IMG/VR virus record: IMGVR_UViG_2529292836_000016
Length of the DNA stretch: 50,087 nt
Source: a virus
Lineage: Duplodnaviria; Heunggongvirae; Uroviricota; Caudoviricetes
Direction: 5' to 3' (one strand)
Part shown: piece after piece, positions 1-50,087 of the stretch
Layout: each line of letters begins with the position of its first letter
How positions within the stretch are numbered: position 1 is the first letter of the stretch
The notes under the pieces: model-generated
The model's database searches: none
What the model saw: only the letters and a program-made list of their open reading frames with translations
Told to the model about the DNA's origin: nothing
Translations under genes and position numbers: made by a program

Positions 1-843
1 AAGCGTTTCAGAATCACTGTTGGTGGCGCTACTGAGCTGAACAAGGCCTTTTCGCGTTGTGGTGGCGTCCTGTGCAGTGTATTTCCCGTTAGCAAGGTCA
101 TATGCTGCCTTTACCGCTTTCGGCGTTGCGGCGAGCGTTTCAGACGTGCTGTTGGTGGCACTACTGAGCTGGACAAGGCCTTTTCGCGCTATGGTGGCGT
201 CCTGTGCGGTATATTTCCCGTTAGCAAGGTCATACGCGGCCTTTACCGCTTTCGGCGTTGCGGCCAGTGTTTCAGACGTGCTGTTGGTGGCGCTACTGAG
301 TTGAACAAAGCCTTTTGCGGTCAGCGAGGCGTCCGGGTGACGTCGTGACTGTTCATGTTCTTTCAGTTTGTCATTCACGTAATCCACTGTGGCCATAACC
401 ATGGTGTTATCCACGGTAAGCGCCACGGTGGCAGTGCTGGATACGGTCAGAATGGTGCGAAATGTTTGTACACGTCCGGATCCTTCGGCAACGGCTGGCT
501 TGTAACTTTCCGCAGTATTGCCCACCGCGATCAAATCGCCGTGCTCATCAAATACACCAATTTCCCGGATCCAGAATCCGCCCGTTTCAGGAGGAATAAC
601 CAGCTCCGCAATAATGCGGTTCTGATGTGTTGCGTCCAGGATGACGCGATTAACAGTATGTCGCCACACCTCATGCACCAGACGGGTCTGCTTACTGTCT
701 GGTGTGGGCAACGTGCCGCCACCGTCGCCCACGGCCATATGAGTCAGGCGGACAGGCTTACCATCTGGCGCGGCTGCCTGAGCTAATTTTTTTGCACCCG
801 TATCGGTGATAACGGTTTTAAATTTTCGTGTTGTGGTACTCAT
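1..843 (-). CDS. H: Tail fibre protein, P2 gpH-like; N-terminal part only, gene continues past window start
   Basis: Minus-strand frame opens at ATG 841-843 (MSTTTRKFKTVITDTGAKKLAQAAAP...), an N-terminus typical of P2-family tail fibres; contains 42-aa repeats '...LSSATNSTSETLAATPKAVKAAYDLANGKYT...'. Absent from ORF track because it is edge-truncated. Sits directly downstream of gpI as in P2. Confidence 0.75.
   Translation of the reverse strand, partial: MSTTTRKFKTVITDTGAKKLAQAAAPDGKPVRLTHMAVGDGGGTLPTPDSKQTRLVHEVWRHTVNRVILDATHQNRIIAELVIPPETGGFWIREIGVFDEHGDLIAVGNTAESYKPAVAEGSGRVQTFRTILTVSSTATVALTVDNTMVMATVDYVNDKLKEHEQSRRHPDASLTAKGFVQLSSATNSTSETLAATPKAVKAAYDLANGKYTAQDATIARKGLVQLSSATNSTSETLAATPKAVKAAYDLANGKYTAQDATTTRKGLVQLSSATNSDSETL
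19..330. repeat. 126-bp tandem repeat, about 2.5 near-identical copies, inside the tail-fibre gene
   Basis: Units starting near 20, 146 and 272 ('gttggtggcgctactgagctgaacaaggccttttcgcg...') differ by only a few substitutions; period is a multiple of 3 and encodes a repeated 42-aa fibre motif on the minus strand. Confidence 0.8.
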
Positions 844-845
844 GC

Positions 846-1376
846 TTAATCGTCCGGATAAATGGTAATGACTTCACCGTCGTAAGTTGCTGCCGCCGCG
901 AAAATATCCCCCGGAATCTCCTGAATGATATTCAGCCCTGTCATGTGGCGGCTGACCGGGCGGGCATCAGCAATCAACCGCTCCATTTCCAGATACATTT
1001 CCTCCGTCACGCCACTGTCCAGCGTGCCCACTTCAACGGTAAATGTTCCCGGTTCTCCGCCGAACTCCCACCACTCAGACACACGAATGAGGTATCCCAG
1101 CGGCTCAATGGCCCGGCGCAGTGCGCTGATGGTTCCCTTGTGTCGGTGTATCAGCCATGCATCACGAATCACCTGTCGTTTTGTCTCTTCCGGCCAGTTG
1201 CGATCCCAGCGGTCAACGGAAAATGCCCAGGCGAGATAAGGCAGCAGGTGCACCGGGCAGGTGTCCGGCGACCACAGCGTGTTGAGGTCTACCGGGATGT
1301 CTGTAATGCGCGTTCCGACAGCTTCGGCACAACGCATGAAATTGCTGGCTGATGGCGGTAACAGTGAATTACTCAT
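846..1376 (-). CDS. I: Baseplate/tail protein gpI-like
   Basis: Track ORF 846..1409 trimmed to ATG at 1376 (MSNSLLPPSASNFMRCAEAV...); overlaps J stop by 8 nt; position between J and H as in P2. Confidence 0.8.
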   Translation of the reverse strand: MSNSLLPPSASNFMRCAEAVGTRITDIPVDLNTLWSPDTCPVHLLPYLAWAFSVDRWDRNWPEETKRQVIRDAWLIHRHKGTISALRRAIEPLGYLIRVSEWWEFGGEPGTFTVEVGTLDSGVTEEMYLEMERLIADARPVSRHMTGLNIIQEIPGDIFAAAATYDGEVITIYPDD

Positions 1377-2265
1377 TACGCCCACCTTCGCTGATGGTGA
1401 ATGACTCACAGCGCGCCGCCTGTATGTCGCTGATGGCCATATTCTGTGTGGGTTCGATTATCTCCACGCGTTGCACGCCGTGTACATGAAGTGCGGCAGC
1501 AATGGCGGACAACGCCACGTCCTGACCGATAAGCCCCTGTTCAGCCAGCCACTTCCTGAATGACGATTCCGCCGCGGCCAGAATAGGTTCGGATTCCGGA
1601 CCGGGGTAAAAGTACAGTTTTGCATTCAGCCGCCATGTCACGATGCTGGCGCTCTGTACGGTCAGGCGGTCGGCCACCGGGCGGGTATCCTCTGCATTCA
1701 GAACGGCGCGAACGGTATTAAGCAACGCCTCCGTTGCTGTGCCGTCGCCCTCAGTGGACAGGATGGAAACCGTCACGTTGGCCGGAGACGGGCTGATGGC
1801 CCGCGCATCGCGTACCAGACCGCTGGCGCTGCGTGCAAAATACTCGTATGCACCTGACGGGCCAGCAACACTCAGACCGTCATATGCCCGTTGCGCCCGT
1901 AGTCTCAGCGAGGTGTCACTTTCCATCACTGCGTCGGTGGTATCCGTTGCCGGAGTGATAACCAGGCGCTTTGTGTTCATATTGCCCGCGAGGTTGTCCA
2001 GGTCTGTCCCGGCGCTGTGGCTTAGCATGCAGGCGCGTGCACCCTCATTGACCCGCTGGCGTAACAGCATTTCACGAAACGACATGGTTTGAGCGATAAC
2101 GTTAAGGGGTTCCGATTCCAGCTCCAGCGCGGCGGAAACGGCTTCACGCTGTTCGGCGGGATAGGACGCAATCATCATGGCCTTTGTGTCAGCCAGAATT
2201 GCCTCAAAGTCAGGCTCCGCGATGATGGCGGGGTCCGGTAACTGTGAAAGGTCAACGGCAGGCAT
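1369..2265 (-). CDS. J: Baseplate assembly protein J-like
   Basis: 298-aa ORF; baseplate-J family composition; synteny W-J-I-H. Confidence 0.85.
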   Translation of the reverse strand: MPAVDLSQLPDPAIIAEPDFEAILADTKAMMIASYPAEQREAVSAALELESEPLNVIAQTMSFREMLLRQRVNEGARACMLSHSAGTDLDNLAGNMNTKRLVITPATDTTDAVMESDTSLRLRAQRAYDGLSVAGPSGAYEYFARSASGLVRDARAISPSPANVTVSILSTEGDGTATEALLNTVRAVLNAEDTRPVADRLTVQSASIVTWRLNAKLYFYPGPESEPILAAAESSFRKWLAEQGLIGQDVALSAIAAALHVHGVQRVEIIEPTQNMAISDIQAARCESFTISEGGRNE

Positions 2266-2268
2266 GAT

Positions 2269-2619
2269 TTACTCCCTCAGCGTGATGGTTAATTCAACAT
2301 TCTGCATGGTCTGCATGACAGTGCCCGACAGCGTCACCCCGGCGCGGCCTCCTGCCTTCCAGACAACGTCGATAGCGTCCAGGGCAATGCGGGGTTCCCA
2401 TCGTGTCAGCGCAATCACGGCAGCACTCATGCATTGCAGACGCGTGGTGTTATTCATGGGTTCGTCAATCAAATCAGGCACAAGGCTGCCATATTCCCGT
2501 CGCATAACCCGGCTGGCCAGCGGGGTGGTCAGGATGTCCCTGACTGACTGTTTCAGGTGCTCCATATCGTTCAGGTTTCCCGTTCCGTCCGGGTTCATTC
2601 CTGTGTAGCGGGTTGTCAC
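2269..2619 (-). CDS. W: Baseplate assembly protein W (GPW/gp25 family)
   Basis: 116 aa, 'MTTRYTGMN...RVMRREYGSLVPDLIDEP' resembles P2 gpW; adjacent to V and J. Confidence 0.85.
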   Translation of the reverse strand: MTTRYTGMNPDGTGNLNDMEHLKQSVRDILTTPLASRVMRREYGSLVPDLIDEPMNNTTRLQCMSAAVIALTRWEPRIALDAIDVVWKAGGRAGVTLSGTVMQTMQNVELTITLRE

Positions 2620-3197
2620 TGCGGGCCTCCTGTCGAATCGCTGCCACCTTTAACGCCACCGTGCTTATGCGTATGCACTGTGATGCCGTTTGAGGTGAAA
2701 TCGCCGCCGCTGTGCGTGATATTGCCGCTCATCTTTCCCCCTTTTGTGACGTCAAGCGTCGCTGTTCTCAGAAGGTTTGTGCATTCCACGACGGGCGTAT
2801 CCAGTGTCACGCTGACGGATGCCTGCAGGGTGGCTGTTTTCATGCCGCTGGCGCTCAGTGCGCCAGCGTCTGCGTCGTAGCGGAACACCGCGCCATCCGG
2901 CGCGCTGACCACGATTTCTTTCAGGCTTTTGCCGGGGGCCGGACTGGCATCACTCCACAGGCTGCCAATTATCATGGCGGTTTCCGGGTTGCCGCCAATG
3001 CAGGCAATTACCACCTGTTCGCCTGGTGATGGCGGCAGCCATACATTGAAGGCTCCCGCGCGCGTGGTGTTCCAGCGCAACCAGCCTGTTTCCAGTTCGC
3101 CGCTGCGAACGCGCACGCTCCAGGACTTCTCATCAACTTCAGAGATGATCCCGGTGCGGATGATATTGCTCAGCAGTCGCATGAGTTCTGCGCTCAC
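2616..3197 (-). CDS. V: Baseplate spike/assembly protein V
   Basis: 193 aa, Gly/Ser-rich C-terminus typical of gpV spike; 4-nt overlap with W. Confidence 0.8.
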   Translation of the reverse strand: MSAELMRLLSNIIRTGIISEVDEKSWSVRVRSGELETGWLRWNTTRAGAFNVWLPPSPGEQVVIACIGGNPETAMIIGSLWSDASPAPGKSLKEIVVSAPDGAVFRYDADAGALSASGMKTATLQASVSVTLDTPVVECTNLLRTATLDVTKGGKMSGNITHSGGDFTSNGITVHTHKHGGVKGGSDSTGGPQ

Positions 3198-3829
3198 CGT
3201 ACAGCCTCCGCAATCCGGCCCAGCACCGTGTTATAAATCAGGCGCTCATCTGCCTGGCTGATACCCAGCAGCTCACGTACCGGGTAATCGGTGAAAATGC
3301 CCGGCGCAACCTGATCGCGCTCACCGAACTGATGAACGCGGGCAATACGTGCGGCCACGCCGCTGTAACCCACCGTCACACCGGAAGCATCTGCACGGGC
3401 TTTCAGGTAGCGGGCGGTGCGCAGTTTTACGAACATGGGGACGCGCTTTGTGCTGTCCTGGTTGATGCGCCGGGTGCGTATTTCCAGAAAACGGTCGATG
3501 TCATCCCGGTAAAACGTGCGGATATTGTTTTTATCCTCATCCCACCCGGTAATGGTTCGCCCGTATTTCCCCGTGTCGTGATGCCAGTTTTTCAGCGTGC
3601 GTGCTTCGTTATTCCAGATAAAGCGAATGCGCTCCTGTATCCGGGTTACGCGGCGTCTGCGTGGTGTCCACGCGGTCCCGTCCGGCGCTTTCTGTGACCG
3701 GATACGCGCCTGCTGGGCGCGGCGTAAATCCTGTGTCAGCTTTCTGGCGATGTTATTGATGGCCTGCTGATTCAGGCTGTCGCGGATGGCCTCAAAGGTT
3801 TCATCCACGCGGGTGAATGCCTTATCCAT
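3194..3829 (-). CDS. S: Virion morphogenesis / tail completion protein at the gpS position
   Basis: Track ORF 3194..3838 trimmed to ATG (MDKAFTRVDETF...); follows R and precedes V as in P2. Longer than P2 gpS, so family assignment is by position. Confidence 0.6.
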   Translation of the reverse strand: MDKAFTRVDETFEAIRDSLNQQAINNIARKLTQDLRRAQQARIRSQKAPDGTAWTPRRRRVTRIQERIRFIWNNEARTLKNWHHDTGKYGRTITGWDEDKNNIRTFYRDDIDRFLEIRTRRINQDSTKRVPMFVKLRTARYLKARADASGVTVGYSGVAARIARVHQFGERDQVAPGIFTDYPVRELLGISQADERLIYNTVLGRIAEAVR

Positions 3830-4289
3830 CGCTTTCACCCCACGTCACATCCTGGAATACATGCGACCAGTCGCCTTCGGGAGATGGCAGGCGGGGTTTT
3901 GGCTCCGGCAGGTGTTCTGCCTGCGGTGTCCCCTGACTGCTGCGCGTGATGCGAACGCGTTCCCGCAGGGGGAGCGTAAACAGGAGATCGGCGCTGTCAT
4001 CGTCATTGATAACGGCGGAGAATTTGATGTCCTGATTACGCTCAGGGTTGAGCAACAACTGTGGCTGATTTTCGGATAACCACGCCAGCAGCGGCAGCGT
4101 GAGGTCGTCCAGCTCCCCGGCGTAATCCATGACAAACATCACCATCTGATAGCGGTAAACAAACGAGGGCGTTTCTCCGGTCGTTTCAATGTTGCCGCTC
4201 TCCACGAAAATGGTGAATTTTTCCGGGTTGGCCTGACACCATCGGCATGAACGGGTCATGGCTTCACGCAGGGAATCAGTTTTCAGCAT
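3822..4289 (-). CDS. R: Tail completion protein gpR-like
   Basis: 155 aa 'MLKTDSLREAMT...', same length and N-terminal pattern as P2 gpR. Confidence 0.75.
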   Translation of the reverse strand: MLKTDSLREAMTRSCRWCQANPEKFTIFVESGNIETTGETPSFVYRYQMVMFVMDYAGELDDLTLPLLAWLSENQPQLLLNPERNQDIKFSAVINDDDSADLLFTLPLRERVRITRSSQGTPQAEHLPEPKPRLPSPEGDWSHVFQDVTWGESDG

Positions 4290-4566
4290 GGTTGTTGTCC
4301 TCGTTGTTCAGTCGTTGCAGCCTGCGCTGTTCCAGTAATTCAATGGCCCGTTTATCCGCGTTACAGGTTTCCAGTGCATCCAGAAGGCGGTCGCCCCATA
4401 TACCGAGATTTCCCCATGTGGGAGTATCAGGGAAGGGGGGCGGCGTTACCGGTATGGTCAGCGTCTGCGGTATAAGCCGGACTGACGGCGCTGGCAGTGG
4501 CGCGTTCTGCGTGCCTGCGCAGCCTGTCAGTAAAACGAGCGTCAGGCAAAGCGTGGGCGCATTCAT
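4276..4566 (-). CDS. lysC: Outer-membrane spanin lipoprotein (LysC/Rz1-like)
   Basis: Trimmed to 'MNAPTLCLTLVLLTGCAG...' (lipobox LTGC); Pro-rich; embedded out of frame in the lysB 3' region. Confidence 0.7.
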   Translation of the reverse strand: MNAPTLCLTLVLLTGCAGTQNAPLPAPSVRLIPQTLTIPVTPPPFPDTPTWGNLGIWGDRLLDALETCNADKRAIELLEQRRLQRLNNEDNNHAEN

Positions 4567-4834
4567 CTTTTGCAATATCGTTGCGTAGCTGTTCACGTCT
4601 TACCTCTCCGTCCTGATTGCGTTGCTGATTTTCCACGCGGAGTTGCGCCAGCACCTGCTGCATATCCTGTACCCCGGCGCTGATGATATTCAGGGTGTCG
4701 GCGGTACGTTTCAGGGTGCTGGCCTGCGCTTCGTTTCTGGCGTTCTCCCGGCCCAGCGACCATGACAGACGCATGGATGTTCCCCATGCGGCAATCAGAA
4801 GGAAAGCGACACCCAGCGTGGGCCAGAGCTTCAT
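4427..4834 (-). CDS. lysB: Inner-membrane spanin (LysB/Rz-like)
   Basis: Trimmed to 'MKLWPTLGVAFLLIAAWG...' (N-terminal TM helix followed by coiled-coil-like region); start overlaps endolysin stop. Confidence 0.65.
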   Translation of the reverse strand: MKLWPTLGVAFLLIAAWGTSMRLSWSLGRENARNEAQASTLKRTADTLNIISAGVQDMQQVLAQLRVENQQRNQDGEVRREQLRNDIAKDECAHALPDARFTDRLRRHAERATASAVSPAYTADADHTGNAAPLP

Positions 4835-5223
4835 GCCGGATAGGCTCCGTGTGGTAACTGAAAATGCGGTCCGTCTTTCAGGGTCTTCCAGTCGCCGCCC
4901 CATTCCACCGGAATATTCAGCTCCCGGCTGGCCTGTCTGAATGCTGCTGCGATTTTTTCGTACAGCGGCCATTCCCATGACACCTGGCTGCCGATATAAG
5001 CCACAACATCCACGGCATGTCCCGTAAGGTGGCGGCTGTTCATGGTCTGGCTCTTACCTGTGGCCACAAGTTGCTTCTGGCGGTAACGGCTGCGCAACCC
5101 TTCGGTGATACCAAAATCCACTTCCGAAATTTCCAGTGCCCGTCGGGTCACTTTCACCAGATCAGGATTTACGCCCTGCAAATTCTTTTCGCTCCGACTG
5201 CTGAATTTAAATGTGTTGCTCAT
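4831..5223 (-). CDS. Endolysin, peptidase M15-type (L-alanyl-D-glutamate peptidase-like)
   Basis: 130 aa with 'SRHLTGHAVDV...' zinc-binding H-x6-D-type motif of M15 peptidases; located in the lysis cassette. Confidence 0.7.
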   Translation of the reverse strand: MSNTFKFSSRSEKNLQGVNPDLVKVTRRALEISEVDFGITEGLRSRYRQKQLVATGKSQTMNSRHLTGHAVDVVAYIGSQVSWEWPLYEKIAAAFRQASRELNIPVEWGGDWKTLKDGPHFQLPHGAYPA

Positions 5224-5543
5224 TCGTCCTTCCCCTTCACCCTGCGATTAAAGGCCGCAATAACCTTGTCGCGTGCTTTCTCTGCGCCCATAAAACCGAT
5301 TGATGCGCCGATAAACGTCACGGCATCTTCAGGAAACCCGAAGAAGCGCAACGACCCGGCCACGGCCATGGCAAGAACGCCGCACGCCAGCGATCCCGTT
5401 ACGGTCTGAACCAGTGTTCGTCCGTCATAAAGACTCATCAGCGCGGAAATGCTGACCGCCGCGCCTACTGCATACACCGTTGGCAGGTGGTCAAAGAGCC
5501 ACGCAATAACCTGCTCTGTGATCCCTGTTTGAATGGTGCTCAC
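5220..5543 (-). CDS. Holin (putative)
   Basis: Track ORF 5220..5762 trimmed to a GTG start just after gpX stop, preceded by a GGGGGGAG-like RBS; about 107 aa with hydrophobic segments (IAWLFDHLPTVYAVGAAVSISALM..., LACGVLAMAVAGSL...). Confidence 0.55.
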   Translation of the reverse strand: MSTIQTGITEQVIAWLFDHLPTVYAVGAAVSISALMSLYDGRTLVQTVTGSLACGVLAMAVAGSLRFFGFPEDAVTFIGASIGFMGAEKARDKVIAAFNRRVKGKDE

Positions 5544-5545
5544 TG

Positions 5546-5752
5546 CTACTCCCCCCACAACTGAATCATTTCTCGTTTCTTCTTCTCCGGCTCCGGCATC
5601 TCCACGTCCTGCCCGGCGTCCAGAAATACCTGCTGACAGAGTCCGGGGTTGGCATCCAGCACCTTTTCGGTGACGCCCTGCGTCGTGCCGTAGTACCGGA
5701 AACAGAGCGAATCCACGGTGTCGCCTTCCAGTGCCTTCACTTTCATCAGCAC
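5546..5752 (-). CDS. X: Tail protein X (gpX-like, LysM-like)
   Basis: 68 aa, same size and position as P2 gpX, between L and the holin. Confidence 0.75.
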   Translation of the reverse strand: MLMKVKALEGDTVDSLCFRYYGTTQGVTEKVLDANPGLCQQVFLDAGQDVEMPEPEKKKREMIQLWGE

Positions 5753-6249
5753 AGCTCCGCAAAAATTCGCGGGCGGCGCAGAATGTCAGAGATGGCCCAG
5801 CTCACATCGCGCCACAAATCCGATGTCTGTATATCCAGTGCGTCCGCCCGGCGGTCGCCCTTATCCGTTGTGTCCGCATCGCGGTAACGCTCCAGAATCA
5901 GGGCGCGCGTGGCGGTATAAACAGCATTGCGCCAGTGCCAGAGATTGACGCTTTCTCCGTTAATTACGGGTGCCGGAACATCGGCCAGCGTCTGATGGCC
6001 AGCTGCCTGCTGTTCCTGCTGCCATGCTTCCAGCTCGCGGGTAACGTGTGCCACAGCCCCGGTGGCAGTATGTAGCAGGCGGGAGGTGGTCACGCGGCCC
6101 GGCAGTCGTACCGCCAGACGCAGCTCGCGCAGCACAATATCCGGCCAGAATGCACCCGCTGAAATGCGGGTATCGCCATCATCGGTATCGGTGATGTCGT
6201 CCTCTGCGGGTCTGGGTTCAGTTCTGGCAACCATACTCATGGGGTTCAC
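5746..6249 (-). CDS. L: Head completion/stabilisation protein gpL-like
   Basis: 167 aa; position downstream of terminase small subunit M. Confidence 0.75.
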   Translation of the reverse strand: MNPMSMVARTEPRPAEDDITDTDDGDTRISAGAFWPDIVLRELRLAVRLPGRVTTSRLLHTATGAVAHVTRELEAWQQEQQAAGHQTLADVPAPVINGESVNLWHWRNAVYTATRALILERYRDADTTDKGDRRADALDIQTSDLWRDVSWAISDILRRPRIFAELC

Positions 6250-6261
6250 TCCTGAAAAAAA

Positions 6262-6326
6262 TCGGGCGGTGGGTGCGCGGTGTAAACGGTCACGGAGTCA
6301 AACCGGAACACCGCGCACGCCGCCCG
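6262..6326 (-). other. GC-rich imperfect palindrome (stem about 18 bp) between M and L
   Basis: 'gggcggtgggtgcgcggtgt' ... 'acaccgcgcacgccgcccg'; on the transcribed (minus) strand followed by a T-run just before the L start. Confidence 0.35.
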
Positions 6327-6342
6327 CTGACGGGGTCAGTCG

Positions 6343-7143
6343 TTAACCGCGCTTCGCCTTCTGCGTCGCGGTGGTTTTTCGTGTTGCAGGCTTCCGCGTT
6401 GTCTTTTTACTTTTGCTGCTTTCGTCCTGCGTCTGCTGTGCGCTGGCGTCTTCTGGTGCGGCTGCGGAATCGGCTTTTTTCAGGGCGCGGGAAAGGGTTG
6501 CAATCTCGCGTTTCACACCTGCGTTCGGGTTCAGGTGCATTGCTTCGCGCAGCAGCTTCAGTGACAGGGCCATGCTGTCCGTATCACTCAGGCCACGGCG
6601 GGCAAAGGCGCACGCTTTGCATAATTTGGCGCGCACTTCGTCCGGCATGTCCTGGTCGGTGACAATCTCCCGGAGGGTGTCCAGTGGTTCGATAAAGGCG
6701 GACAAATCCGCGTCGGCATCCGTCCCGGCCTGCGTCAGTACCGGATTACAGATTTCTTCGGTCAGTACCGTGGCAGCAGTACGTCCAAAGTTATCCGGCA
6801 TGATGAGGTTGTGACGGACCACATATGCACCAATACGCAGCGCCAGCGGAAGATCGCCGCAGTCAATCGCCCAGACCATCAGCGTGGCAATCACTTCATC
6901 CTGCTGCCCGCCGTCAGCCTCCAGCGTTCCCTCAATCCAGCCGGAAAAGTCCGGCAATAACTCTTTTTTGATGGCGGCTTTCGCGCTTCTGGCCTGTACG
7001 CCCTTAAGCCGGGCCTGTGCCAGACGCAGACGATACAGCACCTCTTCATGCGCGGTACGCGCGGCGTGGTCCACGCCTTCATTCGCCCGGCCTGCGCGCT
7101 GTGCCATCACGTTCTGCCAGTGTTGCTGTGCAGGAGTAATCAT
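6343..7143 (-). CDS. M: Terminase endonuclease (small) subunit gpM-like
   Basis: 266 aa with basic Lys/Thr-rich C-terminus; position N-M-L. Confidence 0.8.
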   Translation of the reverse strand: MITPAQQHWQNVMAQRAGRANEGVDHAARTAHEEVLYRLRLAQARLKGVQARSAKAAIKKELLPDFSGWIEGTLEADGGQQDEVIATLMVWAIDCGDLPLALRIGAYVVRHNLIMPDNFGRTAATVLTEEICNPVLTQAGTDADADLSAFIEPLDTLREIVTDQDMPDEVRAKLCKACAFARRGLSDTDSMALSLKLLREAMHLNPNAGVKREIATLSRALKKADSAAAPEDASAQQTQDESSKSKKTTRKPATRKTTATQKAKRG

Positions 7144-7188
7144 TTTTTCTCTCCGTTACAGACGGGCATGATGCCCGCCGTGAGGTGA

Positions 7189-8241
7189 TTAGCTGTCGGC
7201 GAACTTCAGGCCAGTGACCATCGCGCACTTGCCATAGTCTTCAACGACATAAGCGTCATTGATGGACTGGTAGGTGGCGATGCGGTTGTATTCCGGCTCG
7301 TCTTTCATCAGGCGACGCATTGTTCCTTTCTGCCAGTAAATTGACAGGTTGTTGAACGAGGTGATCAGCATCGTTGCATCCGGGAAGAACGGCGCAAGGA
7401 ATACATCCAGCCCGCCAATGGCGCGCGATGACAGGATGAGCTGTCCGGCAAGTAATTCCGCATTGGGATTCTGGCCGCTGATGCTGTTCAGCACGGGCAG
7501 ACGCAGCGAGTTAAACAGGTTGCGCCCCATAATCACCACGAGGTCGTCAGCTTCCTTGTGCCATTCATCCAGCAGGGATGAGCGCGCGTCCTGTACCAGT
7601 GCATCAGCGTTCGCATATTTACCCGCGTGCGCCACGGTGTTGTCCATGTTGCGGGAGGTCAGCGTTACATCATTCATAACGCGCTCGCTGGCGTCGGTTC
7701 TGATGTGCTCCAGCCATCCCACGTTAACGTCCTGAAGCAGCTTGTTAGTGCTGAAGTTGGACTCATCCGCGTGAGACGTGCCGTTGAAACCGATCATGAT
7801 GCGGTCAAGCGCCACCTGCCGGGCAATCTGTGTGCTGACGCGGGACTGAAAATCAGGGTGTGCCGCCCAGGCATCAAGCTGCGGATACGAAATAAACGTG
7901 TCGTAGTTCACCTGTTCGCACTGGTATTTGCGGTTTTTCAGATCAACCACGTTATTCGGGTTACGGCGTTTTGTGCCGTCATAACTGGTATTCGTGCGCG
8001 CAATCGGCCCGGTGGTGTCCAGGAGGATTTTTTCGCCTTTCTGGTCAGTCACACCGAACACGTTAATTTTTTTTGTAAATTCAGTGCTCTCCTTTACTGC
8101 GTTTTCAAAACGCTGCTGCACCGAGGGTTCCACGGTAAATCGCGATACCAGTGCAGATACCGGGATATTGTTAAGCGACGCCTGCTGCGCCATATAGCAA
8201 CCCAGCTTGTTGCGGGTAATATCTGACATCACCAGATTCAT
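7189..8241 (-). CDS. N: Major capsid protein gpN-like
   Basis: 350 aa; position O-N-M. Confidence 0.85.
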   Translation of the reverse strand: MNLVMSDITRNKLGCYMAQQASLNNIPVSALVSRFTVEPSVQQRFENAVKESTEFTKKINVFGVTDQKGEKILLDTTGPIARTNTSYDGTKRRNPNNVVDLKNRKYQCEQVNYDTFISYPQLDAWAAHPDFQSRVSTQIARQVALDRIMIGFNGTSHADESNFSTNKLLQDVNVGWLEHIRTDASERVMNDVTLTSRNMDNTVAHAGKYANADALVQDARSSLLDEWHKEADDLVVIMGRNLFNSLRLPVLNSISGQNPNAELLAGQLILSSRAIGGLDVFLAPFFPDATMLITSFNNLSIYWQKGTMRRLMKDEPEYNRIATYQSINDAYVVEDYGKCAMVTGLKFADS

Positions 8242-8263
8242 AAAAATTTGCTCCTTTGTCTTA

Positions 8264-9100
8264 TCAGAAGTCAGCCAGCTGGTCGGAGGCTGCGCCCGTT
8301 GCGGTGAAGCGGTTCTGCGGATCGCCGTCCTGCGTGCGCAGTTTTTCCTTCAGTGCTGTCAGCTCTGTGGTCAGTGACGTGATTTTCTGGCGGTCCTGCT
8401 GATGGCGGGTTTCCAGCACATTAAAACGGTCGATAATGTCGGCCTGTGACGTTGCGACGCCTTCCACCGCTTCCTGAATACGGGAGAAACTGGCGTCATC
8501 CGCTTTGCGGCCATGACCAATAATCCCCATTACGCGGTTAAACCACTGGGTGCCTTCTTCCTGGCGTTGTTCTGCCATTTCGATGATTTCAGACTCGATG
8601 GCTTCGGAAATGAGCGGTGCTTCACCCTGGACACTGTTGAACGTCATCACCGCCTGACGTTGCTGTGCCGTGAATTTCAGGCGCTCAGTGCCCAGGCTTG
8701 CCGGGGTGTCGGTCATCGCCAGCCCGACCAGATAGGCGCGCCCGTTAACGGAGAACTGCGGGTGCAGTTCGATACTGGAATAGATTTTCTTGCCGTCCGC
8801 GACAAGCTGCTTCATGCGCTCGGTCGGTTCGATTTCTGCATACAGCGCAGTACGTCCGGCCAGCGGACCTTCCGTAATGTCTTCCGTACTCAGTGCGGTG
8901 ACATCGCCCATTGCGGAAAATTCGCTTGACGGGCATGGCGAGAGATAGTGCTCAACGTTCACGCGGGCAGCGTAAACATCCGGGTTGAAGTTCTCGGCGG
9001 CTTCACGCAGATGCACCGGACTGATTTCACGGCCATCAACAGTTGATCCGGAGACAGCCACGCGAAACTTTTTGCGGAATGTCTTTTTTTCATTAGCCAT
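8264..9100 (-). CDS. O: Capsid scaffolding protein gpO-like
   Basis: Track ORF 8264..9133 trimmed to ATG 'MANEKKTFRKKFRVAVSG...' with a GAGGGG RBS; divergent from P as in P2. Confidence 0.8.
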   Translation of the reverse strand: MANEKKTFRKKFRVAVSGSTVDGREISPVHLREAAENFNPDVYAARVNVEHYLSPCPSSEFSAMGDVTALSTEDITEGPLAGRTALYAEIEPTERMKQLVADGKKIYSSIELHPQFSVNGRAYLVGLAMTDTPASLGTERLKFTAQQRQAVMTFNSVQGEAPLISEAIESEIIEMAEQRQEEGTQWFNRVMGIIGHGRKADDASFSRIQEAVEGVATSQADIIDRFNVLETRHQQDRQKITSLTTELTALKEKLRTQDGDPQNRFTATGAASDQLADF

Positions 9101-9133
9101 AGTTTTTGCCCCTCTGACTGGTTCTTCAGTCAT

Positions 9134-9254
9134 GATGGCAAAGCGTAACAGGCTGATACAAAGGGCTTTTGTTGTAAGAAAACGGCCAGAACAGGGGGTT
9201 AAGGAGAACGGTTTCGCGCGCGGGTAATCTTCCTGTAATTACTCAGGGGGAGCA
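9134..9254. promoter_or_regulatory. Divergent late-promoter region between O and P
   Basis: 121-bp intergenic region separating divergently transcribed capsid and terminase operons; contains TGT...ACA dyad-like elements. Positional inference only. Confidence 0.3.
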
Positions 9255-11006
9255 ATGATTCAGGACGCTTTTGTGCGCCAGCGTGCGCGGCAACTTTACT
9301 GGCAGGGTTATCCGCCCGCAGAAATATCACGTCTGATGGGAATAAACCCGAACACGATTTATGCGTGGAAAAAACGCGACCAGTGGGATGAAACGCCACC
9401 CGTGCAGCGTGTCACGCAGTCCATCGATGCGCGCCTCATCCAGCTTACTGAAAAACAGAATAAAACAGGTGGTGACTTTAAGGAAATAGACCTGCTGACC
9501 CGGCAGCTTAAAAAACTGCATGATGGCCAGCCGGATGCGACGGCCACAGGAAAGAAAGGCCGGGCGAAAAAACTTAAAAATCATTTCACGCCGGAGCAGA
9601 TTGCCGCACTGCGGGAAAAAATCATCAGCAGGCTGGAGTGGCATCAGCGGGGCTGGTTTGACTCCCTGACCCTTTGCAGTGAAGCCGGGATACGTAACAG
9701 GATGATCCTGAAATCCCGACAGATTGGGGCGACCTGGTATTTTGCACAGGAAGCACTGCTGATGGCGCTGCGTGACGATGTGGCACAACCTTACCAGCGT
9801 AACCAGATTTTTTTGTCTGCGTCGCGTCGTCAGGCGTTCCAGTTTAAAAGCATTATTCAGAAGGCCGCGGCTGAAGTTGATGTGGAGCTGAAAGGGGGCG
9901 ATAAAATCATCCTCTCCAACGGCGCAGAACTGCATTTTCTCGGTACTTCTGCTGCGACGGCACAGTCCTACACAGGTAATTTTTATTTTGATGAATTTTT
10001 CTGGGTCAGTCGCTTTGCTGAACTGCGCAAGGTGGCTGGCGCTATGGCAACCCTCAGCGGACTGCGGCGCACCTACTTCTCCACGCCATCCACCGAAACG
10101 CACGAGGCATACGTCTATTGGAACGGCGACCGCTGGAACGAGAAAAAGGCCGCGCATAAACGCCAGCGTTTTTCTGTGGACTGGAAAACGCTGCATAACG
10201 GACTTATCTGCCCCGACCGGACGTGGCGGCAAATTGTCACGCTGGAAGATGTGGTTAATCACGGCTGGAAACACACCGATATTGATGAAATTCGTGATGA
10301 AAACACCGAAGACGAGTTCCGCAATCTCTATATGTGTGAGTTTGTCCGCGAAGGGGAATCGGCATTTAACCTGAATATCCTGATTGGCTGCGGTGTTGAT
10401 GGATACGACGACTGGAAAGACTGGAAACCTTTTGCTCCCCGCCCGATGGGGAATCGTCCGGTATGGATTGGGTATGACGCAAACGGCAGCAGTGGAAACG
10501 GCGACAGCGGCGCGGTGTCCGTGGTGGTTCCTCCGGCTGTTCCTGGTGGCCGTTTTCGAACGGTGGAGACGCGACGCGTTCAGGGGCTGGAGTTTGAAGA
10601 ACAGGCCAGAGTCATTGAAGAGTTCACGTGTCGCTACAACGTGGAACACATCGGCATTGATGCGACTGGCGGGCACGGGGATGCCGTTTATCAGATAGTG
10701 AAACGGTTTTTCCCTGCTGCTATTCCGTACACCTTCACGCTGTCATCAAAACGGTCGCTGGTACTGAAAATGCTGCAAATAATGCGTGCCGGGCGGTGGG
10801 AATACGATCGTGCCGAACGCGAGCTGGTCGCGGCCTTTAACGCCGTGCGTAAGGTGAAAACACCGGGCGGCTTTATCACTTACGAAACGGACCGAGCGAG
10901 GGGGATCAGCCACGGCGACCTTGCGTGGGCAACCATGCTTGCTGTCATTAATGAACCGATTGGCGGCGAAGGAGAAAACGAGCGTTTCACGGTTATGGAG
11001 TTCTGA
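9255..11006 (+). CDS. P: Terminase ATPase (large) subunit gpP-like
   Basis: 583 aa; P-Q translational coupling (ATGA overlap at 11003-11008). Confidence 0.85.
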   Translation: MIQDAFVRQRARQLYWQGYPPAEISRLMGINPNTIYAWKKRDQWDETPPVQRVTQSIDARLIQLTEKQNKTGGDFKEIDLLTRQLKKLHDGQPDATATGKKGRAKKLKNHFTPEQIAALREKIISRLEWHQRGWFDSLTLCSEAGIRNRMILKSRQIGATWYFAQEALLMALRDDVAQPYQRNQIFLSASRRQAFQFKSIIQKAAAEVDVELKGGDKIILSNGAELHFLGTSAATAQSYTGNFYFDEFFWVSRFAELRKVAGAMATLSGLRRTYFSTPSTETHEAYVYWNGDRWNEKKAAHKRQRFSVDWKTLHNGLICPDRTWRQIVTLEDVVNHGWKHTDIDEIRDENTEDEFRNLYMCEFVREGESAFNLNILIGCGVDGYDDWKDWKPFAPRPMGNRPVWIGYDANGSSGNGDSGAVSVVVPPAVPGGRFRTVETRRVQGLEFEEQARVIEEFTCRYNVEHIGIDATGGHGDAVYQIVKRFFPAAIPYTFTLSSKRSLVLKMLQIMRAGRWEYDRAERELVAAFNAVRKVKTPGGFITYETDRARGISHGDLAWATMLAVINEPIGGEGENERFTVMEF

Positions 11007-12052
11007 TGAGCAGAAAAAATAAAAAAGTGCGCATGAGTTCACGCATTGATCTCGCTGATGCGCTCAGGAAAGAATCATCGCTCAGTGCATTCACATTTGA
11101 TGGTCCTTATCGCCTGACCGGGCATGACCTGCTGGACAATATGTACTGTGCTGATAACGGGCGGTGGTATGAAACCCCGGTGGACTGGTACGGTCTGGCA
11201 AGAGCTGCCCGGCAAACGTCCTGGCATCAGTCTGCGCTTTACTTTAAGCGCAATGTATTGCTCGGCTGCTATATTCCGCACCCGCTGCTTTCCCGGCAGG
11301 ATTTCTCGGCGCTGGCGCTGGACTGGTTTGTGTTCGGTAACGCATTCCTTGAGCTTCGGAGCAATATGCTCGGCGAACCGCTTAAATTACGGCACGCCCT
11401 GGCGAAATACATGCGACGCGGAAGCGATCTTGAATCATGGTGGTATGTGCAGGATGGCAAGGACGCGTTTCAGTTTCGTCCTGGCAAAGTGTGCCACCTG
11501 ATGAATCCGGATATTAACCAGGAAATCTACGGCATGCCGGAATATCTTGGCGCATTACTCTCGGCCAGCCTTTCTCATTCGGCGGACATGTTCAGAAAAC
11601 TGTACTACGACAACGGATCCCACGCCGGGTGCATCATCTACATCGGTGCAGCGCAGGTAAACCGCGAAAGCATGGACTCCCTGAAAGAAACGCTACAGGG
11701 GGCACGTGGTGGTGGTGCGTTTAAAAACGTGCTCATTCATGCGCCCAACGGGGGCAAAGAGGGGGTGCAAATTTTGCCGTTCCAGCAGATCACCGCAAAG
11801 GATGAGTTCATGAATGTTAAGGCGGCATCCCGTGATGATGTGCTGGCTGCGCACCGCGTTCCGCCGCAACTGATGGGGGCGATGCCGGGCGAAAAAAGTG
11901 CGTTTGGTGATGTGGAGAAGGCCGCGCGGGTTTACGCAATTAACGAGCTGATGCCCGTCATGGAGGCCATGAAGCACATCAATGACTGGCTTGGCGAAGA
12001 GGTGATCCGCTTTAACCCTTACGCACTGTTAGATACCCAGCCCACATCCTGA
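11006..12052 (+). CDS. Q: Portal vertex protein gpQ-like
   Basis: 348 aa; follows P; matches P2 Q in length and position. Confidence 0.85.
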   Translation: MSRKNKKVRMSSRIDLADALRKESSLSAFTFDGPYRLTGHDLLDNMYCADNGRWYETPVDWYGLARAARQTSWHQSALYFKRNVLLGCYIPHPLLSRQDFSALALDWFVFGNAFLELRSNMLGEPLKLRHALAKYMRRGSDLESWWYVQDGKDAFQFRPGKVCHLMNPDINQEIYGMPEYLGALLSASLSHSADMFRKLYYDNGSHAGCIIYIGAAQVNRESMDSLKETLQGARGGGAFKNVLIHAPNGGKEGVQILPFQQITAKDEFMNVKAASRDDVLAAHRVPPQLMGAMPGEKSAFGDVEKAARVYAINELMPVMEAMKHINDWLGEEVIRFNPYALLDTQPTS

Positions 12053-12662
12053 CGCGCTTCGCTTGTCTGCTGCTTCGCCGGGGCATAAAAAATTTATGCC
12101 CCGACTCTCCAGCTCCTGTATCAGTCAGATAATTTCACGACGCTTTCCTGCTTATTGCCATCATCGACGGTCAGATTCTTACGCAATCCCACTGCGCTGA
12201 CTGCATGTTCTCGCCGCCTCAGTGCGATTTTGACGGCCTTACCTTTCACCCCATCAAACCAGAATCCCTCACGTATTTTTCACGCTCAGCGTGAGAAATA
12301 CGGCCATTCTGTCGTGTCGCTGCGACATCGTTAAGGGAACGCTATTTACCCCCTGAAACGCGGGCTGTTCCCCCGTCCCCTGCGCGCAGAAAAAACGCGT
12401 TTTTTTGTGCACGCACGGATCCCTGACGGATCCAGCCGCCACGCGGGCCGGAAGGGCAAAAAGTCCTTCAAAAAAATTGTGCAAATTTGTGCACTATTGT
12501 GCAGTAGAGCGATACATGATTTTCGCCTTTATTTCAGTGTGTTCAGGTGGTCATTCTCAATACCCATTTGGTGAGAGACAGGAATAAAAATGATCTTTAT
12601 CAGTAGGTTATGTGTGTGATTAAATTAGATGCAGCACGTTTAGTCCCCAGAACCCAAGACCA
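12053..12662. other. Q-proximal noncoding region, probable cos/packaging region and cargo boundary
   Basis: In P2, cos lies just beyond the 3' end of Q. Region has a 25-bp palindrome (12079-12103), an imperfect palindrome (about 12276-12306), AAAAAACGCGTTTTTT (about 12390-12408) and three TTGTGCA repeats (about 12475-12505). No canonical P2 cos 19-mer recognised. Confidence 0.3.
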
Positions 12663-13469
12663 ATGAAAGATAACAATCAGAAAAAAATGATATGGCATGT
12701 TGCCTGTGATGAATCTGGCGTTGATGGGCAGCCATTCTACGGATTTGGGAGTCTCTGGATGAGCTATCAGAGGCGCGCTGAACTCACTCGCATGGTACAG
12801 GATTTGAGAAAAAAGCATGGATGCAGTGATGAGCTCAAATGGCAGAAAGCACATTCAAAGCGTAATGCAGCTTTTTATAGCGACGTCATTGATGTGTTTT
12901 TTAGGCACAACTGGATGGCTTTTCACTGTATTATTGTTGAGAAGTCTAAAGTAGAAAAATCATATCATGGTGGGGATTATGATCTTGCAATGCGTAAGCA
13001 TTTTTGCAAGCTTATTGAAACCAAAATAGGTAACGTGATCCAAAGGTGGCCTCATGCGGAATGTGAGTTCCTTATAGAAGTTGATCCCCTGCCATCTCGT
13101 TACAAAAAAGCCGATGAAGAGTTTCACATAATTGCCAACCATTCTCTGGCCCGAAAATATGGGCGCAAGGACATAATTAAACTAGTTGAAACAAAAGACT
13201 CAAAAACATCGGAACATATTCAGCTTGTCGATTTTTTATTAGGGGCTGTAATGTGTGCATATCAAAGGAAAGCCACTTCTCCAGCGAAACTGGCTATGGC
13301 AGAGAAAATCGCTTCTTATCTTGGGTGGGAATCATTACGGCACGATACCTGGCCGACAGAACGAAAATTCAATATCTGGTTGTTTTTTGATAAAAAGAAG
13401 GGGCCAAGAGATATTGAAACGAAAGAGGTTAATTTGCGATATAAATTACCCCCTTTGCGTAAAAAATAG
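12663..13469 (+). CDS. DUF3800-like protein (cargo at the P2 old/tin-equivalent locus)
   Basis: 268 aa; N-terminal 'IWHVACDESGVDGQP' resembles the DUF3800 D-E-S-G signature; markedly lower GC than flanking phage genes; convergent with parMR. Confidence 0.5.
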   Translation: MKDNNQKKMIWHVACDESGVDGQPFYGFGSLWMSYQRRAELTRMVQDLRKKHGCSDELKWQKAHSKRNAAFYSDVIDVFFRHNWMAFHCIIVEKSKVEKSYHGGDYDLAMRKHFCKLIETKIGNVIQRWPHAECEFLIEVDPLPSRYKKADEEFHIIANHSLARKYGRKDIIKLVETKDSKTSEHIQLVDFLLGAVMCAYQRKATSPAKLAMAEKIASYLGWESLRHDTWPTERKFNIWLFFDKKKGPRDIETKEVNLRYKLPPLRKK

Positions 13470-13700
13470 CGCCAACCTCTCAGCTGGCGTGGTTGGAGTC
13501 CCAGTCTGACGACGAAGTTACCAACTAGGCGGTATCAACTTTTGGGGGGCCGCCTCTAAATCCCCAAAACCTTGAAATCTGCGTAAAACATAACGTTGAA
13601 AACGTTTAAATTCAATAAATTTTTCTGTGAATCGGGGCGTCTATATCTGCCCCTCTTAAGTTTAGCTTCACTTCCCCTGGGGATGCTTCACCGTATTGCC

Positions 13701-14012
13701 TTATTCGGGGAATAACGCCCTGATATTTCCGGCCATCTGACTGGTTATCTGTGCGGTTGGTACTGGCTGTGACACGGGGCGTTCTGTCCTGGTTTGTGTC
13801 ACGGATAACGCCTCATCGTCAGCCCATGCAGCTAGTCGGTAAGCCTCTGCTGGATTCATTTTCAGAAGTGCCAGCCCAGCCAGAAAAGCCACGCGTTGGC
13901 CGCTTTTGCGGGCTTCTGGTGTAAGGCTGTCCAGCCAGGCGCATGCTTCGCTTTCGTTCTTGACGGCCGCAGGCTTCAGATAGAAACTTATCCGTCTGGT
14001 TGGTGTCGTCAT
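13701..14012 (-). CDS. parR: ParR-like partition adaptor
   Basis: Trimmed to 'MTTPTRRISFYLKPAAVKNESEACAWLDSLTPEARKSGQRVAFLAGLALL...', resembling plasmid R1 ParR N-terminal RHH region; immediately downstream of parM. Start uncertain. Confidence 0.55.
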   Translation of the reverse strand: MTTPTRRISFYLKPAAVKNESEACAWLDSLTPEARKSGQRVAFLAGLALLKMNPAEAYRLAAWADDEALSVTQTRTERPVSQPVPTAQITSQMAGNIRALFPE

Positions 14013-14016
14013 TGGT

Positions 14017-14976
14017 TTACTCCTTGTCCATTGCGTACAGCCCATTAACCAGAGCAAACTGTGGCACCCCGTCCGCGATGAAAGTCGCATTAACTCCGCA
14101 GGCTTCGCGGATAGCGGGTGCCACAATCTCCGCCCCTCCACCGACAACCATCACCCGCCCGTAACCGGAAAAACCCGCCAGCGCGCGGATCACTCGTTGT
14201 TTCAGTGTCTCCTCCTTTTCACGAATAACCGCCATCAGGCTGTTGTAATGCGCGTCATTGTGAATGTGCTGGCGCAGCCAGGCTTCATCGTGACGGTGCT
14301 CAATAATGGTATTGGCGATGTGGTGACTGGTACGCATACCGTTAGTGGCCATCACCGACAGTACGGCATCGGCCATCAGGGAAACGCCTACGTGTGGATC
14401 GCAAAACACCTGGCTGATACCTGCCAGTTGTCCCTGAACCTTTGCCACATCCAGCGTGGTTCCGCCTAAATCCACAATCAGCAGGGATTCAAACGGACTC
14501 ATGTCAGCCAGTGCCTTAAAGCCAGCCGGAATGGATTCAGGCATAACCCGTACATTACGGATAGTGAATGCTTCGCCGTTCTGGTATTCCACCGGGCGCA
14601 TAACGTTCGCTTTTTTGCGGTTGATGTTGGCCATGTCCGGCTGTGCGTTTGTGTCGAAATACTCGCTCAGTGGCAGGGTGACAACCACATCCACCTCCTG
14701 TGGCGTGATGCCTGATTTGACCAGCGCGTGATGAATGGCAATGACATTCACATCACTGTACTGATATTGCGTGTCAGTCGTCTGGACAAAGCGATCGCTG
14801 ACCGGATCAAAACCATAGCGCACGCTATCAAGCATGTAGTTCGCGGGCTGCGTGCCACCGAACGGCGCAGACCATTCCGACTTGAAGCTGTTCGGGCTGA
14901 TGGCGTTGCGGCGTTCGCCGTTCTCAGTCCATGCCAGCTTGATGTTGGTGGAGCCGTCGTCGATACAAATTTTCAT
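14017..14976 (-). CDS. parM: ParM/StbA-family actin-like segregation ATPase
   Basis: 319 aa; 'ICIDDGSTNIKLAW', 'YSDVNVIAIHHAL', 'VMPESIPAG', 'LIVDLGGTTLD', 'VMVVGGGAE' match ParM (plasmid R1) motifs throughout. Confidence 0.85.
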   Translation of the reverse strand: MKICIDDGSTNIKLAWTENGERRNAISPNSFKSEWSAPFGGTQPANYMLDSVRYGFDPVSDRFVQTTDTQYQYSDVNVIAIHHALVKSGITPQEVDVVVTLPLSEYFDTNAQPDMANINRKKANVMRPVEYQNGEAFTIRNVRVMPESIPAGFKALADMSPFESLLIVDLGGTTLDVAKVQGQLAGISQVFCDPHVGVSLMADAVLSVMATNGMRTSHHIANTIIEHRHDEAWLRQHIHNDAHYNSLMAVIREKEETLKQRVIRALAGFSGYGRVMVVGGGAEIVAPAIREACGVNATFIADGVPQFALVNGLYAMDKE

Positions 14977-15004
14977 GTCGATTTTCCTTATGTTGATTAA
15001 TTAA

Positions 15005-15118
15005 TCGTTTACGGGATTTTTAAATCCCGTTTTCGCCTGTTTTGTGCGCGCTTCATATATCGCGGCGCGTTTTTTGCTCATTTACGGGATTTGTGAATCC
15101 CGTTTCTGTCTGTTTTTT
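15005..15118. repeat. Two copies of an about 38-bp direct repeat, each with a TTACGGGATTT/AAATCCCGT palindrome
   Basis: Copy 1 about 15007-15045, copy 2 about 15078-15116; located at the parM 5' flank and gene A 3' end. Confidence 0.5.
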
Positions 15119-17875
15119 GTTTCTACTGGTCAGGCCACCCCGCAGCAGGTCTGCTTTGCGGCGGGCGCGTTCAGTTGTTTCACTGATTCTCTGTGCGTGC
15201 TCTGCGTCACGAATGGCGCGCAGCATGTCAGAAAGCACGGTAACGGGGGTTTTCATGGTGTTCTGGTCCTGCTGAAGTGTGGATGCCAGACGTGCGGCGG
15301 CTTCGGGGTCTGATGCCCCCAGCTGTTCCAGATAGCTGGCGACCGGGTTATGGCGGATCTCCGTGCTGCTTACGCCGTGATTACGGCTCAGGTGCTGCCA
15401 GAGCTGCGTGATTCGGCTGTCCGGGCGGGTATCCGGTTTGCGTACAATTTCAAATCCCTGTGGTGCAATGATGCTGCCGTCAACGTACAGGCTGCCGCCC
15501 CGTAACAGGTGCTGCATCTGCTGTTCACCGATATGCAGGCCGAGAGATTCGGCAGATTCCCGCCATTCTTTAGCGAGTAATTCGTGGTTATCAGGCAAAG
15601 GCCGTGGCTGTTTGCGGCTCTGTGTCCAGTTCTGCATTTCATCACTGCTGTTTTTTGCCTGCTTGTCACGCAGCGAACGCATCAGCGCCCGGCGTTCGTG
15701 CCGTTTCAGTGAGCGCATCCATTCGTTCACTTCAACGCCGTCAGGGAGCTGCGGCCACGGTGCTGGCCGTTCTTCCGGCTGTTCTGTCCCGTTGTTGCCT
15801 GTTTCCTGTACACGGGGACAGTTATTGCCACGAGTCCAAGGGGCGGCAGGGCCGCCCTGAAGGTCAAAACCATTTTCGCGGGCGCTGTCTTCCGCTTCCG
15901 GTTTGCGTCTTACCAGCTTCCAGTTATCCGGATGCGTGCACACACGGGAGGATTCCCCGATGAGTGGTGACCAGATCCCGTAAATCTGTACGCTCTGTTC
16001 GCCGTAATCGTTCAGCTCATCTGCGAGGTCGTAGGCGGTGCGAATCAGGTAGTCTTGGCGTGGAACAAGTACGCCGCCCTGTTTCTCTATGTAGGAGGCA
16101 AAACACCCGGCATCAGCGGCAGCGAGCACTGCATCCATTGCGTCATCCTTCAGCCGTTGCGGGCCTTCCGGGTTGCGTGCCATCTGGCTGGCAAGGCGGC
16201 GCAGTTCACGCCACACCTGACGGGAGGGGATGCCAAAGAACTGGAACTGGCGGACCCGGTGAAGGCGCGCCCAGCCGATGGCGCGCTCCACGCTCTCGGC
16301 CATTGATTTTCCGGTTTCGTGGTCAACGCGTGGCTTGCCCGTTTTCGGGTCGATACCATCCACGGCGCGGCTGTCCAGGTTCTTTCCGATGTAGGTGGCG
16401 ATGTAGCTGGTCGGTGTGCCTTTTGAGCCGTCGACGTACTCTGCCTTAAAGCGTGGGGTAATATCATCACCCAGCTCGTGACGATCTTCCTGAATGGCAA
16501 TATCGCGGGTGTGGGACACAATGGTGTCGATTTCTTCCGGATGAGCAAAGACCATCATATGCCAGTGCACGGTGCCGTCATGGTGAGGCTCCACCGTGCG
16601 GATGCCATACCAGCGCAGGCCGTCGCGGTTCAGTTTCTTGCGGACCGCCGCAAAAAACGAGTTAACCAGGTAATCGCTGGAGTCGCGCATAGTGGCCCCG
16701 TTCCATTTGGGATTCGGATGACCGTTCTCCGTTGTTGCGTGGTACTTCGAAGGGGTGGTGACAGTCAGAAACACCGCTCTGTCGCCACGGGCTTCGGCCA
16801 GAAGTTCCAGCCCCTTCATGGTGGCCATCATTTCTGCCTTACGGTGAACCGGGTTACTTACTCCCGCGTAATACACTGTCTCAAGATCAATCGTGAACCC
16901 GTCTTCGTTTTCCAGCATGAAACTTTTCAGGAAATCGCGTGTTTTCTCGCGCTGTGCGCGAAACTCGCTTAACGCATCCTGGCTCAGATAGGGCGATGTT
17001 TTTCTGGAAACCAGACAGGCGGCGCGGAGTTGTTCTTCTCTCCACTCGCAACGTAACAGCCACAGTTTGCGTTTCCACCATTCCGCACAGGTCAGGCGAA
17101 GGATTGCGCCCGGCAGCAGCTCCGTGTCTGGTTCGTTCCTCCGGCCTTTGTCTGTTGTCAGTGCGTCATAATGCGGAGGCATGGCGTGCAGGTGTAACGC
17201 CATGCGGGCCAGCATCTGATACGCCTTCAGCGTTACATCCATGGTCAGCTCGCCATCAGTCGCACCAAAGCCATCGCAGAGTTTTTCGAAGGTGCTGCTG
17301 AACATCGCCGCCGTCATGGTGGCCAGCGTCTGTATCTGGTGTTTGTTGAGCTGCGGCAGGTAAAGCAAATCGTCCAGGCGTTCGCGTCCGGCAAGGGAGC
17401 GATAACCCGGTGTCAGCCAGTGTCCGTCAGTGCGATCCAGACGTTCGAATATTTTGCGCAGGGTTCCGCGTGCATAGCGTTCTGCCTGCCAGCTCTTTTT
17501 GCCTTTCCGGCGATCGACTTCCTGTTTTTTGCGCAGGAAGGAGAGGTGGCGAATAAGCGGATCGCGCAGATAGGACGGCAGCAGGCGCAGCGAGGCCATG
17601 GCTTCATCCACCGCGCCGCGTGCCTGTCTTCTGGCGTCTCCTGCCAGCGTGATGGTTTTGTCCTGTTTTTCCTGTGCGTCCAGGCTTTTATTAATCAGGT
17701 TGCCCAGTGGCGTGGCAGAGAACGCCGCATCAGCCTTTTCCTGTCGGCGCTCGTTCTCTGCCTGGTAGGCATCCAGCCAGGAGGAAAGCGCGGATTCAGG
17801 TGCGGGGATCCCCGTTCCTTCACGCCCCACTGCGTGGCGCGGTTGTTGCCAGTCCCTGATGTACTCTGTCGTCAT
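15053..17875 (-). CDS. A: Replication initiation endonuclease gpA-like (rolling-circle Rep)
   Basis: 940-aa ORF (true start may be internal); 'VEPHHDGTVHWHMMVF' HUH-type motif and 'YIATYIGKN' tyrosine motif typical of P2 A family. Confidence 0.8.
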   Translation of the reverse strand: MTTEYIRDWQQPRHAVGREGTGIPAPESALSSWLDAYQAENERRQEKADAAFSATPLGNLINKSLDAQEKQDKTITLAGDARRQARGAVDEAMASLRLLPSYLRDPLIRHLSFLRKKQEVDRRKGKKSWQAERYARGTLRKIFERLDRTDGHWLTPGYRSLAGRERLDDLLYLPQLNKHQIQTLATMTAAMFSSTFEKLCDGFGATDGELTMDVTLKAYQMLARMALHLHAMPPHYDALTTDKGRRNEPDTELLPGAILRLTCAEWWKRKLWLLRCEWREEQLRAACLVSRKTSPYLSQDALSEFRAQREKTRDFLKSFMLENEDGFTIDLETVYYAGVSNPVHRKAEMMATMKGLELLAEARGDRAVFLTVTTPSKYHATTENGHPNPKWNGATMRDSSDYLVNSFFAAVRKKLNRDGLRWYGIRTVEPHHDGTVHWHMMVFAHPEEIDTIVSHTRDIAIQEDRHELGDDITPRFKAEYVDGSKGTPTSYIATYIGKNLDSRAVDGIDPKTGKPRVDHETGKSMAESVERAIGWARLHRVRQFQFFGIPSRQVWRELRRLASQMARNPEGPQRLKDDAMDAVLAAADAGCFASYIEKQGGVLVPRQDYLIRTAYDLADELNDYGEQSVQIYGIWSPLIGESSRVCTHPDNWKLVRRKPEAEDSARENGFDLQGGPAAPWTRGNNCPRVQETGNNGTEQPEERPAPWPQLPDGVEVNEWMRSLKRHERRALMRSLRDKQAKNSSDEMQNWTQSRKQPRPLPDNHELLAKEWRESAESLGLHIGEQQMQHLLRGGSLYVDGSIIAPQGFEIVRKPDTRPDSRITQLWQHLSRNHGVSSTEIRHNPVASYLEQLGASDPEAAARLASTLQQDQNTMKTPVTVLSDMLRAIRDAEHAQRISETTERARRKADLLRGGLTSRNKKQTETGFTNPVNEQKTRRDI

Positions 17876-17881
17876 ACTGAT

Positions 17882-18247
17882 TTACTGCGTCATACCGTTC
17901 AGGGTGTCACGGCAAACGGCAGCCAGCCGCTGAATTTCCAGCACGGTGTCTTCTGTGTCGGCATAGCGATGTGTGATGCGGATGCTGTCGGCAATCACAT
18001 CGACGATTGCAGAGGATGGGCGCTGGTAAATGCCAATAACGGACGGAGTGCCACCTTCAATGCGGTAAAGCCTGTAATTTCCCTCGTGGCTGTCAATCAT
18101 GTAGCGACCATCAATAACAATCTTTCCGTCAGCGAGCTGCGGTACAGGCAGGGATTTCAGGTACATGTCATAACGTTCACGCACGCGAACGGCAAGATCA
18201 CGCTCTGTGTTGAGCAGGTATTCAAGAAAGTCGTTGGCGAGAATCAT
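17882..18247 (-). CDS. Hypothetical early-operon protein
   Basis: 121-aa ORF ending 6 nt before gene A start. Confidence 0.5.
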   Translation of the reverse strand: MILANDFLEYLLNTERDLAVRVRERYDMYLKSLPVPQLADGKIVIDGRYMIDSHEGNYRLYRIEGGTPSVIGIYQRPSSAIVDVIADSIRITHRYADTEDTVLEIQRLAAVCRDTLNGMTQ

Positions 18248-18319
18248 TGCGGCAATCCTCTTGTTACAGATGTGCGAAGGCCTCCTGCCGCAAGGTGCAG
18301 GAAAGGCCCGGAACAGGAA

Positions 18320-18550
18320 TTAATGGAGTTTGTTTTGCTGCTGGATGAGCTGCTGAAGCTCGCGCAGATCATCCGCCAGATAACTGAAAACAGCGGATGA
18401 GTAGAGGTTTGAAAGTTCGCAGCTACGCTCATGCAGCATATTGATGTGCATGATTTTAGCGACGCGGAATGCGCGGGAAAGTCTGCGGTTGATTTCAGTC
18501 TGGATGTGACGACGCTCCGCGATAGCGCGGTGCTGTTTGCGGTTTGCCAT
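18320..18550 (-). CDS. Hypothetical small basic protein
   Basis: 76-aa ORF with ATG start (MANRKQHRAIAERRH...). Confidence 0.4.
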   Translation of the reverse strand: MANRKQHRAIAERRHIQTEINRRLSRAFRVAKIMHINMLHERSCELSNLYSSAVFSYLADDLRELQQLIQQQNKLH

Positions 18551-18717
18551 GGTGTGGCCTCTTTGGTTGTAAGTTTTGAAAACTCACCATCCAGAGCTGC
18601 GAAACTGTGGGTGGCGAGACGTACGGGGTTCGCAGTACCGGCAACCAAAGAACCCGGCCCGACCGAAGTCGGCCCCGTACGCCCCGCCATAATTCTGACG
18701 CGAAAAAAACGTGGCAA

Positions 18718-18745
18718 TACAGTACGCACAAAAAAACCGCTGGCG
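18718..18745 (-). terminator. Putative intrinsic terminator downstream of the SPFH cassette
   Basis: Stem aaccgc/gcggtt preceded on plus strand by an A-run (U-tract on minus strand); a second hairpin ccggccag...ctggccgg lies at about 18886-18912. Confidence 0.4.
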
Positions 18746-18917
18746 CGGTTGTGCGCTTTGGTTGTCAGCAGGCTGCGAAACCCGGCACCCGTTTTATGAG
18801 GTGCAGCGAAAATGTAACCTGACTGATTGCGGCATGGCAAGCGGTTTTTTTGTGAGAACGGCATACTAAAAAATCCTGATACTGCTCCGGCCAGCGGTTT
18901 GCACTGGCCGGGTGTCA

Positions 18918-19748
18918 TTACTTCACGGGAACGAACGGAACAGCGGTGTTACTGGTCATGTATTGCGGCAGCGTGCCGTTCCATTTGTTGATTGCTTCCA
19001 GCTCCATAACGCCGGGATTCTGGCGCAGAGCTTCGCCGCGTAAACGAATGGCGTCGGCTTCAGCCTGGGCTTTTGTGCGAATGGCATCGGCCTGTCCGGC
19101 AGCTTCTGCGCGCAACATGTTGGCTTCTGCTTCGCGCTGCTTGACTTCCTGTTCGCGTTGCAGGGTTTTCTGGTTTGCCGTGACTTTGGCGTTAATGCTG
19201 TCGATAACGGTTGGCGGATATTCCGGTTTACCGACATAAGAGAGGCTCATGACCTGAATACCGATGGGGGTCATCTCTTCCTGAATATCTTTAAGTGCTG
19301 AATCCAGCAGTTCAGACTTACCACCGTCGATAAACTTATCGGTGGTCATTTTGCTGGCCAGTCGGTTGAGTGCATCGGCGATCTTCTGGCGCAGGTCAGT
19401 GTCGGTAATGTCGTCCACGCCTTTGCGGTAGGTCTGAAACACCGTGGTAACTTTGGATGGATCAACTTTGTAGGCCACGCCGATGTGATAGCCGATGGTT
19501 GTGCCGTCACTCATCTGGAAGTTGAACGGCTCATCGTAACTCTTCATTTGTTTGAAGGTCGGGAAGATGTAACCCTCTGTATTCCAGCCTGTCCAGTAGC
19601 GGCCAACGCCAACCACTTCACCGACGCCTTTGTCGTCGCCCAGTTTGTTGACTTTGATGCCCACATTACCTGGCTCAACGCGATCGCAACCAACCAGCAG
19701 GATGGCGGCAAAAAGCGGGAGAATCTGAAAGAGTCTGAATTTCTTCAT
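18918..19748 (-). CDS. SPFH/band-7 (HflC-like) domain lipoprotein
   Basis: 276 aa; signal peptide with lipobox 'LLVGC'; C-terminal Ala/Glu/Gln-rich coiled coil typical of SPFH proteins. Confidence 0.65.
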   Translation of the reverse strand: MKKFRLFQILPLFAAILLVGCDRVEPGNVGIKVNKLGDDKGVGEVVGVGRYWTGWNTEGYIFPTFKQMKSYDEPFNFQMSDGTTIGYHIGVAYKVDPSKVTTVFQTYRKGVDDITDTDLRQKIADALNRLASKMTTDKFIDGGKSELLDSALKDIQEEMTPIGIQVMSLSYVGKPEYPPTVIDSINAKVTANQKTLQREQEVKQREAEANMLRAEAAGQADAIRTKAQAEADAIRLRGEALRQNPGVMELEAINKWNGTLPQYMTSNTAVPFVPVK

Positions 19749-19948
19749 TGTTTGATTTCCTTGATGTACTTACTGAAAAGGCGAACAACGCCTGCCGGGT
19801 ACAGCATGGCAATGAAAATTCCCAGCAATACCAGGAAGGAGCTGTCTGATGAAATCATTCGGGGGAGTAGTCCTGCATACAGAATGAGAGAGACGAGGAC
19901 GCATACCAGCGCCCACATGTATGCGCGAAACCAGGTCTTTTTGTTCAT
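19745..19948 (-). CDS. Small membrane protein (two predicted TM helices), partner of the SPFH gene
   Basis: 67 aa, hydrophobic (WALVCVLVSLILYAGLL..., VLLGIFIAMLYPAGVV); 4-nt overlap with SPFH gene. Confidence 0.55.
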   Translation of the reverse strand: MNKKTWFRAYMWALVCVLVSLILYAGLLPRMISSDSSFLVLLGIFIAMLYPAGVVRLFSKYIKEIKQ

Positions 19949-19959
19949 ATCGCGGTCCT

Positions 19960-20259
19960 TTACTGGTTAAGGAAAAAATCGAAAACGTTGTCGATGCGTT
20001 GCAGCGGCTCCTGCTGCATTGCTTCCGGCGTTTCTGATTCACCTGGTGACTCCAGCGTCGCGCAAAAATCCTTGATTTCATGATGGAGCGTCAGACGAAT
20101 GGCAGGAGCCATGGTTCTGGCGTGCTCCAGCTCATCCAGCAGTGCCAGCACGGCAGATGGCGAGAGCATTGCGCGAAACGCCAGTAATTTTTGATGCGTT
20201 GCCATTCGTTGCAGGTCAGTCGCCAGCTCGCGTAATTCCTGGTGGTTGATGGCGCTCAT
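19960..20259 (-). CDS. Hypothetical early-operon protein
   Basis: 99-aa ORF in a tightly packed co-oriented gene string. Confidence 0.5.
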   Translation of the reverse strand: MSAINHQELRELATDLQRMATHQKLLAFRAMLSPSAVLALLDELEHARTMAPAIRLTLHHEIKDFCATLESPGESETPEAMQQEPLQRIDNVFDFFLNQ

Positions 20260-20522
20260 GCTCTGGCTTCCTTCAGTAGCAGGTTAAACATGTGAGTAAG
20301 TGGATTGCTACACCCGAACGGCATCGGGTTTACGTGGTAAGAAGCCTGGCCTCCTGCTTTGCGAGCGCGACCACCTGTGCTGCGGTTTGTTCTGATGACT
20401 AAGCCGCCGCGCCAGAGTCGGCGTAACTCAGCATTGATGGCTGTGGTTGGGGTATTCAGTGCTGCGGCGATTTCTCCGCCGCTACAACCCGGATGGGTAG
20501 CGATGTAGTCCAGAATGGTCAT
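20256..20522 (-). CDS. Putative winged-helix DNA-binding protein
   Basis: 88 aa, 'ILDYIATHPGCSGGEIAAALNTPTTAINAELRRLWRGGLV' HTH-like. Confidence 0.5.
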   Translation of the reverse strand: MTILDYIATHPGCSGGEIAAALNTPTTAINAELRRLWRGGLVIRTNRSTGGRARKAGGQASYHVNPMPFGCSNPLTHMFNLLLKEARA

Positions 20523-20722
20523 CTGCGTGACTCCTGTACCTGTCGGATAAGGTTTACCCGCACCACATTCGTGGCGCAGAAGTAAGTGCCGTCAGTGAGA
20601 TAGATGTGATGTGCATCCTTTTCCGAACGATGTTTGTCGATAGTGGTAATCAGTCGTTCGTCGACCTCGTATTCGCGGTCTCTGGAGGTGAAGCGAACGA
20701 CAGGAAAATGCTTAATTGCCAT
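20519..20722 (-). CDS. Hypothetical early-operon protein
   Basis: 67-aa ORF with overlapping stop/start with neighbours. Confidence 0.45.
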   Translation of the reverse strand: MAIKHFPVVRFTSRDREYEVDERLITTIDKHRSEKDAHHIYLTDGTYFCATNVVRVNLIRQVQESRR

Positions 20723-21039
20723 TACCCCCTCTTGGCTTTATGTCTGTATTTGAGCTTTTCTATTTCTTCTTTTTGTTCTTTTAATGTTCTTATGGCTGTG
20801 AAAACATTAAAGCCCATAAAATGTGCTCTGTTCGCTAATGTAATACTGGCACCTTTGTTAGCTATATCATCTTCAATATCAGTGAAATACTGACTGATTT
20901 CTTTTAGTGCGGCGCAAAGCTTTGCGAGATCTCGCCCCCTGTCAAAATATGCATCCTTCAGTATTTTTTGATTTGTCCTGAGCATGCTAACCTCGTGTTT
21001 ATATATATGGATACCTCCGCGAGTGCGGATTGTTTTCAT
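20722..21039 (-). CDS. Hypothetical early-operon protein
   Basis: 105-aa ORF, lower GC than neighbours. Confidence 0.45.
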   Translation of the reverse strand: MKTIRTRGGIHIYKHEVSMLRTNQKILKDAYFDRGRDLAKLCAALKEISQYFTDIEDDIANKGASITLANRAHFMGFNVFTAIRTLKEQKEEIEKLKYRHKAKRG

Positions 21040-21184
21040 GTTTTCTTATTTAATCGTGTGTTTTATTTGTGCTGTTATTCTTCAGTGAAAAAACGCTCAA
21101 TCTTTTTTATTGAATGAATAATTCGCATAATCCCAATAGCGCAGGCCACCGAAATAATCAGAACAAGCCATGAGATAAATATAC

Positions 21185-21430
21185 TCATGCGATATTCCCC
21201 AGCTTATACGGTTCAATATGTTCCCCGCATTCTGCGGCACAGATCAGCTCGGAAAGTTCGTTAAGTGCATCCAGATCATCAGCGTAAAAAGCTACGTCAT
21301 ACAGACTTCGGATTGCTCTGGTCAATGAGTCACGGGCCGCACGTTCAGCATGAGCGCCTGATGCACTTAAGCGAAAATAAAAACGCTCAAGTGCTTTGTT
21401 AATGAGAGTTTTATATTCTTTGCCCATCAC
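21185..21430 (-). CDS. Hypothetical early-operon protein
   Basis: 81-aa ORF. Confidence 0.45.
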   Translation of the reverse strand: MMGKEYKTLINKALERFYFRLSASGAHAERAARDSLTRAIRSLYDVAFYADDLDALNELSELICAAECGEHIEPYKLGNIA

Positions 21431-21438
21431 AACGCCCT

Positions 21439-21726
21439 TTAATCTGCTTTCTGTATTTCAGCTTCTGAATCCATACAAATAATTTCGATATAGGGTTCAT
21501 CGCCATTAACCTGGCGTGCCTTTTCAGCTTCGCTAATGATTTCTCGTACGGTCTGGTACGGAAGTTCCACAAGCAGTCGCGTGCCGTTCAGATAAACGTA
21601 AGTGGCTTCGTCGGCTCCGTTTTTCCCCGCCGGAGTCACTCCGTCAATAGCGGATGCACGTAATAACAGTTCACCGCGAAAATCAATAAAACGGATAAAT
21701 ACACCTTGTGCATGGTCTTTGGTCAT
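21439..21726 (-). CDS. Hypothetical early-operon protein
   Basis: Track ORF 21439..21840 trimmed to 'MTKDHAQGVFIRF...' to avoid overlap with upstream gene. Confidence 0.45.
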   Translation of the reverse strand: MTKDHAQGVFIRFIDFRGELLLRASAIDGVTPAGKNGADEATYVYLNGTRLLVELPYQTVREIISEAEKARQVNGDEPYIEIICMDSEAEIQKAD

Positions 21727-21736
21727 AAAGCACCTG

Positions 21737-22087
21737 TTATAAATCAGCCTGTTTAATAAAACTTTGCCCGCGAAGCAGACGATCAACCGTGCGAAGTGCT
21801 TCGTATAATGTGAAATCCTGCCCGAACTGATTGTCGCCACTGCTTAGAGCAAAAATGCGGTTTCCGGTAAACGGATTGCGTGGGCATTTGTGGACCACGA
21901 TTCCAGCTTTCTCAATCAGCCAGGCATGCTCGCCGATTTGTTTTACAGCGTGGCCATCCGGTGTTGCGTGCGTCTCGTTCAGGTTATAGCGACTGTTACT
22001 ACGTGATGCACTGGTAGCGACGTGGTGTACATGGCGTTCTACGCCATTACGAAATTTGGAGTATGGATTATTAGCGTTTTTTTTCAT
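21737..22087 (-). CDS. Hypothetical early-operon protein
   Basis: 116-aa ORF. Confidence 0.45.
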   Translation of the reverse strand: MKKNANNPYSKFRNGVERHVHHVATSASRSNSRYNLNETHATPDGHAVKQIGEHAWLIEKAGIVVHKCPRNPFTGNRIFALSSGDNQFGQDFTLYEALRTVDRLLRGQSFIKQADL

Positions 22088-22108
22088 GATGGTGCTCTGT
22101 TCATTGTT

Positions 22109-22312
22109 TTAGCTGTTAGTCAAAGCGTCTTTTAACATCGCCACAAGGTTTACTTCAGGCTTTTCCATTTTGGCGCGTTTGGGGCGGATAATAATTCGAC
22201 CGTCAGCCAACATCTTTTTGCATGTATTAAGAGGGATACCTGTTATCTCTGCATATTTCTGCAGGGATACATAGGGGGCATTCACATTGATATTGATGGT
22301 TATACCTGACAT
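22109..22312 (-). CDS. Cox/Apl-like small HTH protein (excisionase/regulator type)
   Basis: 67 aa; 'YVSLQKYAEITGIPLNTCKKMLADGRI' HTH; second gene of the early operon, divergent from the repressor. Confidence 0.5.
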   Translation of the reverse strand: MSGITININVNAPYVSLQKYAEITGIPLNTCKKMLADGRIIIRPKRAKMEKPEVNLVAMLKDALTNS

Positions 22313-22328
22313 CCCACTAGCCTCTTGA

Positions 22329-22535
22329 TCAGGAAGATTTGTTTTGTTCTTTCTGGGTTAGTTCTAGGCCGCGAAGGAAGATCATGCGCGCCATGTTAGA
22401 GGATGAGCGTTGTTCTTTAGCTGCCATTTCATCAATGACGGCTCGCTCCTCGAGGGACAGCCGAAGTGCCAGTCTTGGACCTGTGGCGGTGTTACGCGGA
22501 ATGCGTGATCTGGTATCGTGAAGAACTTGTTTCAT
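22329..22535 (-). CDS. First early-operon gene; putative small regulator
   Basis: 68 aa; first ORF of the early operon, 75 bp from the divergent repressor gene. Confidence 0.45.
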   Translation of the reverse strand: MKQVLHDTRSRIPRNTATGPRLALRLSLEERAVIDEMAAKEQRSSSNMARMIFLRGLELTQKEQNKSS

Positions 22536-22610
22536 AGTGGTATATTGTGATCATCTAATAGCTCGTGAAATCATTTTGGTATCAAAAAAGATACCTGTCA
22601 AGGTTTTTGT
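22536..22610. promoter_or_regulatory. Lysis-lysogeny switch region (divergent early and repressor promoters)
   Basis: 75-bp intergenic spacer between divergent repressor and early operon; contains GGTATC-AAAAAA-GATACC dyad. Confidence 0.45.
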
Positions 22611-23015
22611 ATGAAAAATGATATTGGTCAGCGGTTGCGTGAGGAAAGGGAAAGATTGGGACTTAGTCAAGTTGCCATGAGCGACATTGGTGGAGTCAAA
22701 AAGCTAACTCAGCTTAGATATGAGAAAGGAGATAGCTTTCCTGATGCTGCGTATTTGGCAGCGCTGTCTCGTTTTGGCCTTGATGTTCAGTATGTTGTGT
22801 TGGGAATTCACTCACCTGAAACTTATAACGATGATGAGCAGGAGTTGATTACTCGCTTTCGAGCAGCTTCGTTAGATGTGAAAAACGCGGTGATTGGGGC
22901 TTTAAAAGGTGCGATCAGTGAAAAGGAAACTCAGCCATCAGGACGTGAGTTAAATATTTCTGGTGGTAATAACCGTATCGCTGGTCGTGACTATAACGAA
23001 ACTAAGGGCAGGTGA
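22611..23015 (+). CDS. Immunity repressor, XRE-family HTH (C/CI-like)
   Basis: 134 aa; 'IGQRLREERERLGLSQVAMSDIGGVKKLTQLRYEKG' HTH_XRE; divergent from early operon; upstream of int. Confidence 0.8.
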   Translation: MKNDIGQRLREERERLGLSQVAMSDIGGVKKLTQLRYEKGDSFPDAAYLAALSRFGLDVQYVVLGIHSPETYNDDEQELITRFRAASLDVKNAVIGALKGAISEKETQPSGRELNISGGNNRIAGRDYNETKGR

Positions 23016-23030
23016 TAGTAGGGAGGTGAC

Positions 23031-23681
23031 ATGGCCGTCAACTCAAACGGTTCAAACAATCGCGTTGCTGGGCGTGATTTTCACGAAAAGAATATTCAGA
23101 TAGAGCGATATGATGGTTCTCATACCGTCAATATCGCAATCCCTTCGAATAATGATGATGACGATCGCCCTTTGCTTAAGGCTCAGCGTAAGGAGCTAAA
23201 TAGCTTGGTTGCTGCTATTGCAGAAGCTAGCAATACTGAAGCGTTTATTATTTGGCAAAAAGTACATGCGGAGATTGGTGTAGCTGGTATTGATGATATG
23301 ACAGTAAATCAATATAAAACAGCGGAGAGTTTTCTGCATGCAATGCTTGAGCGATGTAAAGATCATGATGCCTGTAAGGCTCTTGTAAGTTTATTACTAC
23401 GTAACAGTGAAGACTGTGGACTTCGACAAAAACTTCTGCGGTATTGCCATATCAATTTCGGTACAGGACGTTTAAACGATCTTACTCGTTCTCAGTTACA
23501 GTCTGCATTGTCGTGGTTAGAGCAACAATCGGCATCAAGCCACACAGAGAGTTCGACCTTACCAGAAGTCCGACTTCGTGCTTCAGAATTAATCCGACTT
23601 TATCCAAAAGAAATAATATTCTTTATCTGCGTAGGGGGTTTGGTAGGCGGTGTCATTTCTAGAGCGTTTTTTAATTTGTAA
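23031..23681 (+). CDS. Hypothetical tail-anchored membrane protein (moron between repressor and integrase)
   Basis: 216 aa; C-terminal TM 'IIFFICVGGLVGGVISRAFF'; N-terminus repeats the repressor C-terminal motif NNR[IV]AGRD[YF]. Confidence 0.55.
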   Translation: MAVNSNGSNNRVAGRDFHEKNIQIERYDGSHTVNIAIPSNNDDDDRPLLKAQRKELNSLVAAIAEASNTEAFIIWQKVHAEIGVAGIDDMTVNQYKTAESFLHAMLERCKDHDACKALVSLLLRNSEDCGLRQKLLRYCHINFGTGRLNDLTRSQLQSALSWLEQQSASSHTESSTLPEVRLRASELIRLYPKEIIFFICVGGLVGGVISRAFFNL

Positions 23682-23710
23682 TCTTACTTGAGCTAAATTG
23701 AGGTAATGAT

Positions 23711-24058
23711 ATGAAAGTTAAAAAGGTTCAACTATTAGTTACTTTTTTATCTATGTTTTCTTTTTCCGCCGTCGCAATGCCTTTTAAAACCATTGAACGT
23801 GAGAGTTTCAATGGGGTGTGGCCATTTAATACTGATGAGGTTCAATTACAGTGTCTTGATGGTAATCCTTATGTAATGAATTTTGACGATAATAAGTTAT
23901 ATGCACTTACAGGTTTGGCTCGAATAAAAGGTAAAACATTTGGTGCGTTACCGTTAGATAACAATAATCCATTTTGGCTAGATAATGATGCCACCCCAGG
24001 GTTAAAAAAGAGTCTGGGGGATGTCACTAAGGCTGCATTTGATTTATGTGATAAGTAA
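23711..24058 (+). CDS. Hypothetical secreted protein (moron)
   Basis: 115 aa with cleavable-looking signal peptide 'MKVKKVQLLVTFLSMFSFSAVA'. Confidence 0.55.
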   Translation: MKVKKVQLLVTFLSMFSFSAVAMPFKTIERESFNGVWPFNTDEVQLQCLDGNPYVMNFDDNKLYALTGLARIKGKTFGALPLDNNNPFWLDNDATPGLKKSLGDVTKAAFDLCDK

Positions 24059-24063
24059 CTAAA

Positions 24064-25065
24064 ATGTCGGTTCGTAAGATTCCATCAGGTAAATGGCTTT
24101 GCGAATGTTATCCCTACGGGGCATCGGGAAAACGCATTCGTAAACAGTTTGCGACAAAAAGTGAGGCGCTCTCTTATGAGCGCCGTTTAATGAATAGTAG
24201 AGTTGGAGACGAGTTTCAAGATGGTTCTGGTCCTCGTCTTTCTGAGTTGATTGCTCGTTGGTTTGAGATGTACGGTAAAACCTTGTCCTCTGGTGCAGAG
24301 CGCAAAGTCAAACTTGAGGCGATTTGTTCCAGGCTGGGAGATCCATTTGCTTCGCAGTTTGACAAAAATATGTTTGCTACTTATCGGGAAAGAAGGCTAT
24401 CAGGAGAATGGAATCCCAAGGGGAAGAAAAAACTTAGTGAAGCAACCGTTAATCGCGAGCAGTCATATCTACATGCTGTTTTTGCCGAACTGAAGCGCCT
24501 TGGGGAGTGGTCTGGTGAAAACCCCCTGACTGGTATTCGCAAGTTTCGTGAGGAAGAAAAGGAACTGGCGTTTCTGTATGTAGATGAGATTGAACGCCTT
24601 CTGATTGCGTGTGATGAGTCACGGAATAAAGATTTGGGGGTTGTTGTCCGTATTGGGCTTGCGACTGGTGCTCGGTGGAGTGAAGCAGAAGGATTAAAGC
24701 AATCTCAAGTACTGCCCGGTCGAATCACATTTGTTAAAACTAAAGGAAAGAAGAACCGCACTGTACCGATTTCACCTCAATTGCAGGCTATGCTTCCTAA
24801 AAAACGAGGAGCGCTATTTTCACCATGTTATGAGGCTTTTGACGCTGCAATTAAGAGAGCGAAGATCGAGCTTCCTGATGGGCAATTAACTCATGTGCTA
24901 CGTCACACGTTTGCCAGTCATTTTATGATGCGGGGCGGAAATATTCTTGTGTTGCAAAAAATACTGGGGCATAGCGATATAAAAATGACTATGCGTTATG
25001 CGCATTTTGCTCCAGGTCATTTAGAGGCTGCTGTTGAATTGAACCCTTTTGACAATAGAGGGTAA
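24064..25065 (+). CDS. int: Prophage integrase, tyrosine recombinase
   Basis: 333 aa; 'HVLRHTFASHFMMRGGNILVLQKILGHSDIKMTMRYAHF' carries the catalytic R/H/Y box; adjacent to att. Confidence 0.9.
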   Translation: MSVRKIPSGKWLCECYPYGASGKRIRKQFATKSEALSYERRLMNSRVGDEFQDGSGPRLSELIARWFEMYGKTLSSGAERKVKLEAICSRLGDPFASQFDKNMFATYRERRLSGEWNPKGKKKLSEATVNREQSYLHAVFAELKRLGEWSGENPLTGIRKFREEEKELAFLYVDEIERLLIACDESRNKDLGVVVRIGLATGARWSEAEGLKQSQVLPGRITFVKTKGKKNRTVPISPQLQAMLPKKRGALFSPCYEAFDAAIKRAKIELPDGQLTHVLRHTFASHFMMRGGNILVLQKILGHSDIKMTMRYAHFAPGHLEAAVELNPFDNRG

Positions 25066-25171
25066 AAAGTGGCGATAAAAAGTGACAATAGATTCAAATG
25101 GCGTTGTATAGAGCCATTTTCAAAGTTAATAAAATCATAAGGTTATGATTTATAAATGGTGGTTGATAGTT

Positions 25172-25226
25172 TTTAAAATCCCTCGGCGTTCGCGCTGTGT
25201 GGGTTCAAGTCCCACTCCGGGTACCA
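25172..25226 (+). other. Partial tRNA-Leu (UAA-type, leuZ-like) 3' segment, anticodon loop to CCA; prophage att core
   Basis: 'ttaaaatccctcggcgttcgcgctgtgTgggttcaagtcccActccgggtacca' gives T-arm GTGGG/TTCAAGT/CCCAC, acceptor TCCGGGT, discriminator A, CCA. No 5' acceptor strand (ACCCGGA) upstream, so not a complete tRNA. Confidence 0.7.
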
Positions 25227-25268
25227 TGGGAAACATCAGAATAATCAAAGCAATAAGCAGTGTCGTGA

Positions 25269-25291
25269 AACCACCTTCGGGTGGTTTTTTT
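25269..25291 (+). terminator. Intrinsic terminator downstream of the tRNA-derived segment
   Basis: ccacc-ttcg-ggtgg hairpin (UUCG loop) followed by TTTTTTT. Confidence 0.75.
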
Positions 25292-25467
25292 GTGCATGCA
25301 ATTCACGCCCTGTGCATATCCTGTGCTCACGGGGTGCAATGAGCTGCAATCTACAGCCTGGCAATGCCGAATTGAACGTGTCGCCTCCAGCATAGAGAAC
25401 CAGGCCGCTTTGCCTGTTTTCCGGTACTCTTCCGGGAAGGGGGGCCTGCTGAGCAAACTGTAATGCT

Positions 25468-26208
25468 CTAGCCACCCTGAGTACAAAGTTGCTTAATTCG
25501 TGCAATCACCTCATCTCTGTACTTCTGGTGTCCGCGCATAGCCCTTGGATGGGCAATTCTGAAACAGATTGCATTACCTGTTTTGAACTCCCATAGCTTC
25601 CCCGGAATGACTGCAGAAGTCTCATAGCCGCCCAGCTCAGTAAGCACCTGTTTTATGATGTAGTCTGTTCTCCGGGCTCCAGATGCAAAGATGATGAAAT
25701 CAGGCTCAAGGTGTTTAATTTGTACCGACAGCAGCTTCAGCGAGGCTAATATAACTTCCTGCACTTCATTTTGAGGGCGATTGAGAGGGGTCAGTCCGTC
25801 GTAATCCCACGCCAGTAGATTGGCATACACGATTGCCTGGGGAGAAATATTAAGCTCCCGGGCCAGCCTGAAATGATATTGCGTGAAGCGGCTACGTGAT
25901 TTGAGGTTGGCGGTGCCATAATTTTGTACCGGAAGATGTTTCCTGTAACGATCTACAGCTTCTTCAACCACCTGCCCGATGGTGACGTCAGGTATAAGTC
26001 CCAACCCCCGTGATATCGTATTCTTACCATTCAGCGTATTCCAGCCTGCGGTTTCACGTCCAACCAGCATGATTTTTACCGGTGAATGCCAGTATTCTTC
26101 AAAGGGCACGGGTAAAAATACGCCTGAGTATTTATCCTCATTCAGGTTAAATGACTGGGCGTTAACTTCCTGCAATATCCGTTTGTACGCGTCTAATAGC
26201 TTTTCCAT
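25468..26208 (-). CDS. Hypothetical protein; possibly uracil-DNA-glycosylase superfamily
   Basis: 246 aa; weak N-terminal 'GRETAG' and C-terminal 'HPR' motifs at positions compatible with UDG motifs A/B; pipolins commonly carry a UDG. Low-confidence guess. Confidence 0.3.
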   Translation of the reverse strand: MEKLLDAYKRILQEVNAQSFNLNEDKYSGVFLPVPFEEYWHSPVKIMLVGRETAGWNTLNGKNTISRGLGLIPDVTIGQVVEEAVDRYRKHLPVQNYGTANLKSRSRFTQYHFRLARELNISPQAIVYANLLAWDYDGLTPLNRPQNEVQEVILASLKLLSVQIKHLEPDFIIFASGARRTDYIIKQVLTELGGYETSAVIPGKLWEFKTGNAICFRIAHPRAMRGHQKYRDEVIARIKQLCTQGG

Positions 26209-26288
26209 TCTTCAATCCTGCCCCGTAATAAAAACACCTTCAGATATATATTATTTTCATGATATCAATCAGATACATGAGGATAAAT

Positions 26289-27488
26289 ATGCAAAAATCC
26301 TTCCGATTCACCAATTCATCCATCAAAGCCCTTCCGGCAAACACAGATACCAGATCTACAGAGCTAGAGGTATCTGATACCGAAGTTATTGGACTCAAGT
26401 GCCTCTCAGGTCGAACAGGCAACAAGCGCTTCCTTCTGCGGTATACATTCCACGGTACCAAAAAAAGTATCAGTATTGGCAGATTTCCTGAAATTGATGT
26501 GGGAACAGCCCGGCAAATAGCCCGTCGTCACAAAGAAGCGATTGCGCTGGGAAATGACCCTAAAGCGGAGCGAGATAACTACCGCGCGATGCCAACACTT
26601 GGTGAGTTTTTCCATCAAACCTATGTTCCTTATATAAAGCGCCATAAAAAGTCATGGGATAAGGATGTTCAGCGTTTCACGCAATACATTGAACCTCGTC
26701 TGGGAAAGATACGTTACTGCGATCTCAGGGCCAGAGAGATACAACAGGTGCTGTTTGACATGCTGGAGGGGCGTATTCACGGGCAGCAATATGCGCCGTC
26801 TACCTGTAACAGAGCCCTTGCTATTCTGAAAACGATGGGGCGTTATGCGTTGCGACAGGATGTGCTGGAAAAGAATGAAGCCGATAAGATCCCTTTACTG
26901 AAAGAGAATAATCAGCGGACGCGCTTTTTTGATGCTGATGAGATCAGGCGCATTCTTGACGCTGCTACCCAATATCCCAACAAAGCTGCCGGGGGATTGA
27001 TAGCCATGTTGTTGTTAACCGGTACACGCAAATCAGAAATGCTTAATGTCAGGCATGAACATATCGACCGGGCCAATCGTACTCTGTTCATTCCTTATAC
27101 AAAAAATGGTCGCAGTCGGACGGTATATCTAAGCGATGCCGCATTATCGATTATTGATGCTATCCCACGAGTTGGCAGTAATCCGTATCTGTTCGCCATT
27201 AAGGATAATGGAAAACCGATATCGGAACCCCGATGGGCATATGAAAAAATACTGGCACAGTGCGGTATAGACAAGAATGAAGTCTGTTTTCACACCACAC
27301 GTCATTCTGTTGCCTCTTTACTGGTTTCGAGTGGTCAATTCAGCCTGTATGACGTTAAAGCCCAACTGGCGCATGCCAGTATTCAGAGTACAGAACGTTA
27401 CGCGAAATTAACACCGGAACGTATGCGTCAGACAGGGCAGGGAGTGACTGACCTGCTTCTGAATACTGCGGCTACGAAGCAGATGTGA
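26289..27488 (+). CDS. int: P4-type integrase (tyrosine recombinase with DUF4102-type arm-binding N-terminus)
   Basis: Trimmed to ATG with GAGGA RBS; N-terminal 'FTNSSIKALPAN...FLLRYTFHGTKKSISIGRFPEIDVGTARQIARRHKEAIALGNDP', C-terminal 'CFHTTRHSVASLL...ERYAKL'. Confidence 0.85.
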   Translation: MQKSFRFTNSSIKALPANTDTRSTELEVSDTEVIGLKCLSGRTGNKRFLLRYTFHGTKKSISIGRFPEIDVGTARQIARRHKEAIALGNDPKAERDNYRAMPTLGEFFHQTYVPYIKRHKKSWDKDVQRFTQYIEPRLGKIRYCDLRAREIQQVLFDMLEGRIHGQQYAPSTCNRALAILKTMGRYALRQDVLEKNEADKIPLLKENNQRTRFFDADEIRRILDAATQYPNKAAGGLIAMLLLTGTRKSEMLNVRHEHIDRANRTLFIPYTKNGRSRTVYLSDAALSIIDAIPRVGSNPYLFAIKDNGKPISEPRWAYEKILAQCGIDKNEVCFHTTRHSVASLLVSSGQFSLYDVKAQLAHASIQSTERYAKLTPERMRQTGQGVTDLLLNTAATKQM

Positions 27489-27518
27489 CTACTTTTTAGC
27501 AAACTATAAATATGGAGA

Positions 27519-27761
27519 ATGAGGATGCATTTAAAATGCCCACAGTGTGGCAGTTGTAATACATTGATAAGTTCAGCAGGAAAACTGCCATCAATAACCG
27601 ATAATAAACGCTCTGGGTATATTAGCCTGGAGTTTTTACCTGAAATACTGAAAGAAATTATTAAGGCTATTAAAAAACTATTTGGATTCCTTGAACAGTG
27701 TGAAAGGAATAATGCGCCAGTGCTTATCTGTATGGACTGTGGGTATTATGAAAGAATTTAA
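27519..27761 (+). CDS. Small zinc-ribbon protein (two CxxC pairs)
   Basis: 80 aa; 'CPQCGS' and 'CMDCGY'; immediately downstream of integrase, followed by a strong terminator. Confidence 0.5.
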   Translation: MRMHLKCPQCGSCNTLISSAGKLPSITDNKRSGYISLEFLPEILKEIIKAIKKLFGFLEQCERNNAPVLICMDCGYYERI

Positions 27762-27804
27762 ATAGAAAACCAATAACTGTAAATAATAGTTATGCGGATG
27801 TATA

Positions 27805-27838
27805 AAAACCCCGATACGTTAATCGTATCGGGGTTTTT
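27805..27838. terminator. Bidirectional intrinsic terminator
   Basis: 10-bp perfect stem ccccgatacg/cgtatcgggg with A-run before and T-run after. Confidence 0.75.
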
Positions 27839-27856
27839 GTTTATGAGGATTATTCA

Positions 27857-28228
27857 ATGAAATTTGTCTCGAACTGGCAAGACCTGCCGTCGCTCCTTCT
27901 TCCGGAGTCAGTAATGAGTCTGTTGAAAACAGAGCTGGTACTCCCATTTGAAGATGAATACTCTGCAATGAGTTTCTGGGATGAAGTCGGGGTGACATTA
28001 ATATATGTCGAGCCCGATGATGTGCCTGAAGATATTAAAGCGCAGGTATTAAATGTGATTCATCAGTTAATTGCAAATCCAGAATTTGTAGTCCGTCTGA
28101 CAGATGACTATTACCTGATGCTTTCTGTTACGGAAGATAACGGGAACGGTATTTATCTGTTATTTCACCCCGATTGCCCTCTGAAGGGTATTGATTTATT
28201 AGTTTCTATGGCCGAATCACGCTATTAA
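27857..28228 (+). CDS. Hypothetical protein (gene 1 of a three-gene cassette)
   Basis: 123 aa, acidic, AT-rich codon usage; no recognisable motif. Confidence 0.55.
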   Translation: MKFVSNWQDLPSLLLPESVMSLLKTELVLPFEDEYSAMSFWDEVGVTLIYVEPDDVPEDIKAQVLNVIHQLIANPEFVVRLTDDYYLMLSVTEDNGNGIYLLFHPDCPLKGIDLLVSMAESRY

Positions 28229-28253
28229 ACACAAGCAAAACCAGGAACGCAAA

Positions 28254-28787
28254 ATGAGTAAATCAAAATTAGTTAAAAATAATGTTGAGTCAGTTTCGAA
28301 GGAGATTAAAAATGAGGCAGAGGTTATTCATGAAAATCTCAGTGCAGATGAACAAACATTATCTGATGTAAAAGACTATCAGTTGCTCATTGAAACAGGC
28401 CAGGCAGAAAAAATCAGTCCTAAGGCAAGTGGTATGCTGACATGGCAACTGGCGATATCAGAGGTGGACAATGAACTTTATCTTCGTCTGGTGGCAAATG
28501 GCTGTGGAGGGTTGTTCTCTAAGGACTGGATCTCACTTTCAAAGATTGCATCTGTTCTGGAAACACAACCTGCTACCGGCTTCTCATCCGGAGTATTCAG
28601 GCCGCTATTCAAAGGGACAAGCGCCAACAATGCAGGTTTTCTGGCTGCAGTTTTACGCTCCCCGGATATATGTCTGCTGGAGGCACATCCAGAGAAGTTA
28701 TTTACTCATGTATTATACCCGGACTGGAGGGAGCGGTTGAATAAACTTAATACGATCAGTAGCCAGGAAAAGATTACAGAGGATTAA
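28254..28787 (+). CDS. Hypothetical protein (gene 2 of a three-gene cassette)
   Basis: 177-aa ORF, short intergenic gaps to neighbours. Confidence 0.55.
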   Translation: MSKSKLVKNNVESVSKEIKNEAEVIHENLSADEQTLSDVKDYQLLIETGQAEKISPKASGMLTWQLAISEVDNELYLRLVANGCGGLFSKDWISLSKIASVLETQPATGFSSGVFRPLFKGTSANNAGFLAAVLRSPDICLLEAHPEKLFTHVLYPDWRERLNKLNTISSQEKITED

Positions 28788-28859
28788 TTTATTTCCTGCA
28801 CTGTTATACAACCAGAAATCACCACACACCACTATTTACTTTCTAAAGGAAAATTTATT

Positions 28860-29294
28860 ATGCAAACCCAATATGCCTTAAAACAGGCAGGATTAACTCT
28901 GCCTGTTACTAAAGAATTTCAGCAGCATATTACTACTCTTCTGGCAAATCAGGTTTTACAAAAAATAACTGAGGCAGTGGTTATTAATTTCCGTGATCCG
29001 GACTACAGTGCAGAATCCGGGGGCTTTCATCCCGTTGAAATACGGTTTATCCGTAAGAATAATGAATGGTATTTTGATTATGTCACAGATTTTAGTTATA
29101 TGGGGCGTGTCTACCCTGAGCTGGAAAAAGAAATTGATTTTTGCTGGTCGGGGAATTATGTCTTCCATTATCTGATTGGGGATATTTCACTGGCAGCAGA
29201 GAGGAATGAACTCTGGTCCCTGTGGGAGCGTAATTTTATGGAATATCTCTCTATGGGGATTTACCGGGTAACGGTAACTGTGGAAAGTTGTTGA
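28860..29294 (+). CDS. Hypothetical protein (gene 3 of a three-gene cassette)
   Basis: 144-aa ORF; followed about 110 nt downstream by an intrinsic terminator. Confidence 0.55.
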   Translation: MQTQYALKQAGLTLPVTKEFQQHITTLLANQVLQKITEAVVINFRDPDYSAESGGFHPVEIRFIRKNNEWYFDYVTDFSYMGRVYPELEKEIDFCWSGNYVFHYLIGDISLAAERNELWSLWERNFMEYLSMGIYRVTVTVESC

Positions 29295-29407
29295 CCCGTT
29301 ATGAACAGGAAGAAAGCGGGCGGCTTTGTAATCTACTGTATGTGGCGTGCATCACAGCATGGAGATGATGTCTCTTTTTCCTGGCTGTTCGCATAAACAA
29401 GTGCAGA

Positions 29408-29439
29408 CACGGGGGATCTCAGATCCCTCGTGATTTTTG
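29408..29439 (+). terminator. Intrinsic terminator after the three-gene cassette
   Basis: cacgggggatct...agatccctcgtg stem followed by ATTTTTG. Confidence 0.6.
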
Positions 29440-29467
29440 CCCCCTATGGTGCATTCTCCAGTAGCAG

Positions 29468-29510
29468 GGTGATAACGGTTAATCCATTACCCCAACGACA
29501 GTATTACACC
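29468..29510. repeat. Copy 1 of an about 43-bp imperfect direct repeat (core CATTACCCCAACGNCAGTNTTACACC)
   Basis: 'ggtgataacggttaatccattaccccaacgacagtattacacc'; second copy at 40255-40297. Confidence 0.6.
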
Positions 29511-29595
29511 GGTAATAAATGTTCATGAATACAGTCAGTTATGTGGGTTTTGAGGTGGACTATGTCATCGTTGACGATAACTGAAGGTTTTACAG

Positions 29596-29823
29596 ATGTA
29601 TAAAACTCGCGGTGAAAGGATCGCAGAAAGGCTGTGCTGGATATTACTACAACTGTATACCGGTAATACGGTATCGGTTAATGATATATGTCAGCGTTTC
29701 GCGGTCAGTCGCCGAACCGGACAGCGTGATTTGTTGAGAGTTGAAATTGTAACGGAAACTATTTCACCTGGAAGGGTAAGGCTGGCAAATTTGATAAGGG
29801 AACGAGTTAGACGAAATTTTTAA
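29596..29823 (+). CDS. HTH-only ORF; possibly a truncated WYL-type regulator remnant
   Basis: 75 aa 'RIAERLCWILLQLYTGNTVSVNDICQRFAVSRRTGQRDL' resembles the N-terminal HTH of the regulator at 30785-31687 but lacks a WYL domain. Confidence 0.35.
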   Translation: MYKTRGERIAERLCWILLQLYTGNTVSVNDICQRFAVSRRTGQRDLLRVEIVTETISPGRVRLANLIRERVRRNF

Positions 29824-29904
29824 TCGAATCCATATCAATTCTATAAAATATGAAACTTAACGGGAGTAAATATACACTCCCGTTATAATGCAACCTTTTT
29901 TTAA

Positions 29905-30723
29905 CTACTCAAATGATATTAATTTGGGTGCGACAGTGTTTTTATGACATGTTAAATTCGTAAGATCAATAATATCATGAAACAATTTTATGTCGTCGTC
30001 AGTGAGCTCTACGTCTGGATCAGCTAAATCGGCACAGGTAACATTTAACCAGTGTGTTAATGAATCAATCCTGTTTGAAGTAATATATTCAGTGTGACCA
30101 ATATCCCACTTCCAGTTGATCACCCGAGCAGGTCTGAATCTCACCTCCCGAACCCCAATTGGCGTTACTGACTCTACGAGAGGGTATATCGTGTTAAGTA
30201 CTTTATCATGTTCACTGTAGATATTTAAATGCCCCATTTTTGAACCGTAAACCATTTTCATTATGTTCTCTGTATAACTTGTTATTGGGGTGGCTCCGGC
30301 CATAGAGATTGTTAAGAGAATATTATCATTTTTAATATAGGGTAATGTATTGTTTATTAATCGAGTCCCTAAAGAATGACCCATTATGATCACATTACGC
30401 TTTTCTTTAACGTATATTTCGTTTATTACGTGTGCTAATTTTTCTCTGTTATTAACTGCTGCTTTCGTTGCATTATACCAGGCCTGACGCGCTTTAAATG
30501 GAATGGAGATTGATGACAATAAAGGAGATGTTCTCAGGGGGAAGAGAGTATATAACCCCCACTTGTTCGCTATGTCAGAACTTAATATGGATAGTAGATT
30601 TGCCGATTCCCATTTATAGTATCTGACATCAAGGCCACACCCTGCTTTAATTCGGTTAAACCATGATATATCATTTTCGGTCAGAAACCCTGATACAACA
30701 AGAAGAACGGGGCATTTTTTCAT
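29905..30723 (-). CDS. Alpha/beta-hydrolase-fold protein (GHSLG nucleophile elbow)
   Basis: 272 aa; 'VIIMGHSLGTRL' GxSxG motif; AT-rich; immediately downstream of and co-oriented with the WYL regulator. Confidence 0.55.
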   Translation of the reverse strand: MKKCPVLLVVSGFLTENDISWFNRIKAGCGLDVRYYKWESANLLSILSSDIANKWGLYTLFPLRTSPLLSSISIPFKARQAWYNATKAAVNNREKLAHVINEIYVKEKRNVIIMGHSLGTRLINNTLPYIKNDNILLTISMAGATPITSYTENIMKMVYGSKMGHLNIYSEHDKVLNTIYPLVESVTPIGVREVRFRPARVINWKWDIGHTEYITSNRIDSLTHWLNVTCADLADPDVELTDDDIKLFHDIIDLTNLTCHKNTVAPKLISFE

Positions 30724-30784
30724 GGTAACTCCATTTTTTAGCTTACAAAAATAGCACTCAATGAAAATTATATTATCCGTGTCA

Positions 30785-31687
30785 TTACGGGGCGTTACTT
30801 GGCTGGGTGTAACGTTTCAGTGCGGATTGTATATCTTCAGCAAATTGTTGACGGATTGAGGCCGGTTGTATTACTTCGACATCCGGTATCCAGTATTTCA
30901 TTAAAGGCATTATCTGATCTGTGTGTGTTACACGTGATATCACCAGTAAATCGCCAGACCGGGAAGTATGAATTATTTCCTGTCCTGGCAATAGATGACG
31001 GTGGGTAAACCACGGAGCAACATGTGCGGAAACTGAAATAAGAACTTCGATAAGGTCTTCGCTATACCAGATACCATCTGTCTTTTCTATTTTTTCATTA
31101 ATTTCGGGGATTATCCTGAAAGAGATATTACTCATGCAAACGTCTTTGACAGATGAGATAACAAAGCTTTTTAATGTACTGTCATGGACGGCAGCGAGAT
31201 ACCACAATCCGTTGTCATTAACCAGTCTGTATGGCTCAACAGCCCGAAACTCTTTATCTTTGTAATTAAAATTTACTTTCTTCTGTGACAGGATGGCATC
31301 GGATAATACATTCAGAATTGACATGAATGATCCGCAGTTTTCGTATGGACGTTGTTTTATCAGAAACGGGTTGTTTTTCGTGTTACCTAACAAAATACTC
31401 AGTAGTCTGTCATCCCAGCGAGGGAACAGCCCTTCAATACCCAGGATGCGCGTGAAATGACGTAAATCAGCATTGCTGCGTTGACCGAGAACACCGTCAG
31501 ACAGGCGATAGCGACCATTTTGTCGAATCAGATTAAGATAGGACAGGCGCTGAGTAAGATCACGACGGATAGTTTTTTCGCAAACGTTAAATTCCTCAGA
31601 TAACTCCCGGACGGCTAGTGACTCACCATTGTTCAGGCGAGTTAATATCAATCCGAGTCGATATCCAAGTTTATCGTGCTTACCCAT
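30785..31687 (-). CDS. WYL-domain transcriptional regulator (HTH + WYL + C-terminal extension)
   Basis: 300 aa; N-terminal HTH '[21 protein letters not shown]'; central '[30 protein letters not shown]' WYL signature. Confidence 0.7.
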
Positions 31688-31737
31688 TCGTTTATCCGGT
31701 TAATGCCAGCGAAGAGGATATTTTCAGCAAAGTAACG

Positions 31738-31846
31738 GACAGGATGAGTCCACTTTTACTGTGACGGAGAAAAAAATTAACTCATTAATTATCAATATAT
31801 TAAAACATTACTGGAATCATCGAATAACATGTGGACTCATCCTGTC
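31738..31846. promoter_or_regulatory. 16-bp perfect inverted repeat pair (GACAGGATGAGTCCAC / GTGGACTCATCCTGTC) upstream of the WYL regulator
   Basis: Arms at about 31738-31753 and 31831-31846, 77-bp spacer, within the divergent promoter region 31688-32066. Confidence 0.4.
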
Positions 31847-32066
31847 CATGTGTATTTTTACGTTCAGGGTGATAATTATTATCCTGACCTGTACATGACA
31901 TGTTTTTGCTGCATATTTGACCATGCACTTTTGCCATCAAGTCGGAGAGGCAGGGGGGAACGTAAGATCCGAAGGTTAGAGAGGTTATCAGCAATTACAA
32001 TGATGATTAATATTTTCATAATATCGGAGAACATCATATTAGTTGAAATAACATAAAGGTGGTTCT

Positions 32067-32393
32067 ATGTATTTACATATCAGAAAGTATCAACTAGTAA
32101 ATGCGAGATGGCGTGATGTCATTGATCTGACAGATTATGAAGAAACAATCAGGCAGGTTGTCGGTACATTATTTGGAAATGATTTTATTGAGGTCAGCGT
32201 TGAAACAAATTGTTTTACTCTGACAGTAAACAGTACAAGCAGTAAAATACCACACGGCATACTGGTGAATATGGGGAAAAGGCTGGCGGCTAATCTCCAG
32301 AGTATCACCTGTCATGCCATGCGGATCTATCATGTAAATGGCCATCCTGACGCGCGGCAGTTATTTCACTGTTTTGATGCCGATTGCCTGTGA
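32067..32393 (+). CDS. Hypothetical protein
   Basis: 108-aa ORF, convergent with the polymerase gene. Confidence 0.4.
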   Translation: MYLHIRKYQLVNARWRDVIDLTDYEETIRQVVGTLFGNDFIEVSVETNCFTLTVNSTSSKIPHGILVNMGKRLAANLQSITCHAMRIYHVNGHPDARQLFHCFDADCL

Positions 32394-32441
32394 TTAAGCC
32401 CCCAACTTCTGTTAAAGGAGTTGGGGGAGATTTAACGGTTA

Positions 32442-35042
32442 TCAGACTGGAAGACAGAATGTCGGATATTTACGGGCTATGATATCCATCAGTGACTTCA
32501 TTCGCGGTGTTACAGAACTAAATTTCATTTGGGGTATTTTTGCTCTTACCGCATTTTTTACATCAGTCACCGTTACTGAATAGCCTTCTGACGTCAGCCA
32601 TTCAGCAACCTCTTTACAGGAATAACTTTTTTTATCTTTCAGCATAAGCCCCCATTGGCACTGAGTCAGCGCCCGGAGAAATAGTCTGACTAAAATATCA
32701 TCACTACGTTTGCTTCCGACTTTTAGTTTCATATCAGAAAACACCGTCCGGCAATAGAGAAAATCACCCCAGTCATCCCAGTCAGCCAGGGTCTTCAGTG
32801 TATGCGTTTGCCGCCAGTCGTCGAAAAGAGAGCGTTGCTGCAGAGCCTCTTCCATATTATCCCACGGGCGGGAAAACATCAGTAAATGCCCTTCATTCAT
32901 GGCGGGCTGTACGGGCTGGCGTTTGAAATCGAATTCCAGATTAAGACGGATATCCTGTTCCCGGGATACCAGATCGCTTTCCGACAGCCACATCTCACGC
33001 GTTGATATCAACGTACTTCGGGATAACGTCTGACCGGGTAAACGATTAAGGTAAAGATCTACCATATAGTCGTTATAGTCACTGCGTGGAATATCGGCAG
33101 GAGGTTTGACGCCAGCCCTGGCATGAACAACCGGTTTTCCCTGAATAGCTCTATAGGTTAACTGCCCCCGGGTTTTCATGGCGATAAGCTGGCTGACCTC
33201 ATGCTTACATGTCAACATTGATGAACCCGGATCAACAATATCGCACAGCGACTGGAAGCGGGAAGACAGTGGACCGCTCATGTTTATCTTGTCAAGTGGG
33301 CAATTTGTCAAAAAGCCATCGGTTGTGACGCTGACAACCGATGAATCAGAAGGCAAAGCATTCATGAGTTCCCCGACAACGGCCCGGATAAATCCCGTCA
33401 CATGCGCAGCAAAGAATGGCTGAGTAACCGATGATGGTGGGAGGGATCTGTTTAATCCACGGGCTGTATCAAAGGCGGTTTTGGCGCGAAGGCCCTGAGC
33501 AAGTTTACCATAAAGCGAGTTGCCAATTTCTTTCCAGAATTTCTCCTCCAGAGAACCTTTAATATGGCGATTACGGTTCTCACGGACCTGTTGAACAAAG
33601 GGAAGAAACACCGATGTTGATTCGCTGTTATGTGGGGAGGTGTCACAGATCCAGGGGACGATGATCCCATTATGGATCGTCATCTCTGCCCCGAGCGACA
33701 GAGCAAGTTCGATTTCAGGTGCCGTTGCCCATGATTCGCCACTTAATGGAAAGAATAACCCATATTGATCGGTCCGAACCGGCAGGCTGGGATAGGGAAC
33801 TGATTCCGGGAACCGAAATGTGACAAGCGCAAATCCCATTACATGCCCACAGTAATCGTCCGGATTTTTACTGAGGCGGATGTTCCCGTAATCGGGTGTG
33901 AGGATATCTAATAGCCCGGTGGTATACGCTCCAGCCAGATCGTAGTCATACCAGTGATCAGACGGTGTAACCCCCATCATAAAACACTCATTGCGTCCGC
34001 CGTGGTAACAGTTGATCGGGAACGTTTCAAACAACTCTCTTGAAGGAACACTGGCGGGGTTTTTAATCGTCCGGAATGCCTGTTTCTCCGTGAGCCAGAG
34101 TTCACGGGTTTTAATGTGTGTCCCAAGGCAGACTTCAGGAGAAATATTGTTTTCTTTAAGTGTTTTGGTGAACCGTGAAACTGCCATCGCCCCGATGGTG
34201 GCGGGGACACGATCAATCATCAGCTCCCGGGCGCAAAAATTGCGAACCTGTAAAGCATAACGAACCGCAATCTCGGCATCCCGCAGAGCATAGGCTTCAA
34301 ACCCTGCTCTGTCGCCCAGAAGATATTCACGCATATTGGTTATGGAATAAGGTGCAGGAATGGTGAGTTTGGGAAGACCCAGTAATTCACCACATTCAGC
34401 CAGACCCATACCCCCGGGAGTGATAAGCAGTGTATCGATGAAAGCTACGTTACTGCAACGCGGAGGGGAAGTTCGTTTGTCAAACATTATCTGTTCAGTC
34501 TTTACGCGACGTTCCTGCTGTTCATCAAAATCGATACCGTAACGATTTTTGAAGCTGCTGACAGTACCGCGTATTCCTTTCAGAAGAATTTTGTAGTCTG
34601 ACCAGAAATTGGCAAAGGAGGCGATATCCGCACGAATGAAATGCGCATATATATTAATAATACCGGGCCATTTTGTAATCACACCCGTTTCAAGAAGCGG
34701 TGTAATCGTTTGACAGAGAAATTCCTTAAAAGACAGCCGGGATTTTTTCTGTGAGTCAGGTGGATAGATAATGTTCGATATACCTGTATTATCGGGTAAG
34801 ACAACATAACTCTGATATGACAGAATATCATTCTGTCGTGTTTCAGGGTTGAAAACATATTCGGTATCAAAACCGATATGGAGTGTCAGGTCACTTGAAA
34901 TAACAGATACTTTTTTTGATGCAGGTGGTATCACAGGATAATCATCAAGCGTTTTAGGTCTTTTACGATTGAGCGCAGGCTCTGAAGTCACGGACTGATA
35001 CCCCGAGGCGGCAGCGAGGATGTCCTGCAAATTATTGCTCAT
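32442..35042 (-). CDS. Family-B DNA polymerase, primer-independent (piPolB-like)
   Basis: Trimmed to 'MSNNLQDIL...' (GGAG RBS); 'IGFDTEY' ExoI D-x-E, 'KEIGNSLYGKLAQ' motif B (Kx3NSxYG), 'VTTDGF' motif C-like, 'KTRG' KxY-like. About 866 aa. Confidence 0.7.
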   Translation of the reverse strand: MSNNLQDILAAASGYQSVTSEPALNRKRPKTLDDYPVIPPASKKVSVISSDLTLHIGFDTEYVFNPETRQNDILSYQSYVVLPDNTGISNIIYPPDSQKKSRLSFKEFLCQTITPLLETGVITKWPGIINIYAHFIRADIASFANFWSDYKILLKGIRGTVSSFKNRYGIDFDEQQERRVKTEQIMFDKRTSPPRCSNVAFIDTLLITPGGMGLAECGELLGLPKLTIPAPYSITNMREYLLGDRAGFEAYALRDAEIAVRYALQVRNFCARELMIDRVPATIGAMAVSRFTKTLKENNISPEVCLGTHIKTRELWLTEKQAFRTIKNPASVPSRELFETFPINCYHGGRNECFMMGVTPSDHWYDYDLAGAYTTGLLDILTPDYGNIRLSKNPDDYCGHVMGFALVTFRFPESVPYPSLPVRTDQYGLFFPLSGESWATAPEIELALSLGAEMTIHNGIIVPWICDTSPHNSESTSVFLPFVQQVRENRNRHIKGSLEEKFWKEIGNSLYGKLAQGLRAKTAFDTARGLNRSLPPSSVTQPFFAAHVTGFIRAVVGELMNALPSDSSVVSVTTDGFLTNCPLDKINMSGPLSSRFQSLCDIVDPGSSMLTCKHEVSQLIAMKTRGQLTYRAIQGKPVVHARAGVKPPADIPRSDYNDYMVDLYLNRLPGQTLSRSTLISTREMWLSESDLVSREQDIRLNLEFDFKRQPVQPAMNEGHLLMFSRPWDNMEEALQQRSLFDDWRQTHTLKTLADWDDWGDFLYCRTVFSDMKLKVGSKRSDDILVRLFLRALTQCQWGLMLKDKKSYSCKEVAEWLTSEGYSVTVTDVKNAVRAKIPQMKFSSVTPRMKSLMDIIARKYPTFCLPV

Positions 35043-35088
35043 AGTTAACTCCGAAAAAATGCCGGGAGCTGTGTCCCGGCATAAAGAA

Positions 35089-35727
35089 TCAAGATTTAAT
35101 AACATTTACTACAGATTTGAAAATATCGGTTTTGTGTGATTCATCATCTACATGGATAAAGGAAACGAGTTTCCTGCCTACTTTAATCAGGATACCGCGT
35201 TGCGTCTTTTCCACAGACGGGGTAACGTGTGCAGATAACAGACAATGTTCATGTAAATGAAGAAACTTTTTTGAGGCGTAGCCGCCATGTAATCGGGCTT
35301 GAATGTCAAGATACATATCATCAAGAGAACCGGGTTCTCCTGATTCACTCAATACCGGATAACCCTTCTTATCAAAGAGGTTAAGGATAGATTTACTATC
35401 ATGTTCGAACAGGGTAACACCGTAAATGTATTTCATTCGAAAGGTGAGGGAATCGGTGGTGTAGACCTCCTCCTGACGATTGAAATTTTTGAGACGCCTG
35501 GCTAATTCATTAAAAACAGCACGAGCAGTAGCCGTGTCCTGCAGGGTGTAGGTATAAAGTACGAAGCCATCTGTGCCGATGAGCTTTACTAAGTTGTCCA
35601 TAATCGTGATAGCGAGAACTAATGCAAAGGACAGATATTTTTCATCGTTGTCTACAGCTGTGTTTGCTGCTTCAGGAAGAATGTTCAGTGCATTATTAGC
35701 ATTATTTGCTGTGTTCTTAGTAACCAT
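35089..35727 (-). CDS. Hypothetical protein, co-transcribed between alpA-like gene and the polymerase
   Basis: 212-aa ORF, AT-rich. Confidence 0.5.
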   Translation of the reverse strand: MVTKNTANNANNALNILPEAANTAVDNDEKYLSFALVLAITIMDNLVKLIGTDGFVLYTYTLQDTATARAVFNELARRLKNFNRQEEVYTTDSLTFRMKYIYGVTLFEHDSKSILNLFDKKGYPVLSESGEPGSLDDMYLDIQARLHGGYASKKFLHLHEHCLLSAHVTPSVEKTQRGILIKVGRKLVSFIHVDDESHKTDIFKSVVNVIKS

Positions 35728-35917
35728 TTATATCACCTTTAAGTTTGTTTTGACGATGTGCATTTTCCCACTCAACAATATCATCAAGAGAGAATCGTAT
35801 AGCCCGCCCAATTCTGATGAAGGGCGGGAGTTTTCCTGGGTTGCGCGATATATCTGACGCAACCGTGGATGCGGAAAGATTAAATCTTTCTGCAAACTGC
35901 TTAATGGTTAAATACAT
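35717..35917 (-). CDS. AlpA-family HTH regulator / excisionase-like
   Basis: 66 aa; 'LTIKQFAERFNLSASTVASDISRNPGKLPPFIRIGRAIRFSLDDIVEWE' matches the AlpA/Xis pattern. Confidence 0.65.
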   Translation of the reverse strand: MYLTIKQFAERFNLSASTVASDISRNPGKLPPFIRIGRAIRFSLDDIVEWENAHRQNKLKGDINGY

Positions 35918-36059
35918 AAACCTCCGGTTTTAGAGAAGAAGAAACCACGCGGATTTAATATCAATCCACATTCTTTGATGACTTAATGCAGGGCCCTGCA
36001 GAAGCATGCAATGACAATACCGTCCTTAAACGAGTGTTGCATCAATCACGAATCACAGA

Positions 36060-37196
36060 TCATAGGTTCATTTTTGTGTCATAACTTTCTATGACCTGAG
36101 AAACCACTGCGTGTGATGTCGCTGCATTGTGAAAAGCGTAGCGACGGGTCGCCGTGAGTGAATGGTGATTTAGCAGATGGGAAGCGATTGCAATATCCCC
36201 GGTCGCCTGTAGTACCCGGGTGGCAAAGGTACGGCGCAGGTCATGCATCCGCAGGTTATCAATGTTGGCATCCCGACAAATACGGGCAAAGGTTGCACGC
36301 GGATATGCCAGAGGGCGGGCATTGTCGGTTAGTTGTGGAAAAATGTAAGTTTTGCTGAGCATCAGGTCTTGCTGGCACTCGACAACTGCAATGGCTGGAG
36401 GTGCAAGTGGGCAGGTGAAAGGGTGTCCGGACTTTGTATCAGGCAGTATGAGTTGATGCATATCCGGGTGCCAGTACTCCCATTTCAGGGTACATACCTC
36501 ACCAATACGCATCCCCGTATAAAGAGCAAGCAATATAGAATCAGCTGCCGGTGTTTGCAGCGCTGTTGCCGCGTTAATAAAGCGCGGGATTTCTGTCGCT
36601 GACAGTGTGCGATAGCGAATGTTATTTTCTTTCAGATAGCGGACATGTGTCATCGGGGAATGCGTGATCCATCCAGCACGTACTGCCAGAGAGCATATTT
36701 TGGACAATATTGCGAGGATACGGTTTACTGTTGACGGACGTAATTTTTCCCGTAAGCCAGCAGCATATTGTTCTAGTTCTCCTGCCGTGATGTCGCGAAG
36801 TTGCCGCTTGCCCCAGAACGGGCGAACGTAGAGGTTGAGTTTTGACAACTCTGACTGAGGACTCTTTTTATACAACTGCAAATCCGGTAGCCACAGGTCA
36901 TTGATGGCCTGTTCCACAGTTAATCGACGGGACTGAACCGCAAGACGATTTTTATCAGCAAGCAGTTTCATCACATGCTGACGGGCATCCTCAACGCAGA
37001 GCTGAGGGAACTGACCCAGGGTTTCATATATACGCTGATTGTTTATAGTGGCACGAAAGGCCAGCGTGATCCGATTGGGATACACCAGAGCACGCAGGTT
37101 TTGGCAGTGAATATCACGGTATTCCTGACAACCCGTGAGGGGATGTGGAAGTTGGTGAAGTGATTTGTTGCTGAAACGCAGATCCAGAATAGGCAT
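36060..37196 (-). CDS. Tyrosine recombinase (XerC/D-like)
   Basis: 378 aa; 'LRMHDLRRTFATRVL...ASHLLNHHSLTATRRYAFH' catalytic R-H-R-Y box. Confidence 0.8.
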   Translation of the reverse strand: MPILDLRFSNKSLHQLPHPLTGCQEYRDIHCQNLRALVYPNRITLAFRATINNQRIYETLGQFPQLCVEDARQHVMKLLADKNRLAVQSRRLTVEQAINDLWLPDLQLYKKSPQSELSKLNLYVRPFWGKRQLRDITAGELEQYAAGLREKLRPSTVNRILAILSKICSLAVRAGWITHSPMTHVRYLKENNIRYRTLSATEIPRFINAATALQTPAADSILLALYTGMRIGEVCTLKWEYWHPDMHQLILPDTKSGHPFTCPLAPPAIAVVECQQDLMLSKTYIFPQLTDNARPLAYPRATFARICRDANIDNLRMHDLRRTFATRVLQATGDIAIASHLLNHHSLTATRRYAFHNAATSHAVVSQVIESYDTKMNL

Positions 37197-37339
37197 CGTA
37201 TTTCTCCTGTAAATGACACTGGAAAAATACGATGTGAGGTTATAGTCTGCCAGTTACAGCTTTCACAGTTCATCAGGTGAAAAAACGCAGATTCGGATAT
37301 AATGGCAACACAATTCCATGTCGCCATTATATTAAGAAA

Positions 37340-38470
37340 CTACAGTTTCATGATCTTGTTCGCTATTTTTTCGAAGTAAACCTCATTCTTAAGAAGAGTG
37401 ATATTGTTTGTTTGAACACCCAGACCACTGGAGGTTGACTGGAAGTTGAGTGAACCACTTATCACTGTGGACTTTCCTGATAAAAAGGAAATCAACTCCT
37501 TGGAAGATGGTGCCCACTCAGGGTTTAAGAGTAATGCAATATAGATATATGTCTTACGAAGCAATTGTTCTATATCTTTTTTATGCCCTGTAGTGTTTTG
37601 CTTACCTTTAATGCAAATAGATTTGATTATGAACTCATCAGGGCTGGTTAAAGGCGTTTTAAACTCACTCAGTGATCCATCGTTATGAATGACTTCATAA
37701 GGCAGCATAGATAAAATGATCAATGCAATCATTTTAGGATGATAAAGGTAGTTATCACGAATGATTTTTCCTGCCTTCATTGTATTGAGCGTTGTTTGAA
37801 TAAATACAAAAAGATATTCAGAGCAAAAGTAACAAAACACAAGCCAGGATAGGTCAATGGATGGAATGTTAATATCCTTAGGTAGTTTGTTTAGCCAGTA
37901 TTCAGACTTCAAAAAGGTCCTGATTTCAACAGTATATTCATGCATTTTTGCGCTGAAATCAAGCATTGCTACTTGACCTGATTGTTCCGTAACTGTGTGG
38001 TCTATAAATGTTAGTGTATTGCACATTTTATCCAGCGTGTTTTGAAAACAAGAAAGGAGTTCGGCATTATTATTACCATTAACCGCAGATGAAAGTTCAG
38101 TTTTAATAAATGCATCCAGTAGCATACAGATTTCTTTCGGAATGACATTTTTACGGGATTGCTGTGAATAGAAATGTACTGCCAGTAAATTAAAGGCAGT
38201 GCACTCCTTTTTTAACCATTGTTCGAGCACTGGGACGTGCTGAAAAAAATTGATATGCTTAGCAGTAGATGCTGATGGAGATAGTACATGAAGAATATCT
38301 ACAGCAGGCTTCATTTGCAATATTTGATCGGATTCGGTAGTCGTCATTAGTTCCAGTAATTGCTGTTCAGAAAATAGTTTAGACAGGTGATCAATGTCTT
38401 TTTGGTATTGATTAAGTTTTGTTAAATTCCCCGGTATACGGGTTACATTGTTTTTCATTTTCTCGAACAT
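37340..38470 (-). CDS. Hypothetical protein (AT-rich orphan)
   Basis: 376-aa ORF, very AT-rich; no recognisable motif. Confidence 0.5.
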   Translation of the reverse strand: MFEKMKNNVTRIPGNLTKLNQYQKDIDHLSKLFSEQQLLELMTTTESDQILQMKPAVDILHVLSPSASTAKHINFFQHVPVLEQWLKKECTAFNLLAVHFYSQQSRKNVIPKEICMLLDAFIKTELSSAVNGNNNAELLSCFQNTLDKMCNTLTFIDHTVTEQSGQVAMLDFSAKMHEYTVEIRTFLKSEYWLNKLPKDINIPSIDLSWLVFCYFCSEYLFVFIQTTLNTMKAGKIIRDNYLYHPKMIALIILSMLPYEVIHNDGSLSEFKTPLTSPDEFIIKSICIKGKQNTTGHKKDIEQLLRKTYIYIALLLNPEWAPSSKELISFLSGKSTVISGSLNFQSTSSGLGVQTNNITLLKNEVYFEKIANKIMKL

Positions 38471-38976
38471 AATTTTATCCTCGTTTGAATTATTACACTG
38501 ATTTAAAAAGTAGCATGTCGTGTTAGCGAGGTAATCCTAAAACGTGAATGGCAGCAGGGGCAAGCTTGAATCTGCGTAAGGATATGGCTTGAATTTAATG
38601 GTGTAATCAGTGAGTTAGAGGCTTATAGCCATTTAAATACAATAAGTTATGATAATATATGGCGGGTGTAAATCGGTTAGTTTTTATGGTTAAAATATGA
38701 GCATTGTGAGATTTGAGATATGATGGTTTTTAAATTACATACAAGTTACCCCTGATGATCAGTATTAATACCAGAATGATACATGCGAGCAGCACCCAAT
38801 CCTGTACTATTTATGATGGCTATACAAGGCTGAAACTTTGAGTCGTATGTTGCCAGGAGGATTAATGTCCACAAGGCCCAGATAGAATGATTTCTCAGAT
38901 ATTAAAGTTGAAACTTATTAACTATGTGAGAGGCTGATATTTATTCAGTCTCTCATTTGTTTTTATCGTTTTAAAG

Positions 38977-40212
38977 TTAAAAGGAAATAAATAATGCCTT
39001 CCGCCGATGAATCAGTGTACTGATTTCTCGAAAATCAGCCTCAATACTACCAACATCACCAAAGACTTCACCACTAATCTCTCTTCGATTTTTCATGAAA
39101 TTGGTGCTTAATAAGCTTTCTTTTTTTAGTGTCACTAATTTTGGTTTTATATCGTTATAGAAATGCTTACGGCTTACCCTGATGCTATGAATCGAGTAGT
39201 AAACTGTTTTATACATCAAAAATATAAGTAACTGGCCGAGAAGATATTCTTTTTCAATGTATTTATATTGAGAGGATTTTTCGCGTTTCGCCAGGTAGAA
39301 AACATGAGGTGCGATGATGGTGGGGATGAAATCCAGTGCTGGAGAGGTTTTTGTTTTTTCTGTTTTTCTTCCGGATTGAAGATGTTGAAGTACAGAGTAT
39401 ACAATGCTTAATATTATGGCATTGCTTATATTATTAATTTCAGTTGGGTAAATATGCAGGTTGCTTATCAATTCTGAAAGGCAAAGTAAAACACCAGTGA
39501 TGTTGGGTTTTCTGCCAGAGATTGTGGTGCTGTTGAAAATGTGACGATTCTTACGACTTATATTGACAAGTTTATGAGTGCAGAACTCTATATGTTCGAC
39601 GATTTTATCTTGACTATTTTTAATGTATTTTGAAATGTTAGTGATCCGGCCATTCAACGTTAGTTCATCAAGCAATATATCATTTTTAATATTGCGAATT
39701 TCATCGCAATGTTCACATTGAGAAACTATCTCATGTAATACATAACTCGACGTATTGCGGGGTGACGCTGATATGTAATCTAAAATAGAAGGTTCGATTT
39801 TGATTTTTTGTTTGTATTTTTTAATGCACTGTTTGATTGTTTTTTGTAGAGTATTTGAGATGTGTTTTTTATATTCTTTTAGAAAATCTTGCTCTAAAAA
39901 GAGTGAGGAGAAGATCAACTGCTGGCGAGATAATTTAATCTCAGGCTTGATCAATTTAATCCGAAAAACTCTTCCCTCCAACTCATAGCTGAACATGGAA
40001 GATAAGTCATAGTGGGGTGATAAATGTTCGAGTAACGACATTCGTGTATTCATTAGCCGCTTGAATTTATGGTCAGCATACATAAGTGTTTTTTTTATTT
40101 GCTCATCATAAAGTGGGCCGATAGCGCAGTTGGCAATACTCATTCTATCCGGAGACCTCCAGTCAGCAGGGGAATCACATTGACGGTCATCATTACTATC
40201 AAAGGGCATCAA
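38977..40212 (-). CDS. Hypothetical protein (AT-rich orphan)
   Basis: 411-aa ORF, Lys/Ile/Asn-rich; no recognisable motif. Confidence 0.5.
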   Translation of the reverse strand: MMPFDSNDDRQCDSPADWRSPDRMSIANCAIGPLYDEQIKKTLMYADHKFKRLMNTRMSLLEHLSPHYDLSSMFSYELEGRVFRIKLIKPEIKLSRQQLIFSSLFLEQDFLKEYKKHISNTLQKTIKQCIKKYKQKIKIEPSILDYISASPRNTSSYVLHEIVSQCEHCDEIRNIKNDILLDELTLNGRITNISKYIKNSQDKIVEHIEFCTHKLVNISRKNRHIFNSTTISGRKPNITGVLLCLSELISNLHIYPTEINNISNAIILSIVYSVLQHLQSGRKTEKTKTSPALDFIPTIIAPHVFYLAKREKSSQYKYIEKEYLLGQLLIFLMYKTVYYSIHSIRVSRKHFYNDIKPKLVTLKKESLLSTNFMKNRREISGEVFGDVGSIEADFREISTLIHRRKALFISF

Positions 40213-40254
40213 CGTTGCCGATTATGGATCATGTCAGCTCCACACACCAGAACG

Positions 40255-40297
40255 GGTGATATATGGATCATCATTACCCCAACGGCAGTTTTACACC
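40255..40297. repeat. Copy 2 of the about 43-bp imperfect direct repeat
   Basis: 'ggtgatatatggatcatcattaccccaacggcagttttacacc'; pairs with 29468-29510. Confidence 0.6.
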
Positions 40298-40515
40298 ATG
40301 GCTAATATGGATGCTATCTTACTAAGATAATTGGTTTTTAGCGAGTGACGAGCCAGGTTGTGTCAGTCTGTCTCATGTCGATATTACGGGGATGATGCAA
40401 ACCTGAATGCTGCGATATTGGCGTGTCAGGGGAGGCATCTTACGGTATCATTTACCGCAATTTTTAAGATGCAAAGCCCTGCATCGCTAGCTTTTTCTTC
40501 AGACCAGGATGATTC

Positions 40516-42039
40516 ATGAACGACAAAATCAGTCAGGACACGATCAACAAAGCCCTGTGGGCCGCGTGTGATACGTTCCGTGGCACCATCAGTGCTGATA
40601 CCTATAAAGACTTTATCCTTACCATGCTGTTCCTCAAGTACATTTCAGATGTCTGGCAGGATCACTATGACGAATACAAAGAACAGTATGGCGATGCGCC
40701 GGAACTGATTGAAGCGATGATGGCCAACGAGCGTTTTGTACTGCCAAAAAGTGCCAGCTTTTATGCGCTGTACGAACGCCGCCATGAGCCGGGTAACGGT
40801 GAGCGTATCGATCAGGCGCTGCATGCGATTGAAGAAGCCAACGGCACCAAACTGAAAGATGCCGGGAAAAGCGTGTTCCAGGATATTTCGTTTAACACTG
40901 ACCGCTTGGGTGAAGAAAAACAGAAGAACACCATCCTGCGCCAGCTGCTGGAAGACTTTGCCGGTGAAGATCTTAACCTGAAGCCAAGCCGTGTAGGTAC
41001 GCTGGACGTTATCGGTAATGCCTACGAATATCTGATTAAAAACTTTGCCGCCAGCGGTGGGCAGAAAGCCGGGGAATTCTATACGCCGCCGGAAGTTTCG
41101 GACCTGATTGCAGAACTGCTCGATCCGCAACCGGGTGATACCATCTGTGACCCTGCCTGTGGTTCTGGTTCGTTGTTAATGAAGTGCGGGCGTAAGATTG
41201 TCTCCGGGCATGAAAGCCGTAACTATGCTTTGTTCGGTCAGGAAGCGATTGGCTCCACGTGGTCGCTGGCGAAAATGAACATGTTTCTTCACGGCGAAGA
41301 CAACCACAAAATCGAGTGGGGCGATACCATTCGTAACCCGAAGCTACTCGATAAAAATGGCGACCTGATGCTGTTTGATATCGTTACCGCTAACCCGCCG
41401 TTCAGTCTGGATAAGTGGGGCCATGATGAGGCCGAGAACGATAAGTTTGGTCGTTTCCGTCGCGGTGTACCGCCGAAGACTAAAGGAGATTACGCCTTTA
41501 TCTCGCATATGATAGAAACCCTGAAACCGGGAACGGGTCGTATGGGCGTAGTTGTGCCACACGGTGTGCTTTTCCGTGGCTCCAGCGAAGGTAAAATTCG
41601 CCAGAAACTGATCGACGAAAATTTGCTGGATGCGGTAATTGGTCTGCCGGAAAAACTGTTCTACGGTACGGGGATTCCGGCTGCGATTCTGATTTTCAAA
41701 AAGCAGAAAGTTGATGATAAGGTGCTGTTTATCGATGCCAGCCGTGAATTCAAGGCAGGTAAAAACCAGAACCAGCTTAGCGAAGAAAACATTAAGAAAA
41801 TCGTCAAGACCTACCGTGATGGCGATAACGTCGAGAAATACGCCTATCTTGCCAGCCTGAAAGAGATTCAGGACAACGATTACAACCTCAATATTCCGCG
41901 CTATGTCGATACCTTTGAAGAAGAGGAAGAGATCGATTTGCTGGTCGTTCACGCTGAGCGGGAGGAATTGAAAGCGGAACTGGCGAAGCTGGAAACGGAG
42001 ATGGAAGGGTATTTGAAGGAGTTGGGTTATGGCGTTTAA
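40516..42039 (+). CDS. hsdM: Type I restriction-modification methyltransferase subunit
   Basis: 507 aa; 'DPACGSGSLL' AdoMet motif I and 'NPPF' N6-adenine motif IV; overlaps hsdS start. Confidence 0.9.
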   Translation: MNDKISQDTINKALWAACDTFRGTISADTYKDFILTMLFLKYISDVWQDHYDEYKEQYGDAPELIEAMMANERFVLPKSASFYALYERRHEPGNGERIDQALHAIEEANGTKLKDAGKSVFQDISFNTDRLGEEKQKNTILRQLLEDFAGEDLNLKPSRVGTLDVIGNAYEYLIKNFAASGGQKAGEFYTPPEVSDLIAELLDPQPGDTICDPACGSGSLLMKCGRKIVSGHESRNYALFGQEAIGSTWSLAKMNMFLHGEDNHKIEWGDTIRNPKLLDKNGDLMLFDIVTANPPFSLDKWGHDEAENDKFGRFRRGVPPKTKGDYAFISHMIETLKPGTGRMGVVVPHGVLFRGSSEGKIRQKLIDENLLDAVIGLPEKLFYGTGIPAAILIFKKQKVDDKVLFIDASREFKAGKNQNQLSEENIKKIVKTYRDGDNVEKYAYLASLKEIQDNDYNLNIPRYVDTFEEEEEIDLLVVHAEREELKAELAKLETEMEGYLKELGYGV

Positions 42040-43252
42040 TTACGAGATAAATCAACTAGAATTGATGCAGGCAAGAATTAAAAGCGTGCCTCACGGGTGG
42101 CAATTCACTTATGTAGGTAAGGCGTTTTGCATCCGTAATAACTTACGGAAGCCGATTAGCGAAGAAGAACGTAGTATGAGTCCGGGCAACTATCCTTATT
42201 ACGGACCGACTAAGATCCAAGGTTATATTGGCACTTTTGAACAAGATGGAAGTTATGCTTTGATTGGAGAAGATGGTGATCACTTCCTGAAGTTTGAAAA
42301 ACATTCAATGACGCAGTTGGTGGATGGGAAATGTACAGTTAATAACCATGCTCATATTATTGAAGGAACGAAAGAGGCCTCAAGAGAATGGTTTTACTAC
42401 TATTTTATGCATAGGGACATTTTCAGTTTCTTGAGTCGGCAAGGGGCGGGTAGGTACAAGCTAAACAAAGCATCCCTTGAAAAAATGCCTTTGTTGCTCC
42501 CTCCTATCGTTGAGCAAAAGAAAATCGCCCAAATCCTGTCAACCTGGGATAAGGCGATTTCGGTGACGGAAAAGCTTCTCGCCAACAGCCAGCAGCAGAA
42601 AAAAGCCCTGATGCAGCAATTGCTTACCGGGAAGAAACGGTTGCTGGATGAGAATGGGGTGAGGTTTAGTGGGGAGTGGTGTACGTGCACTTTGTCTGAA
42701 GTAGCACATATTATTATGGGATCATCACCTAAATCCGAAGCCTACAACGATAATGGCTTAGGTTTGCCATTAATACAGGGTAATGCCGATATAAAGTGCC
42801 GAGTTTCATGTCCCAGAGTTTATACGTCTGACATTACGAAAGAATGTACTCCTGGAGATATTCTTCTAAGTGTCAGGGCACCTGTAGGTACTGTTGCACT
42901 TTCTCAACATAAAGCATGTATAGGGCGTGGTATATCGGCTATAAAATCCAAGAGAAAAATGAGTCAATCATTTCTTTATCAATGGTTTCTTTGGTTTGAA
43001 CCAAAATGGTGTTACCTATCACAAGGTAGCACATTTGAATCAATTAATAGTGATGATATAAAGACATTAAAATTATCAGTGCCCAATTTTGAAGAACAAC
43101 AAAAAATTGCCGCCGTTCTGTCCGCAGCCGATGCTGAAATATCCACGCTGGAGAAAAAACTCGCCTGCCTGAGAGATGAGAAAAAAGCCCTGATGCAACA
43201 GCTACTGACTGGCAAACGTCGTGTTAAGGTCGATGAGGCGGTTGCCGAATGA
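42029..43252 (+). CDS. hsdS: Type I restriction-modification specificity subunit (two TRDs)
   Basis: 407 aa; conserved repeats 'KKALMQQLLTGKKRL' (central) and 'KKALMQQLLTGKRRV' (C-terminal) flanking two variable domains. Confidence 0.85.
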   Translation: MAFNYEINQLELMQARIKSVPHGWQFTYVGKAFCIRNNLRKPISEEERSMSPGNYPYYGPTKIQGYIGTFEQDGSYALIGEDGDHFLKFEKHSMTQLVDGKCTVNNHAHIIEGTKEASREWFYYYFMHRDIFSFLSRQGAGRYKLNKASLEKMPLLLPPIVEQKKIAQILSTWDKAISVTEKLLANSQQQKKALMQQLLTGKKRLLDENGVRFSGEWCTCTLSEVAHIIMGSSPKSEAYNDNGLGLPLIQGNADIKCRVSCPRVYTSDITKECTPGDILLSVRAPVGTVALSQHKACIGRGISAIKSKRKMSQSFLYQWFLWFEPKWCYLSQGSTFESINSDDIKTLKLSVPNFEEQQKIAAVLSAADAEISTLEKKLACLRDEKKALMQQLLTGKRRVKVDEAVAE

Positions 43253-43932
43253 AACTGACGAAAAGCGGGCCGCTGATTGACCGGGAAATCGACTGGCTGG
43301 AAGAGGTGTTGCTGAAATACGGCAATGATGACTCTGTGCTCTGTTTCTCTGAGCTGGATGGCTTTCTGACAGCGATTGTCTCTGGCCCGAATATGATCCC
43401 CCCTAATACCTGGCTTAGTGCTATCTGGGGGCGAGGTGATTACCACCCTCGCTGGACTACTGAAAAAGAGATGACGCGTTTTGTGGGGCTGTGTTTTCAG
43501 CATATGAACGATATCGCTGGCTGCCTGTATGAGGCCCCTGAACAGTTTGAACCGATTTTCAATGGACGTGAGGTGAAGGGGAAGACATATACCATCGTCG
43601 AAGAGTGGTGTTTCGGGTATATGAAAGGTCGGTCTCTGGATGACTGGTCAGCCTTGCCAGAGGCCTTACGTCCCTCGCTGGAGGCGATAGCCCTTCATGG
43701 TATTGAAAAGAACTTCCCAGTGGTTGAGAAAATGTCACCTGTTCAATTTGAACAGAGTATTACTCTCATTCAGCCTGCGGCACTGGCGCTTTACCAGCAC
43801 TGGTTGTCGGTGAGAATGTCAGAGGCATCATCCCGGCCTGTTCCCGTGAAGGGGGCAGAAAAACTGCCCGGTCGTAATGACCCGTGTCAGTGTGGCAGTG
43901 GTAAAAAATTTAAAAAGTGCTGCCTGCACTGA
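43249..43932 (+). CDS. YecA-like protein (UPF0149-type domain with C-terminal SEC-C metal-binding motif)
   Basis: 227 aa; C-terminal 'GRNDPCQCGSGKKFKKCCLH' is a SecA-type SEC-C motif; ATGA overlap with hsdS stop. Domain call from memory, not searched. Confidence 0.6.
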   Translation: MKLTKSGPLIDREIDWLEEVLLKYGNDDSVLCFSELDGFLTAIVSGPNMIPPNTWLSAIWGRGDYHPRWTTEKEMTRFVGLCFQHMNDIAGCLYEAPEQFEPIFNGREVKGKTYTIVEEWCFGYMKGRSLDDWSALPEALRPSLEAIALHGIEKNFPVVEKMSPVQFEQSITLIQPAALALYQHWLSVRMSEASSRPVPVKGAEKLPGRNDPCQCGSGKKFKKCCLH

Positions 43933-43954
43933 CAAAGCGGAAGGGGGCTTGCTC

Positions 43955-45739
43955 ATGGCAGTGAACAATCTGGATCGTTCCCGGTGGTACATGGGAAATG
44001 TTCTCTGGTTCGGAGGCTACAACAGCAAAACGGATCGGGAGAATAACTTTGGCTTTCTCTTATCAGAGAATGGTAATGAGCTGTTTTTTCATAAGAATGA
44101 GATAAGCCGGAACTATACACCCGCTGACAATGCACCTGTGCTGTTCAGGGAAGGTACAGGTAAAAATGGTAAGCCTACGGCTTTTAATGTTCACATTCTT
44201 GATAAAACAGATGAGGAGACGGCTGAGCTCCTTATTGAATATCTCCGGGCTATTATTGAGGAGGGCGTTGATTTCGCTCGTTGGCGTTATCGTGACTGCG
44301 TTATTAATTTTCTCACTCAGTCCTTTGGCGAAAGGGCTATAATTCGGTTAGTTACCAGTGATATAGCTGCTACAAAAGTCTTGCCGCTATTTTTAAAATC
44401 ACGTAACTACGATAACCAGTTTGCACTTTTCGCCTCTGATAAGAATTTTGATGATTTGACCGCACAACAAATATCTCCTGCGGTCATGCCTTCGTCATTT
44501 ATCGATAATAACATTGATCAGTTCGCTGTTTGGGTGAAAAGGTGTTCTGCGGCTACGGATTGCCAGGGGGCTTCAACATCGGACATCATCAATGAATTAC
44601 TCAGCCATATATCTATAAGTGCTATTCTCTACCTGGCATTTTACGATTGTATAAGCAGCGAGCGGATTCTTGAACATCGGCATGATGATATAGAGAATTT
44701 TGTTCGACGTAGTTTCACGAAAAATAAAATGGATATACAACCATTTGTCCGTGATGCCTATCAGCAGAAATTCTCATCGAGAGAGCAATTTTATAAACAT
44801 TCCGTGATTAGTCCTTTTGTCAATAATTATTTGATTAAACAGAAGATGTTTAGGAAAGATTTCAGTTTTGTTAATGATATTGAGTCGAATACTGAAATTT
44901 CTTCTGACCCTGAATACTTTATTCTGAGTAAATTGTTACCGCTGATTGGGCGTAACGATGAACAGTCCGTTCTGAGTATTATTCTGCATGAGATATGGCA
45001 GGGGGTGTTGTCGGGTAAAATCCCGGTAAGCCATCCTTCTGTTTTCAAATTGTTCCCACAGTGTAGCTCATTGAAAATTCGTTCCCGGAATTTAAAATTA
45101 TCCTGTGAGGCATTTCACTGGAATGCAAAACAACCTGACGGAACGATAGAGAAAAAATTCCTTTGTCGTTCGAAAATCTGCCATGATCCGCAGGTACTGC
45201 CCGACCTCAGTCGGGATTACATCGACTTCACTATTTATGACTGGCTTTCCCACTATGGCATGACCTATCTGATTGCAGGCGAACCTTCTAAGCGGGATTT
45301 CCCAATTAAACTGGCTGGGTATTTCAATCGTATCAGAGAATTACATTCCCGCTTGCATTGCCGAAGTTGTGGGGTGCTGATGGTTCCAGATATGAAATAT
45401 GCTCGTGTGGAAGTCAGCGTCTGGGATACAAAGTCGAAAGGATTTGTGAAAAAACCTTTCCAGGCCGCGTATCGCCTGACCGTCTTTAAATGTGCCAGTC
45501 ATTCGTGCGAACAGTTTGGTATCGGGCATTACATTAATCACTGTATTGGTTACAAATGCAGCGAAATAATTGACGCCAGGGATTTGCATGAAAAATGTTC
45601 AGAAGGACGATTTATTTGTGCATCCTGTGGTTCCTGCTGTACGACGCATCAGGAGAAATTTGGTAATGTAAACAAGGGCGAAACAGAACAGGTCAAGTAC
45701 AATCGCCTTTATCGGGACTCGCCGTTCTTTTCATCATAA
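43955..45739 (+). CDS. Large protein with cold-shock-like N-terminal OB fold and Cys/His-rich C-terminal putative zinc-binding module
   Basis: Track ORF 43877..45739 trimmed to ATG at 43955 (GGAAGGGGG RBS). N-terminus 'GNVLWFGGYNSKTDRENNFGFLLSENGNELFFHKNEI...KPTAFNVHIL' follows the CSD pattern; C-terminus 'CRSCG...CASHSC...GHYINHC...CASCGSCC'. Confidence 0.7.
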   Translation: MAVNNLDRSRWYMGNVLWFGGYNSKTDRENNFGFLLSENGNELFFHKNEISRNYTPADNAPVLFREGTGKNGKPTAFNVHILDKTDEETAELLIEYLRAIIEEGVDFARWRYRDCVINFLTQSFGERAIIRLVTSDIAATKVLPLFLKSRNYDNQFALFASDKNFDDLTAQQISPAVMPSSFIDNNIDQFAVWVKRCSAATDCQGASTSDIINELLSHISISAILYLAFYDCISSERILEHRHDDIENFVRRSFTKNKMDIQPFVRDAYQQKFSSREQFYKHSVISPFVNNYLIKQKMFRKDFSFVNDIESNTEISSDPEYFILSKLLPLIGRNDEQSVLSIILHEIWQGVLSGKIPVSHPSVFKLFPQCSSLKIRSRNLKLSCEAFHWNAKQPDGTIEKKFLCRSKICHDPQVLPDLSRDYIDFTIYDWLSHYGMTYLIAGEPSKRDFPIKLAGYFNRIRELHSRLHCRSCGVLMVPDMKYARVEVSVWDTKSKGFVKKPFQAAYRLTVFKCASHSCEQFGIGHYINHCIGYKCSEIIDARDLHEKCSEGRFICASCGSCCTTHQEKFGNVNKGETEQVKYNRLYRDSPFFSS

Positions 45740-45808
45740 GTCTTCGTTCATTTTGAGTATGTCCGTAAGGACATACAGTTTCACCTCTTAGCCAAGAAGG
45801 ATTACCGG

Positions 45809-48800
45809 GTGGATAAGCACTACCAACCTAAATTCCAGGAAGAATACAGCGCCAAAATTCCGGCACTGACGTTACTGACCAGCCTCGGCTGGACGTTTTT
45901 ATCTCCGAAACAGATTATGGATTACCGGGGCTATAAACAGGATGAGGTGGTGCTGCGTCCGGTTCTGCGTGAAGAGCTGTCGAAGCGTTCCTTTATGGCG
46001 GGTGGCAAAACCTGCCAGTTATCGGAAAAAGCACTGGATAACCTGATATCACAGGTCTGTTCTCCGGCGCTGAATGAAGGGCTGCTCAAAGCCAATGAAC
46101 GGATGTATAACCATCTGCTCTACGGTATCACCGTCACGGAGTTTGTCGATGGCAAGAAGGTCAACCCCCCCATTGCGCTGATCGACTGGGAACATCCGGA
46201 AAATAACCAGTTCCATTTTACCGAAGAATTTACGGTATTGCGGTCAGGCGGTGTCGAAACCCGCAGGCCGGATATTGTATGTTTTGTGAATGGTATCCCG
46301 CTGGCCGTCATTGAAGCGAAAAGCCCGGCGGGTCACGGCAAGAAAGGGCCAACCATTGACGAAGGGATATCCCAGAGTATCCGCAATCAGCTCAACGACG
46401 AAATCCCGCAGCTGTTTGCTTACAGCCAGATATTACTGTCGATTAACGGGCATGACGGGCGCTACGGTACCTGTCATACACCAATGAAATTCTGGGCGGC
46501 ATGGCGCGAAGAAGATATTACTTACGCGCAGATGTATGCGCTGCGCAACCATAAGTTATCGACTGAACAAATTCATGCGTTGTTTGATCATCGTCCTTCA
46601 GTCGATCTCAACTGGTATCAACAGTTAATCGATGGGGGGGAACTGGCAGTCAGCGGGCAGGATAAGCTGCTCATCAGTCTGCTTTCACCGGAACGTCTGC
46701 TGGAGATGACCCGCTTCTTCACCCTGTTTGATAAAAAAACCGGAAAAATTGTTGCCCGCTATCAGCAGGTGTTCGGGATAAAAAGACTGCTGGAACGCAT
46801 CAGTACCCGCAGACCAGACGGGGGCAGGGAAGGGGGGGTGATCTGGCATACCACGGGGTCAGGTAAATCTTACACCATGGTGTTCCTCAGCAAGGCGCTG
46901 ATTCTTCATGACAGCCTGAAGCGGTGTCGTATCGTGGTGGTGACGGACCGTATCGATCTTGAAGAACAGCTCAGCAATACCTTTGCATCCGGCGGCGAGT
47001 TGGCCGGGAAAAAAGACAAAGCCAATGCAATGGCGACATCCGGGCAGATGCTGGCGAAACAGATTGGCTCCGGTAAAGAACGCATCATTTTCACCCTAAT
47101 CCAGAAATTTAATTCAGCGACAAAACTTCCTGAATGCGTCAATACCAGCCCCGATATCATCGTTCTGATTGATGAAGGACACCGTAGCCAGGGTGGTGAG
47201 AACCATGTGCGAATGAAACTGGCACTGCCGAACGCCGCCTTTGTAGCATTTACTGGTACGCCATTGCTAAAAGAAGATAAGACCACCAATAAATTCGGAC
47301 CGATTGTCCACGCTTATACCATGCAGCGAGCGGTAGAAGATAAAGCCGTTACACCTTTGCTGTATGAAGAACGTATTCCCGACCTTGAGGTTAACGATCG
47401 GGCAATAGATGCCTGGTTTGATCGTATTACCGATGGGTTAAGCGAAGCGCAAAAAGCCGACCTTAAGCGTAAATATGCCCGTAAAGGTGAGGTTTATAGT
47501 GCAGATGATCGCATCCGTCTGATCGCACTCGATATCGCCACGCACTTCTCGAAGAATATTGATGAGGGACTGAAAGGCCAGCTTGCCTGCGACAGCAAGA
47601 TTTCCGCCATCAAATATAAAAAGTATCTTGATGAAGCCGGGTTGTTTGAGTCAGCTGTAGTTATCAGCCCGCCGGATACCCGGGAAGGGAATACTGAGGT
47701 GGATGAAAGCAAACTGCCGGAAGTGACGAAATGGTGGAAAGATAACGTCGGCACGCAGGATGAGTCTGTGTATACCCGCAATATCATCAGTCGTTTCGAT
47801 ACCGATGAGAAGCTCAAATTGCTGATAGTCGTTGATAAACTGCTCACCGGGTTTGATGAGCCGAAGAATACCGTGCTGTATATCGACAAGCCGCTTAAGT
47901 CCCACAACCTTATCCAGGCGATTGCGCGGGTGAACCGACTGCATCCACTAAAAAAGTTCGGTCTGCTGATTGATTATCGCGGTATTCTGGCTGAGCTGGA
48001 CACGACTATCGGCAAATATCAGGACCTCGCCTCCCGAACTCAGGGCGGATACGACATCAAAGATATTGACGGGCTGTACAGCGCCATGAGCTCTGAATAC
48101 AAGCGCCTGCCGCATCTGTATAACCAGCTGTGGGCCATATTTGCTGGTGTCAAAAACAAAAATGATACTGAGCAGTTACGTGCGGTACTGGTGCCTAAAA
48201 TGGAAGAACGTGACGGAGAGATGGTCGATATCCATCAGAAAACCCGTGATGATTTCTTCGAGGCGTTAACGGCCTTTGCCGGATGCCTGAAAGTGGCACT
48301 GCAGTCCGCCACCTTCTTCACCGACAAGAGCTTTACGGAACAAGACCGAAATCTCTATAAAGAAACCGTAAAACAGATGTCCAGCCTGCGCCAGTGGGCG
48401 ATGCAGGTAAGTGGAGAGCAGGTCAATTATGACGACTACGCTGAGCAGGTGAAAAAACTGCTGGATAAGCATGTCACCGGCGTTGAGGTTCGTGAACCGG
48501 ATGGCGTGTATGAAGTCGGTAAAATGGGCAAGAGCGAAAAGCCCGAAGAGTGGGACAACAATAAAACCCGCAATGAAACCGACATCATTAAAACCCGTGT
48601 GACAAAGATGATTGAGCAGGAGCTGCGTGATGACCCGTATGCTCAGGAAGCCTTTTCAAAACTCCTGCGTATGGCTATTGAAGAGGCTGAAAAACTGTTC
48701 GACCATCCGTTGAAACAGTATCTCTTGTTCCGTGAATTTGAAGAACAGGTTGAAGCCCGTAAGCTCAGCGATATCCCGGATGCACTGGCGGTAAACAAGC

Positions 48801-49093
48801 ATGCTCAGGCGTATTACGGTGTATTTAAAAAAGAGCTACCTGAGGTTTTTGCGGTAAACGACGTTCAGGTGCAGGATAAGTGGACGAAGCTGGCCTTTGA
48901 AGTGGACAGCATTATCGTTAGAGCGGTGGAAGAAAACTCCCTGAACCCTCAGGATATTGAGAAAGCCGTTAAGACTAATCTGTTACCGCTGCTGTTTACG
49001 GCCTGCCGGGAGATGGGTGCCGGAATGAATCAGGTAAACCGTATCGTGGAAACTATCATCCAGATCCTGCGCGTTGGTTTGATGAAATCATGA
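45809..49093 (+). CDS. hsdR: Type I restriction endonuclease/helicase subunit
   Basis: 1094 aa; Walker A 'TTGSGKS', 'DEGHRSQ' DEAD-box-like motif; probable GTG start. Confidence 0.9.
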   Translation: MDKHYQPKFQEEYSAKIPALTLLTSLGWTFLSPKQIMDYRGYKQDEVVLRPVLREELSKRSFMAGGKTCQLSEKALDNLISQVCSPALNEGLLKANERMYNHLLYGITVTEFVDGKKVNPPIALIDWEHPENNQFHFTEEFTVLRSGGVETRRPDIVCFVNGIPLAVIEAKSPAGHGKKGPTIDEGISQSIRNQLNDEIPQLFAYSQILLSINGHDGRYGTCHTPMKFWAAWREEDITYAQMYALRNHKLSTEQIHALFDHRPSVDLNWYQQLIDGGELAVSGQDKLLISLLSPERLLEMTRFFTLFDKKTGKIVARYQQVFGIKRLLERISTRRPDGGREGGVIWHTTGSGKSYTMVFLSKALILHDSLKRCRIVVVTDRIDLEEQLSNTFASGGELAGKKDKANAMATSGQMLAKQIGSGKERIIFTLIQKFNSATKLPECVNTSPDIIVLIDEGHRSQGGENHVRMKLALPNAAFVAFTGTPLLKEDKTTNKFGPIVHAYTMQRAVEDKAVTPLLYEERIPDLEVNDRAIDAWFDRITDGLSEAQKADLKRKYARKGEVYSADDRIRLIALDIATHFSKNIDEGLKGQLACDSKISAIKYKKYLDEAGLFESAVVISPPDTREGNTEVDESKLPEVTKWWKDNVGTQDESVYTRNIISRFDTDEKLKLLIVVDKLLTGFDEPKNTVLYIDKPLKSHNLIQAIARVNRLHPLKKFGLLIDYRGILAELDTTIGKYQDLASRTQGGYDIKDIDGLYSAMSSEYKRLPHLYNQLWAIFAGVKNKNDTEQLRAVLVPKMEERDGEMVDIHQKTRDDFFEALTAFAGCLKVALQSATFFTDKSFTEQDRNLYKETVKQMSSLRQWAMQVSGEQVNYDDYAEQVKKLLDKHVTGVEVREPDGVYEVGKMGKSEKPEEWDNNKTRNETDIIKTRVTKMIEQELRDDPYAQEAFSKLLRMAIEEAEKLFDHPLKQYLLFREFEEQVEARKLSDIPDALAVNKHAQAYYGVFKKELPEVFAVNDVQVQDKWTKLAFEVDSIIVRAVEENSLNPQDIEKAVKTNLLPLLFTACREMGAGMNQVNRIVETIIQILRVGLMKS

Positions 49094-49845
49094 GTGAAAA
49101 AGAGTCGCCAGCAATGAAAGCGTTACGCATTGTTTATGGTGATGAGGTCATCACCGTACAGTGTGTTCCGCGTCAGGTCGTAAAGGGCAGGGTGCTCATC
49201 AAGGTTTATCCGGACTGCCGGGTTGTGGCCTCTGTACCGCCTGAAACACCGGAGCACGAGGTATTGTCTGCGCTGAAAAAACGAGGGCGCTGGATATACC
49301 AGCAACTGCGTGATTTCAGGGAGCAACAGACACACATTGTTCCGCGTCAGTATGTCAGCGGAGAAAGCCATTATTATCTCGGTAAGCAATATCAGTTGAA
49401 AGTGACAGAAGACGCTACTGTGCCGCAACGAGTGAAAATGTTGCGTGGGCGTCTGGAAGTGACTGTCAGACACAAATCGGCAGAAAAGATTAAAGCCTTG
49501 CTGGCTGAATGGTATCGGGAACGTGCCAGAGATGTTTTTCAGCGCAGGCTTGATTTACTGATTCCGCAGACCCTTTGGGTCAGTGAGCGTCCTCCGATAC
49601 GTCTGCGGGCGATGCAAACGCAATGGGGCAACTGTTCAGCAAAAGGCTGTCTGACCCTGAATCCATGGCTGGTTAAGGCATCCTCAGAATGTATCGATTA
49701 TGTTTTGCTACATGAGTTATGCCATGTGGCTGAGCACAACCACAGCGAGGAGTTTTACCGTCTGATGGGGCAGGTTATGCCGGGCTGGGAAAAGGTTAAG
49801 AAGCGACTGGATGGTATGGCTGGGATGTTGTTGGCAGATATGTAG
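49090..49845 (+). CDS. DUF45/YgjP-like (WLM-type) zinc metallopeptidase
   Basis: 251 aa; 'LLHELCHVAEHNHSEEF' HExxH zinc motif; ATGA overlap with hsdR stop. Confidence 0.65.
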   Translation: MSEKESPAMKALRIVYGDEVITVQCVPRQVVKGRVLIKVYPDCRVVASVPPETPEHEVLSALKKRGRWIYQQLRDFREQQTHIVPRQYVSGESHYYLGKQYQLKVTEDATVPQRVKMLRGRLEVTVRHKSAEKIKALLAEWYRERARDVFQRRLDLLIPQTLWVSERPPIRLRAMQTQWGNCSAKGCLTLNPWLVKASSECIDYVLLHELCHVAEHNHSEEFYRLMGQVMPGWEKVKKRLDGMAGMLLADM

Positions 49846-49876
49846 TTTCTAACTTATTCCAATGGGCTCATTTGTC

Positions 49877-50087
49877 GGTGATGCTGCCAACTTACTGATT
49901 TAGTGTATGATGGTGTTTTTGAGGTGCTCCAGTGGCTTCCATTTCCATCAGATGTCCTTCCTGCTCCGCTACTGAAGGCGTGGTGCGTAACGGCAAAAGC
50001 ACTGCCGGACATCAGCGCTATCTCTGCTCTCACTGCCGTAAAACATGGCAACTGCAGTTCACTTACACCGCTTCTCAACCCGGTACG
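49877..50087 (+). mobile_element. IS1 insertion sequence, left end (element continues past window end)
   Basis: Left inverted repeat 'GGTGATGCTGCCAACTTACTGAT' at 49877-49899 followed by the insA frame. Confidence 0.85.
49932..50087 (+). CDS. insA: IS1 InsA (N-terminal part, truncated by window end)
   Basis: GTG start; translation '[52 protein letters not shown]' matches IS1 InsA zinc-finger region. Confidence 0.85.

Follow-up and report, generated by a model that had tools for sequence, protein, structure and literature searches.

Matched terminal motifs point to a probable tie between prophage repressors and a membrane protein

The amyloid-signalling pairs, among them fungal HET-S/NWD2, the bacterial Bell/NLR pairs with their BASS motifs and the E. 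coli antiphage system Bab/Agp (BASS11), are known for short matching motifs, of which one ends a protein and the other opens the product of the adjacent gene. There, an oligomerising sensor of the NLR/STAND or TPR type is joined to a cell-death effector (Bell/HeLo, TIR, CHAT and others). BASS motifs have some 25 residues, rich in Q, N, G, V and I and poor in K, P and L (BASS paper). In vibriophage VP882, the small protein Qtip, made only upon induction and from a separate promoter, sequesters and inactivates the repressor. Anti-sigma factors of the RseA type are membrane-tethered regulators of transcription factors, with a membrane anchor and a cytoplasmic N-terminal binding region. Type II modules of the HipB, HigA and MqsA type have an upstream helix-turn-helix antitoxin with a disordered C-terminal tail, tightly coupled to a known toxin downstream, while lambda rexAB, P22 sieB and P2 old, tin and fun lie in or beside the repressor transcript, are presumably expressed in lysogens and come and go among related phages. 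Finally, Flk ("Fluke") of Salmonella and E. coli is a chromosomally encoded, mostly cytoplasmic protein with a tail anchor, which holds back the type III secretion switch of the flagellum. Here we compare with these systems a pair of prophage genes, encoding a repressor and a membrane protein, whose facing ends share a peptide motif.

The window (the whole stretch of 50,087 nucleotides that was analysed) derives from a P2-like E. coli prophage, the nearest phage record being Xuanwuvirus 520873 with 97.6% identity. Four genes lie head to tail on its + strand, namely an immunity repressor of 134 aa (22611-23015; PHROG transcriptional repressor), a tail-anchored membrane protein of 216 aa with an Flk_N domain, hereafter the partner (23031-23681; phrog_5825 over the full length, E=2e-102), a YebY/DUF2511-like secreted protein of 115 aa (23711-24058) and a tyrosine integrase (24064-25065; Pfam Int_N E=5e-32, Phage_integrase E=2.5e-22). 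As the gaps between them are only 15, 29 and 5 nt, a ribosome-binding site precedes each gene and no terminator-like site was found between them on the + strand, the set reads as one lysogenic operon with the integrase as its last gene, in agreement with the earlier note, which had placed two genes between repressor and int on the lysogenic side. The divergent lytic operon starts on the - strand (22109-22535) with an Arc-like gene (22329-22535; phrog_3431, E=1e-28) and a Cox-like excisionase/repressor gene (22109-22312; phrog_575, E=1e-27), and has a promoter-like site at 22601-22573 on the same strand. This is the immunity layout of the P2-like phages (Peduoviridae), in which repressor and int share a strand and the lytic operon opposite them opens with a Cox-type gene. 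The early operon also encodes a homologue of the "derepression protein". By inspection, an attachment-site core similar to a tRNA 3' end marks the right end of the prophage (25180-25226, no strand assigned); the region 25172-25300 matches attP regions of other phages, and the window holds no complete tRNA. A search of the window for LexA boxes gave three matches, none of them near the immunity region or as AT-rich as real boxes, and so provides no evidence for SOS control.

The repressor consists of an XRE/P22-C2-like helix-turn-helix core with two further helices (residues 1-102), modelled confidently by AlphaFold, and an unstructured C-terminal tail (residues 103-134, pLDDT <50). Pfam HTH_31 and HTH_3 match it weakly, under their gathering cut-offs, and the profile of its family matches the P22 C2 repressor (E=7e-6); it is P22-C2-like and not a homologue of P2 C. 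Within the tail, residues 114-130 (22950-23000, + strand) read LNISGGNNRIAGRDYNE and are followed by TKGR and the stop codon. The gene junction (23013-23030, + strand), read directly from the sequence, consists of TGA TAG TAG and the ribosome-binding site GGGAGGTG, after which comes the ATG of the partner, in the same reading frame as the repressor. Residues 3-19 of the partner (23037-23087, + strand) are VNSNGSNNRVAGRDFHE. By BLASTP these two peptides are identical at 10/17 and similar at 15/17 positions (E=3e-5), and the strict pattern N[RK]x[AS]GRD[FY] occurs in the six frames of the 50-kb window just at these two places; a loose regular expression added one weak chance match, in a stop-containing stretch (46486-46509, - strand). 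The motif that the earlier note had seen at the end of the repressor and the beginning of the next gene is therefore real, although its coordinates (22963-23001 and 23052-23090) were 1-3 nt off, the 13 residues in frame being 22962-23000 and 23049-23087.

Just 87 nt separate the copies, which share a reading frame, and their likeness had been ascribed to the nucleotide level. It is at the level of the protein, and not really of the DNA, because over the 17 codons, where 30/51 nt are identical, agreement is 11/17 at first, 13/17 at second and just 6/17 at third positions, and because the DNA match over 39 nt (27/39) is hardly better than what chance yields at best within the window (24/39). On the grounds of the random third codon positions we rejected a DNA- or RNA-level repeat, and a known RNA element as the cause of the repeat is ruled out by an Rfam search of 22000-26400 that gave no match. 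Both copies lie in termini that AlphaFold leaves unstructured; the first 40 residues of the partner have no secondary structure (pLDDT 52-60), and the monomer models show no beta structure for either motif (coil, pLDDT 40-60).

Behind its N-terminal motif, the partner has a helical Flk_N domain (residues 45-173; 23163-23549, + strand), which is large, cytoplasmic and confidently folded in the AlphaFold model, and a C-terminal transmembrane anchor (residues 192-215 of 216; 23604-23675, + strand), where an AlphaFold helix coincides with the hydrophobic stretch IIFFICVGGLVGGVISRAFF. The Flk_N assignment (PF27202) is a precomputed annotation on homologues of the protein. The NCBIfam model for Flk itself (NF007987) matches residues 37-166 (E=8.6e-16) with 58 bits, against an equivalog cut-off of 353. 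In other words, the partner combines the Flk_N domain and the C-terminal anchor of Flk, but with its score, its 216 aa instead of an architecture of ~330 aa and its extra N-terminal motif it is not an Flk equivalog. Host Flk has 333 aa with a long linker between domain and anchor, Flk-sized representatives (about 330-410 aa) start with MQP..G.. and lack the N-terminal motif, and, unlike the partner, the host protein is not paired with a repressor. Klebsiella is a non-flagellated genus and it also has the phage Flk_N family, so that the role of this family is not flagellum-specific. The N-terminal motif was kept in 120/120 homologues of the partner among the matches listed, and its D16 is among the few near-invariant residues in an alignment of 36 divergent members. 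As the E. coli partner has nearly no periplasmic part, it cannot itself sense the periplasm. Pfam searches with the 36 family members gave weak and inconsistent matches to GemA (6 members) and ORF6C (5 members), which may serve as a lead only. Compared with Pfam, NCBIfam and PADLOC, the partner matched no known family of toxins or defence proteins, and PADLOC assigned no defence family to the YebY-like gene either.

The 115-aa protein is a member of the YebY/DUF2511 family, being small and secreted, scoring above the gathering cut-off of PF10709 (28.5 bits vs 21) and carrying the Cys pair; it matches phrog_2950 (E=1e-39), and both Cys residues are included in its alignment to E. coli YebY (PDB 7n0j, E=0.0014). 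A Sec-type signal peptide covers about residues 1-22, as called by inspection. The prediction of a tail-anchored and a secreted protein thus stands. The described context of yebY is the yobA-yebZ-yebY operon (PMC8689200), in which the prophage gene does not lie.

Both genes had been regarded as morons in the earlier note, and their presence or absence among related phages separates them. The YebY-like gene occurs in 7/52 distinct repressor/Flk_N loci, across genera, at a variable position (between repressor and Flk_N in Erwinia), and has 35% GC vs 41-45% in its neighbours; on these grounds it is a true accessory, moron-like gene, separately inserted into the operon, even if it is fixed in the E. 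coli lineage (507 genomes vs 519 with the repressor). It fits among rexAB, sieB, old, tin and fun, which have no motif in common with the repressor. The Flk_N gene is no moron: with 41% GC like its neighbours, it accompanies tail-bearing repressors and is tied to this repressor type across genera and phage families. Universal presence in the family together with a known core function had been named as evidence against moron status; of these two, only the first applies, as the gene accompanies this repressor type almost universally.

We gathered related loci through the alignment of the repressor family. A Flk_N gene lies 3' of this repressor in P2-like, BcepMu-like and B3-like phages of Beta- and Gammaproteobacteria, and in E. 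coli, Klebsiella, Serratia, Erwinia, Pectobacterium, Gilliamella, Pseudomonas, Burkholderia and others the repressor is followed by this gene or by one for a different membrane protein that begins with the same motif. The coupling of the two genes is tight, their gap ranging between -3 and +33 nt. The order repressor-then-partner is also found in the model phages BcepMu, B3 and KS5. Repressor homologues of many genera end in the same tail motif, and across the Enterobacterales the motif is kept at the same termini of both proteins though the helix-turn-helix cores differ. Transposable phages of the BcepMu and B3 type carry the cassette with other motif classes, which still match within each pair. 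The motif is strictly confined to protein ends: in a set of 5,965 ORFs, the pattern of class A was found at 69 repressor C-termini and 66 partner N-termini, and the 7 apparently internal matches were 3 artefacts of ORF starts and 4 from one unrelated protein.

When the ~6-kb loci were scanned in six frames with 64 distinct tails, the best match of 45 fell at most 200 nt past the repressor stop and on the same strand, against a chance expectation of 1.7%. Since most pairs fall in one motif class, the ranking of cognates was done with dereplicated tail classes. The cognate downstream region ranked first for 11/20 of them, and the summed cognate score was reached in 0/100,000 permutations (20 classes, with shared ancestry handled by dereplication only); in other words, cognates are more alike than non-cognates, as they are in the amyloid-signalling pairs. 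Among 501 identical residues within pairs, 41% used the same codon vs 44% expected from codon usage, which, together with the third positions of our own pair, indicates selection at the protein level. As there is no excess of shared codons, we rejected gene conversion. Tail and partner are also present or absent together. Sorting the repressors by a rule on G/N/Q content, with nine class-A tails reassigned by reading the sequences, Flk_N was downstream of 43/67 tail-bearing and 0/42 tail-less repressors (Fisher P=3e-13, a statistic that is dereplicated only). A sister P2-like prophage of E. coli, for example, has a tail-less repressor homologue and neither tail nor partner.

The motif is modular as well. 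Partners in which Flk_N is not detectable begin with it too, among them B3 ORF20 and those of four further loci (L142, L019, L068 and L030), and nearly all such partners are membrane proteins. In the Salmonella locus L182 it ends three repressor paralogues with different DNA-binding cores, the same tail and a single partner. In Pseudomonas, Gilliamella and Burkholderia several motif classes exist within one genus, each with its matching partner, which speaks against one constant host factor as the reader of the motif; on the same grounds we rejected a fixed host protease tag. In Erwinia, the motif pair persists even though another gene separates repressor and Flk_N. Five loci (L029, L038, L040, L094 and L172) have tail-bearing repressors with a truncated partner or no recognisable one, so that the tail may also have a role that does not depend on the partner.

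Recurring and co-varying in many phages that are not related, this matched pair suggests that prophage repressors are physically connected to the cell membrane. Our main reading, to which we give a probability of about 0.6, is that the shared peptide is a pair-specific interaction module that joins the repressor to the membrane-anchored partner encoded by the next gene. We infer that the two proteins bind through motifs carried on flexible, unstructured ends, C-terminal in the repressor and N-terminal, on the cytoplasmic side, in the partner. Because the copies align colinearly, the reading that assumes least is either that they stack against each other as beta-strands in register or that one of them imitates the other at a site common to both. 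The membrane protein may then control the supply of active repressor, by recruiting, sequestering or inactivating it, and the Flk_N gene would be a component of the lysis-lysogeny switch and not cargo. We favour, and infer, this direction, with the partner acting on the repressor, because L182 combines three paralogues with different cores and one tail with a single partner, and because known terminal-motif systems put the N-terminal copy on the upstream signalling component. Both genes are presumably co-expressed at similar levels, and constitutive sequestration would defeat repression; an inhibitory pairing must therefore be conditional, which adds an assumption, that of a biological trigger. 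A partner of this kind would bind the repressor and take it off the DNA, much as Qtip acts by sequestration, and, like RseA, would use a membrane anchor and a cytoplasmic N-terminal binding region. However, it is predicted to be co-transcribed with the repressor in the lysogen, where Qtip is made only upon induction, and it is linked to its target by a common motif, whereas Qtip and RseA share no sequence with theirs.

The resemblance to the amyloid-signalling motifs extends to the flexible terminus, to modularity over unrelated domains and, in part, to composition. The phage motif is enriched in N (x2.8-3.2), G (x1.7-2.4), Q (x1.6-1.7) and V (x1.1-1.8) and depleted in L (x0.1-0.2), P (x0.2-0.3) and K (x0.4-0.6), and by this it partly resembles the motifs of those pairs, although I is not enriched (x0.8-0.9). 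The likeness is one of sequence, judged by the published description of the BASS motifs. There are differences too: the aligned core is about 18 residues (mean 17.7) instead of about 25, Arg-Asp is conserved in class A, a basic cluster comes after the repressor copy, and the carriers are an XRE repressor and an Flk_N membrane protein, not a sensor and a cell-death effector. By analogy, a prion-like templating switch might act on the prophage repressor, a version of the mechanism that we regard as rather improbable. The partner would oligomerise, its N-terminal motif would nucleate a cross-beta fold, and this would recruit and polymerise repressor tails and take the repressor off its operators. 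The outcome would be an SOS-independent, all-or-none induction with its specificity contained in about 18-27 residues. In a capping variant, the lysine-ended repressor tail would block self-assembly of the partner.

Control could also run the other way, in the style of toxin-antitoxin or abortive infection systems, the disordered repressor tail capping and neutralising a membrane protein whose N-terminal motif drives self-assembly, so that loss of the repressor (by induction, curing or the attack of another phage) would lead to assembly and action on the membrane. The architecture is that of type II antitoxins, with a helix-turn-helix core, a disordered C-terminal tail, an upstream position and translational coupling; the Lys/Arg cluster that closes repressor tails and is absent from partners would suit capping, and the partners are small membrane proteins. 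However, type II modules have a known toxin downstream, where our partner matches no such family; the tail of their antitoxin is unlike the toxin's own terminus, while here the two ends are alike; and the helix-turn-helix protein of the phage is a prophage immunity repressor. The large, folded, cytoplasmic Flk_N domain is not a pore-former, and the three repressors per partner of L182 fit poorly with an antitoxin. We consider this reverse control unlikely.

Less probable still is a reading in which the two copies never touch and a single third component, be it a protease, adaptor, chaperone or phage antirepressor, recognises each of them as a tag, with the membrane protein as a competitor or decoy like lambda CIII for FtsH. 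Proteolysis of other phage repressors, that of Mu Rep with ClpXP for instance, is under the control of their C-terminal tails, mimicry of a common binding site predicts colinear similarity, and the early operon does contain the "derepression protein" homologue. Against this, the coexistence of matched classes within host genera makes a host factor unlikely, a third party encoded by the phage would need to co-vary too, and the window yielded neither a third copy nor an evident reader. As for the duplication or recombination scar at the gene boundary that the earlier note had suggested, a neutral leftover between unrelated morons, the short distance between the copies and their common frame speak for it, but it is contradicted by a motif that both proteins keep from Pseudomonas to E. 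coli, that co-varies between classes, whose synonymous sites are randomised, that persists across the intervening gene of Erwinia, and by tails and partners that are jointly present or absent. We give this suggestion almost no credence, and return to the interaction module as the preferred reading.

Our literature search on the repressor-partner pair (the motif, Flk in prophages, amyloid and phage repressors, BcepMu gp17/gp18) found no description of it, and the KS5 genome paper lists gp11 as "repressor" and gp12 as "membrane protein" and nothing more, so the matched motif points to a previously unnoticed link between repressor and membrane. A prophage of this repressor/Flk_N family is present in about 10% of complete E. 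coli genomes, including that of ETEC H10407. There is also a practical side: to turn temperate Burkholderia phages of this kind into therapeutic agents, their repressor is being engineered out. If the pairing is real, the matched tags would form a natural set of short, mutually orthogonal pairing elements, and a logic known so far from immune and cell-death systems of the NLR type, matched motifs at the ends of adjacent gene products, would reach as far as transcriptional repressors. An entire family of such phages, B3, BcepMu and KS5 among them, would then have an unrecognised component of the lysis-lysogeny switch, and with it a directly testable route of prophage induction or maintenance that is independent of LexA and RecA.

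The DNA of the window is that of Escherichia coli (100% identity to strain NCCP 13717, 99.8% to ETEC H10407) and carries a P2-like prophage whose nearest phage record is Xuanwuvirus 520873 (97.6% identity). Four genes lie head-to-tail on the + strand: an XRE-type repressor (22611-23015), a 216-aa ORF that we call the Flk_N partner (23031-23681), a 115-aa YebY-like ORF (23711-24058) and a tyrosine integrase (24064-25065). The earlier note had this layout right, with two genes between repressor and integrase on the lysogenic side. Facing this gene set, Arc-like and Cox-like genes open the lytic operon on the opposite strand. The intergenic gaps, of 15, 29 and 5 nt, all contain a ribosome-binding site, and no terminator-like site was found on the + strand between the four genes, so that co-transcription in the lysogen is likely, judging from this layout and from the model of P2, where one Pc transcript covers both C and int. 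Repressor and partner are read in one frame, interrupted by three stop codons in a row (TGA TAG TAG) and then GGA GGT GAC (23013-23030); elsewhere among the loci the two genes overlap by 4 nt (ATGA).

Other features of the prophage deserve mention. In the early operon there are a homologue of the "derepression protein" and an SPFH-domain gene (18320-18550 and 18918-19748, both on the - strand, RefSeq annotation), and no convincing LexA box was found near them. In 25180-27488 the att core, which resembles a tRNA 3' end, is directly followed by a second island; this encodes an integrase of its own (26259-27488) and, on the opposite strand, a 246-aa ORF (25468-26208), which suggests tandem elements at one site. 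A complete tRNA is absent from the window. In the RefSeq record of Escherichia phage 520873 (NC_049344.1, our locus L002) the Flk_N gene lacks an annotation and is matched in three fragments, and the integrase appears as two CDS, probably frameshift errors in the record.

The repressor has a core (residues 1-102) made of a P22-C2-like helix-turn-helix and two more helices, and a tail (103-134) with AlphaFold pLDDT below 50. The 216-aa protein matches phrog_5825 over its full length, and its homologues bear the Pfam domain PF27202 (Flk_N). In its AlphaFold model, from an input alignment of 36 sequences, the N-terminus, which holds the motif described below, is unstructured (pLDDT 52-60); residues 45-173 form a helical domain of very high confidence (pLDDT about 98) to which no solved structure is similar, and the C-terminal helix (192-215) is the membrane anchor. 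This protein is related to Flk, with the Flk_N domain in common, but not Flk itself: the NCBIfam Flk model matches residues 37-166 with 58 bits (cut-off 353), members of Flk size (about 330-410 aa) lack the motif, and the phage family is far broader than the enterobacterial flk gene. What these Flk-sized members (P0279-P0326) have in common with the wider phage family, whose hosts are Beta- and Gammaproteobacteria, is limited to the Flk_N domain and the tail anchor; flk, a regulator gene of the flagellum, may have been domesticated from a prophage. The 115-aa protein carries a signal peptide and is homologous to YebY (DUF2511), an uncharacterised protein encoded third in the copper-linked yobA-yebZ-yebY operon of E. 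coli (PMC8689200).

Repressor residues 114-130 (LNISGGNNRIAGRDYNE) align to partner residues 3-19 (VNSNGSNNRVAGRDFHE), with 10/17 identical and 15/17 similar (BLASTP, E=3e-5), which confirms the motif shared by the two termini that the earlier note had reported. The positions it gave are off by 1-3 nt (in frame, the copies occupy 22950-23000 and 23037-23087). What did not hold was the likeness at nucleotide level. Of the 17 codons, 11 agree at the first position, 13 at the second and 6 at the third, and the best 39-nt DNA match between the copies (27/39) is barely higher than the highest that arises by chance in the window (24/39). The two copies are alike as proteins. With a strict pattern (N[RK]x[AS]GRD[FY]) they are the only hits in all six frames of the window, and a looser one adds a single weak hit, put down to chance, in a region that contains stop codons.

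The motif opens every one of the 120 listed homologues of the 216-aa protein, whose hosts range from E. coli to Erwinia and Serratia, and D16 is among the few near-invariant residues of the divergent 36-member alignment. The repressor upstream of it in prophages of Klebsiella, Serratia and Erwinia has the C-terminus ...INVSGxGNRVAGRDYNExKK, a tail kept although the DNA-binding core can differ considerably, and in Erwinia the match persists with the YebY-like gene between the repressor and Flk_N genes. Repressor homologues fall into several tail classes, three others of which were found, by gene context, in BcepMu-type transposable prophages (rve transposase, Ner-like gene on the other strand, holin/SLT genes downstream). 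There too the repressor is followed by an Flk_N protein whose N-terminus matches that repressor's tail: QIFNGDISGQFAGNQIIN and QEFNGTAQGQFSSRDIIN in Pectobacterium, QQFNGPVGTVTSGDVVN and QQFHDRVHQVAAGDIKN in Pseudomonas, EGQIAGGNIY and AEQIAGRDIY in Gilliamella. The match also holds in three published phages, BcepMu (gp17 EQVFHGSVGQAVKVEGN, gp18 KQEFNKPVGQAIQAGEAN), B3 (ORF18 ISVTGDGNRTAGRDFHE, ORF20 IEVTGSNNIVAGRDFIE) and KS5 (gp11 RQNFEGASIGQQVTGDV, gp12 NQKFDGEIGQVAGGDV). Within a single genus (Pseudomonas, Gilliamella, Burkholderia) multiple classes occur, each with its own matched partner. A conserved, co-varying terminal motif pair links a family of prophage repressors to membrane partners. 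The literature searched, of incomplete coverage, does not mention the pair, which is absence of evidence only.

A further 160 loci were gathered from genome and viral collections by repressor alignment. When each tail was compared with all six frames of its own locus (about 6 kb), 45 of 64 distinct G/N/Q-rich tails had their best match on the same strand and no more than 200 nt past the repressor stop, against a chance expectation of 1.7% (binomial P about 1e-64, ancestry ignored). Among 20 dereplicated tail classes, the cognate downstream region (that of the same locus) scored highest of the 20 in 11, and the summed cognate score was reached in none of 100,000 permutations. The class-A pattern, that of the window pair, was found among 5,965 ORFs at 69 repressor C-termini and 66 partner N-termini, and otherwise only in ORF-calling artefacts and one unrelated protein. 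The earlier note had seen in the motif a duplication or recombination scar, a reading contradicted by its conservation and covariation and by codon use: the 501 identical residues in 51 distinct pairs are encoded by the same codon in 41% of cases, where the codon usage of these genes predicts 44%. The likeness of the copies is therefore not maintained by recent duplication or gene conversion.

The motif is modular on the partner side. Downstream proteins that show no detectable Flk_N domain when their first 45 residues are left out can begin with it as well (e.g., B3 ORF20 and those of L142, L019, L068 and L030). Nearly all partners follow a common plan, with a cytoplasmic N-terminal motif, a helical cytoplasmic region and one or two transmembrane helices. 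In many, the transmembrane helix leads into a C-terminal periplasmic domain that is small, conserved and has two cysteines (C-x-[FY]-x-G-x-x-[YF]-x-x-G-[SA]-[IV]-[IV] ... C), as in BcepMu gp18 (L176:2863-3645), KS5 gp12 (L178:2962-3708) and the partners of L030, L147, L160, L161 and L025; it is absent from the E. coli partner. On the repressor side, a Salmonella enterica contig (DBKMCB010000005.1, L182:1794-4185) has four tandem repressor paralogues (126, 129, 129 and 121 aa) and then one Flk_N gene; three of them combine clearly different DNA-binding cores with near-identical class-A tails, and the fourth tail is degenerate (NISDTGNNENK). In a Cellvibrio MAG (L059:3001-4300) two successive downstream genes, of 144 and 255 aa, open with a tail-matching motif and may be two partners for one tail. 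An IMG/VR contig (L172:2965-3721) keeps the repressor tail, followed by a gene for a transmembrane helix and periplasmic Cys domain only, which looks like a decayed partner.

The earlier note had called both intervening genes morons, which is right for the YebY-like gene and wrong for the Flk_N gene. An Flk_N gene lies downstream of 43 of 67 tail-bearing repressors and of 0 of 42 tail-less ones (Fisher P=3e-13). In a sister E. coli P2-like prophage the tail-less homologue is followed, in place of the Flk_N and YebY-like genes (L179:3357-4132), by genes for two proteins that lack the motif, one Cys-rich (117 aa) and one a tail-anchored coiled coil (140 aa). Repressor, partner and YebY-like gene travel together in complete E. 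coli genomes (519, 510 and 507 among 5,426), but across genera the YebY-like gene is found in only 7 of 52 distinct repressor/Flk_N loci, in variable positions, or is replaced by other genes, e.g., that of a 288-aa protein in Klebsiella. With a GC content of 35%, unlike its neighbours, it is the sole true moron-like gene of the two.

The simplest explanation for a conserved, colinear and pair-specific motif on flexible termini of the products of adjacent, translationally coupled genes is direct interaction. Repressor and partner would bind through the motif copies on their free termini, the two segments stacking in register or one mimicking the other at a common site; either would lead us to expect colinear similarity, which ordinary heterodimer interfaces would not need. 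As the partners are modular, binding would probably take place at the other motif copy and not at the partner's domain. We give this direct coupling of repressor and membrane partner a probability of about 60%. A third party that reads both copies would also account for a common motif, yet the diversity of classes inside single host genera disfavours it and we consider it quite improbable.

Among known systems, the nearest in logic are amyloid-signalling motif pairs, such as HET-S/NWD2 in fungi, the BASS motifs of Bell/NLR gene pairs and the E. coli Bab/Agp antiphage system. The likenesses are the terminal positions, adjacent genes and pair-specific similarity. The composition bias of the aligned cores agrees in part with that reported for BASS: N is enriched about 3-fold, G about 2-fold and Q by a factor of about 1.6, and L, P and K are depleted, but I is not enriched. 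Here, however, the carriers are a repressor and an Flk_N membrane protein, and the core is about 18 residues. The AlphaFold monomer models of repressor and partner have no beta fold. We do not class the pair with the amyloid-signalling motifs, an assignment that seems to us unlikely.

If the interaction is direct, the Flk_N gene would be read as part of the immunity cassette, its product a membrane-anchored partner controlling, or controlled by, the repressor. We favour, with uncertainty, action of the partner on the repressor, because several repressors share one partner in the Salmonella locus and, by analogy, because the N-terminal copy is the signalling side in known motif-pair systems. 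As both genes would be co-expressed, an inhibitory pairing must be conditional. The reverse direction, in which the repressor tail would cap a self-assembling membrane protein much as an antitoxin does, is a serious rival even if a rather unlikely one; the Lys/Arg cluster that ends repressor tails, and not partners, speaks for it. The motif pair would be a new form of a known adaptor logic, with a putative mechanism that is directly testable.

Follow-up and report, generated by a model that had tools for sequence, protein, structure and literature searches.

A probable pipolin of the known E. coli kind in the 3' half of leuZ, in tandem with a P88-like prophage

The DNA analysed here, a window of 50,087 nucleotides, holds P2-type prophage sequence in its left 25 kb, a partial tRNA-Leu segment, and beyond it a family-B DNA polymerase gene among recombinase, regulator and restriction-modification genes. 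The question raised by this locus is what kind of element follows the tRNA segment, where it begins and ends, and how it relates to the prophage with which it shares a site. We conclude, with a probability of about 95%, that a canonical enterobacterial pipolin of ~41.2 kb is integrated in the 3' half of leuZ and that the region analysed is its left ~25 kb; we are equally confident that leuZ closes the glyW-cysT-leuZ operon and that the pipolin lies between pgsA and yecA. The window appears to be an entire draft contig. About 60% of the element is inside it, the remainder being read not from the source strain but from the NCCP 13717 genome, which differs from the whole window by 12 SNPs. No evidence contradicting the identification was found. 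The whole finding has already been published, and the element is of a known E. coli kind with nothing new to it. The pipolin label is missing from RefSeq: the island is not flagged there, and its polymerase goes under the names "DNA polymerase type-B family protein", "DNA polymerase" and "hypothetical protein". The main value of the analysis is correct annotation.

Polymerase signatures and element borders

The initial annotation had described a family-B polymerase with ExoI, motif B and motif C, and all three are found in the intact 866-aa protein: ExoI is DTE at residues 59-61 (D59/E61), motif B is KEIGNSLYG at 504-512, with the steric-gate tyrosine, and motif C (PolC) is SVTTDG at 571-576, its first aspartate replaced by threonine (SxTTDG). 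At residues 613-626 the protein carries KHEVSQLIAMKTRG, a KH-X8-KTRG motif. The replacement of YxDTDS by SxTTDG and of KxY by KH-X8-KTRG are the signatures that define primer-independent family-B polymerases, or piPolBs (PMC5695915), and the two variant motifs bear out the earlier assignment to this type and not to protein-primed PolBs. Moreover, D59, E61, D368, K613, H614, K623 and R625, the residues mutated in the characterised enzyme of E. coli 3-373-03_S1_C2 (PMC5695915), have the same numbers in the protein described here. From its near identity to the characterised enzyme, the 866-aa protein is predicted to synthesise DNA without a primer. A PDB sequence search with it returned no meaningful match.

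The left border of the pipolin is a direct repeat that serves at the same time as the right-hand junction of the prophage. Its 131 nt comprise the last 55 nt of leuZ and the operon terminator, such that 25172-25226 correspond to the tRNA-Leu (anticodon UAA) from the base that opens the anticodon loop through CCA and the terminator hairpin lies at ~25268-25294; the partial tRNA-Leu 3' segment noticed earlier is thus real. In E2528-C1, a strain without the prophage, the 3' half of the intact leuZ and the sequence that follows it are identical to this repeat. A repeat search within the window did not find a second copy because that copy is beyond the contig end: in NCCP 13717 it occupies window-equivalent positions 66218-66349, directly before yecA and ~16 kb past the end of the window, and is 94.7% identical to 25172-25301 over 132 aligned columns. 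The initial annotation had called for a search outside the window and had set a lack of flanking att repeats against the pipolin reading; the copy ~41 kb downstream answers both points. The 131/133-nt repeat brackets 41.2 kb, and the element has no other long repeat.

The integration site, leuZ downstream of pgsA-glyW-cysT, agrees with the constant Leu-tRNA site reported for E. coli pipolins. Relative to the native copy, the repeat at 25172-25302 has T at 25200 and A at 25214, a compensatory change of the T-stem pair C50-G64 to U50-A64. ARAGORN called no complete tRNA in the window; it is outside it that an intact tRNA-Leu(UAA) was called, with a pipolin-type 3' half in E2528-C1 and with a native or phage-type 3' half in NCCP 13717. 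Rfam identified no RNA families in the pipolin part of the window. Of the span first proposed for the island, 25230-49876, the island itself stands, whereas both limits need correction: since the att repeat occupies 25172-25302, the element starts ~58 nt earlier, and 49876 is not a boundary, the pipolin running on for another ~16 kb past the IS1 fragment in NCCP 13717.

Core genes, cargo and orphan genes

The order of the core genes (UDG-like, integrase, DUF2787, WYL, piPolB, excisionase-like, integrase; Table 1) is the published enterobacterial synteny. In the gammaproteobacterial core an SXT-type integrase lies near att with DUF2787 and WYL genes, DUF2787 being its conserved neighbour, and a second integrase and an excisionase adjoin piPolB (PMC11551731). 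Here the second integrase is 27% identical to the att-proximal one over its full length. The two tyrosine recombinases, AlpA-like regulator, Type I restriction-modification (R-M) system and AT-rich cargo listed in the initial annotation are all present, and together with the piPolB motifs and the flanking direct repeats, the gene order upholds its reading of the region as a pipolin.

Table 1. Features of the window and the evidence for each. The names IntSXT and IntP2 come from the pipolin literature and from gene position.
Feature	Position	Strand	Evidence
Integrase of adjoining P88-like (P2-family) prophage, outside the pipolin	24064-25065	+	Pfam Int_N 5.2e-32, Phage_integrase 2.5e-22
att direct repeat	25172-25302	+	leuZ match
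Putative UDG-superfamily protein, divergent, 246 aa	25468-26208	-	AlphaFold fold match
att-proximal tyrosine integrase, IntSXT-type (RefSeq start 26289, 399 aa)	26259-27488	+	Pfam Arm-DNA-bind_3 2.8e-14, Phage_integrase 8.5e-24
Three small orphan ORFs (80-aa zinc-ribbon protein, then 123 aa and 177 aa)	27519-28787	+	PHROGs
DUF2787 protein, pipolin core gene	28860-29294	+	Pfam DUF2787 3.8e-40
DUF726 / alpha-beta hydrolase-like protein	29905-30723	-	Pfam DUF726 1.7e-6, LCAT 3.2e-5
HTH-WYL-WCX transcriptional regulator, pipolin core gene	30785-31687	-	Pfam WYL 1.6e-10, WCX 2.9e-9, HTH_DeoR 3e-8; PADLOC WYL 1e-21
piPolB, 866 aa	32442-35042	-	Signature motifs
Orphan, 212 aa, between excisionase-like gene and piPolB	35089-35727	-	No family match
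Excisionase-like HTH protein, 66 aa (the AlpA-like regulator)	35717-35917	-	Pfam HTH_17 5.9e-9; PHROG 66 'excisionase and transcriptional regulator' 4.3e-7
Second tyrosine recombinase, IntP2-type, 378 aa	36060-37196	-	Pfam Phage_integrase 2e-21, Phage_int_M 1.7e-6
Two AT-rich orphan genes, 376 aa and 410/411 aa	37340-40212	-	GC
Cargo block, Type I R-M with embedded genes	40221-49900	+	PADLOC, Pfam
hsdM	40516-42039	+	PADLOC MTase_I 6.7e-133
hsdS	42029-43252	+	PADLOC Specificity_I 6.9e-148
YecA-like/SEC-C gene	43249-43932	+	Pfam
Cold-shock-domain (CSD) protein	43955-45739	+	Pfam
hsdR	45809-49093	+	PADLOC REase_I E = 0
YgjP-like M48 peptidase	49090-49845	+	Pfam
IS1-like transposase fragment at contig end	49932-50087	+	RefSeq annotation of NCCP 13717

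The 246-aa protein beside att gave no sequence match in Pfam, NCBIfam or the PDB, and a PDB search with a profile of 42 sequences returned nothing meaningful. Its AlphaFold model (pLDDT 89.3) matches solely structures of the uracil-DNA glycosylase (UDG) superfamily, including the family 4 UDG 4zby (E = 7.9e-6), UdgX, SMUG1 and TDG, and a motif-A-like GRETxGWN and a motif-B-like HPR are invariant across 42 homologues. The modelled fold supports membership of the superfamily. In family 4 UDGs the two motifs, variant here, read GE(A/G)PG and HPS, and four cysteines hold a 4Fe-4S cluster. Such a cluster is impossible in the 246-aa protein because it has two cysteines in total, and although its predicted fold matches family 4 UDG, UdgX and SMUG1, identity is 13-15% and the TM scores are 0.4-0.58. 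Assignment to family 4 is doubtful, and on its model the protein appears to be a divergent branch of the superfamily and a putative glycosylase.

The cargo contains a Type I R-M system, as judged from hsdM, hsdS and hsdR together (PADLOC, Pfam), with an embedded PDC-S12 gene (PADLOC 3.1e-97). The block at 40221-49900 is 96.2% identical at the DNA level to a stretch found on conjugative plasmids, mainly those of Klebsiella, and plasmid records matching it at 95-99% number 355 of 410. The counterpart in Klebsiella pneumoniae (e.g. NC_016966.1) has hsdM, hsdS, the YecA-like gene, the CSD gene, hsdR and the YgjP-like peptidase in common with the block described here; it is borne on a plasmid, whereas the present block is in a chromosomal pipolin. 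The CSD gene is absent from some otherwise identical pipolins. Sharing of Type I R-M, PDC-S12 and hhe with plasmids has already been reported in the pipolin literature. In NCCP 13717, two DUF262 genes lie in the distal ~16 kb together with IS66/IS3 elements and an hhe gene that IS100 has split; the IS insertions indicate some decay of the distal cargo.

Several genes of the element are orphans. The three small ORFs after the att-proximal integrase match PHROG families without assigned function end to end, the zinc-ribbon match being weak, and the DUF726 protein had no PADLOC match. For the 212-aa orphan, no Pfam, NCBIfam or PHROG family was matched, its homologues are enterobacterial only and all at least 70% identical, and its AlphaFold model (pLDDT 37.8) is unusable. 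The AT-rich pair (GC 0.356 over 37197-40220 vs 0.526 in the prophage part) encodes proteins lacking significant matches in Pfam, NCBIfam, PHROGs and PADLOC, and is found in the same pipolin context in six of six places among the 24 contigs listed. At relaxed thresholds, all that Pfam and NCBIfam yielded for the orphan genes was noise, a weak AbiJ_NTD4 match (E = 0.017) included. The AT-rich pair, the DUF726 hydrolase beside the WYL regulator and the 212-aa gene, which is co-oriented with piPolB, are constant members of this pipolin. It is a tentative and on balance improbable suggestion that they include uncharacterised anti-phage systems or an accessory factor for piPolB; if so, a pipolin variant common in E. 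coli would supply new functions in defence or replication.

The tandem prophage and the mobility of the pipolin

Against phages P88 and 520873 (P2-family, Peduovirinae), the left 25 kb of the window shows 95-97% identity, which covers 82-86% of that length and takes in the genes for ParM and the replication endonuclease. RefSeq annotates P2-type capsid, terminase, portal, tail, ogr and replication endonuclease genes in the prophage. In NCCP 13717 an intact leuZ borders the prophage on its far left, beyond the window; this, with the identity to P88 and 520873, confirms that the two elements are in tandem at the same tRNA-Leu. H10407 and other strains are known to have three att repeats, with a myovirus adjoining the pipolin (PMC7385651; PMC11551731). 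The repeat variants fit a history in which the pipolin arrived first and the phage second; they fit equally well with loss of the phage from prophage-free relatives or with insertion of the pipolin into the right att copy of the prophage. A shared integrase behind the common site was considered and rejected, the prophage and pipolin integrases being 25-26% identical in the catalytic region.

A model for how the pipolin may move can be outlined. A tyrosine integrase, the att-proximal SXT-type enzyme being the likely candidate, would recombine the pipolin attP with leuZ, and the second integrase and the excisionase-like HTH protein beside piPolB probably assist or set directionality. Because the repeat begins where the anticodon loop does, strand exchange is most likely at that base. 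The incoming pipolin would bring its own tRNA 3' half, with the compensatory U50-A64 T-stem pair, and terminator, so that leuZ would stay functional, and the original 3' half would be pushed to the distal end of the pipolin. Once excised, the circle would be copied by piPolB without an external primer. The att-distal half would serve as a platform for anti-phage cargo (Type I R-M, PDC-S12, DUF262 genes, hhe), with defence genes probably exchanged with plasmids. The P88-like P2-family phage, by means of an unrelated integrase, would target the same 125-nt leuZ segment, giving three att copies.

Other readings of the locus have to be weighed against this one. The polymerase might have come from a protein-primed PolB element, such as a tectivirus-like or linear-plasmid-like replicon or a casposon-like self-synthesising transposon, a class to which polintons also belong, and it is true that the sole Pfam similarity of the 866-aa protein is a sub-threshold match (E = 0.01) to DNA_pol_B_2, a family of the organellar and viral protein-primed type. 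However, PolC is not YxDTDS and KTRG stands in place of KxY, no inverted terminal repeats were found in the complete pipolin (distal part from NCCP 13717), no capsid, terminal-protein or Cas1 genes were found by Pfam, PADLOC, NCBIfam or PHROGs, and the element is edged by tRNA-derived direct repeats and carries tyrosine integrases, so that this origin is effectively refuted and we allow it only the slimmest of chances. It is also very improbable that the pipolin is a satellite of the adjacent P2-like phage, or is mobilised by it, as P4 is by P2. The two elements do carry the same ~125-nt leuZ segment in tandem and the identical junction recurs in 30 genomes. Nevertheless, this segment is all that the P88-like prophage has in common with the pipolin: BLASTN between the prophage part and the complete pipolin gave no other DNA similarity at E of at most 1, and no common cos-like sequence was found because the two share no DNA besides att. 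The P2 cos sequence had no match in the window even at 3 mismatches, the 41-kb pipolin exceeds the ~36-37.6 kb of related phage genomes, the phage integrase is ~25% identical to those of the pipolin, and the junction occurs in just 30 of the 296 piPolB-bearing genomes. The satellite reading was rejected on the absence of shared DNA other than att, the absence of the P2 cos and the size.

Somewhat unlikely, and to be taken more seriously, is the view that the island is a fixed and immobile remnant, a vertically inherited chromosomal defence island whose excision was disabled by the prophage at the same att. Flament-Simon et al. (2020) found pipolins in tandem with a prophage to be congruent with their hosts in phylogeny and hypothesised inactivation, copies 99.9-100% identical are present in several related ETEC-type strains, and IS elements have inserted in the distal cargo of NCCP 13717. 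Against this, piPolB, both integrases and the excisionase-like gene are full-length with intact catalytic motifs, two att copies of 94.7% identity still bracket the pipolin, and the cargo block was recently exchanged with plasmids. Identification as a pipolin explains the hybrid leuZ of these strains, the three att copies where a P2-like prophage uses the same site, and the presence of a Klebsiella-plasmid Type I R-M block in an E. coli chromosome.

Occurrence in E. coli and comparison with known pipolins

In a set of 5426 complete E. coli genomes, 80% or more of the pipolin segment is present in 189, and 296 have the piPolB gene, which is chromosomal in every case and always at least 95% identical in DNA to the gene for the 866-aa protein. 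The prophage-pipolin junction, first reported in H10407, is present in 30 of the 5426, including H10407, FWSEC0002, 99-3165 and 2014EL-1346-6, four strains for which three att repeats and an adjoining myovirus are described in the literature (PMC7385651).

The pipolins of E. coli, for example those of 3-373-03_S1_C2 and ETEC H10407, are described by Redrejo-Rodriguez 2017 (PMC5695915), Flament-Simon 2020 and Mateo-Caceres & Redrejo-Rodriguez 2024. They share with the present element the piPolB motifs and residue numbers, the tRNA-Leu site with att-like terminal direct repeats, two tyrosine recombinases of which one adjoins an excisionase, and the UDG-like, DUF2787 and WYL core genes. Also common to both are cargo genes of the Type I R-M, PDC-S12 and hhe kinds and the optional tandem myovirus prophage with a third att copy. 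The hhe gene is broken by IS100 in NCCP 13717 and ~41 kb is in the upper size range, yet there is no substantive difference between this pipolin and those already known from E. coli.

The polymerase and the genes around it

Counted from its RefSeq start, the polymerase has the 866 amino acids given in the initial annotation (887 codons from the first ATG). Primer-independent family-B DNA polymerases (piPolBs) are defined by threonine in place of the first aspartate of the PolC motif, SxTTDG, and by KTRG instead of KxY, inside an extended KH-X8-KTRG motif (Redrejo-Rodriguez, 2017; PMC5695915). The window protein has SVTTDG at residues 571-576 and KHEVSQLIAMKTRG at 613-626, together with DTE at 59-61, aspartate at 368 and KEIGNSLYG at 504-512, and all residues mutated in the characterised E. 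coli enzyme (D59/E61, D368, K613, H614, K623 and R625; PMC5695915) are found at identical numbering. By these motifs the polymerase is a piPolB, as had been proposed. The sole Pfam match is sub-threshold, to the protein-primed DNA_pol_B_2 family (E = 0.01), and a PDB sequence search returned no relative, consistent with the reported 16-20% identity between piPolBs and protein-primed PolBs. A piPolB gene was found in 296 of 5426 complete E. coli genomes, chromosomal and with at least 95% DNA identity in every case. The exact protein, WP_001734866.1, forms a singleton cluster in a 90%-identity protein collection despite genes of at least 99% DNA identity in 195 complete genomes, and its singleton status is probably a clustering artefact rather than biology.

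From the att repeat inward, the pipolin encodes a 246-aa protein, an integrase with an Arm-DNA-bind_3 domain, small orphan ORFs, DUF2787, a DUF726 hydrolase, an HTH-WYL-WCX regulator, a 108-aa orphan, piPolB, a 212-aa orphan, an HTH_17 excisionase-like protein and a second integrase. The features noted initially are all present: two tyrosine recombinases, the AlpA-like regulator (an HTH_17 excisionase-class protein), the Type I R-M system, which is complete, and AT-rich cargo, which includes two low-GC orphan genes. This orphan pair has no family match and always occurs in the same pipolin context. The 212-aa ORF shares 11 nt with the excisionase-like gene and stops 46 nt ahead of the piPolB start. 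Its homologues are solely enterobacterial, with at least 70% identity, and it has no predictable fold, the AlphaFold model being unusable; it is a candidate accessory factor for the polymerase or for recombination.

Features of the window and of the complete element (positions above 50,087 are window-equivalent, read in NCCP 13717)
Feature	Position	Strand	Content
Prophage non-P2 cargo	12663-14976 and 22611-24058
C4 antisense RNA and isrK	18607-18804	minus	RF01695, 87 bits; RF01394, 66 bits (Rfam)
SPFH protein gene	18918-19748		prophage non-P2 cargo
Terminal direct repeat	25172-25301 and 66218-66349		direct; from self-comparison of the 41.2-kb element
UDG-like protein gene	25468-26208		246 aa
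Internal repeat	29467-29510 and 40254-40297		45 aligned positions, 84%; both copies intergenic; only internal repeat in the pipolin
HTH ORF	29596-29823		75 aa, unannotated
piPolB gene	32442-35042	minus
212-aa ORF	35089-35727	minus	between excisionase-like gene and piPolB
Cargo block	40221-49900		hsdM, hsdS, YecA-like/SEC-C protein, cold-shock-domain protein, hsdR, YgjP-like peptidase
Genes between hsdS and hsdR	43249-45739		YecA-like/SEC-C (PDC-S12) and 594-aa cold-shock-domain proteins

Integration at leuZ

The window differs at 12 of 50,087 nt from positions 2133822-2183908 of the finished NCCP 13717 chromosome (NZ_CP115984.1). Its left end lies within a prophage tail-fibre gene and its right end in an IS1 fragment, and the flanks were taken from NCCP 13717 and the prophage-free E2528-C1 (NZ_CP035870.1). 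ARAGORN found no complete tRNA in the window. The partial tRNA-Leu 3' segment of the initial annotation is real: 25172-25226 is identical to the last 55 nt of leuZ, the tRNA-Leu(UAA) gene, a stretch that opens with the first anticodon-loop base and runs through to CCA. When the leuZ region was compared with the NCCP 13717 island by BLASTN, a second leuZ 3' half with approximately 75 nt of downstream sequence was recovered, so that the flanking direct repeats sought beyond the window do exist; the distal copy (133 nt, 94.7% identical; record 2200038-2200170) is just upstream of yecA. Self-comparison of the complete 41.2-kb element yielded two repeats only, the terminal direct repeat and a 45-nt internal one, and no inverted terminal repeats. 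With the distal att copy placed before yecA, the window covers only the leftmost 60% of the element. The extent of 25230-49876 claimed initially is correct in locating a pipolin here, but 49876 only marks the last recognisable genes before the IS1 fragment and not the end of the element.

The order in NCCP 13717 is pgsA, glyW, cysT, intact leuZ (att copy 1), P88-like prophage, att copy 2 (window 25172-25302), pipolin, att copy 3 and yecA, which bears out the proposed tandem with a P2-like prophage at the same tRNA. Copies 1 and 3 show no difference over 125 nt; both are of the native type, which the phage also carries. Compared with this type, copy 2, of pipolin type, has T at 25200 and A at 25214 within the tRNA, two other substitutions and a deletion of 2 nt downstream of the tRNA, and another substitution close to the repeat's 3' end. 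The two tRNA changes are compensatory, turning T-stem pair C50-G64 into U50-A64, and in E2528-C1 the intact leuZ has the pipolin-type 3' half and is still called tRNA-Leu(UAA) by ARAGORN. This is the classical pattern of a tyrosine-integrase element swapping a tRNA 3' half for its own copy. Since no variant position falls in the initial 28 nt of the repeat and all lie 3' of them, crossover would occur between the anticodon loop and the variable arm. Because the pipolin-borne 3' half differs from the native one, prophage-free pipolin strains would express a hybrid tRNA-Leu(UAA). In the strain with the tandem prophage the phage-borne copy restores the native leuZ sequence.

Cargo and the UDG-like protein

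A 'type-4 UDG' was a frequent pipolin gene in a 2020 survey (Flament-Simon, 2020; PMC7385651). The 246-aa protein has no sequence match in Pfam, NCBIfam or the PDB. An AlphaFold model built with 42 homologues, drawn from many Gammaproteobacteria, is confident (pLDDT 89.3), and its structural neighbours are exclusively UDG-superfamily enzymes, led by a family 4 UDG (E = 7.9e-6) and followed by UdgX, SMUG1 and TDG. On this model the protein is a divergent UDG-like protein. Family 4 UDGs bear a four-cysteine Fe-S cluster; that cluster is impossible in the window protein, which has two cysteines in total. Members of this divergent UDG-like family are found widely, at 50-96% identity (Pectobacterium, Serratia, Proteus, Pseudoalteromonas, Marinobacter, Stutzerimonas and marine metagenomes), although neither Pfam nor NCBIfam has a model for it.

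Conjugative plasmids, mostly of Klebsiella pneumoniae, carry a segment with 96.2% identity to the cargo block, and 355 of the 410 matching plasmid records fall at 95-99%. The YecA-like/SEC-C protein of the block is the PADLOC candidate PDC-S12 (3.1e-97). The 594-aa cold-shock-domain protein has no defence-family match, and its gene is missing from some otherwise identical pipolins, which makes it a separable insert. Past the window end, the NCCP 13717 copy continues with two DUF262 genes, an IS100-interrupted hhe and IS66/IS3 elements. The internal repeat, with a core (CATTACCCCAACGnCAGTnTTACACC) matching at 24 of 26 positions, has one copy upstream of the 75-aa HTH ORF, which is similar to a WYL regulator N-terminus, and its other copy borders the plasmid-shared Type I R-M block on the left; the repeat may act as an operator or may be left over from recombination.

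The neighbouring prophage and known pipolins

Over 82-86% of its length, window 1-25000 matches phages 520873 and P88 at 95-97% identity, and it has P2-type structural genes and a 940-aa replication endonuclease. Its non-P2 cargo comprises a DUF3800 gene, ParM with a partition protein (in a low-GC stretch, 0.46), the SPFH protein, and a membrane protein with a DUF2511 gene between a repressor-like HTH gene and int. The adjoining C4 and isrK (Hfq-binding) RNAs lie in the early region beside the RefSeq 'derepression protein' gene and constitute a P1/P7-style antisense immunity module within a P2-family phage.

That the pipolin is a satellite of this phage finds no support: prophage and pipolin have no DNA in common besides the att repeat, no shared cos-like DNA was found between them, the phage integrase is only 25-26% identical to either pipolin integrase, the pipolin is too large, and the prophage-att-pipolin junction (24500-25900) occurs in just 30 of the 296 genomes with piPolB. 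The same phage is found at leuZ without a pipolin in other genomes, the match stopping precisely where the att repeat ends. An element with a protein-primed PolB is excluded by the polymerase motifs and the lack of inverted repeats and of the relevant genes. An immobile remnant is rather unlikely, given that the genes for recombination and replication are intact and the element has both its att copies.

The initial interpretation as a pipolin is thus correct, borne out by the piPolB motifs, the flanking att direct repeats and the published gene order. In gammaproteobacterial pipolins IntSXT is close to the integration site amid DUF2787, a WYL protein and orphans, and IntP2 is followed by an excisionase close to piPolB (Mateo-Caceres and Redrejo-Rodriguez, 2024; PMC11551731), which is the order seen in the window. 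Enterobacterial pipolins are bimodular, with an att-proximal core and distal cargo, and Type I R-M, PDC-S12 and hhe are among the defence genes recently exchanged with plasmids (PMC11551731). Some genomes have an adjoining prophage with its own IntP2-type integrase and the target tRNA in common (PMC11551731); H10407, FWSEC0002, 99-3165 and 2014EL-1346-6, all among the 30 complete genomes with the junction, have been described with three att repeats and a myovirus adjoining the pipolin (PMC7385651). Element type and arrangement were therefore already known, and the element is typical of its well-described family, tandem prophage and plasmid-shared cargo included.

Follow-up and report, generated by a model that had tools for sequence, protein, structure and literature searches.

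The window (the whole stretch of DNA analysed, 50,087 nt) is an Escherichia coli pipolin at tRNA-Leu, the 3′ half of which (partial) extends from position 25172 onward. Its features are listed in Table 1. Internal to this island are two copies of a short direct repeat, here called the box. Copy 1 sits between the terminator-like hairpin that closes the IntSXT...DUF2787 transcription unit and the HTH75 gene, and copy 2 precedes the restriction-modification (R-M) and defence cargo. Pipolins have been described as ‘bimodular’, with a core and exchangeable defence cargo (PMC11551731), and we equate the tyrosine recombinase of the core with the ‘IntP2’ type of that study because of its position beside the excisionase and piPolB. 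Our sequence-only reading had placed a hydrolase/WYL pair, piPolB, an alpA-like gene, the tyrosine recombinase and two orphans between the copies; all of these are found there, although the list was incomplete, as HTH75, orf108 and orf212 also lie within the interval. The HTH75 gene is unannotated in the RefSeq record inspected, and its homologues elsewhere are labelled ‘DeoR family transcriptional regulator’. The perfect inverted repeats GGACAGGATGAGTCCAC are probably the operator of the WYL gene and are distinct from the box. Homologues of the hypervariable orphan adjoin copy 2 in the other loci compared and share only 36–46% amino acid identity, and the 411-aa orphan is limited to the window-type lineage.

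Table 1. Features of the core module and its borders (window positions)
Feature	Position	Strand	Remark
Terminator-like hairpin + T-run, end of IntSXT...DUF2787 transcription unit	29408..29432	+	highly conserved across clades
Box copy 1, core CATTACCCCAACGACAGTATTACACC	29485..29510	+	sequence comparison
HTH75, 75-aa winged-HTH ORF	29596..29823	+	weak HTH_11/DeoR match
DUF726 alpha/beta-hydrolase-like gene	29905..30723	-	
HTH-WYL-WCX regulator	30785..31687	-	
Two perfect 17-nt inverted repeats GGACAGGATGAGTCCAC	31737-31753, 31831-31847	.	bracket WYL promoter region
orf108	32067-32393	+	
piPolB, primer-independent family B DNA polymerase	32442..35105	-	
orf212	35089-35727	-	
HTH_17 (AlpA/Xis-like) gene	35717..35917	-	directly downstream of IntP2
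Tyrosine recombinase (IntP2)	36060..37196	-	
Hypervariable core orphan	37340..38470	-	
Extra 411-aa orphan	38977..40212	-	between hypervariable orphan and copy 2
Box copy 2, core CATTACCCCAACGGCAGTTTTACACC	40272..40297	+	sequence comparison; -35-like TTTACA at 40290-40295
-10-like TATCTT	40315..40320	+	19 nt after TTTACA of copy 2
Consensus-scan sigma-70 promoter GTGTCA-17-TATCAT, hsdM-proximal	40423..40451	+	conserved across clades
hsdM, first gene of type I R-M / defence cargo block	40516..42039	+	

The direct repeat around the module, noticed from the letters alone, is real. The core CATTACCCCAACGNCAGTNTTACACC occurs twice on the plus strand in copies 10,787 nt apart, which are identical at 24 of 26 positions (A/G at core position 14, A/T at position 19), and 100 dinucleotide shuffles gave no match to it with up to three mismatches allowed. 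The repeat had been given a length of about 43 bp, of which only the 26-nt core stands: the longer version (29468–29510 and 40255–40297) shows 32/43 identity and consists of GGTGATA, 10 bases with almost no similarity, and then the core, and copy 2 in other pipolin lineages is without the GGTGATA part. Judged from these alignments, the conserved unit is the core only (24–26 bases). A fainter similarity extends about 45–55 nt further left in the window (TTGCC..TATGG..CCAG..GGGTGATA). The GGGTGATA box at 29467–29474, upstream of copy 1, lies at a constant distance of 12 nt from TTACCCC in the majority of copy-1 sites; its point variants include GGATGATA in L010. By inspection, the core has no dyad symmetry and no inverted-repeat recombinase-binding arms around a 6–8-bp spacer; what internal symmetry there is consists of TTAC(C/A)CC, directly repeated with 17 nt spacing, and an 8/10 palindrome, AACGGCAGTT. 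An Rfam covariance-model search with both copies (E ≤ 1) gave no match, and no tRNA is present at either copy. A small ORF across the box was rejected, because the only frame common to both copies contains TAG in L011/L015 and start codons are not conserved.

Only genomes with pipolins or pipolin remnants contain the box (468 of 5426 complete E. coli genomes), at 1–4 places each and a median of 2; the single four-place genome checked carries two tandem pipolins. This distribution refutes the idea, considered at the outset, of a promoter element common throughout the genome, and it likewise led us to reject a REP/ERIC-type dispersed repeat. The motif was sought at the module boundaries of other pipolins and is present at both ends, nearly invariant, down to 71% piPolB identity, in lineages that include Scandinavium, Buttiauxella, Enterobacter, Intestinirhabdus and Serratia; even at 50% piPolB identity, copy 1 of one element still matches at 25 of 26 positions. 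The copies are always direct and 9.1–10.8 kb apart in the pipolins examined, and IntP2 and the HTH_17 gene also lie between them in L010–L015, L095 and L100. In each enterobacterial pipolin examined, the core module is bounded by the two boxes, and breakpoints of homology or identity fall there, which supports a boundary association. Among distant pipolins looked up through representatives, L096–L099 have different architectures or short contigs and lie outside this comparison, and a plasmid tblastn search matched only very distant plasmid pipolins. The differing left flanks of copy 2 are not unrelated insertions, as they could be taken to be, but one fast-evolving homologous gene, and an apparent extra flank type, in L036, is an IS5-family fragment.

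At both positions, the 24-nt core is invariant or almost so, whereas the adjacent inner flanks are unalignable. Such invariance amid diverged flanks requires direct selection on the sequence itself. Variation is limited to core positions 14–16 and 19, a pattern typical of a spacer that separates two half-sites. The copies within one element are identical in L010 and mismatch at position 14, 15 or 16 in L079, L011/L015 and L100; central mismatches also occur in the E. coli type and in L095. The box thus appears bipartite, with invariant TTACCCCAACG and GT.TTACACC around a variable-tolerant centre, and is a candidate protein-binding sequence. L095 has a third, degenerate site between its piPolB and WYL genes, with no gene downstream in box orientation, and remnants are found in D-type loci.

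The two copies share one orientation, and each occupies an intergenic region ahead of a same-strand gene, at a conserved distance. From copy 1 to the HTH75 ATG there are 85 nt in the window, 80 nt in L010 and 83 nt in L095. A position weight matrix (PWM) scan of D-type loci and L095 returned, as the top promoter between copy 1 and HTH75, a TTACA-containing −35 followed by N16 and GAYATT; the L100 sequence has the same arrangement, the hexamer reads TTTACA in all three, and in the E. coli-type copy 1 the −35 is weakened (ATTACA). Copy 2 lies 218 nt from the hsdM ATG in the window and 217 nt in L010. Here, TTTACA-N19-TATC(T/C/A)T is conserved in the scanned lineages despite diverged spacers, and the Serratia copy 2 has TATCAC at the same spacing next to a different right flank. 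No consistent candidate was found for a leftward promoter overlapping copy 2.

The reading that best fits these observations, and to which we give slightly less than an even chance, is that the box is a promoter/operator site shared by two transcription units. As a pipolin-specific cis-regulatory site, it would supply the −35-like TTTACA at its 3′ end to a rightward promoter; on the left border of the core module, copy 1 would head the HTH75 gene, and on the right border copy 2 would head the long leader of the defence operon that starts with hsdM. Since the same box precedes both units, both would answer to one DNA-binding protein, most plausibly the adjacent HTH75, which would act both at its own promoter and at that of the cargo. 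HTH75, whose homologues all came from enterobacterial genomes that apparently carry pipolins, is our candidate binder, and the direction in which it would regulate the two putative promoters is likewise something we infer. The separate, probable palindromic operator of the WYL gene favours a promoter/operator role of the box; a WYL binding site is an unlikely role, given that this gene carries conserved 17-nt inverted repeats of its own and lacks a box. As an identity island between diverged pipolins, the box also serves passively as a crossover point for homologous module exchange.

Several features weigh against a promoter/operator. The consensus promoter scan found nothing at copy 1 or copy 2, the box-linked −35/−10 pairs score a modest 7–10 bits by PWM, under the threshold of that scan, and the 19-nt spacer at copy 2 is suboptimal; nearer to hsdM, some 125 nt beyond copy 2, the same scan found a separate promoter that is better than the box-linked one. 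The lack of dyad symmetry is unusual for HTH dimers, 24 contiguous conserved bases exceed the needs of most operators, and the third site of L095 heads no gene. Compared by eye with the sigma-54, sigma-32, CRP, DnaA and IHF consensus sequences, the box gave no convincing match. An AlpA-type antitermination site was rejected, as the Pseudomonas aeruginosa AlpA, a larger (roughly 140+ aa), Q-like protein that recognises GGGACG (PMC9371919), is unrelated to the 66-aa HTH_17 protein of the module.

Sites for the internal recombinase and scars of modular exchange had been offered beside shared promoter/operator elements as explanations of the repeat. It is possible, though doubtful, that the boxes serve as attL/attR-like sites for IntP2, with the HTH_17 protein as its excisionase. 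The ~10.8-kb HTH75-WYL-piPolB-Xis-IntP2-orphan module would then be released as a circle when one direct repeat recombines with the other; piPolB could replicate this circle, and integration at one box would carry the module between IntSXT-type defence islands. The repeats do enclose exactly the segment that encodes recombinase and excisionase, and their flanks, conserved on the outside (to the left of copy 1 and to the right of copy 2) and variable on the inside, form the B-O-P′/P-O-B′ pattern. Toward hsdM, identity to divergent pipolins rises abruptly from ~70% or unalignable to 89–95%, the step falling precisely on the left edge of copy 2; a crossover lies within the copy 1 core in the metagenome mosaic L081, and the three related sites of L095 divide that element into modules. 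Also in favour, the study from which we take the name IntP2 gives no site for it and considers it a possible later acquisition from another mobile element (PMC11551731). Yet a precise single-box empty site is found in none of the 5426 complete E. coli genomes. A synthetic empty-site query matched only strain I4, which keeps both boxes and is the sole module-only loss, a microhomology deletion; the other module losses are IS-mediated. Among 104 box instances from genomes and metagenomes, there are no hybrids of left-of-copy-1 with right-of-copy-2 and no circle junctions, and Illumina data have revealed no episomal pipolin (PMC7385651). The core is without recombinase-binding arms, the copies differ centrally within one element (E. 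coli type, L011/L015, L079, L100 and L095), and the inner flank beside copy 2 has been exchanged even among elements whose IntP2 is 98% identical. This flank is hypervariable across clades, so there are no conserved arm-type sites there. Other mosaic breakpoints fall outside the box, indicating that general homologous recombination is frequent. The more specific scenario of a nested element, in which IntP2 and Xis excise the 10.8-kb module, piPolB replicates the circle and the module hops between IntSXT-type defence islands at a single box, is unlikely; if true, a pipolin would be a mini-element capable of self-replication and housed within a defence island of the IntSXT type.

Scars of exchange are unlikely, since both copies are under strong purifying selection. 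The related proposal of assembly relics, in which target or att sequences duplicated during ancestral tandem accretion of modules now serve chiefly as short identity anchors for RecA-dependent module swaps, with no dedicated binding protein, is improbable for a similar reason: the frequent mosaicism of pipolins, with part of the junctions at the box, and the degenerate copy of L095 and remnants in D-type loci would suit it, but a relic would decay as that third copy did, and both boxes are essentially invariant amid unalignable non-coding DNA. The least probable role is another cis site, for piPolB replication loading or recognition, for partition, or for oriT-like mobilisation by a helper element. 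An asymmetric, strongly conserved, pipolin-specific box at fixed places could serve such purposes, and in some D-type elements copy 2 is followed by TATCCTGC, which we take to resemble the IncP-type nick motif. This motif varies between lineages, however, on which ground an oriT-like nick site was rejected; the module has no relaxase or partition gene, and we know of no origin requirement for piPolB.

In the pipolin literature read, we have found no description of the box or of any cis element at the module borders, nor of a DNA site for the second recombinase or for any of the small regulators. The terminal attL/attR of E. coli pipolins, which overlap tRNA-Leu (the ExplorePipolin reference; PMC7385651, PMC9710591), are likewise direct repeats, conserved among strains, that delimit the piPolB unit; the box, however, is internal, unrelated in sequence and without tRNA overlap, and brackets the core module only, not the whole island. 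P2-type (IntP2 family) attL/attR resemble it in being ~25-nt direct repeats around a recombinase and HTH_17 excisionase segment, with conserved outer and variable inner flanks. Unlike them, the box has no inverted-repeat core, no conserved arm beside copy 2 and centrally heterologous copies, and no attB or attP forms of it occur in the population data. The C-boxes of R-M C-proteins and the operators of the BrxR/CapW WYL regulators are also short, element-specific boxes before a small HTH gene or a defence operon, but the pipolin box is non-palindromic, the WYL regulator of the module has a separate, probable palindromic operator, and copy 2 lies well upstream of the hsdM-proximal promoter.

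The box is an exact landmark that defines the core/cargo junction to the base, and it can help to delimit pipolin cores in draft genomes. It is a candidate operator tying the core module to the expression of the defence cargo, and an obvious primer or probe target for independent excision of the core module. In favour of the promoter/operator reading, derivatives formed by IS-mediated deletion or capture that retain the R-M cargo also retain the box, with IS3 at 40173, IS1 at 40221 and IS5 at 40237. Box-mediated transfer was rejected for the copies on Klebsiella plasmids, as the plasmid boundary there was formed by IS1, inserted at window position ~40221.

The window is an E. coli chromosome segment, matching strains such as F5505-C1 and E2528-C1 at 100% identity, in which a prophage inserted into tRNA-Leu is followed by a pipolin. 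The prophage occupies the first ~25 kb and is integrated inside tRNA-Leu; ARAGORN finds no tRNA because only the 3′ half of the gene adjoins the pipolin. The 26-nt core CATTACCCCAACGNCAGTNTTACACC (hereafter, the box) occurs exactly twice, and the two copies are 24/26 identical, lie on the same strand and are 10,787 nt apart. They enclose a core module consisting, in order, of HTH75 (a 75-aa winged-HTH ORF), a DUF726 hydrolase, a WYL regulator, orf108, the primer-independent family B DNA polymerase piPolB, orf212, an HTH_17 Xis/AlpA-like gene, an IntP2-type recombinase and two orphans. To the right of copy 2 are a type I R-M system and then more defence cargo. No core match appeared in 100 dinucleotide-preserving shuffles with three mismatches permitted, and the direct repeat noticed in the sequence-only reading is real. 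Of its proposed 43 bp, only the core is the conserved unit; the full 43 bp, made up of GGTGATA, 10 nearly unrelated bases and the core, are just 32/43 identical. Looser similarity extends ~45–55 nt further to the left in this window. Neither copy matches an Rfam family. A coding reading of the box was excluded by an in-frame TAG in two compared loci (L011 and L015).

Positions of the pipolin, prophage and repeat features in the window
Feature	Position	Strand	Remark
Tandem repeat, prophage part	2–334		left end; ~2.5 copies of a 132-nt unit, about 80–90% identical
Prophage integrase	24064–25065		
tRNA-Leu 3′ half	from 25172		adjoins pipolin
IntSXT-type integrase	26259–27488		
CopA-like antisense RNA match	27773–27842	+	between IntSXT gene and next ORF; weak, sub-threshold (36.5 bits vs gathering score 60; E=0.002)
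DUF2787	28860–29294		
Terminator	29408–29432		between DUF2787 and box copy 1
Box copy 1	29485–29510	+	
HTH75	29596–29823	+	weak HTH_11/DeoR match; unannotated in RefSeq record inspected
GGACAGGATGAGTCCAC inverted repeats	31737–31753, 31831–31847		perfect, 17 nt; bracket WYL promoter region
Palindrome TCAGGGTGATAATTATTATCCTGA	31864–31887		near WYL
Fast-evolving orphan	37340–38470	−	core pipolin gene
IS positions near copy 2 (other genomes)	40173, 40221, 40237, 40322		IS3, IS1, IS5 and ISKpn26, respectively
Box copy 2	40272–40297	+	
Octamer GGGTGATA	29467, 31867, 40015, 40254, 41133	+	

A common promoter element found genome-wide, a possibility raised earlier, was not borne out. A 30-nt box query was positive in 468 of 5426 complete E. 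coli genomes (737 places; 1–4 per genome, median 2), and the four boxes of a checked genome, E. coli GD33 (NZ_CP076646), belong to two tandem pipolins at tRNA-Leu; therefore, the box is pipolin-specific. GD33 has two IntSXT/DUF2787 sets; pipolin ‘reinfection’ in Enterobacterales was not detected according to PMC11551731.

For comparison, 104 box instances were drawn from 13 piPolB loci (one-genome-per-species collection), 72 box-pattern metagenome contigs and other loci. All are of copy-1 or copy-2 type: the former have the left flank GGTGATAACG, barring three single-base variants, and nearly all of the latter have the right flank formed by the leader of hsdM, the first cargo gene. When both copies lie on one contig, they are always direct and 9.1–10.8 kb apart. 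In the pipolins of Scandinavium, Buttiauxella, an Enterobacter MAG, Intestinirhabdus and Serratia, piPolB is 71% identical to the window protein and the WYL, piPolB and IntP2 genes show 69–74% DNA identity, while the 24-nt core TTACCCCAACGGCAGTTTTACACC has between zero and three base differences at both positions. Copy 1 is kept at 25/26 in L095, a pipolin with 50% piPolB identity. Core variation is limited to positions 14–16, 19 and the first two bases, and the blocks TTACCCCAACG and GT.TTACACC are invariant. At both copies, the flank facing away from the module is conserved; the one facing into it is diverged or unalignable. The near-invariance of the core in diverged pipolins rules out a decaying scar, and the suggested scars of modular exchange are unlikely. 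The box is real, strongly selected and pipolin-specific, and it delimits the core module on both sides. It is undescribed, though of a familiar feature type: the pipolin repeats covered in PMC7385651, PMC9710591 and PMC11551731 are solely terminal att-like ones at tRNA-Leu, and no mention of an internal repeat was found there.

The proposed association with module boundaries is supported, with breaks in homology or identity falling at the box. Against divergent pipolins, alignments change from ~70% identity or unalignable sequence to 89–95% exactly at 40272/40274; in the comparison with L003, a second E. coli pipolin, no homology remains between 37285 and 40256. In a mosaic metagenome contig (L081), sequence with 99–100% identity to the window runs as far as 29483; from the box on, the contig matches a divergent lineage at 100%, and the crossover falls within 29484–29502, inside the core. 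What look like different sequences left of copy 2 are versions of a single homologous gene that evolves fast (36–46% aa identity), and other mosaic patches break off some 50 nt from the box. Therefore, the box breakpoints are explained equally well by site-specific recombination and by general homologous recombination, which exploits islands of identity. The box itself being an anchor for such exchange, or a relic, is a poor candidate explanation. Homologues of the fast-evolving orphan adjoin copy 2 in L003, L010–L013, L063 and L079. Its identity is far below that of IntP2 (71–79% in the same run) and piPolB (71%), which suggests diversifying selection. In the window lineage, an additional 411-aa orphan is inserted beside it.

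In a rival reading, the copies would be att sites for IntP2/Xis, through which the core module might be excised. Recombination sites for the internal recombinase, one option of the sequence-only reading, would fit the breakpoints but are less likely than a regulatory site. No precise single-box junction was found in the 5426 genomes with a synthetic empty-site query. The sole module-specific loss, in E. coli I4 (NZ_CP195978), is an AGA microhomology deletion from ~29628 (inside HTH75) to ~40150; it left an IntSXT-DUF2787-R-M island without piPolB, with both boxes retained 259 nt apart. The remaining losses were mediated by IS3, IS5 and ISKpn26. Hybrid or circle-junction flank combinations are absent among the 104 instances, the core is without inverted-repeat arms, the two copies of one element differ centrally in most lineages, and no conservation is seen in the inner flank of copy 2 even where IntP2 is 98% identical. 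In L095, IntP2 and Xis are intact, yet copy 2 is degenerate and indel-bearing; a third degenerate copy lies between piPolB and WYL. In >340 Klebsiella IncF plasmids with cargo and a single box, the boundary is an IS1 insertion at window ~40221, not the box. Among pipolin integrases, IntSXT has been given the main role and IntP2 termed ‘secondary’ (PMC7385651, PMC9710591, PMC11551731).

Of the mechanisms originally offered, a shared promoter/operator is favored. Tentatively, we regard the box as a shared cis-regulatory site that a protein, possibly HTH75, would bind, that overlaps a −35 element and that would have promoter activity; some other cis function is very improbable. Both boxes are intergenic, each facing a same-strand gene at a conserved distance (85/80/83 nt to HTH75; 218/217 nt to hsdM), and the 3′ end, TTTACA, agrees with the −35 consensus at 5 of 6 positions. 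In a simple sigma-70 PWM scan, TTTACA-N16-GA(T/C/A)ATT was the top candidate in the copy 1–HTH75 interval of the D-type loci and L095, and the arrangement is visible at copy 1 in Serratia marcescens (L100). At copy 2, TTTACA-N19-TATC(T/C/A)T is conserved in the scanned lineages; Serratia has TATCAC at the same spacing in an otherwise different right flank. PWM scores at both boxes are modest, E. coli-type copy 1 has a weakening T-to-A change, and a stricter consensus promoter scan gave nothing at either copy. HTH75 is similar to the WYL regulator's DNA-binding domain and is conserved in divergent pipolins (73–76% aa identity); its family was found only in enterobacterial pipolins, with homologues labelled ‘DeoR family transcriptional regulator’ in other records. 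The GGACAGGATGAGTCCAC repeats, conserved across clades (divergent pipolins and L095), are probably the WYL operator, distinct from the box.

K. pneumoniae plasmid NZ_CP022125 (L093) and >340 similar IncFIB/FII plasmids, conjugative Klebsiella plasmids, carry pipolin cargo including copy 2, as an hsdM-hsdS-yecA-hsdR-M48-DUF262x2-hhe block bounded on the left by IS1. Pipolin-to-plasmid exchange of defence genes has been reported (PMC11551731), and this IS1-bounded cargo represents a concrete route for it. In other genomes (L002, L018, L019 and L093), IS elements have inserted independently in a cluster spanning ~150 nt around copy 2 (window ~40170–40325); these insertions go with deletion of the pipolin core and retention of the R-M cargo. 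In L100 (GCA_030770935.1, 19931–20234), the hsdM adjoining copy 2 breaks off after ~54 codons, and a UvrD-helicase/PD-(D/E)XK gene comes next, a cargo replacement that left box and leader intact. The octamer is enriched in the window (5 observed vs 1.1 expected; 0/100 shuffles reach 5); its copies occur only in the pipolin part and on one strand, three in regulatory regions and two within genes.

Follow-up and report, generated by a model that had tools for sequence, protein, structure and literature searches.

Organization of the locus

The window (the whole stretch of 50,087 nucleotides analysed here) belongs to E. coli NCCP 13717 and carries two co-oriented genes, the first encoding a WYL-domain regulator and the second an alpha/beta hydrolase. 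Table 1 reports the coordinates of the two genes and of the features surrounding them.

Table 1. Features of the WYL-hydrolase locus and of the element that carries it (positions refer to the window).
Feature	Position	Strand	Remarks
tRNA-Leu 3' end copy	25185-25226		
Integrases	26259-27488 and 36060-37196		Pfam and annotation
75-aa stand-alone HTH protein	29596..29823	+	Convergent with hydrolase; Pfam HTH_11, HTH_DeoR
Terminator-like hairpin	29858..29885	-	19 nt past hydrolase stop; 11-bp stem, 5 G-C pairs, T-rich tail
Alpha/beta hydrolase, 272 aa	29905..30723	-	Second operon gene; DUF726-like, lipase/esterase-like serine hydrolase
Intercistronic spacer, 61 bp	30724..30784	-	Carries GGAG ribosome-binding site
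wHTH-WYL-WCX regulator, 300 aa	30785..31687	-	First operon gene; ORF, Pfam, PADLOC WYL models, RefSeq WP_001734865.1
Inferred -10 hexamer GAAAAT	31720..31725	-	11 nt downstream of proximal operator; phylogenetic footprint
Proximal operator candidate GGACTCATCCTGTCC	31737..31751	.	GGAC-N7-GTCC palindrome; starts 64 nt before WYL ATG
Distal operator candidate GGACAGGATGAGTCC	31833..31847	.	Inverted copy of the proximal site; 160 nt before WYL ATG
108-aa ORF, no assigned function	32067..32393	+	Divergent from WYL promoter region

A preliminary description of this DNA had reported an HTH-WYL regulator upstream of a co-oriented hydrolase with a GHSLG motif, both AT-rich. The two ORFs are indeed found in this arrangement, and the GC content of the pair is 39.7% (0.397; hydrolase 0.374, WYL gene 0.425), while the window as a whole is at 0.484 and the adjacent prophage at 0.527. 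Both genes are annotated in RefSeq (WP_001734864.1 and WP_001734865.1), and, among 5426 complete E. coli genomes, about 183-190 carry the pair at full length; therefore, they are genuine, conserved genes rather than ORFs arising by chance.

The ribosome-binding site in the intercistronic spacer precedes the hydrolase ATG by 7 nt. On the minus strand of the spacer, neither a promoter-like nor a terminator-like site was called, and the length of the spacer is 61-62 bp in all the type-A pipolins examined. Together with the terminator-like hairpin located 3' of the hydrolase gene, these features give the pair the appearance of a single operon.

Two small ORFs flank the pair. The 108-aa ORF is present in all type-A loci, including the IS1 deletion variant described below, and absent from types B, C and D; it has no Pfam, NCBIfam or PHROG match, and its membership of the module is uncertain. 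The 75-aa HTH protein is a paralogue of the DNA-binding domain of the WYL protein (27% identity to residues 3-57) and is a possible co-regulator. Pipolins of types A, B and C all carry it (43-99% identity), and in BUCT2930 its annotation is that of a DeoR-family regulator; this conservation and annotation across divergent pipolins led us to reject the idea of a pseudogene fragment.

The locus lies in the conserved half of a pipolin

The pair had been placed in an integrase-bearing island. The two integrases are confirmed, while the identity of the island has to be specified: it is a pipolin (piPolB element) at tRNA-Leu, adjoining a P2-like prophage. Following the published definition of the gammaproteobacterial type (PMC11551731), we found piPolB, an IntSXT-type integrase, DUF2787, WYL, IntP2/Xis and a tRNA site with a direct repeat, and the gene content matches exactly the reported pipolin core (IntSXT, DUF2787, WYL, orphan genes, piPolB, IntP2/Xis; Mateo-Caceres & Redrejo-Rodriguez, NAR 2024). 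Specifically, the integrases and DUF2787 were recognized through Pfam, and piPolB is an 887-aa PolB that carries the annotation of a type-B DNA polymerase and matches Pfam DNA_pol_B_2 weakly. The element is associated with the tRNA-Leu beside pgsA/uvrC, carries its type I RM cargo distally and is co-integrated with the P2-like prophage; in prophage-free strains the pipolin lies at tRNA-Leu, after pgsA. ARAGORN found no tRNA in the window, because the prophage separates the pipolin from the intact tRNA-Leu, and no RNA family was detected by Rfam in the region 25000-40500.

In the published analysis WYL is a core gene and marker of pipolins, whose linkage to piPolB, IntSXT and DUF2787 extends over the Gammaproteobacteria and which is assigned to the conserved maintenance module, apart from the variable defence cargo (PMC11551731). 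The same paper contains no occurrence of "hydrolase" or "DUF726" and mentions neither the operators nor the variable slot after WYL described below. What our data add is that the hydrolase is specific to one pipolin type, rather than being a core gene.

Domain architecture and relatives of the WYL regulator

Pfam searches on the regulator returned HTH_DeoR at residues 10-61 (3e-8), WYL at residues 124-183 (1.6e-10) and WCX at residues 212-290 (2.9e-9), and the protein also matches the PADLOC WYL models (1e-21). The regulator is therefore a genuine wHTH-WYL-WCX protein, with an N-terminal wHTH, a central WYL and a C-terminal WCX domain in a chain of about 300 aa.

A phmmer search of the protein against the PDB returned nothing. 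When a 14-sequence WYL profile was used, the best matches, extending over the WYL and WCX domains, were PafBC (6sj9, 8e-10) and DriD (7tzv/8tp8, about 1e-7), while no BrxR or CapW chain was matched at E<=1; this is a sequence-level result, compatible with structural kinship. BrxR and CapW had been taken as models for the regulator, and the profile points instead to PafBC and DriD, which are activators. DriD of Caulobacter and PafBC of mycobacteria share the domain order of the pipolin WYL protein and are activated by ssDNA. They govern chromosomal DNA-damage regulons of many promoters, whereas the pipolin WYL protein is borne by a mobile element, has one motif-bearing promoter in 50 kb and has a hydrolase as its output; for the latter protein, both ssDNA binding and activation are suggested by analogy. 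ssDNA is the ligand of CapW and BrxR, as well as of DriD and PafBC (PMC11662680, PMC13622015, PMC10853764, PMC11804915).

The expectation that WYL regulators typically sit upstream of defence systems holds for relatives of this protein. Distant relatives were found directly before Cas1f/Cas3f, type I RM, LeoA/LeoBC, mad2 and PDC-S26/S48 (PADLOC), and before McrBC (Pfam). Like the BrxR, CapW and WYL-DE repressors, the pipolin WYL gene is a first gene, directly upstream of variable cargo borne by a mobile element; like them it has inverted repeats, here candidate operators, at its own promoter, and its distant relatives precede CRISPR-Cas, RM, Eleos-like and MADS systems. Unlike in those cases, the gene downstream of the pipolin WYL belongs to no recognised defence system.

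Candidate operators at the WYL promoter

The motif GGAC-N7-GTCC occurs at only two sites in the 50-kb window, both upstream of the WYL gene, and the two sites form a perfect 17-nt inverted repeat. We consider them candidate WYL operators, predicted in silico, at the regulator's own promoter. The proximal site starts at about -62 to -70 (mostly -64) in start-codon-confirmed orthologues that are 46-99% identical, in the midst of variable flanks. The distal copy is found at -146 to -177 in all but one of the orthologues examined over the same identity range; outside types A and B it usually carries 1-2 mismatches to GGAC-N7-GTCC. As no further copy of the motif occurs in the window, we rejected a role of WYL as master regulator of piPolB and the integrases via the same operator.

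In pipolin-type orthologues, again 46-99% identical, a sequence of the form nAnAAT (GAAAAT, CATAAT, GATAAT, GACAAT) lies exactly 11 nt past the operator. From this conservation alone we infer the -10 and the transcription start of the WYL promoter. Relative to this -10, the proximal candidate covers about -38 to -24, and no -35 element is recognisable, the corresponding window being CTCATC. This layout is the one of DriD-regulated promoters, in which the site lies across the -35 position, its spacing to the -10 is constant and a -35 element is lacking (PMC13004042), and differs from that of the BrxR operator, which lies downstream of the -10 (PMC9122601).

A minimal alpha/beta hydrolase of a small family

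The hydrolase matches Pfam DUF726 (27.6 bits, cut-off 22.6, residues 80-196) and LCAT (23.8 bits, cut-off 21), and is named DUF726 domain-containing protein in RefSeq; NCBIfam returned no match. The GHSLG nucleophile elbow corresponds to residues 115-119, and a Ser117/Asp173/His210 triad in canonical order is invariant in alignments of 14 and 50 sequences. An AF2 model built on the 50-sequence alignment confidently shows an alpha/beta-hydrolase fold, in which the N-terminus of the protein is beta-strand 1; the closest matches are minimal lipases and carboxylesterases. No transmembrane segment or signal peptide was detected (maximum 19-residue Kyte-Doolittle hydropathy 1.1). The protein is thus predicted to be, most likely, a soluble, cytoplasmic Ser117-Asp173-His210 alpha/beta hydrolase.

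The profile searches proposed in the preliminary description placed the hydrolase in DUF726/LCAT and in no known defence family: neither the hydrolase nor its homologues P0014, P0015 and P0020 matched any family among the 5027 models of PADLOC-DB v2.0.0. The family is tiny, as an exhaustive phmmer search of 1.84e9 representatives gave 81 matches at E<=1e-3. A word-indexed search found near-identical E. coli alleles only, and, beyond the pipolin alleles of E. coli, full-length relatives reach at most about 36% identity. With tblastn, nothing was found in 50,697 isolated phage genomes, and one weak match was obtained on a Vibrio plasmid.

In about 12 contexts, the homologues are stand-alone genes located in moron slots of prophages, in integrase islands or on a plasmid. 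In particular, they lie after antiterminator Q beside RexAB, between Q and endolysin, on the opposite strand inside tail modules, and in integrase islands. No metabolic operon was encountered in any of these contexts, which argues against the possibility, raised earlier, that the homologues reside consistently in metabolic operons, and a role as a metabolic enzyme was rejected on the same ground. We also rejected a secreted or T6SS-type lipase, since the protein has no signal peptide, transmembrane segment or immunity-like partner. Outside pipolins, no WYL gene neighbours the homologues.

The pipolin protein has the G-H-S-x-G elbow and the Ser-Asp-His order in common with the DUF726/DUF900 hydrolases, among which are cinquedea, a secreted archaeal bactericidal phospholipase (bioRxiv 10.64898/2026.06.10.730825), and the eukaryotic TMCO4/Mil1. 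Compared to this family, which it matches over 117 residues, it is a minimal, intracellular form of 272 aa, without the transmembrane segments of the TMCO4 type and without a signal peptide, whereas cinquedea is secreted. The CBASS patatin phospholipase CapV and the T6SS Tle lipases differ from it in fold family or architecture; the pipolin hydrolase has neither a cyclic-nucleotide sensor domain nor an identified immunity protein, and any likeness to them would be functional only.

The hydrolase evolves faster than its neighbours. In lineage L091 its identity is 66%, versus 90% for WYL and 86% for piPolB, and in lineage L093 it is 84%, versus 94% and 98%, respectively; its dN/dS is 0.34-0.62, versus 0.26 for WYL, and its C-terminal region is variable.

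A variable gene slot and natural losses of the module

The gene that follows WYL differs according to the pipolin type. In type A it is the hydrolase. Types B, C and D lack this gene and carry other cargo instead, namely a 146-149-aa protein of unknown function in types B and C, which sometimes precedes a 299-aa dynamin-like GTPase matching LeoBC/LeoA, and an unknown protein of 326-338 aa in type D. A full-length hydrolase ORF with an invariant triad is found in about 183 E. coli genomes, as well as in Citrobacter, Intestinirhabdus and Franconibacter, and even the alleles of 66% identity keep ORF and triad.

On the other hand, an IS1-associated deletion has removed WYL and half of the hydrolase, the catalytic one, from about 120 pipolins out of the approximately 300 known in E. 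coli genomes here (about 40%); therefore, the module is dispensable. In at least three independent lineages the WYL gene is disrupted and the hydrolase is full-length: in EC596 WYL carries an IS3 insertion, in M9 the WYL ORF is split, and L091/L092 represent the lineage of the 66% allele. The triad is intact in both WYL-disrupted strains examined (EC596 and M9). Moreover, in four strains an IS1 lies between the operators and the WYL ATG. The WYL-null strains with an intact hydrolase argue against simple repression of a lethal toxin.

Discussion

The data presented above lead us to favour, tentatively, the reading of the pair as an autonomous, self-regulated WYL-hydrolase operon, housed in the conserved half of the E. 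coli pipolin and having a conflict effector as output. A WYL dimer would bind its own promoter through the two GGAC-N7-GTCC operators, and would probably sense ssDNA, arising from DNA damage or from the replication of phages or other mobile elements, as does every characterised member of this architecture. The ligand-bound protein may then activate the promoter in a DriD/PafBC-like manner; this appears likelier than a BrxR/CapW-type repression, because the proximal operator takes the place of the -35 and its distance to the weak -10 is constant. The WYL-null strains with an intact hydrolase fit such a model, since no expression would occur without WYL. The hydrolase, in turn, is most likely a conflict effector, which would hydrolyse an ester or lipid substrate in abortive infection, or in the exclusion of phages or other elements. 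It is plausible that the pair is a WYL-controlled conflict effector, and we infer, rather than observe, a role in defence.

The preliminary description had proposed a different mechanism, in which a repressor of the BrxR/CapW type silences a toxic abortive-infection hydrolase until ssDNA produced by infection releases it and the cell is killed. We regard this as somewhat unlikely. The wHTH-WYL-WCX architecture is common to BrxR and CapW, WYL relatives lie upstream of known defence systems, and the palindromic operator candidates in front of the WYL gene recall the R-boxes of BrxR (PMC9122601). In addition, the approximately 120 genomes affected by the deletion lost WYL together with the catalytic half of the hydrolase, and not alone. 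An operator overlapping the -35 can block RNA polymerase, and this is also a common position for repressors. The position of the pipolin site is nonetheless the one seen at DriD promoters and not the one reported for BrxR, and the absence of a -35 together with a weak -10 would make the WYL promoter feeble even when derepressed. The same mechanism is further opposed by the profile matches and by the four IS1 insertions that separate the operators from the WYL ATG. The natural WYL-null strains, in which the loss of the regulator with the hydrolase kept is tolerated, also argue against a toxin lethal upon derepression and set the pair apart from BrxR and CapW.

Roles outside defence have to be weighed as well. 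WYL might be the pipolin's own sensor of DNA damage or ssDNA, and the hydrolase an accessory moron esterase serving host fitness, or weakening the envelope, with lysis or DNA release that aids the escape of the element, which carries no transfer machinery, or of a phage from a damaged cell. The linkage of WYL to piPolB, IntSXT and DUF2787 as a core gene (PMC11551731) is in keeping with this idea, as are the general esterase/lipase fold, the lack of a match to known defence models, and the homologue of lambdoid prophages, which directly follows antiterminator Q and precedes the lysis genes, i.e. lies on the late transcript. However, the operator motif was found only at the WYL promoter, with none upstream of piPolB, the integrases or xis, and WYL is therefore without visible control of element functions. 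The hydrolase is replaced by other cargo outside type A and lacks a signal peptide or transmembrane segment; it also diverges rapidly and varies in its C-terminal region, a pattern more typical of conflict genes. Altogether, a role of this kind seems to us about as unlikely as the repressor mechanism. Very unlikely, instead, is that the pair is a decaying or neutral remnant without current function in E. coli: the loss of the pair from about 40% of E. coli pipolins, the frequent IS insertions and WYL pseudogenes and the fairly high dN/dS of the hydrolase would suggest decay, but the dN/dS stays below 1, full-length ORFs and triad persist down to 66% identity and in other genera, and operator sequence and spacing have been maintained among deeply diverged orthologues.

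As for the reading that we favour, of a self-regulated operon with a conflict effector as output, we also considered its boldest form, in which WYL is an ssDNA-triggered activator that fires a new single-gene anti-phage or anti-MGE effector family, a minimal, cytoplasmic, lipase-like hydrolase, from a small exchangeable effector slot inside the "conserved core" of the pipolin, filled by the other cargo in types B, C and D; in this full form we hold it to be rather unlikely. Counted against a defence role are the lack of a PADLOC match, the place of WYL in the maintenance module, the frequent loss of the pair and the lack of a WYL partner for the homologues elsewhere.

If confirmed, this reading would make a minimal alpha/beta hydrolase a new effector family in bacterial immunity, and would be a first case of a WYL switch of the activator type on a mobile element that carries defence genes. 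It would also mean that the supposedly invariant core of pipolins holds an exchangeable cargo slot of its own, and it would offer a compact handle on the signal sensed by the pipolin, with one promoter, two operators, two genes and natural knock-outs. Even if the hydrolase had no role in conflict, the locus would still be a clean natural system for the study of WYL promoter architecture in E. coli.

Genomic context of the WYL–hydrolase pair

E. coli NCCP 13717 is 100% identical to the window, which holds two elements in tandem: a complete-looking P2-like prophage with tail, capsid, terminase and replication endonuclease genes, and a pipolin, that is, an integrative element encoding piPolB. Because what lies between the two is a copy of the tRNA-Leu 3' end, ARAGORN detected no tRNA gene in the window; in prophage-free strains, the same pipolin lies directly at tRNA-Leu beside pgsA/uvrC. 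Specifically, the pipolin begins with an IntSXT-type integrase, two orphan genes, DUF2787 and a 75-aa HTH gene, continues with the hydrolase–WYL pair, the 108-aa ORF orf108 and the 887-aa primer-independent PolB, and carries beyond PolB a second integrase with Xis and, distally, type I RM cargo. The published pipolin survey describes this conserved core, counts WYL among its markers, places defence systems in the distal variable half, and nowhere mentions the hydrolase (PMC11551731).

Coordinates of the features in the window
Feature	Position	Strand
P2-like prophage	1 to ~25065	
DUF3800 protein gene	~12663-13469	+
P2-like prophage integrase	24064-25065	
tRNA-Leu 3'-end copy (GGTTCAAGTCCCACTCCGGGTACCA)	~25185-25226	
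Pipolin	~25185-25226 to window end	
75-aa stand-alone HTH gene	29596-29823	+
Hydrolase, 272 aa	29905-30723	-
WYL regulator, 300 aa	30785-31687	-
Proximal GGAC-N7-GTCC site	31737-31751	
Distal GGAC-N7-GTCC site	31833-31847	
orf108	32067-32393	+
G+C-rich hairpin (CCCCCAACTTCT / AGGAGTTGGGGG)	32399-32427	
Two hypothetical proteins, 376 and 411 aa	37340-40212	-
Type I RM operon	40516-49845	+

The preliminary description had placed an HTH-WYL regulator and a GHSLG-motif hydrolase, co-oriented and AT-rich, in an integrase-bearing island, and all of this was borne out. Both ORFs map where it located them, the island is the two-integrase pipolin, and the pair has a GC content of 39.7% compared to 52.7% in the adjoining prophage. 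Pfam assigns HTH_DeoR, WYL and WCX to the regulator, and DUF726 (27.6 bits, cut-off 22.6) and LCAT to the hydrolase. The two genes are separated by a 61-bp spacer with a GGAG ribosome-binding site; RefSeq annotates both, and both are conserved across many genomes.

Several neighbouring genes deserve a separate description. A paralogue of the WYL DNA-binding domain (27% identity), the 75-aa HTH protein has a gene conserved after DUF2787 in pipolin types A to C (defined below); the protein could share the GGAC-N7-GTCC operators with WYL or compete with it for them. The orf108 gene, divergent from the WYL promoter, occurs only in pipolins with the hydrolase-type module, is kept after IS1 deletion and has no family match; a partner or immunity protein is a possible, putative role. 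The hairpin between the convergent orf108 and piPolB ends is a likely bidirectional terminator, isolating the WYL operon from the piPolB operon. The 376- and 411-aa proteins match nothing in NCBIfam and are candidate cargo; their genes lie between IntP2 and the type I RM operon, where the window is richest in AT (GC 0.34-0.35). The type I RM operon has an unusual embedded gene set, with a YecA-like gene and a 620-aa cold-shock-domain protein between hsdS and hsdR, and an M48 metallopeptidase gene after hsdR. In the prophage, a patch of low GC (0.46) downstream of the portal gene contains the DUF3800 gene, which may be P2 hotspot cargo; a ParM-type partition pair comes after this gene.

A conserved pair of predicted operators upstream of WYL

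Upstream of WYL lies a perfect 17-nt inverted repeat with a GGAC-N7-GTCC palindrome in each arm, a motif found nowhere else in the 50-kb window. We compared orthologous loci (46-99% WYL protein identity) from Citrobacter, Buttiauxella, Scandinavium, Enterobacter, Cedecea, Mangrovibacter, Leclercia, Limnobaculum, Yersinia, Amphritea and one metagenomic relative. In orthologues with a confirmed start codon, the proximal site begins ~62-70 nt before it, mostly at -64. Across the set, 11 nt of variable sequence separate this site from a conserved nAnAAT hexamer, and every locus but one has an inverted distal copy at -146 to -177. This conservation represents a strong phylogenetic footprint of a predicted operator and a predicted -10 box.

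With nAnAAT as the -10, the operator would span about -38 to -24, and CTCATC, at the -35 position, departs from the consensus. Exactly the same layout characterises DriD-regulated promoters (PMC13004042), whereas the BrxR operator lies downstream of the -10 (PMC9122601). In addition, a PDB search with a profile built from 14 sequences of the pipolin WYL clade matched PafBC (8e-10) and DriD (~1e-7) but neither BrxR nor CapW chains at E<=1, and ssDNA is the ligand in all characterised proteins of this architecture (PMC11662680, PMC13622015, PMC10853764, PMC11804915). From the DriD-like layout, these profile matches and the common ligand, we infer an ssDNA-responsive, autoregulated WYL promoter and, given the predicted -10/operator geometry, lean towards WYL as its activator. 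The -35 position is often occupied by repressors too.

The hydrolase family resides on mobile elements

Alignments of 14 and of 50 homologues show no variation at Ser117 (in GHSLG), Asp173 or His210, and AlphaFold with the 50-sequence alignment gave a confident alpha/beta-hydrolase model (pLDDT 86.6) for a protein with no TM segment and no signal peptide. As far as these data go, the enzyme is lipase/esterase-like at most. An archaeal DUF726-domain hydrolase is a bactericidal phospholipase, which is a precedent and not evidence for the pipolin protein (bioRxiv 10.64898/2026.06.10.730825).

When 1.84 billion representative proteins were searched exhaustively with phmmer, only 81 matches reached E<=1e-3, about 10 of them full-length relatives (26-36% identity). 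One homologue lies in a lambdoid prophage directly after antiterminator Q, beside a methyltransferase and RexA/RexB; on IMG/VR phage contigs, homologues occupy the Q–endolysin interval or are inserted, on the opposite strand, between the distal-tail and tape-measure genes. Others reside in a P4-type integrase island, in a prophage accessory region beside a serine recombinase, among small phage-like ORFs and on a Vibrio plasmid. All the contexts examined are mobile; none is a metabolic operon, the setting that the preliminary description held to speak against an effector, and none outside pipolins has a WYL neighbour. The WYL–hydrolase partnership is specific to pipolins.

The gene following WYL is exchangeable

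A synteny table of 90 loci distinguishes four pipolin types by the gene that follows WYL. Type A (E. coli, Intestinirhabdus, Citrobacter, Franconibacter) has the order WYL, hydrolase, orf108, piPolB. Type B (Buttiauxella, Scandinavium, Enterobacter and, at the same tRNA-Leu, E. coli BUCT2930) has WYL and piPolB each ~71% identical to type A, and neither hydrolase nor orf108 in the table; a 146-aa protein with no family match overlaps WYL, followed in some loci by a 299-aa dynamin-like GTPase with LeoBC/LeoA matches. Type C (Cedecea and others) has a 149-aa protein in this position, and type D one of 326-338 aa. WYL relatives with ~30% identity, the majority of them in Campylobacterota, are encoded ahead of Cas1f/Cas3f, type I RM, mad2, LeoA/LeoBC, PDC-S26/S48 and McrBC genes, in agreement with the initial premise that such regulators sit upstream of defence systems. 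Since the slot differs by type and distant relatives precede defence genes, a conserved regulator clade is combined with exchangeable cargo, as would be expected of a slot for regulated effectors.

Individual loci add further detail. In three type B loci (L029, L034, L077; ~8887-10207 in locus coordinates), the GTPase after WYL and the overlapping 146-aa ORF matches MMR_HSR1/Dynamin_N and, in PADLOC, LeoBC (3e-12) and LeoA (1e-8), a candidate different effector set in the same slot. The type C Cedecea locus L013 encodes at 10497-10958, between DUF2787 and the small HTH gene, a 153-aa LRAT/NlpC-P60-like protein, another lipid-acyl-type enzyme near the same regulator. In two metagenomic loci (L017/L018), a pair of small ORFs and genes for three Eleos-like Dynamin_N proteins come after a 35%-identical WYL relative, and a TGAC-N7-GTCA site lies 70 nt upstream of that relative's ATG.

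Loss and divergence in E. coli

Among 5426 complete E. coli genomes, piPolB is present in 304, full-length WYL in 190 and full-length hydrolase in 183. In about 120 E. coli genomes, all that remains of the hydrolase gene is its final 395 nt and, because the breakpoint is shared, this WYL/hydrolase deletion is probably a single event. In the one example PK5074, IS1 replaces WYL and the N-terminal catalytic, Ser117-containing half of the hydrolase, while piPolB and orf108 are kept. Other disruptions are independent natural events affecting WYL or its promoter: IS3 interrupts WYL in EC596 and the ORF is split in M9, both with a full-length, triad-intact hydrolase; WYL is split or absent beside a full-length 66% hydrolase allele in L091/L092; and in four strains, e.g. 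F5505-C1, IS1 lies between the operators and the WYL ATG, the F5505-C1 hydrolase ORF being intact.

The hydrolase is consistently more divergent than the adjoining WYL, orf108 and piPolB, with identities of 66% compared to 90% (WYL) and 86% (piPolB) in one lineage, and 84% compared to 94% and 98% in another. Its dN/dS is 0.34-0.62, against 0.26 for WYL, and variation is greatest in the C-terminal 55 residues.

Discussion

We tentatively favour, at somewhat less than even confidence, an autonomous ssDNA-responsive WYL–hydrolase operon; the serine hydrolase it expresses, an accessory enzyme that evolves fast and is confined to MGEs, would most plausibly be a conflict effector. WYL would respond to ssDNA and act on its own promoter through the GGAC-N7-GTCC operators, and the hydrolase would act in conflict. 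The stricter version first put forward, a WYL repressor holding down a toxin, appears rather unlikely: natural WYL-null strains retain an intact hydrolase, and both the layout of the promoter and the missing resemblance to BrxR/CapW weaken it further.

An equally doubtful non-defence reading, in which the pipolin's own DNA-damage sensor drives a moron esterase for lysis, escape or host fitness, stays under consideration because some phage homologues belong to the late transcript and the hydrolase matches no defence model. Neutral decay of the pair is the least likely reading, indeed an improbable one, since triad, ORFs and operators are conserved.

Pipolins, and WYL as their core gene, are already published, and WYL regulators beside defence systems are well known. 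The literature searched describes neither the hydrolase as a regulated output, nor the conserved operator pair with DriD-like geometry, the exchangeable slot after WYL within the pipolin 'core', or the restriction of the hydrolase family to moron positions. EC596, M9, F5505-C1 and the L091/L092 strains are ready-made for asking the direction of regulation, and the WYL–hydrolase operon, its function inferred only, offers a concrete candidate for inexpensive testing.

What the first reader, a model, noticed from the sequence alone, without database searches (positions are those of the whole stretch)
37340..40212. Two large, extremely AT-rich orphan genes upstream of the R-M operon
376-aa and 411-aa ORFs with strongly biased composition compared with flanking recombinase and hsd genes; each appears to be its own transcription unit. 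Typical signature of recently acquired accessory genes; function unknown.
Basis: seen in the sequence. Interest (0 to 1): 0.5.

Follow-up and report, generated by a model that had tools for sequence, protein, structure and literature searches.

The report
Swappable orphan-gene cassette in a pipolin
The two AT-rich genes are real, conserved genes of unknown function that sit in a replaceable slot beside an integrase inside a known E. coli mobile element (a pipolin); the slot and one of the two gene families are long-standing parts of that element, not recent imports.

Summary
Two minus-strand ORFs (37340-38470, 376 aa; 38977-40212, 411 aa, real start probably ATG 40143, 388 aa) have 35-36% GC against 47-50% in the flanks.

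The window is an E. coli pipolin next to a P2-like prophage. The ORFs lie between the IntP2-Xis-p212-piPolB unit and the exchangeable type I R-M cargo.

- **ORF1.** A homologue sits directly upstream of IntP2 in 19 of 19 pipolin loci from other genomes and metagenomes where the neighbouring gene could be read. Its low GC (33-39%) is kept in all lineages. It falls into allele classes only 35-44% identical, which are shuffled between near-identical flanks.
- **ORF2.** It is optional, and one relative sits beside a different integrase in a piPolB-less island.
- **Cassette.** E. coli strain 789 replaces exactly window 37285-40268 with a single divergent ORF1 allele.
- **Selection.** Both genes are under purifying selection (dN/dS 0.12-0.35).

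"Recently acquired" is refuted for ORF1 and is at best partly right for ORF2. Function is unproven. My best guess is a conflict or exclusion role. The rival is a maintenance factor for the IntP2/piPolB unit.

The parts
37340..38470 (-). ORF1, 376 aa: pipolin-specific orphan family, predicted soluble all-alpha protein
   Evidence: ORF. 22 homologue clusters, all Enterobacterales. Only 33 hits and about 7 full-length 50%-identity clusters among 1.84 billion representatives. Fixed synteny upstream of IntP2. dN/dS 0.15-0.35. AF2 pLDDT 73.8, pTM 0.71. No fold match. Hydropathy peaks below 1.6.
38977..40143 (-). ORF2, 388 aa from the conserved start (open to 40212 from TTG, 411 aa): optional orphan gene, present only together with class-A ORF1 alleles
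   Evidence: ORF. Conserved MSI start. 13 clusters and none added by a profile search. dN/dS 0.12-0.29. AF2 model unusable, pLDDT 40. A 46%-identical relative sits next to a different integrase plus a DUF927 primase-helicase island.
37285..40268 (-). Replaceable cassette (ORF2 + spacer + ORF1 + terminator) between conserved anchors
   Evidence: Alignment with E. coli strain 789: at least 95% identity up to and including the 26-nt motif on the hsdM side, and about 99% from about 37284 on the IntP2 side. The interval is replaced by a 1.3-kb segment with one 380-aa ORF1 allele, 43% identical.
37280..37344 (-). Intrinsic-terminator-like hairpin plus U6 directly after the ORF1 stop codon
   Evidence: Fold at -46.4 kcal/mol, z = -5.5. 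Inverted repeat I6, 14-nt arms. Similar hairpins follow ORF1 in the Edwardsiella, Citrobacter and Plesiomonas loci.
38926..38956 (-). Hairpin 20 nt downstream of the ORF2 stop codon (weak or bidirectional terminator candidate)
   Evidence: z = -1.6 only.
40272..40297 (-). Conserved 26-nt motif GGTGTAAAACTGCCGTTGGGGTAATG (DR1), the left anchor of the cassette
   Evidence: Present upstream of the first cassette gene in all lineages. It is the breakpoint of the cassette swap.
29485..29510 (-). Second direct copy of the motif (DR2, 24/26 identical) beyond piPolB, between DUF726 and DUF2787
   Evidence: The same pair, 9-10.8 kb apart, is found in eleven further loci that reach that far: Serratia, Edwardsiella, Citrobacter, Enterobacter, Buttiauxella, Scandinavium, Intestinirhabdus and Hafnia.
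37261..37273 (-). Conserved box ATGAACTGTGAAA upstream of IntP2, the right anchor of the cassette
   Evidence: Present in every ORF1-IntP2 spacer examined. Homology with strain 789 resumes here.
36060..37196 (-). IntP2-type tyrosine recombinase, the gene ORF1 always precedes
   Evidence: Pfam Phage_integrase 2e-21. Synteny.

Best explanation
The interval is an integrase-proximal, independently terminated accessory cassette. It lies at the hinge between the conserved IntP2-Xis-p212-piPolB unit of an E. coli pipolin and its exchangeable defence cargo (type I R-M).

Shown:
- ORF1 is a pipolin-restricted orphan family that occupies this slot in every enterobacterial lineage examined.
- ORF1 exists as deeply diverged allele classes (35-44% identity) that are swapped, sometimes by intragenic recombination, between flanks that are 90-99% identical.
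- ORF2 is an optional second gene of the slot. A relative takes the same integrase-proximal position in a different island.
- Both are expressed-type genes under purifying selection, AT-rich as a family trait, predicted soluble and all-alpha, and without detectable sequence or fold relatives.

Inferred:
- A gene that is fixed in position but present as shuffled, highly divergent alleles, in a defence island, with moron-like transcription signals, most likely acts as a stand-alone conflict protein. Candidates are exclusion or incompatibility against related elements, or an abortive or sensor-type anti-phage function.
- It is less likely to be an enzyme of the R-M system or a housekeeping recombination factor.
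For: Pipolin identity and hinge position: plus the literature PMC7385651 and PMC11551731.

Fixed synteny of ORF1 with IntP2 in 19 of 19 loci from other genomes and metagenomes where the gene downstream of ORF1 could be read. The upstream cargo differs among them: type I R-M, type III R-M plus UvrD-PDDEXK, dynamin-like, patatin.

Family confined to Enterobacterales pipolins. It is absent from phage collections. On plasmids it occurs only as a 94-codon stub dragged along with hsd cargo.

Allele classes are decoupled from the core. ORF1 is 39-44% identical where IntP2 is 89-97% and piPolB 88-95% identical. Strain 789 shows an exact cassette replacement. L014 is chimeric. dS is mosaic within the gene.

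Low GC conserved across classes. Purifying selection. Terminator. No link to any particular cargo. ORF2 relative beside another integrase/replicase unit.
Against: - No hit to any PADLOC, Pfam, NCBIfam or PHROG model. The only hints were an AbiJ_NTD4 match at 16 bits against a cut-off of 34, found in 2 of 8 members.
- Universal presence with one element type, and absence from other mobile elements, is not typical of defence cargo. It fits a core maintenance role equally well.
- There is no signal of positive selection. Omega is below 1 in all segments except one low-divergence pair.
- No promoter was identified.
- There are no expression, H-NS-binding or phenotype data. The H10407 H-NS ChIP-seq paper holds no usable H-NS table.
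- The ORF2 structure model is unusable.
Confidence: 0.45

Rival explanations
1. ORF1 (and perhaps ORF2) is a maintenance or regulatory component of the IntP2/piPolB unit. Possible roles are a recombination accessory or directionality factor, a regulator of IntP2/Xis, or a partner of the primer-independent polymerase at an origin. On this view its divergence reflects specificity co-evolving with cis sites.
For: - Strict co-occurrence and co-orientation with IntP2-Xis-p212-piPolB in all lineages.
- The family is found nowhere else.
- The neighbouring orphan p212 evolves equally fast.
- Conserved cis elements flank the cassette.
- The pipolin literature counts two orphan proteins among six enterobacterial core genes (PMC11551731). 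Whether ORF1 is one of them could not be checked.
Against: - Allele classes are swapped between cores that are 89-99% identical without matching changes in IntP2, p212 or the conserved IntP2-upstream box. This is not what a sequence-specific partner would show.
- ORF1 has its own terminator and is not co-transcribed with IntP2.
- There are no iterons or tandem repeats in or around the gene.
- No HTH or other DNA-binding domain was detected.
Confidence: 0.3
2. One reading: both genes are recently acquired foreign accessory genes, and their AT-richness is the footprint of recent horizontal arrival.
For: - GC is 15 points below the flanks.
- ORF2 is lineage-restricted and also occurs in a non-piPolB island.
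- The cassette as a whole can be replaced.
Against: - The ORF1 family is present, at low GC, in all lineages back to the deepest splits (piPolB 58-63% identical).
- ORF1 and ORF2 have diverged as much as the core genes between E. coli and Edwardsiella, while the R-M cargo is 99% identical.
Confidence: 0.1
3. The ORFs are decaying relics or non-functional H-NS-silenced DNA. On this view the real feature is an AT-rich spacer.
For: AT-rich DNA of this kind is typically bound by H-NS in E. coli (general knowledge). No promoters were found by the consensus scan.
Against: - dN/dS is 0.12-0.35.
- Full-length ORFs are kept at 35% identity.
- The genes are intact in 234 and 249 E. coli genomes.
- 66 invariant residues (ORF1, 15 sequences) and 114 (ORF2, 8 sequences).
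Confidence: 0.03
4. The genes are functional accessories of the adjacent type I R-M system (regulator, anti-restriction or abortive back-up).
For: ORF2 and hsdM are divergent neighbours that share a 303-bp control region. R-M loci often carry embedded accessory genes.
Against: - ORF1 occurs with type III R-M plus UvrD-PDDEXK (Serratia), with dynamin-like or patatin cargo (Plesiomonas), and in loci where hsd lies on the other side of piPolB.
- The hsd module travels to plasmids without the two genes.
Confidence: 0.03

Closest known systems
Enterobacterial pipolins (piPolB-encoding integrative defence islands; Redrejo-Rodriguez 2017, Flament-Simon 2020, Mateo-Caceres 2024)
   Same: The window carries the published architecture at tRNA-Leu: IntSXT, DUF2787, WYL-HTH, piPolB, excisionase-like HTH and IntP2, followed by defence cargo (type I R-M here; DUF262/GmrSD and Hhe in the matching genome beyond the window end). 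ETEC H10407, a published pipolin host, carries both ORFs.
   Different: The papers mention unnamed 'orphan proteins'. In the text available to me they do not describe this slot, its allele classes, the 26-nt repeat pair or the cassette replacement.
   Same: AT-rich genes with their own transcription signals sit between conserved anchors next to an integrase and are exchanged as cassettes between otherwise near-identical elements.
   Different: In those hotspots unrelated systems replace each other. Here the slot always holds a member of one homologous family (ORF1), with or without ORF2, and none matches a known defence model.
Allelic immunity or specificity modules of mobile elements (phage repressor/immunity regions, SaPI rep-ori modules, hsdS)
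   Same: A fixed position, a universal presence, deep allele classes and recombinational shuffling relative to the flanks.
   Different: No DNA-binding domain, no iterons or operators, and no cognate variable cis site were found.
AbiJ (AbiJ_NTD4, PF18863)
   Same: A weak local match in ORF2 residues 112-256.
   Different: The score is 16 bits against a gathering threshold of 34. Only 2 of 8 family members match, and no HEPN domain is present.

Membership tests
Pipolin (the element that hosts the genes) | Encodes a primer-independent family-B DNA polymerase (piPolB) | tested here: met
   887-aa ORF at 32442-35105. The Pfam DNA_pol_B_2 match is weak (E = 0.01). RefSeq names the product 'DNA polymerase type-B family protein'. 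The same element is present in ETEC H10407, a published pipolin host (PMC7385651).
Pipolin (the element that hosts the genes) | Gammaproteobacterial core synteny: IntSXT, DUF2787, WYL regulator and IntP2 plus excisionase, integrated at tRNA-Leu | tested here: met
   Annotated regions compared with the description in PMC11551731. In the window itself a P2-like prophage lies between the tRNA and the pipolin.
Pipolin (the element that hosts the genes) | Terminal att-like direct repeats derived from the tRNA | not tested
   The distal end of the element lies beyond the window.
Known anti-phage defence systems (PADLOC-DB 2.0) | Significant match to a defence-protein model | tested here: not met
   No hit for either protein. 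Across family members there were only single-member hits, at E = 0.008 and 0.04.
AbiJ | AbiJ N-terminal domain above the Pfam threshold, plus a C-terminal HEPN domain | tested here: not met
   16 bits against a cut-off of 34, in 2 of 8 members, with no HEPN domain.
Phage or satellite accessory hotspot / moron cassette | A cassette with its own transcription signals between conserved anchors, replaced between near-identical elements | tested here: met
   Strain 789 against the window. Terminator.
Phage or satellite accessory hotspot / moron cassette | The slot is occupied by unrelated genes in different elements | tested here: not met
   All 19 other loci with a readable neighbouring gene hold an ORF1-family member.
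Phage or satellite accessory hotspot / moron cassette | Confers a phenotype on the host (defence, exclusion or conversion) | not testable with these tools
   This needs phage-challenge and toxicity assays.
H-NS-silenced xenogeneic genes | GC content well below the host average | tested here: met
   0.35-0.36 against flanks of 0.47-0.50.
H-NS-silenced xenogeneic genes | H-NS occupancy and derepression in an hns mutant | not testable with these tools
   The H10407 ChIP-seq paper holds no H-NS peak table in the files available.
Integral membrane effector | Transmembrane helices | tested here: not met
   The best 19-residue Kyte-Doolittle means are 1.51 (ORF1) and 1.23 (ORF2), both below 1.6.

The most novel reading that the evidence does not exclude
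ORF1 is the founding member of a pipolin-specific, structurally new family of specificity proteins. Its allele classes would determine which related elements (or phages) a resident pipolin excludes or tolerates, that is, an immunity or incompatibility determinant. The IntP2-piPolB unit, bounded by the conserved 26-nt direct repeats, would be a separately mobile nested element that carries this determinant at its end.
Probability: 0.15. Interest if true: 0.7.

Novelty: new variant of a known kind. Interest (0 to 1): 0.42.

Why it matters
Pipolins are a recently recognised class of defence islands, and it remains unclear how they are maintained and moved. This analysis pins two of their 'orphan' genes to a precise, replaceable slot at the border between the conserved unit and the cargo. 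It shows that one of them is a universal but hypervariable component of enterobacterial pipolins with no known fold. That gives a concrete target for experiments, because ETEC H10407 carries both genes. If the allele classes govern exclusion or defence, they would explain part of pipolin distribution and add a new protein family to the conflict repertoire. If they serve maintenance, they are a missing part of the piPolB/IntP2 machinery.

Tried and rejected
- **Sequence families.** Pfam, NCBIfam, PHROGs and PADLOC were searched with single proteins. Pfam and PADLOC were also run on every family member. Nothing consistent came back.
- **PDB by sequence profile.** Nothing.
- **ORF2 structure.** pLDDT was 40, so the model was not searched.
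- **ORF1/ORF2 paralogy.** BLASTP and hhalign were negative (probability 0.75%). The only shared feature is a G[KR]xNxTG loop motif.
- **Membrane-protein idea.** Rejected on hydropathy.
- **Origin-within-gene or initiator idea.** No iterons or tandem repeats were found.
- **The 26-nt repeats as att sites of an excisable inner unit.** No single-repeat 'empty site' was found in 5426 E. coli genomes or in 70 metagenome loci. The one genome that lacks the unit (strain I4) keeps both repeats and has different deletion end points.
- **Positive selection on the variable middle of ORF1.** Omega was 0.2-0.6, and 1.2 only in one low-divergence pair.
- **H-NS occupancy from the literature.** No table is held.
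- **Pipolin paper supplements naming the core orphans.** Not held.
- **Literature search by protein accession.** No paper.
Full report
**1. Observation**

The window contains two minus-strand ORFs at exactly the reported coordinates. ORF1 is 37340-38470 (376 aa). ORF2 is 38977-40212 (411 aa from TTG; RefSeq annotates 410 aa from ATG 40209). All seven other ORF2 family members in the alignment start at the position of Met23 (MSI...). The real start is therefore most likely ATG 40143, giving 388 aa.

GC is 0.36 for ORF1 and 0.35 for ORF2. The neighbours are at 0.50 (IntP2), 0.50 (hsdM) and 0.47 (piPolB). The 38-40 kb bins are the lowest-GC kilobases in the 50-kb window. At this composition about 7% of random codons are stops, so open frames of this length cannot arise by chance (about 1e-12 by my own arithmetic).

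**2. Where this is**

The 3.3-kb interval is 100% identical to several E. coli chromosomes, and some part of it is present in 431 of 5426 complete genomes. The window as a whole matches strain NCCP 13717. Its layout is:

- A P2-like prophage fills roughly the first 25 kb (replication endonuclease, phage integrase, and C4 antisense RNA and isrK hits).
- It is followed by an island that carries IntSXT, DUF2787, DUF726, a WYL-type HTH regulator, an 887-aa B-family polymerase, a 212-aa orphan (p212), an AlpA-like HTH and a second tyrosine recombinase (IntP2).
- Then come the two ORFs, followed by a type I R-M system. In the matching genome the island continues beyond the window end with DUF262 genes and Hhe.

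This is the published architecture of enterobacterial pipolins. They are described as bimodular: a conserved core near the tRNA-Leu site and a distal, exchangeable defence cargo (PMC7385651 and PMC11551731). ETEC H10407, a published pipolin host, carries both ORFs as ETEC_RS10625 and ETEC_RS10620. The two ORFs sit exactly at the hinge between core and cargo.

**3. No recognisable relatives**

Neither protein matches Pfam, NCBIfam, PHROGs or PADLOC above noise. This holds when every family member is scanned against Pfam and PADLOC. The AbiJ_NTD4 hint in ORF2 scores 16 bits against a threshold of 34 and appears in only 2 of 8 members.

Among 5.8 billion clustered proteins, ORF1 has 22 homologue clusters and ORF2 has 13, all from Enterobacterales. 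A profile search added nothing for ORF2. An exhaustive HMM search of 1.84 billion representatives with the ORF1 profile found only 33 proteins, about seven of them full-length. Profiles of both families find nothing in the PDB by sequence.

The AlphaFold model of ORF1 is usable (pLDDT 73.8, pTM 0.71). It is all-alpha with one small N-terminal beta-hairpin. It has no structural neighbour:

- Foldseek against PDB and against BFVD gives nothing at E <= 0.001.

The ORF2 model is unusable (pLDDT 40). The two families are not detectably related to each other. Hydropathy argues against membrane proteins.

**4. Context across lineages**

I collected loci that carry ORF1 homologues from species genomes and metagenomes: Serratia, Edwardsiella, Citrobacter, Franconibacter, Intestinirhabdus, Enterobacter, Buttiauxella, Scandinavium, Hafnia, Plesiomonas and unnamed metagenome contigs. 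In all 19 such loci where the downstream gene could be read, ORF1 lies directly upstream of IntP2 and on the same strand. Where the contig reaches further, the order IntP2 - HTH - roughly 200-aa orphan - piPolB follows.

What lies on the other side varies: type I R-M, type III R-M plus a UvrD-PDDEXK protein, dynamin-like GTPases, or patatin. ORF1 is therefore tied to the IntP2/piPolB unit, not to the R-M system.

In E. coli, full-length IntP2 is present in 267 genomes, ORF1 in 234 and ORF2 in 249.

ORF2 is present only where ORF1 belongs to the E. coli-type class (at least 69% identical). These loci are Edwardsiella, Intestinirhabdus, Franconibacter and Citrobacter. The Phytobacter and Salmonella members are known only from the homologue tables. 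In the other lineages hsdM or other cargo lies only about 300 bp, or up to about 1.2 kb, from ORF1.

A 46%-identical ORF2 relative, common in Enterobacter, Citrobacter and E. coli, sits in the same place relative to a different tyrosine recombinase (27% identical to IntP2). That recombinase is followed by a DUF927 primase-helicase, in an island that has DUF2787 and IntSXT but no piPolB.

Neither family occurs in phage collections. On plasmids ORF1 appears only as a 94-codon stub beside hsd cargo, cut off by IS1.

**5. AT-richness is a family trait**

In every lineage and allele class ORF1 has 0.33-0.39 GC, while the adjacent IntP2 stays at 0.48-0.51.

Between E. coli and Edwardsiella, the amino-acid identities are:

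| Gene | Identity |
|---|---|
| ORF1 | 69% |
| ORF2 | 57% |
| IntP2 | 70% |
| piPolB | 66% |
| hsdM, hsdR | 99% |

Nucleotide identity is 100% from hsdM through the intergenic region and drops only at about 40150-40250, just inside ORF2. The recently exchanged segment is the R-M cargo. The two ORFs lie on the old, lineage-specific side. This contradicts the 'recently acquired' reading for ORF1 and weakens it for ORF2.

**6. Real genes under constraint**

Pairwise dN/dS is 0.15-0.35 for ORF1 and 0.12-0.29 for ORF2. These values are similar to p212 and piPolB and clearly below 1. The ORF1 alignment (15 sequences, down to 35% identity) has 66 invariant residues, and the ORF2 alignment (8 sequences) has 114.

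**7. A replaceable cassette with deep allele classes**

ORF1 falls into classes that are only 35-44% identical to each other. These classes do not follow the core. Within one clade IntP2 is 89-97% and piPolB 88-95% identical, yet ORF1 is 39-44% identical.

A Citrobacter metagenome contig has IntP2 and piPolB 99% identical to E. coli, but its ORF1 is chimeric: 38% identical over the first 261 residues and 62% over the last 95.

The clearest case is E. coli strain 789 (19 genomes share its allele). It has the same hsdM side, at least 95% identical up to and including a 26-nt motif. It has the same IntP2 side, about 99% identical from window position about 37284. Window 37285-40268 (ORF2, spacer, ORF1 and terminator) is replaced by 1.3 kb that carries a single 380-aa ORF1 allele, 43% identical.

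Segment-wise dS values within ORF1 are mosaic, which indicates intragenic recombination. Omega is highest in the poorly conserved middle (residues 111-203) in four of the seven pairs for which it could be computed (0.19-1.21). The only value above 1 (1.21) comes from one low-divergence pair.

**8. Transcription signals and cis elements**

ORF1 is followed immediately by a long hairpin plus U6 (37344-37280, z = -5.5). Comparable hairpins are present in the Edwardsiella, Citrobacter and Plesiomonas loci. Directly after it lies the box ATGAACTGTGAAA, conserved in every lineage upstream of IntP2. ORF1 is therefore not simply the first gene of the integrase operon.

ORF2 has a weaker downstream hairpin. 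No good sigma-70 promoter was found by the consensus scan.

The left anchor of the cassette is the motif GGTGTAAAACTGCCGTTGGGGTAATG (40272-40297). It is conserved upstream of the first cassette gene in all lineages, even where the flanks cannot be aligned. A second direct copy (29485-29510, 24/26 identical) lies beyond piPolB, between DUF726 and DUF2787. The same pair, 9-10.8 kb apart, is found in eleven further loci.

I tested whether these repeats are att sites of a nested IntP2 element, and found no support:

- No single-copy 'empty site' was found in 5426 E. coli genomes or in 70 metagenome loci.
- The one E. coli genome without the unit (strain I4) keeps both copies. Its deletion runs from 29623 to 40152, ending 10 nt before the conserved ORF2 start.

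The role of the motif stays open.

**9. Interpretation**

The following is shown. The finding is an integrase-proximal accessory cassette of a pipolin. ORF1 is a universal, pipolin-restricted, fast-evolving orphan family with shuffled allele classes. ORF2 is an optional companion whose family also occurs beside another integrase/replicase unit.

The following is inferred. A fixed slot, deep recombining alleles, separate transcription signals, persistent AT-richness and a defence-island setting are the pattern seen in conflict or specificity genes (exclusion, incompatibility, abortive or sensor-type defence). I rate that reading at about 0.45.

The main rival is a maintenance or regulatory role for the IntP2/piPolB unit, which I rate at about 0.3. 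The strict linkage supports it. Against it, allele swaps occur without co-variation in IntP2, p212 or the conserved cis boxes, there are no iterons, and no DNA-binding domain was detected.

A link to the R-M system, pseudogene status and recent acquisition of ORF1 are each contradicted by the data above.

**10. Novelty and score**

The host element is known. The genes are annotated only as hypothetical. The slot structure, the allele classes and the repeat pair are not described in the pipolin papers I could read. This is a new variant of a known kind (an accessory cassette of a mobile element), built from protein families with no known fold.

Interest is moderate at 0.42. It offers a well-defined experimental target in a tractable strain, but there is no functional evidence yet.

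Noticed in passing
window 40272-40297 and 29485-29510 (minus strand): A 26-nt direct repeat (24/26 identical) brackets the 10.8-kb DUF726-WYL-piPolB-p212-Xis-IntP2-ORF1-ORF2 unit. The pair, 9-10.8 kb apart, recurs in eleven further loci from eight genera, and the upstream copy alone is present in all lineages, while the flanks diverge. In one Plesiomonas locus the second copy lies on the cargo side instead. It may be a recombination or other cis site. No empty site was found.
   Followed up: partly
L026 (E. coli strain I4, NZ_CP195978.1), equivalent to window 29623-40152: One of 5426 E. coli genomes has a 'piPolB-less pipolin'. The whole unit is deleted between DUF2787 and hsdM, and both 26-nt repeats are kept. 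The junction GGAGGTCT|GCGATCC lies 10 nt upstream of the conserved ORF2 start codon.
   Followed up: yes
window 37261-37273 (minus strand): The box ATGAACTGTGAAA, about 65-80 nt upstream of IntP2, is conserved in every pipolin lineage examined. It is probably an IntP2 promoter or operator element.
   Followed up: partly
window 40516-49093, plus L029 (Klebsiella plasmid pKqu-1): The type I R-M cargo has two genes embedded between hsdS and hsdR: a YecA/SEC-C protein (43249-43932) and a 620-aa cold-shock-domain protein (43877-45739). hsdM and hsdR are 94-99% identical across pipolins whose cores are only about 70% identical. The module also occurs on IncFIB plasmids, where it drags along a 94-codon ORF1 stub cut by IS1.
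   Followed up: partly
L007 and L010 (Intestinirhabdus alba BIT-B35, two scaffolds): One genome assembly holds two different pipolin units (piPolB 99% and 71% identical to the window) with different ORF1 classes (A plus ORF2, and C). The 2024 pipolin survey reported no double pipolins in Enterobacterales. A mixed culture or an assembly artefact has not been excluded.
   Followed up: no
L023 (metagenome contig ERR1891491_286) 5450-10385: An ORF2 relative (46% identical) lies directly upstream of a different tyrosine recombinase and a DUF927 primase-helicase, in an island with DUF2787 and IntSXT but no piPolB. This looks like a parallel 'integrase + replicase + orphan' unit.
   Followed up: partly
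window 35089-35727 (minus strand): The 212-aa orphan between the HTH/excisionase and piPolB is as fast-evolving as ORF1 (25-47% identity between lineages) and has no family match. Unlike ORF1, it mostly tracks the core.
   Followed up: partly
ORF1 residues 288-295 and ORF2 residues 231-239 (410-aa numbering): Both families have a conserved loop motif, G-[KR]-x(1-2)-N-x-T-G (N, T and second G invariant in both families), between two helices. It is the only similarity that hhalign finds, and it is not significant.
   Followed up: partly
window 1-25065: A P2-like prophage is co-integrated next to the pipolin. It has Rfam hits to C4 antisense RNA (18607-18694) and isrK (18730-18804). ARAGORN finds no tRNA in the window, so the tRNA-Leu lies beyond the prophage.
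   Followed up: partly
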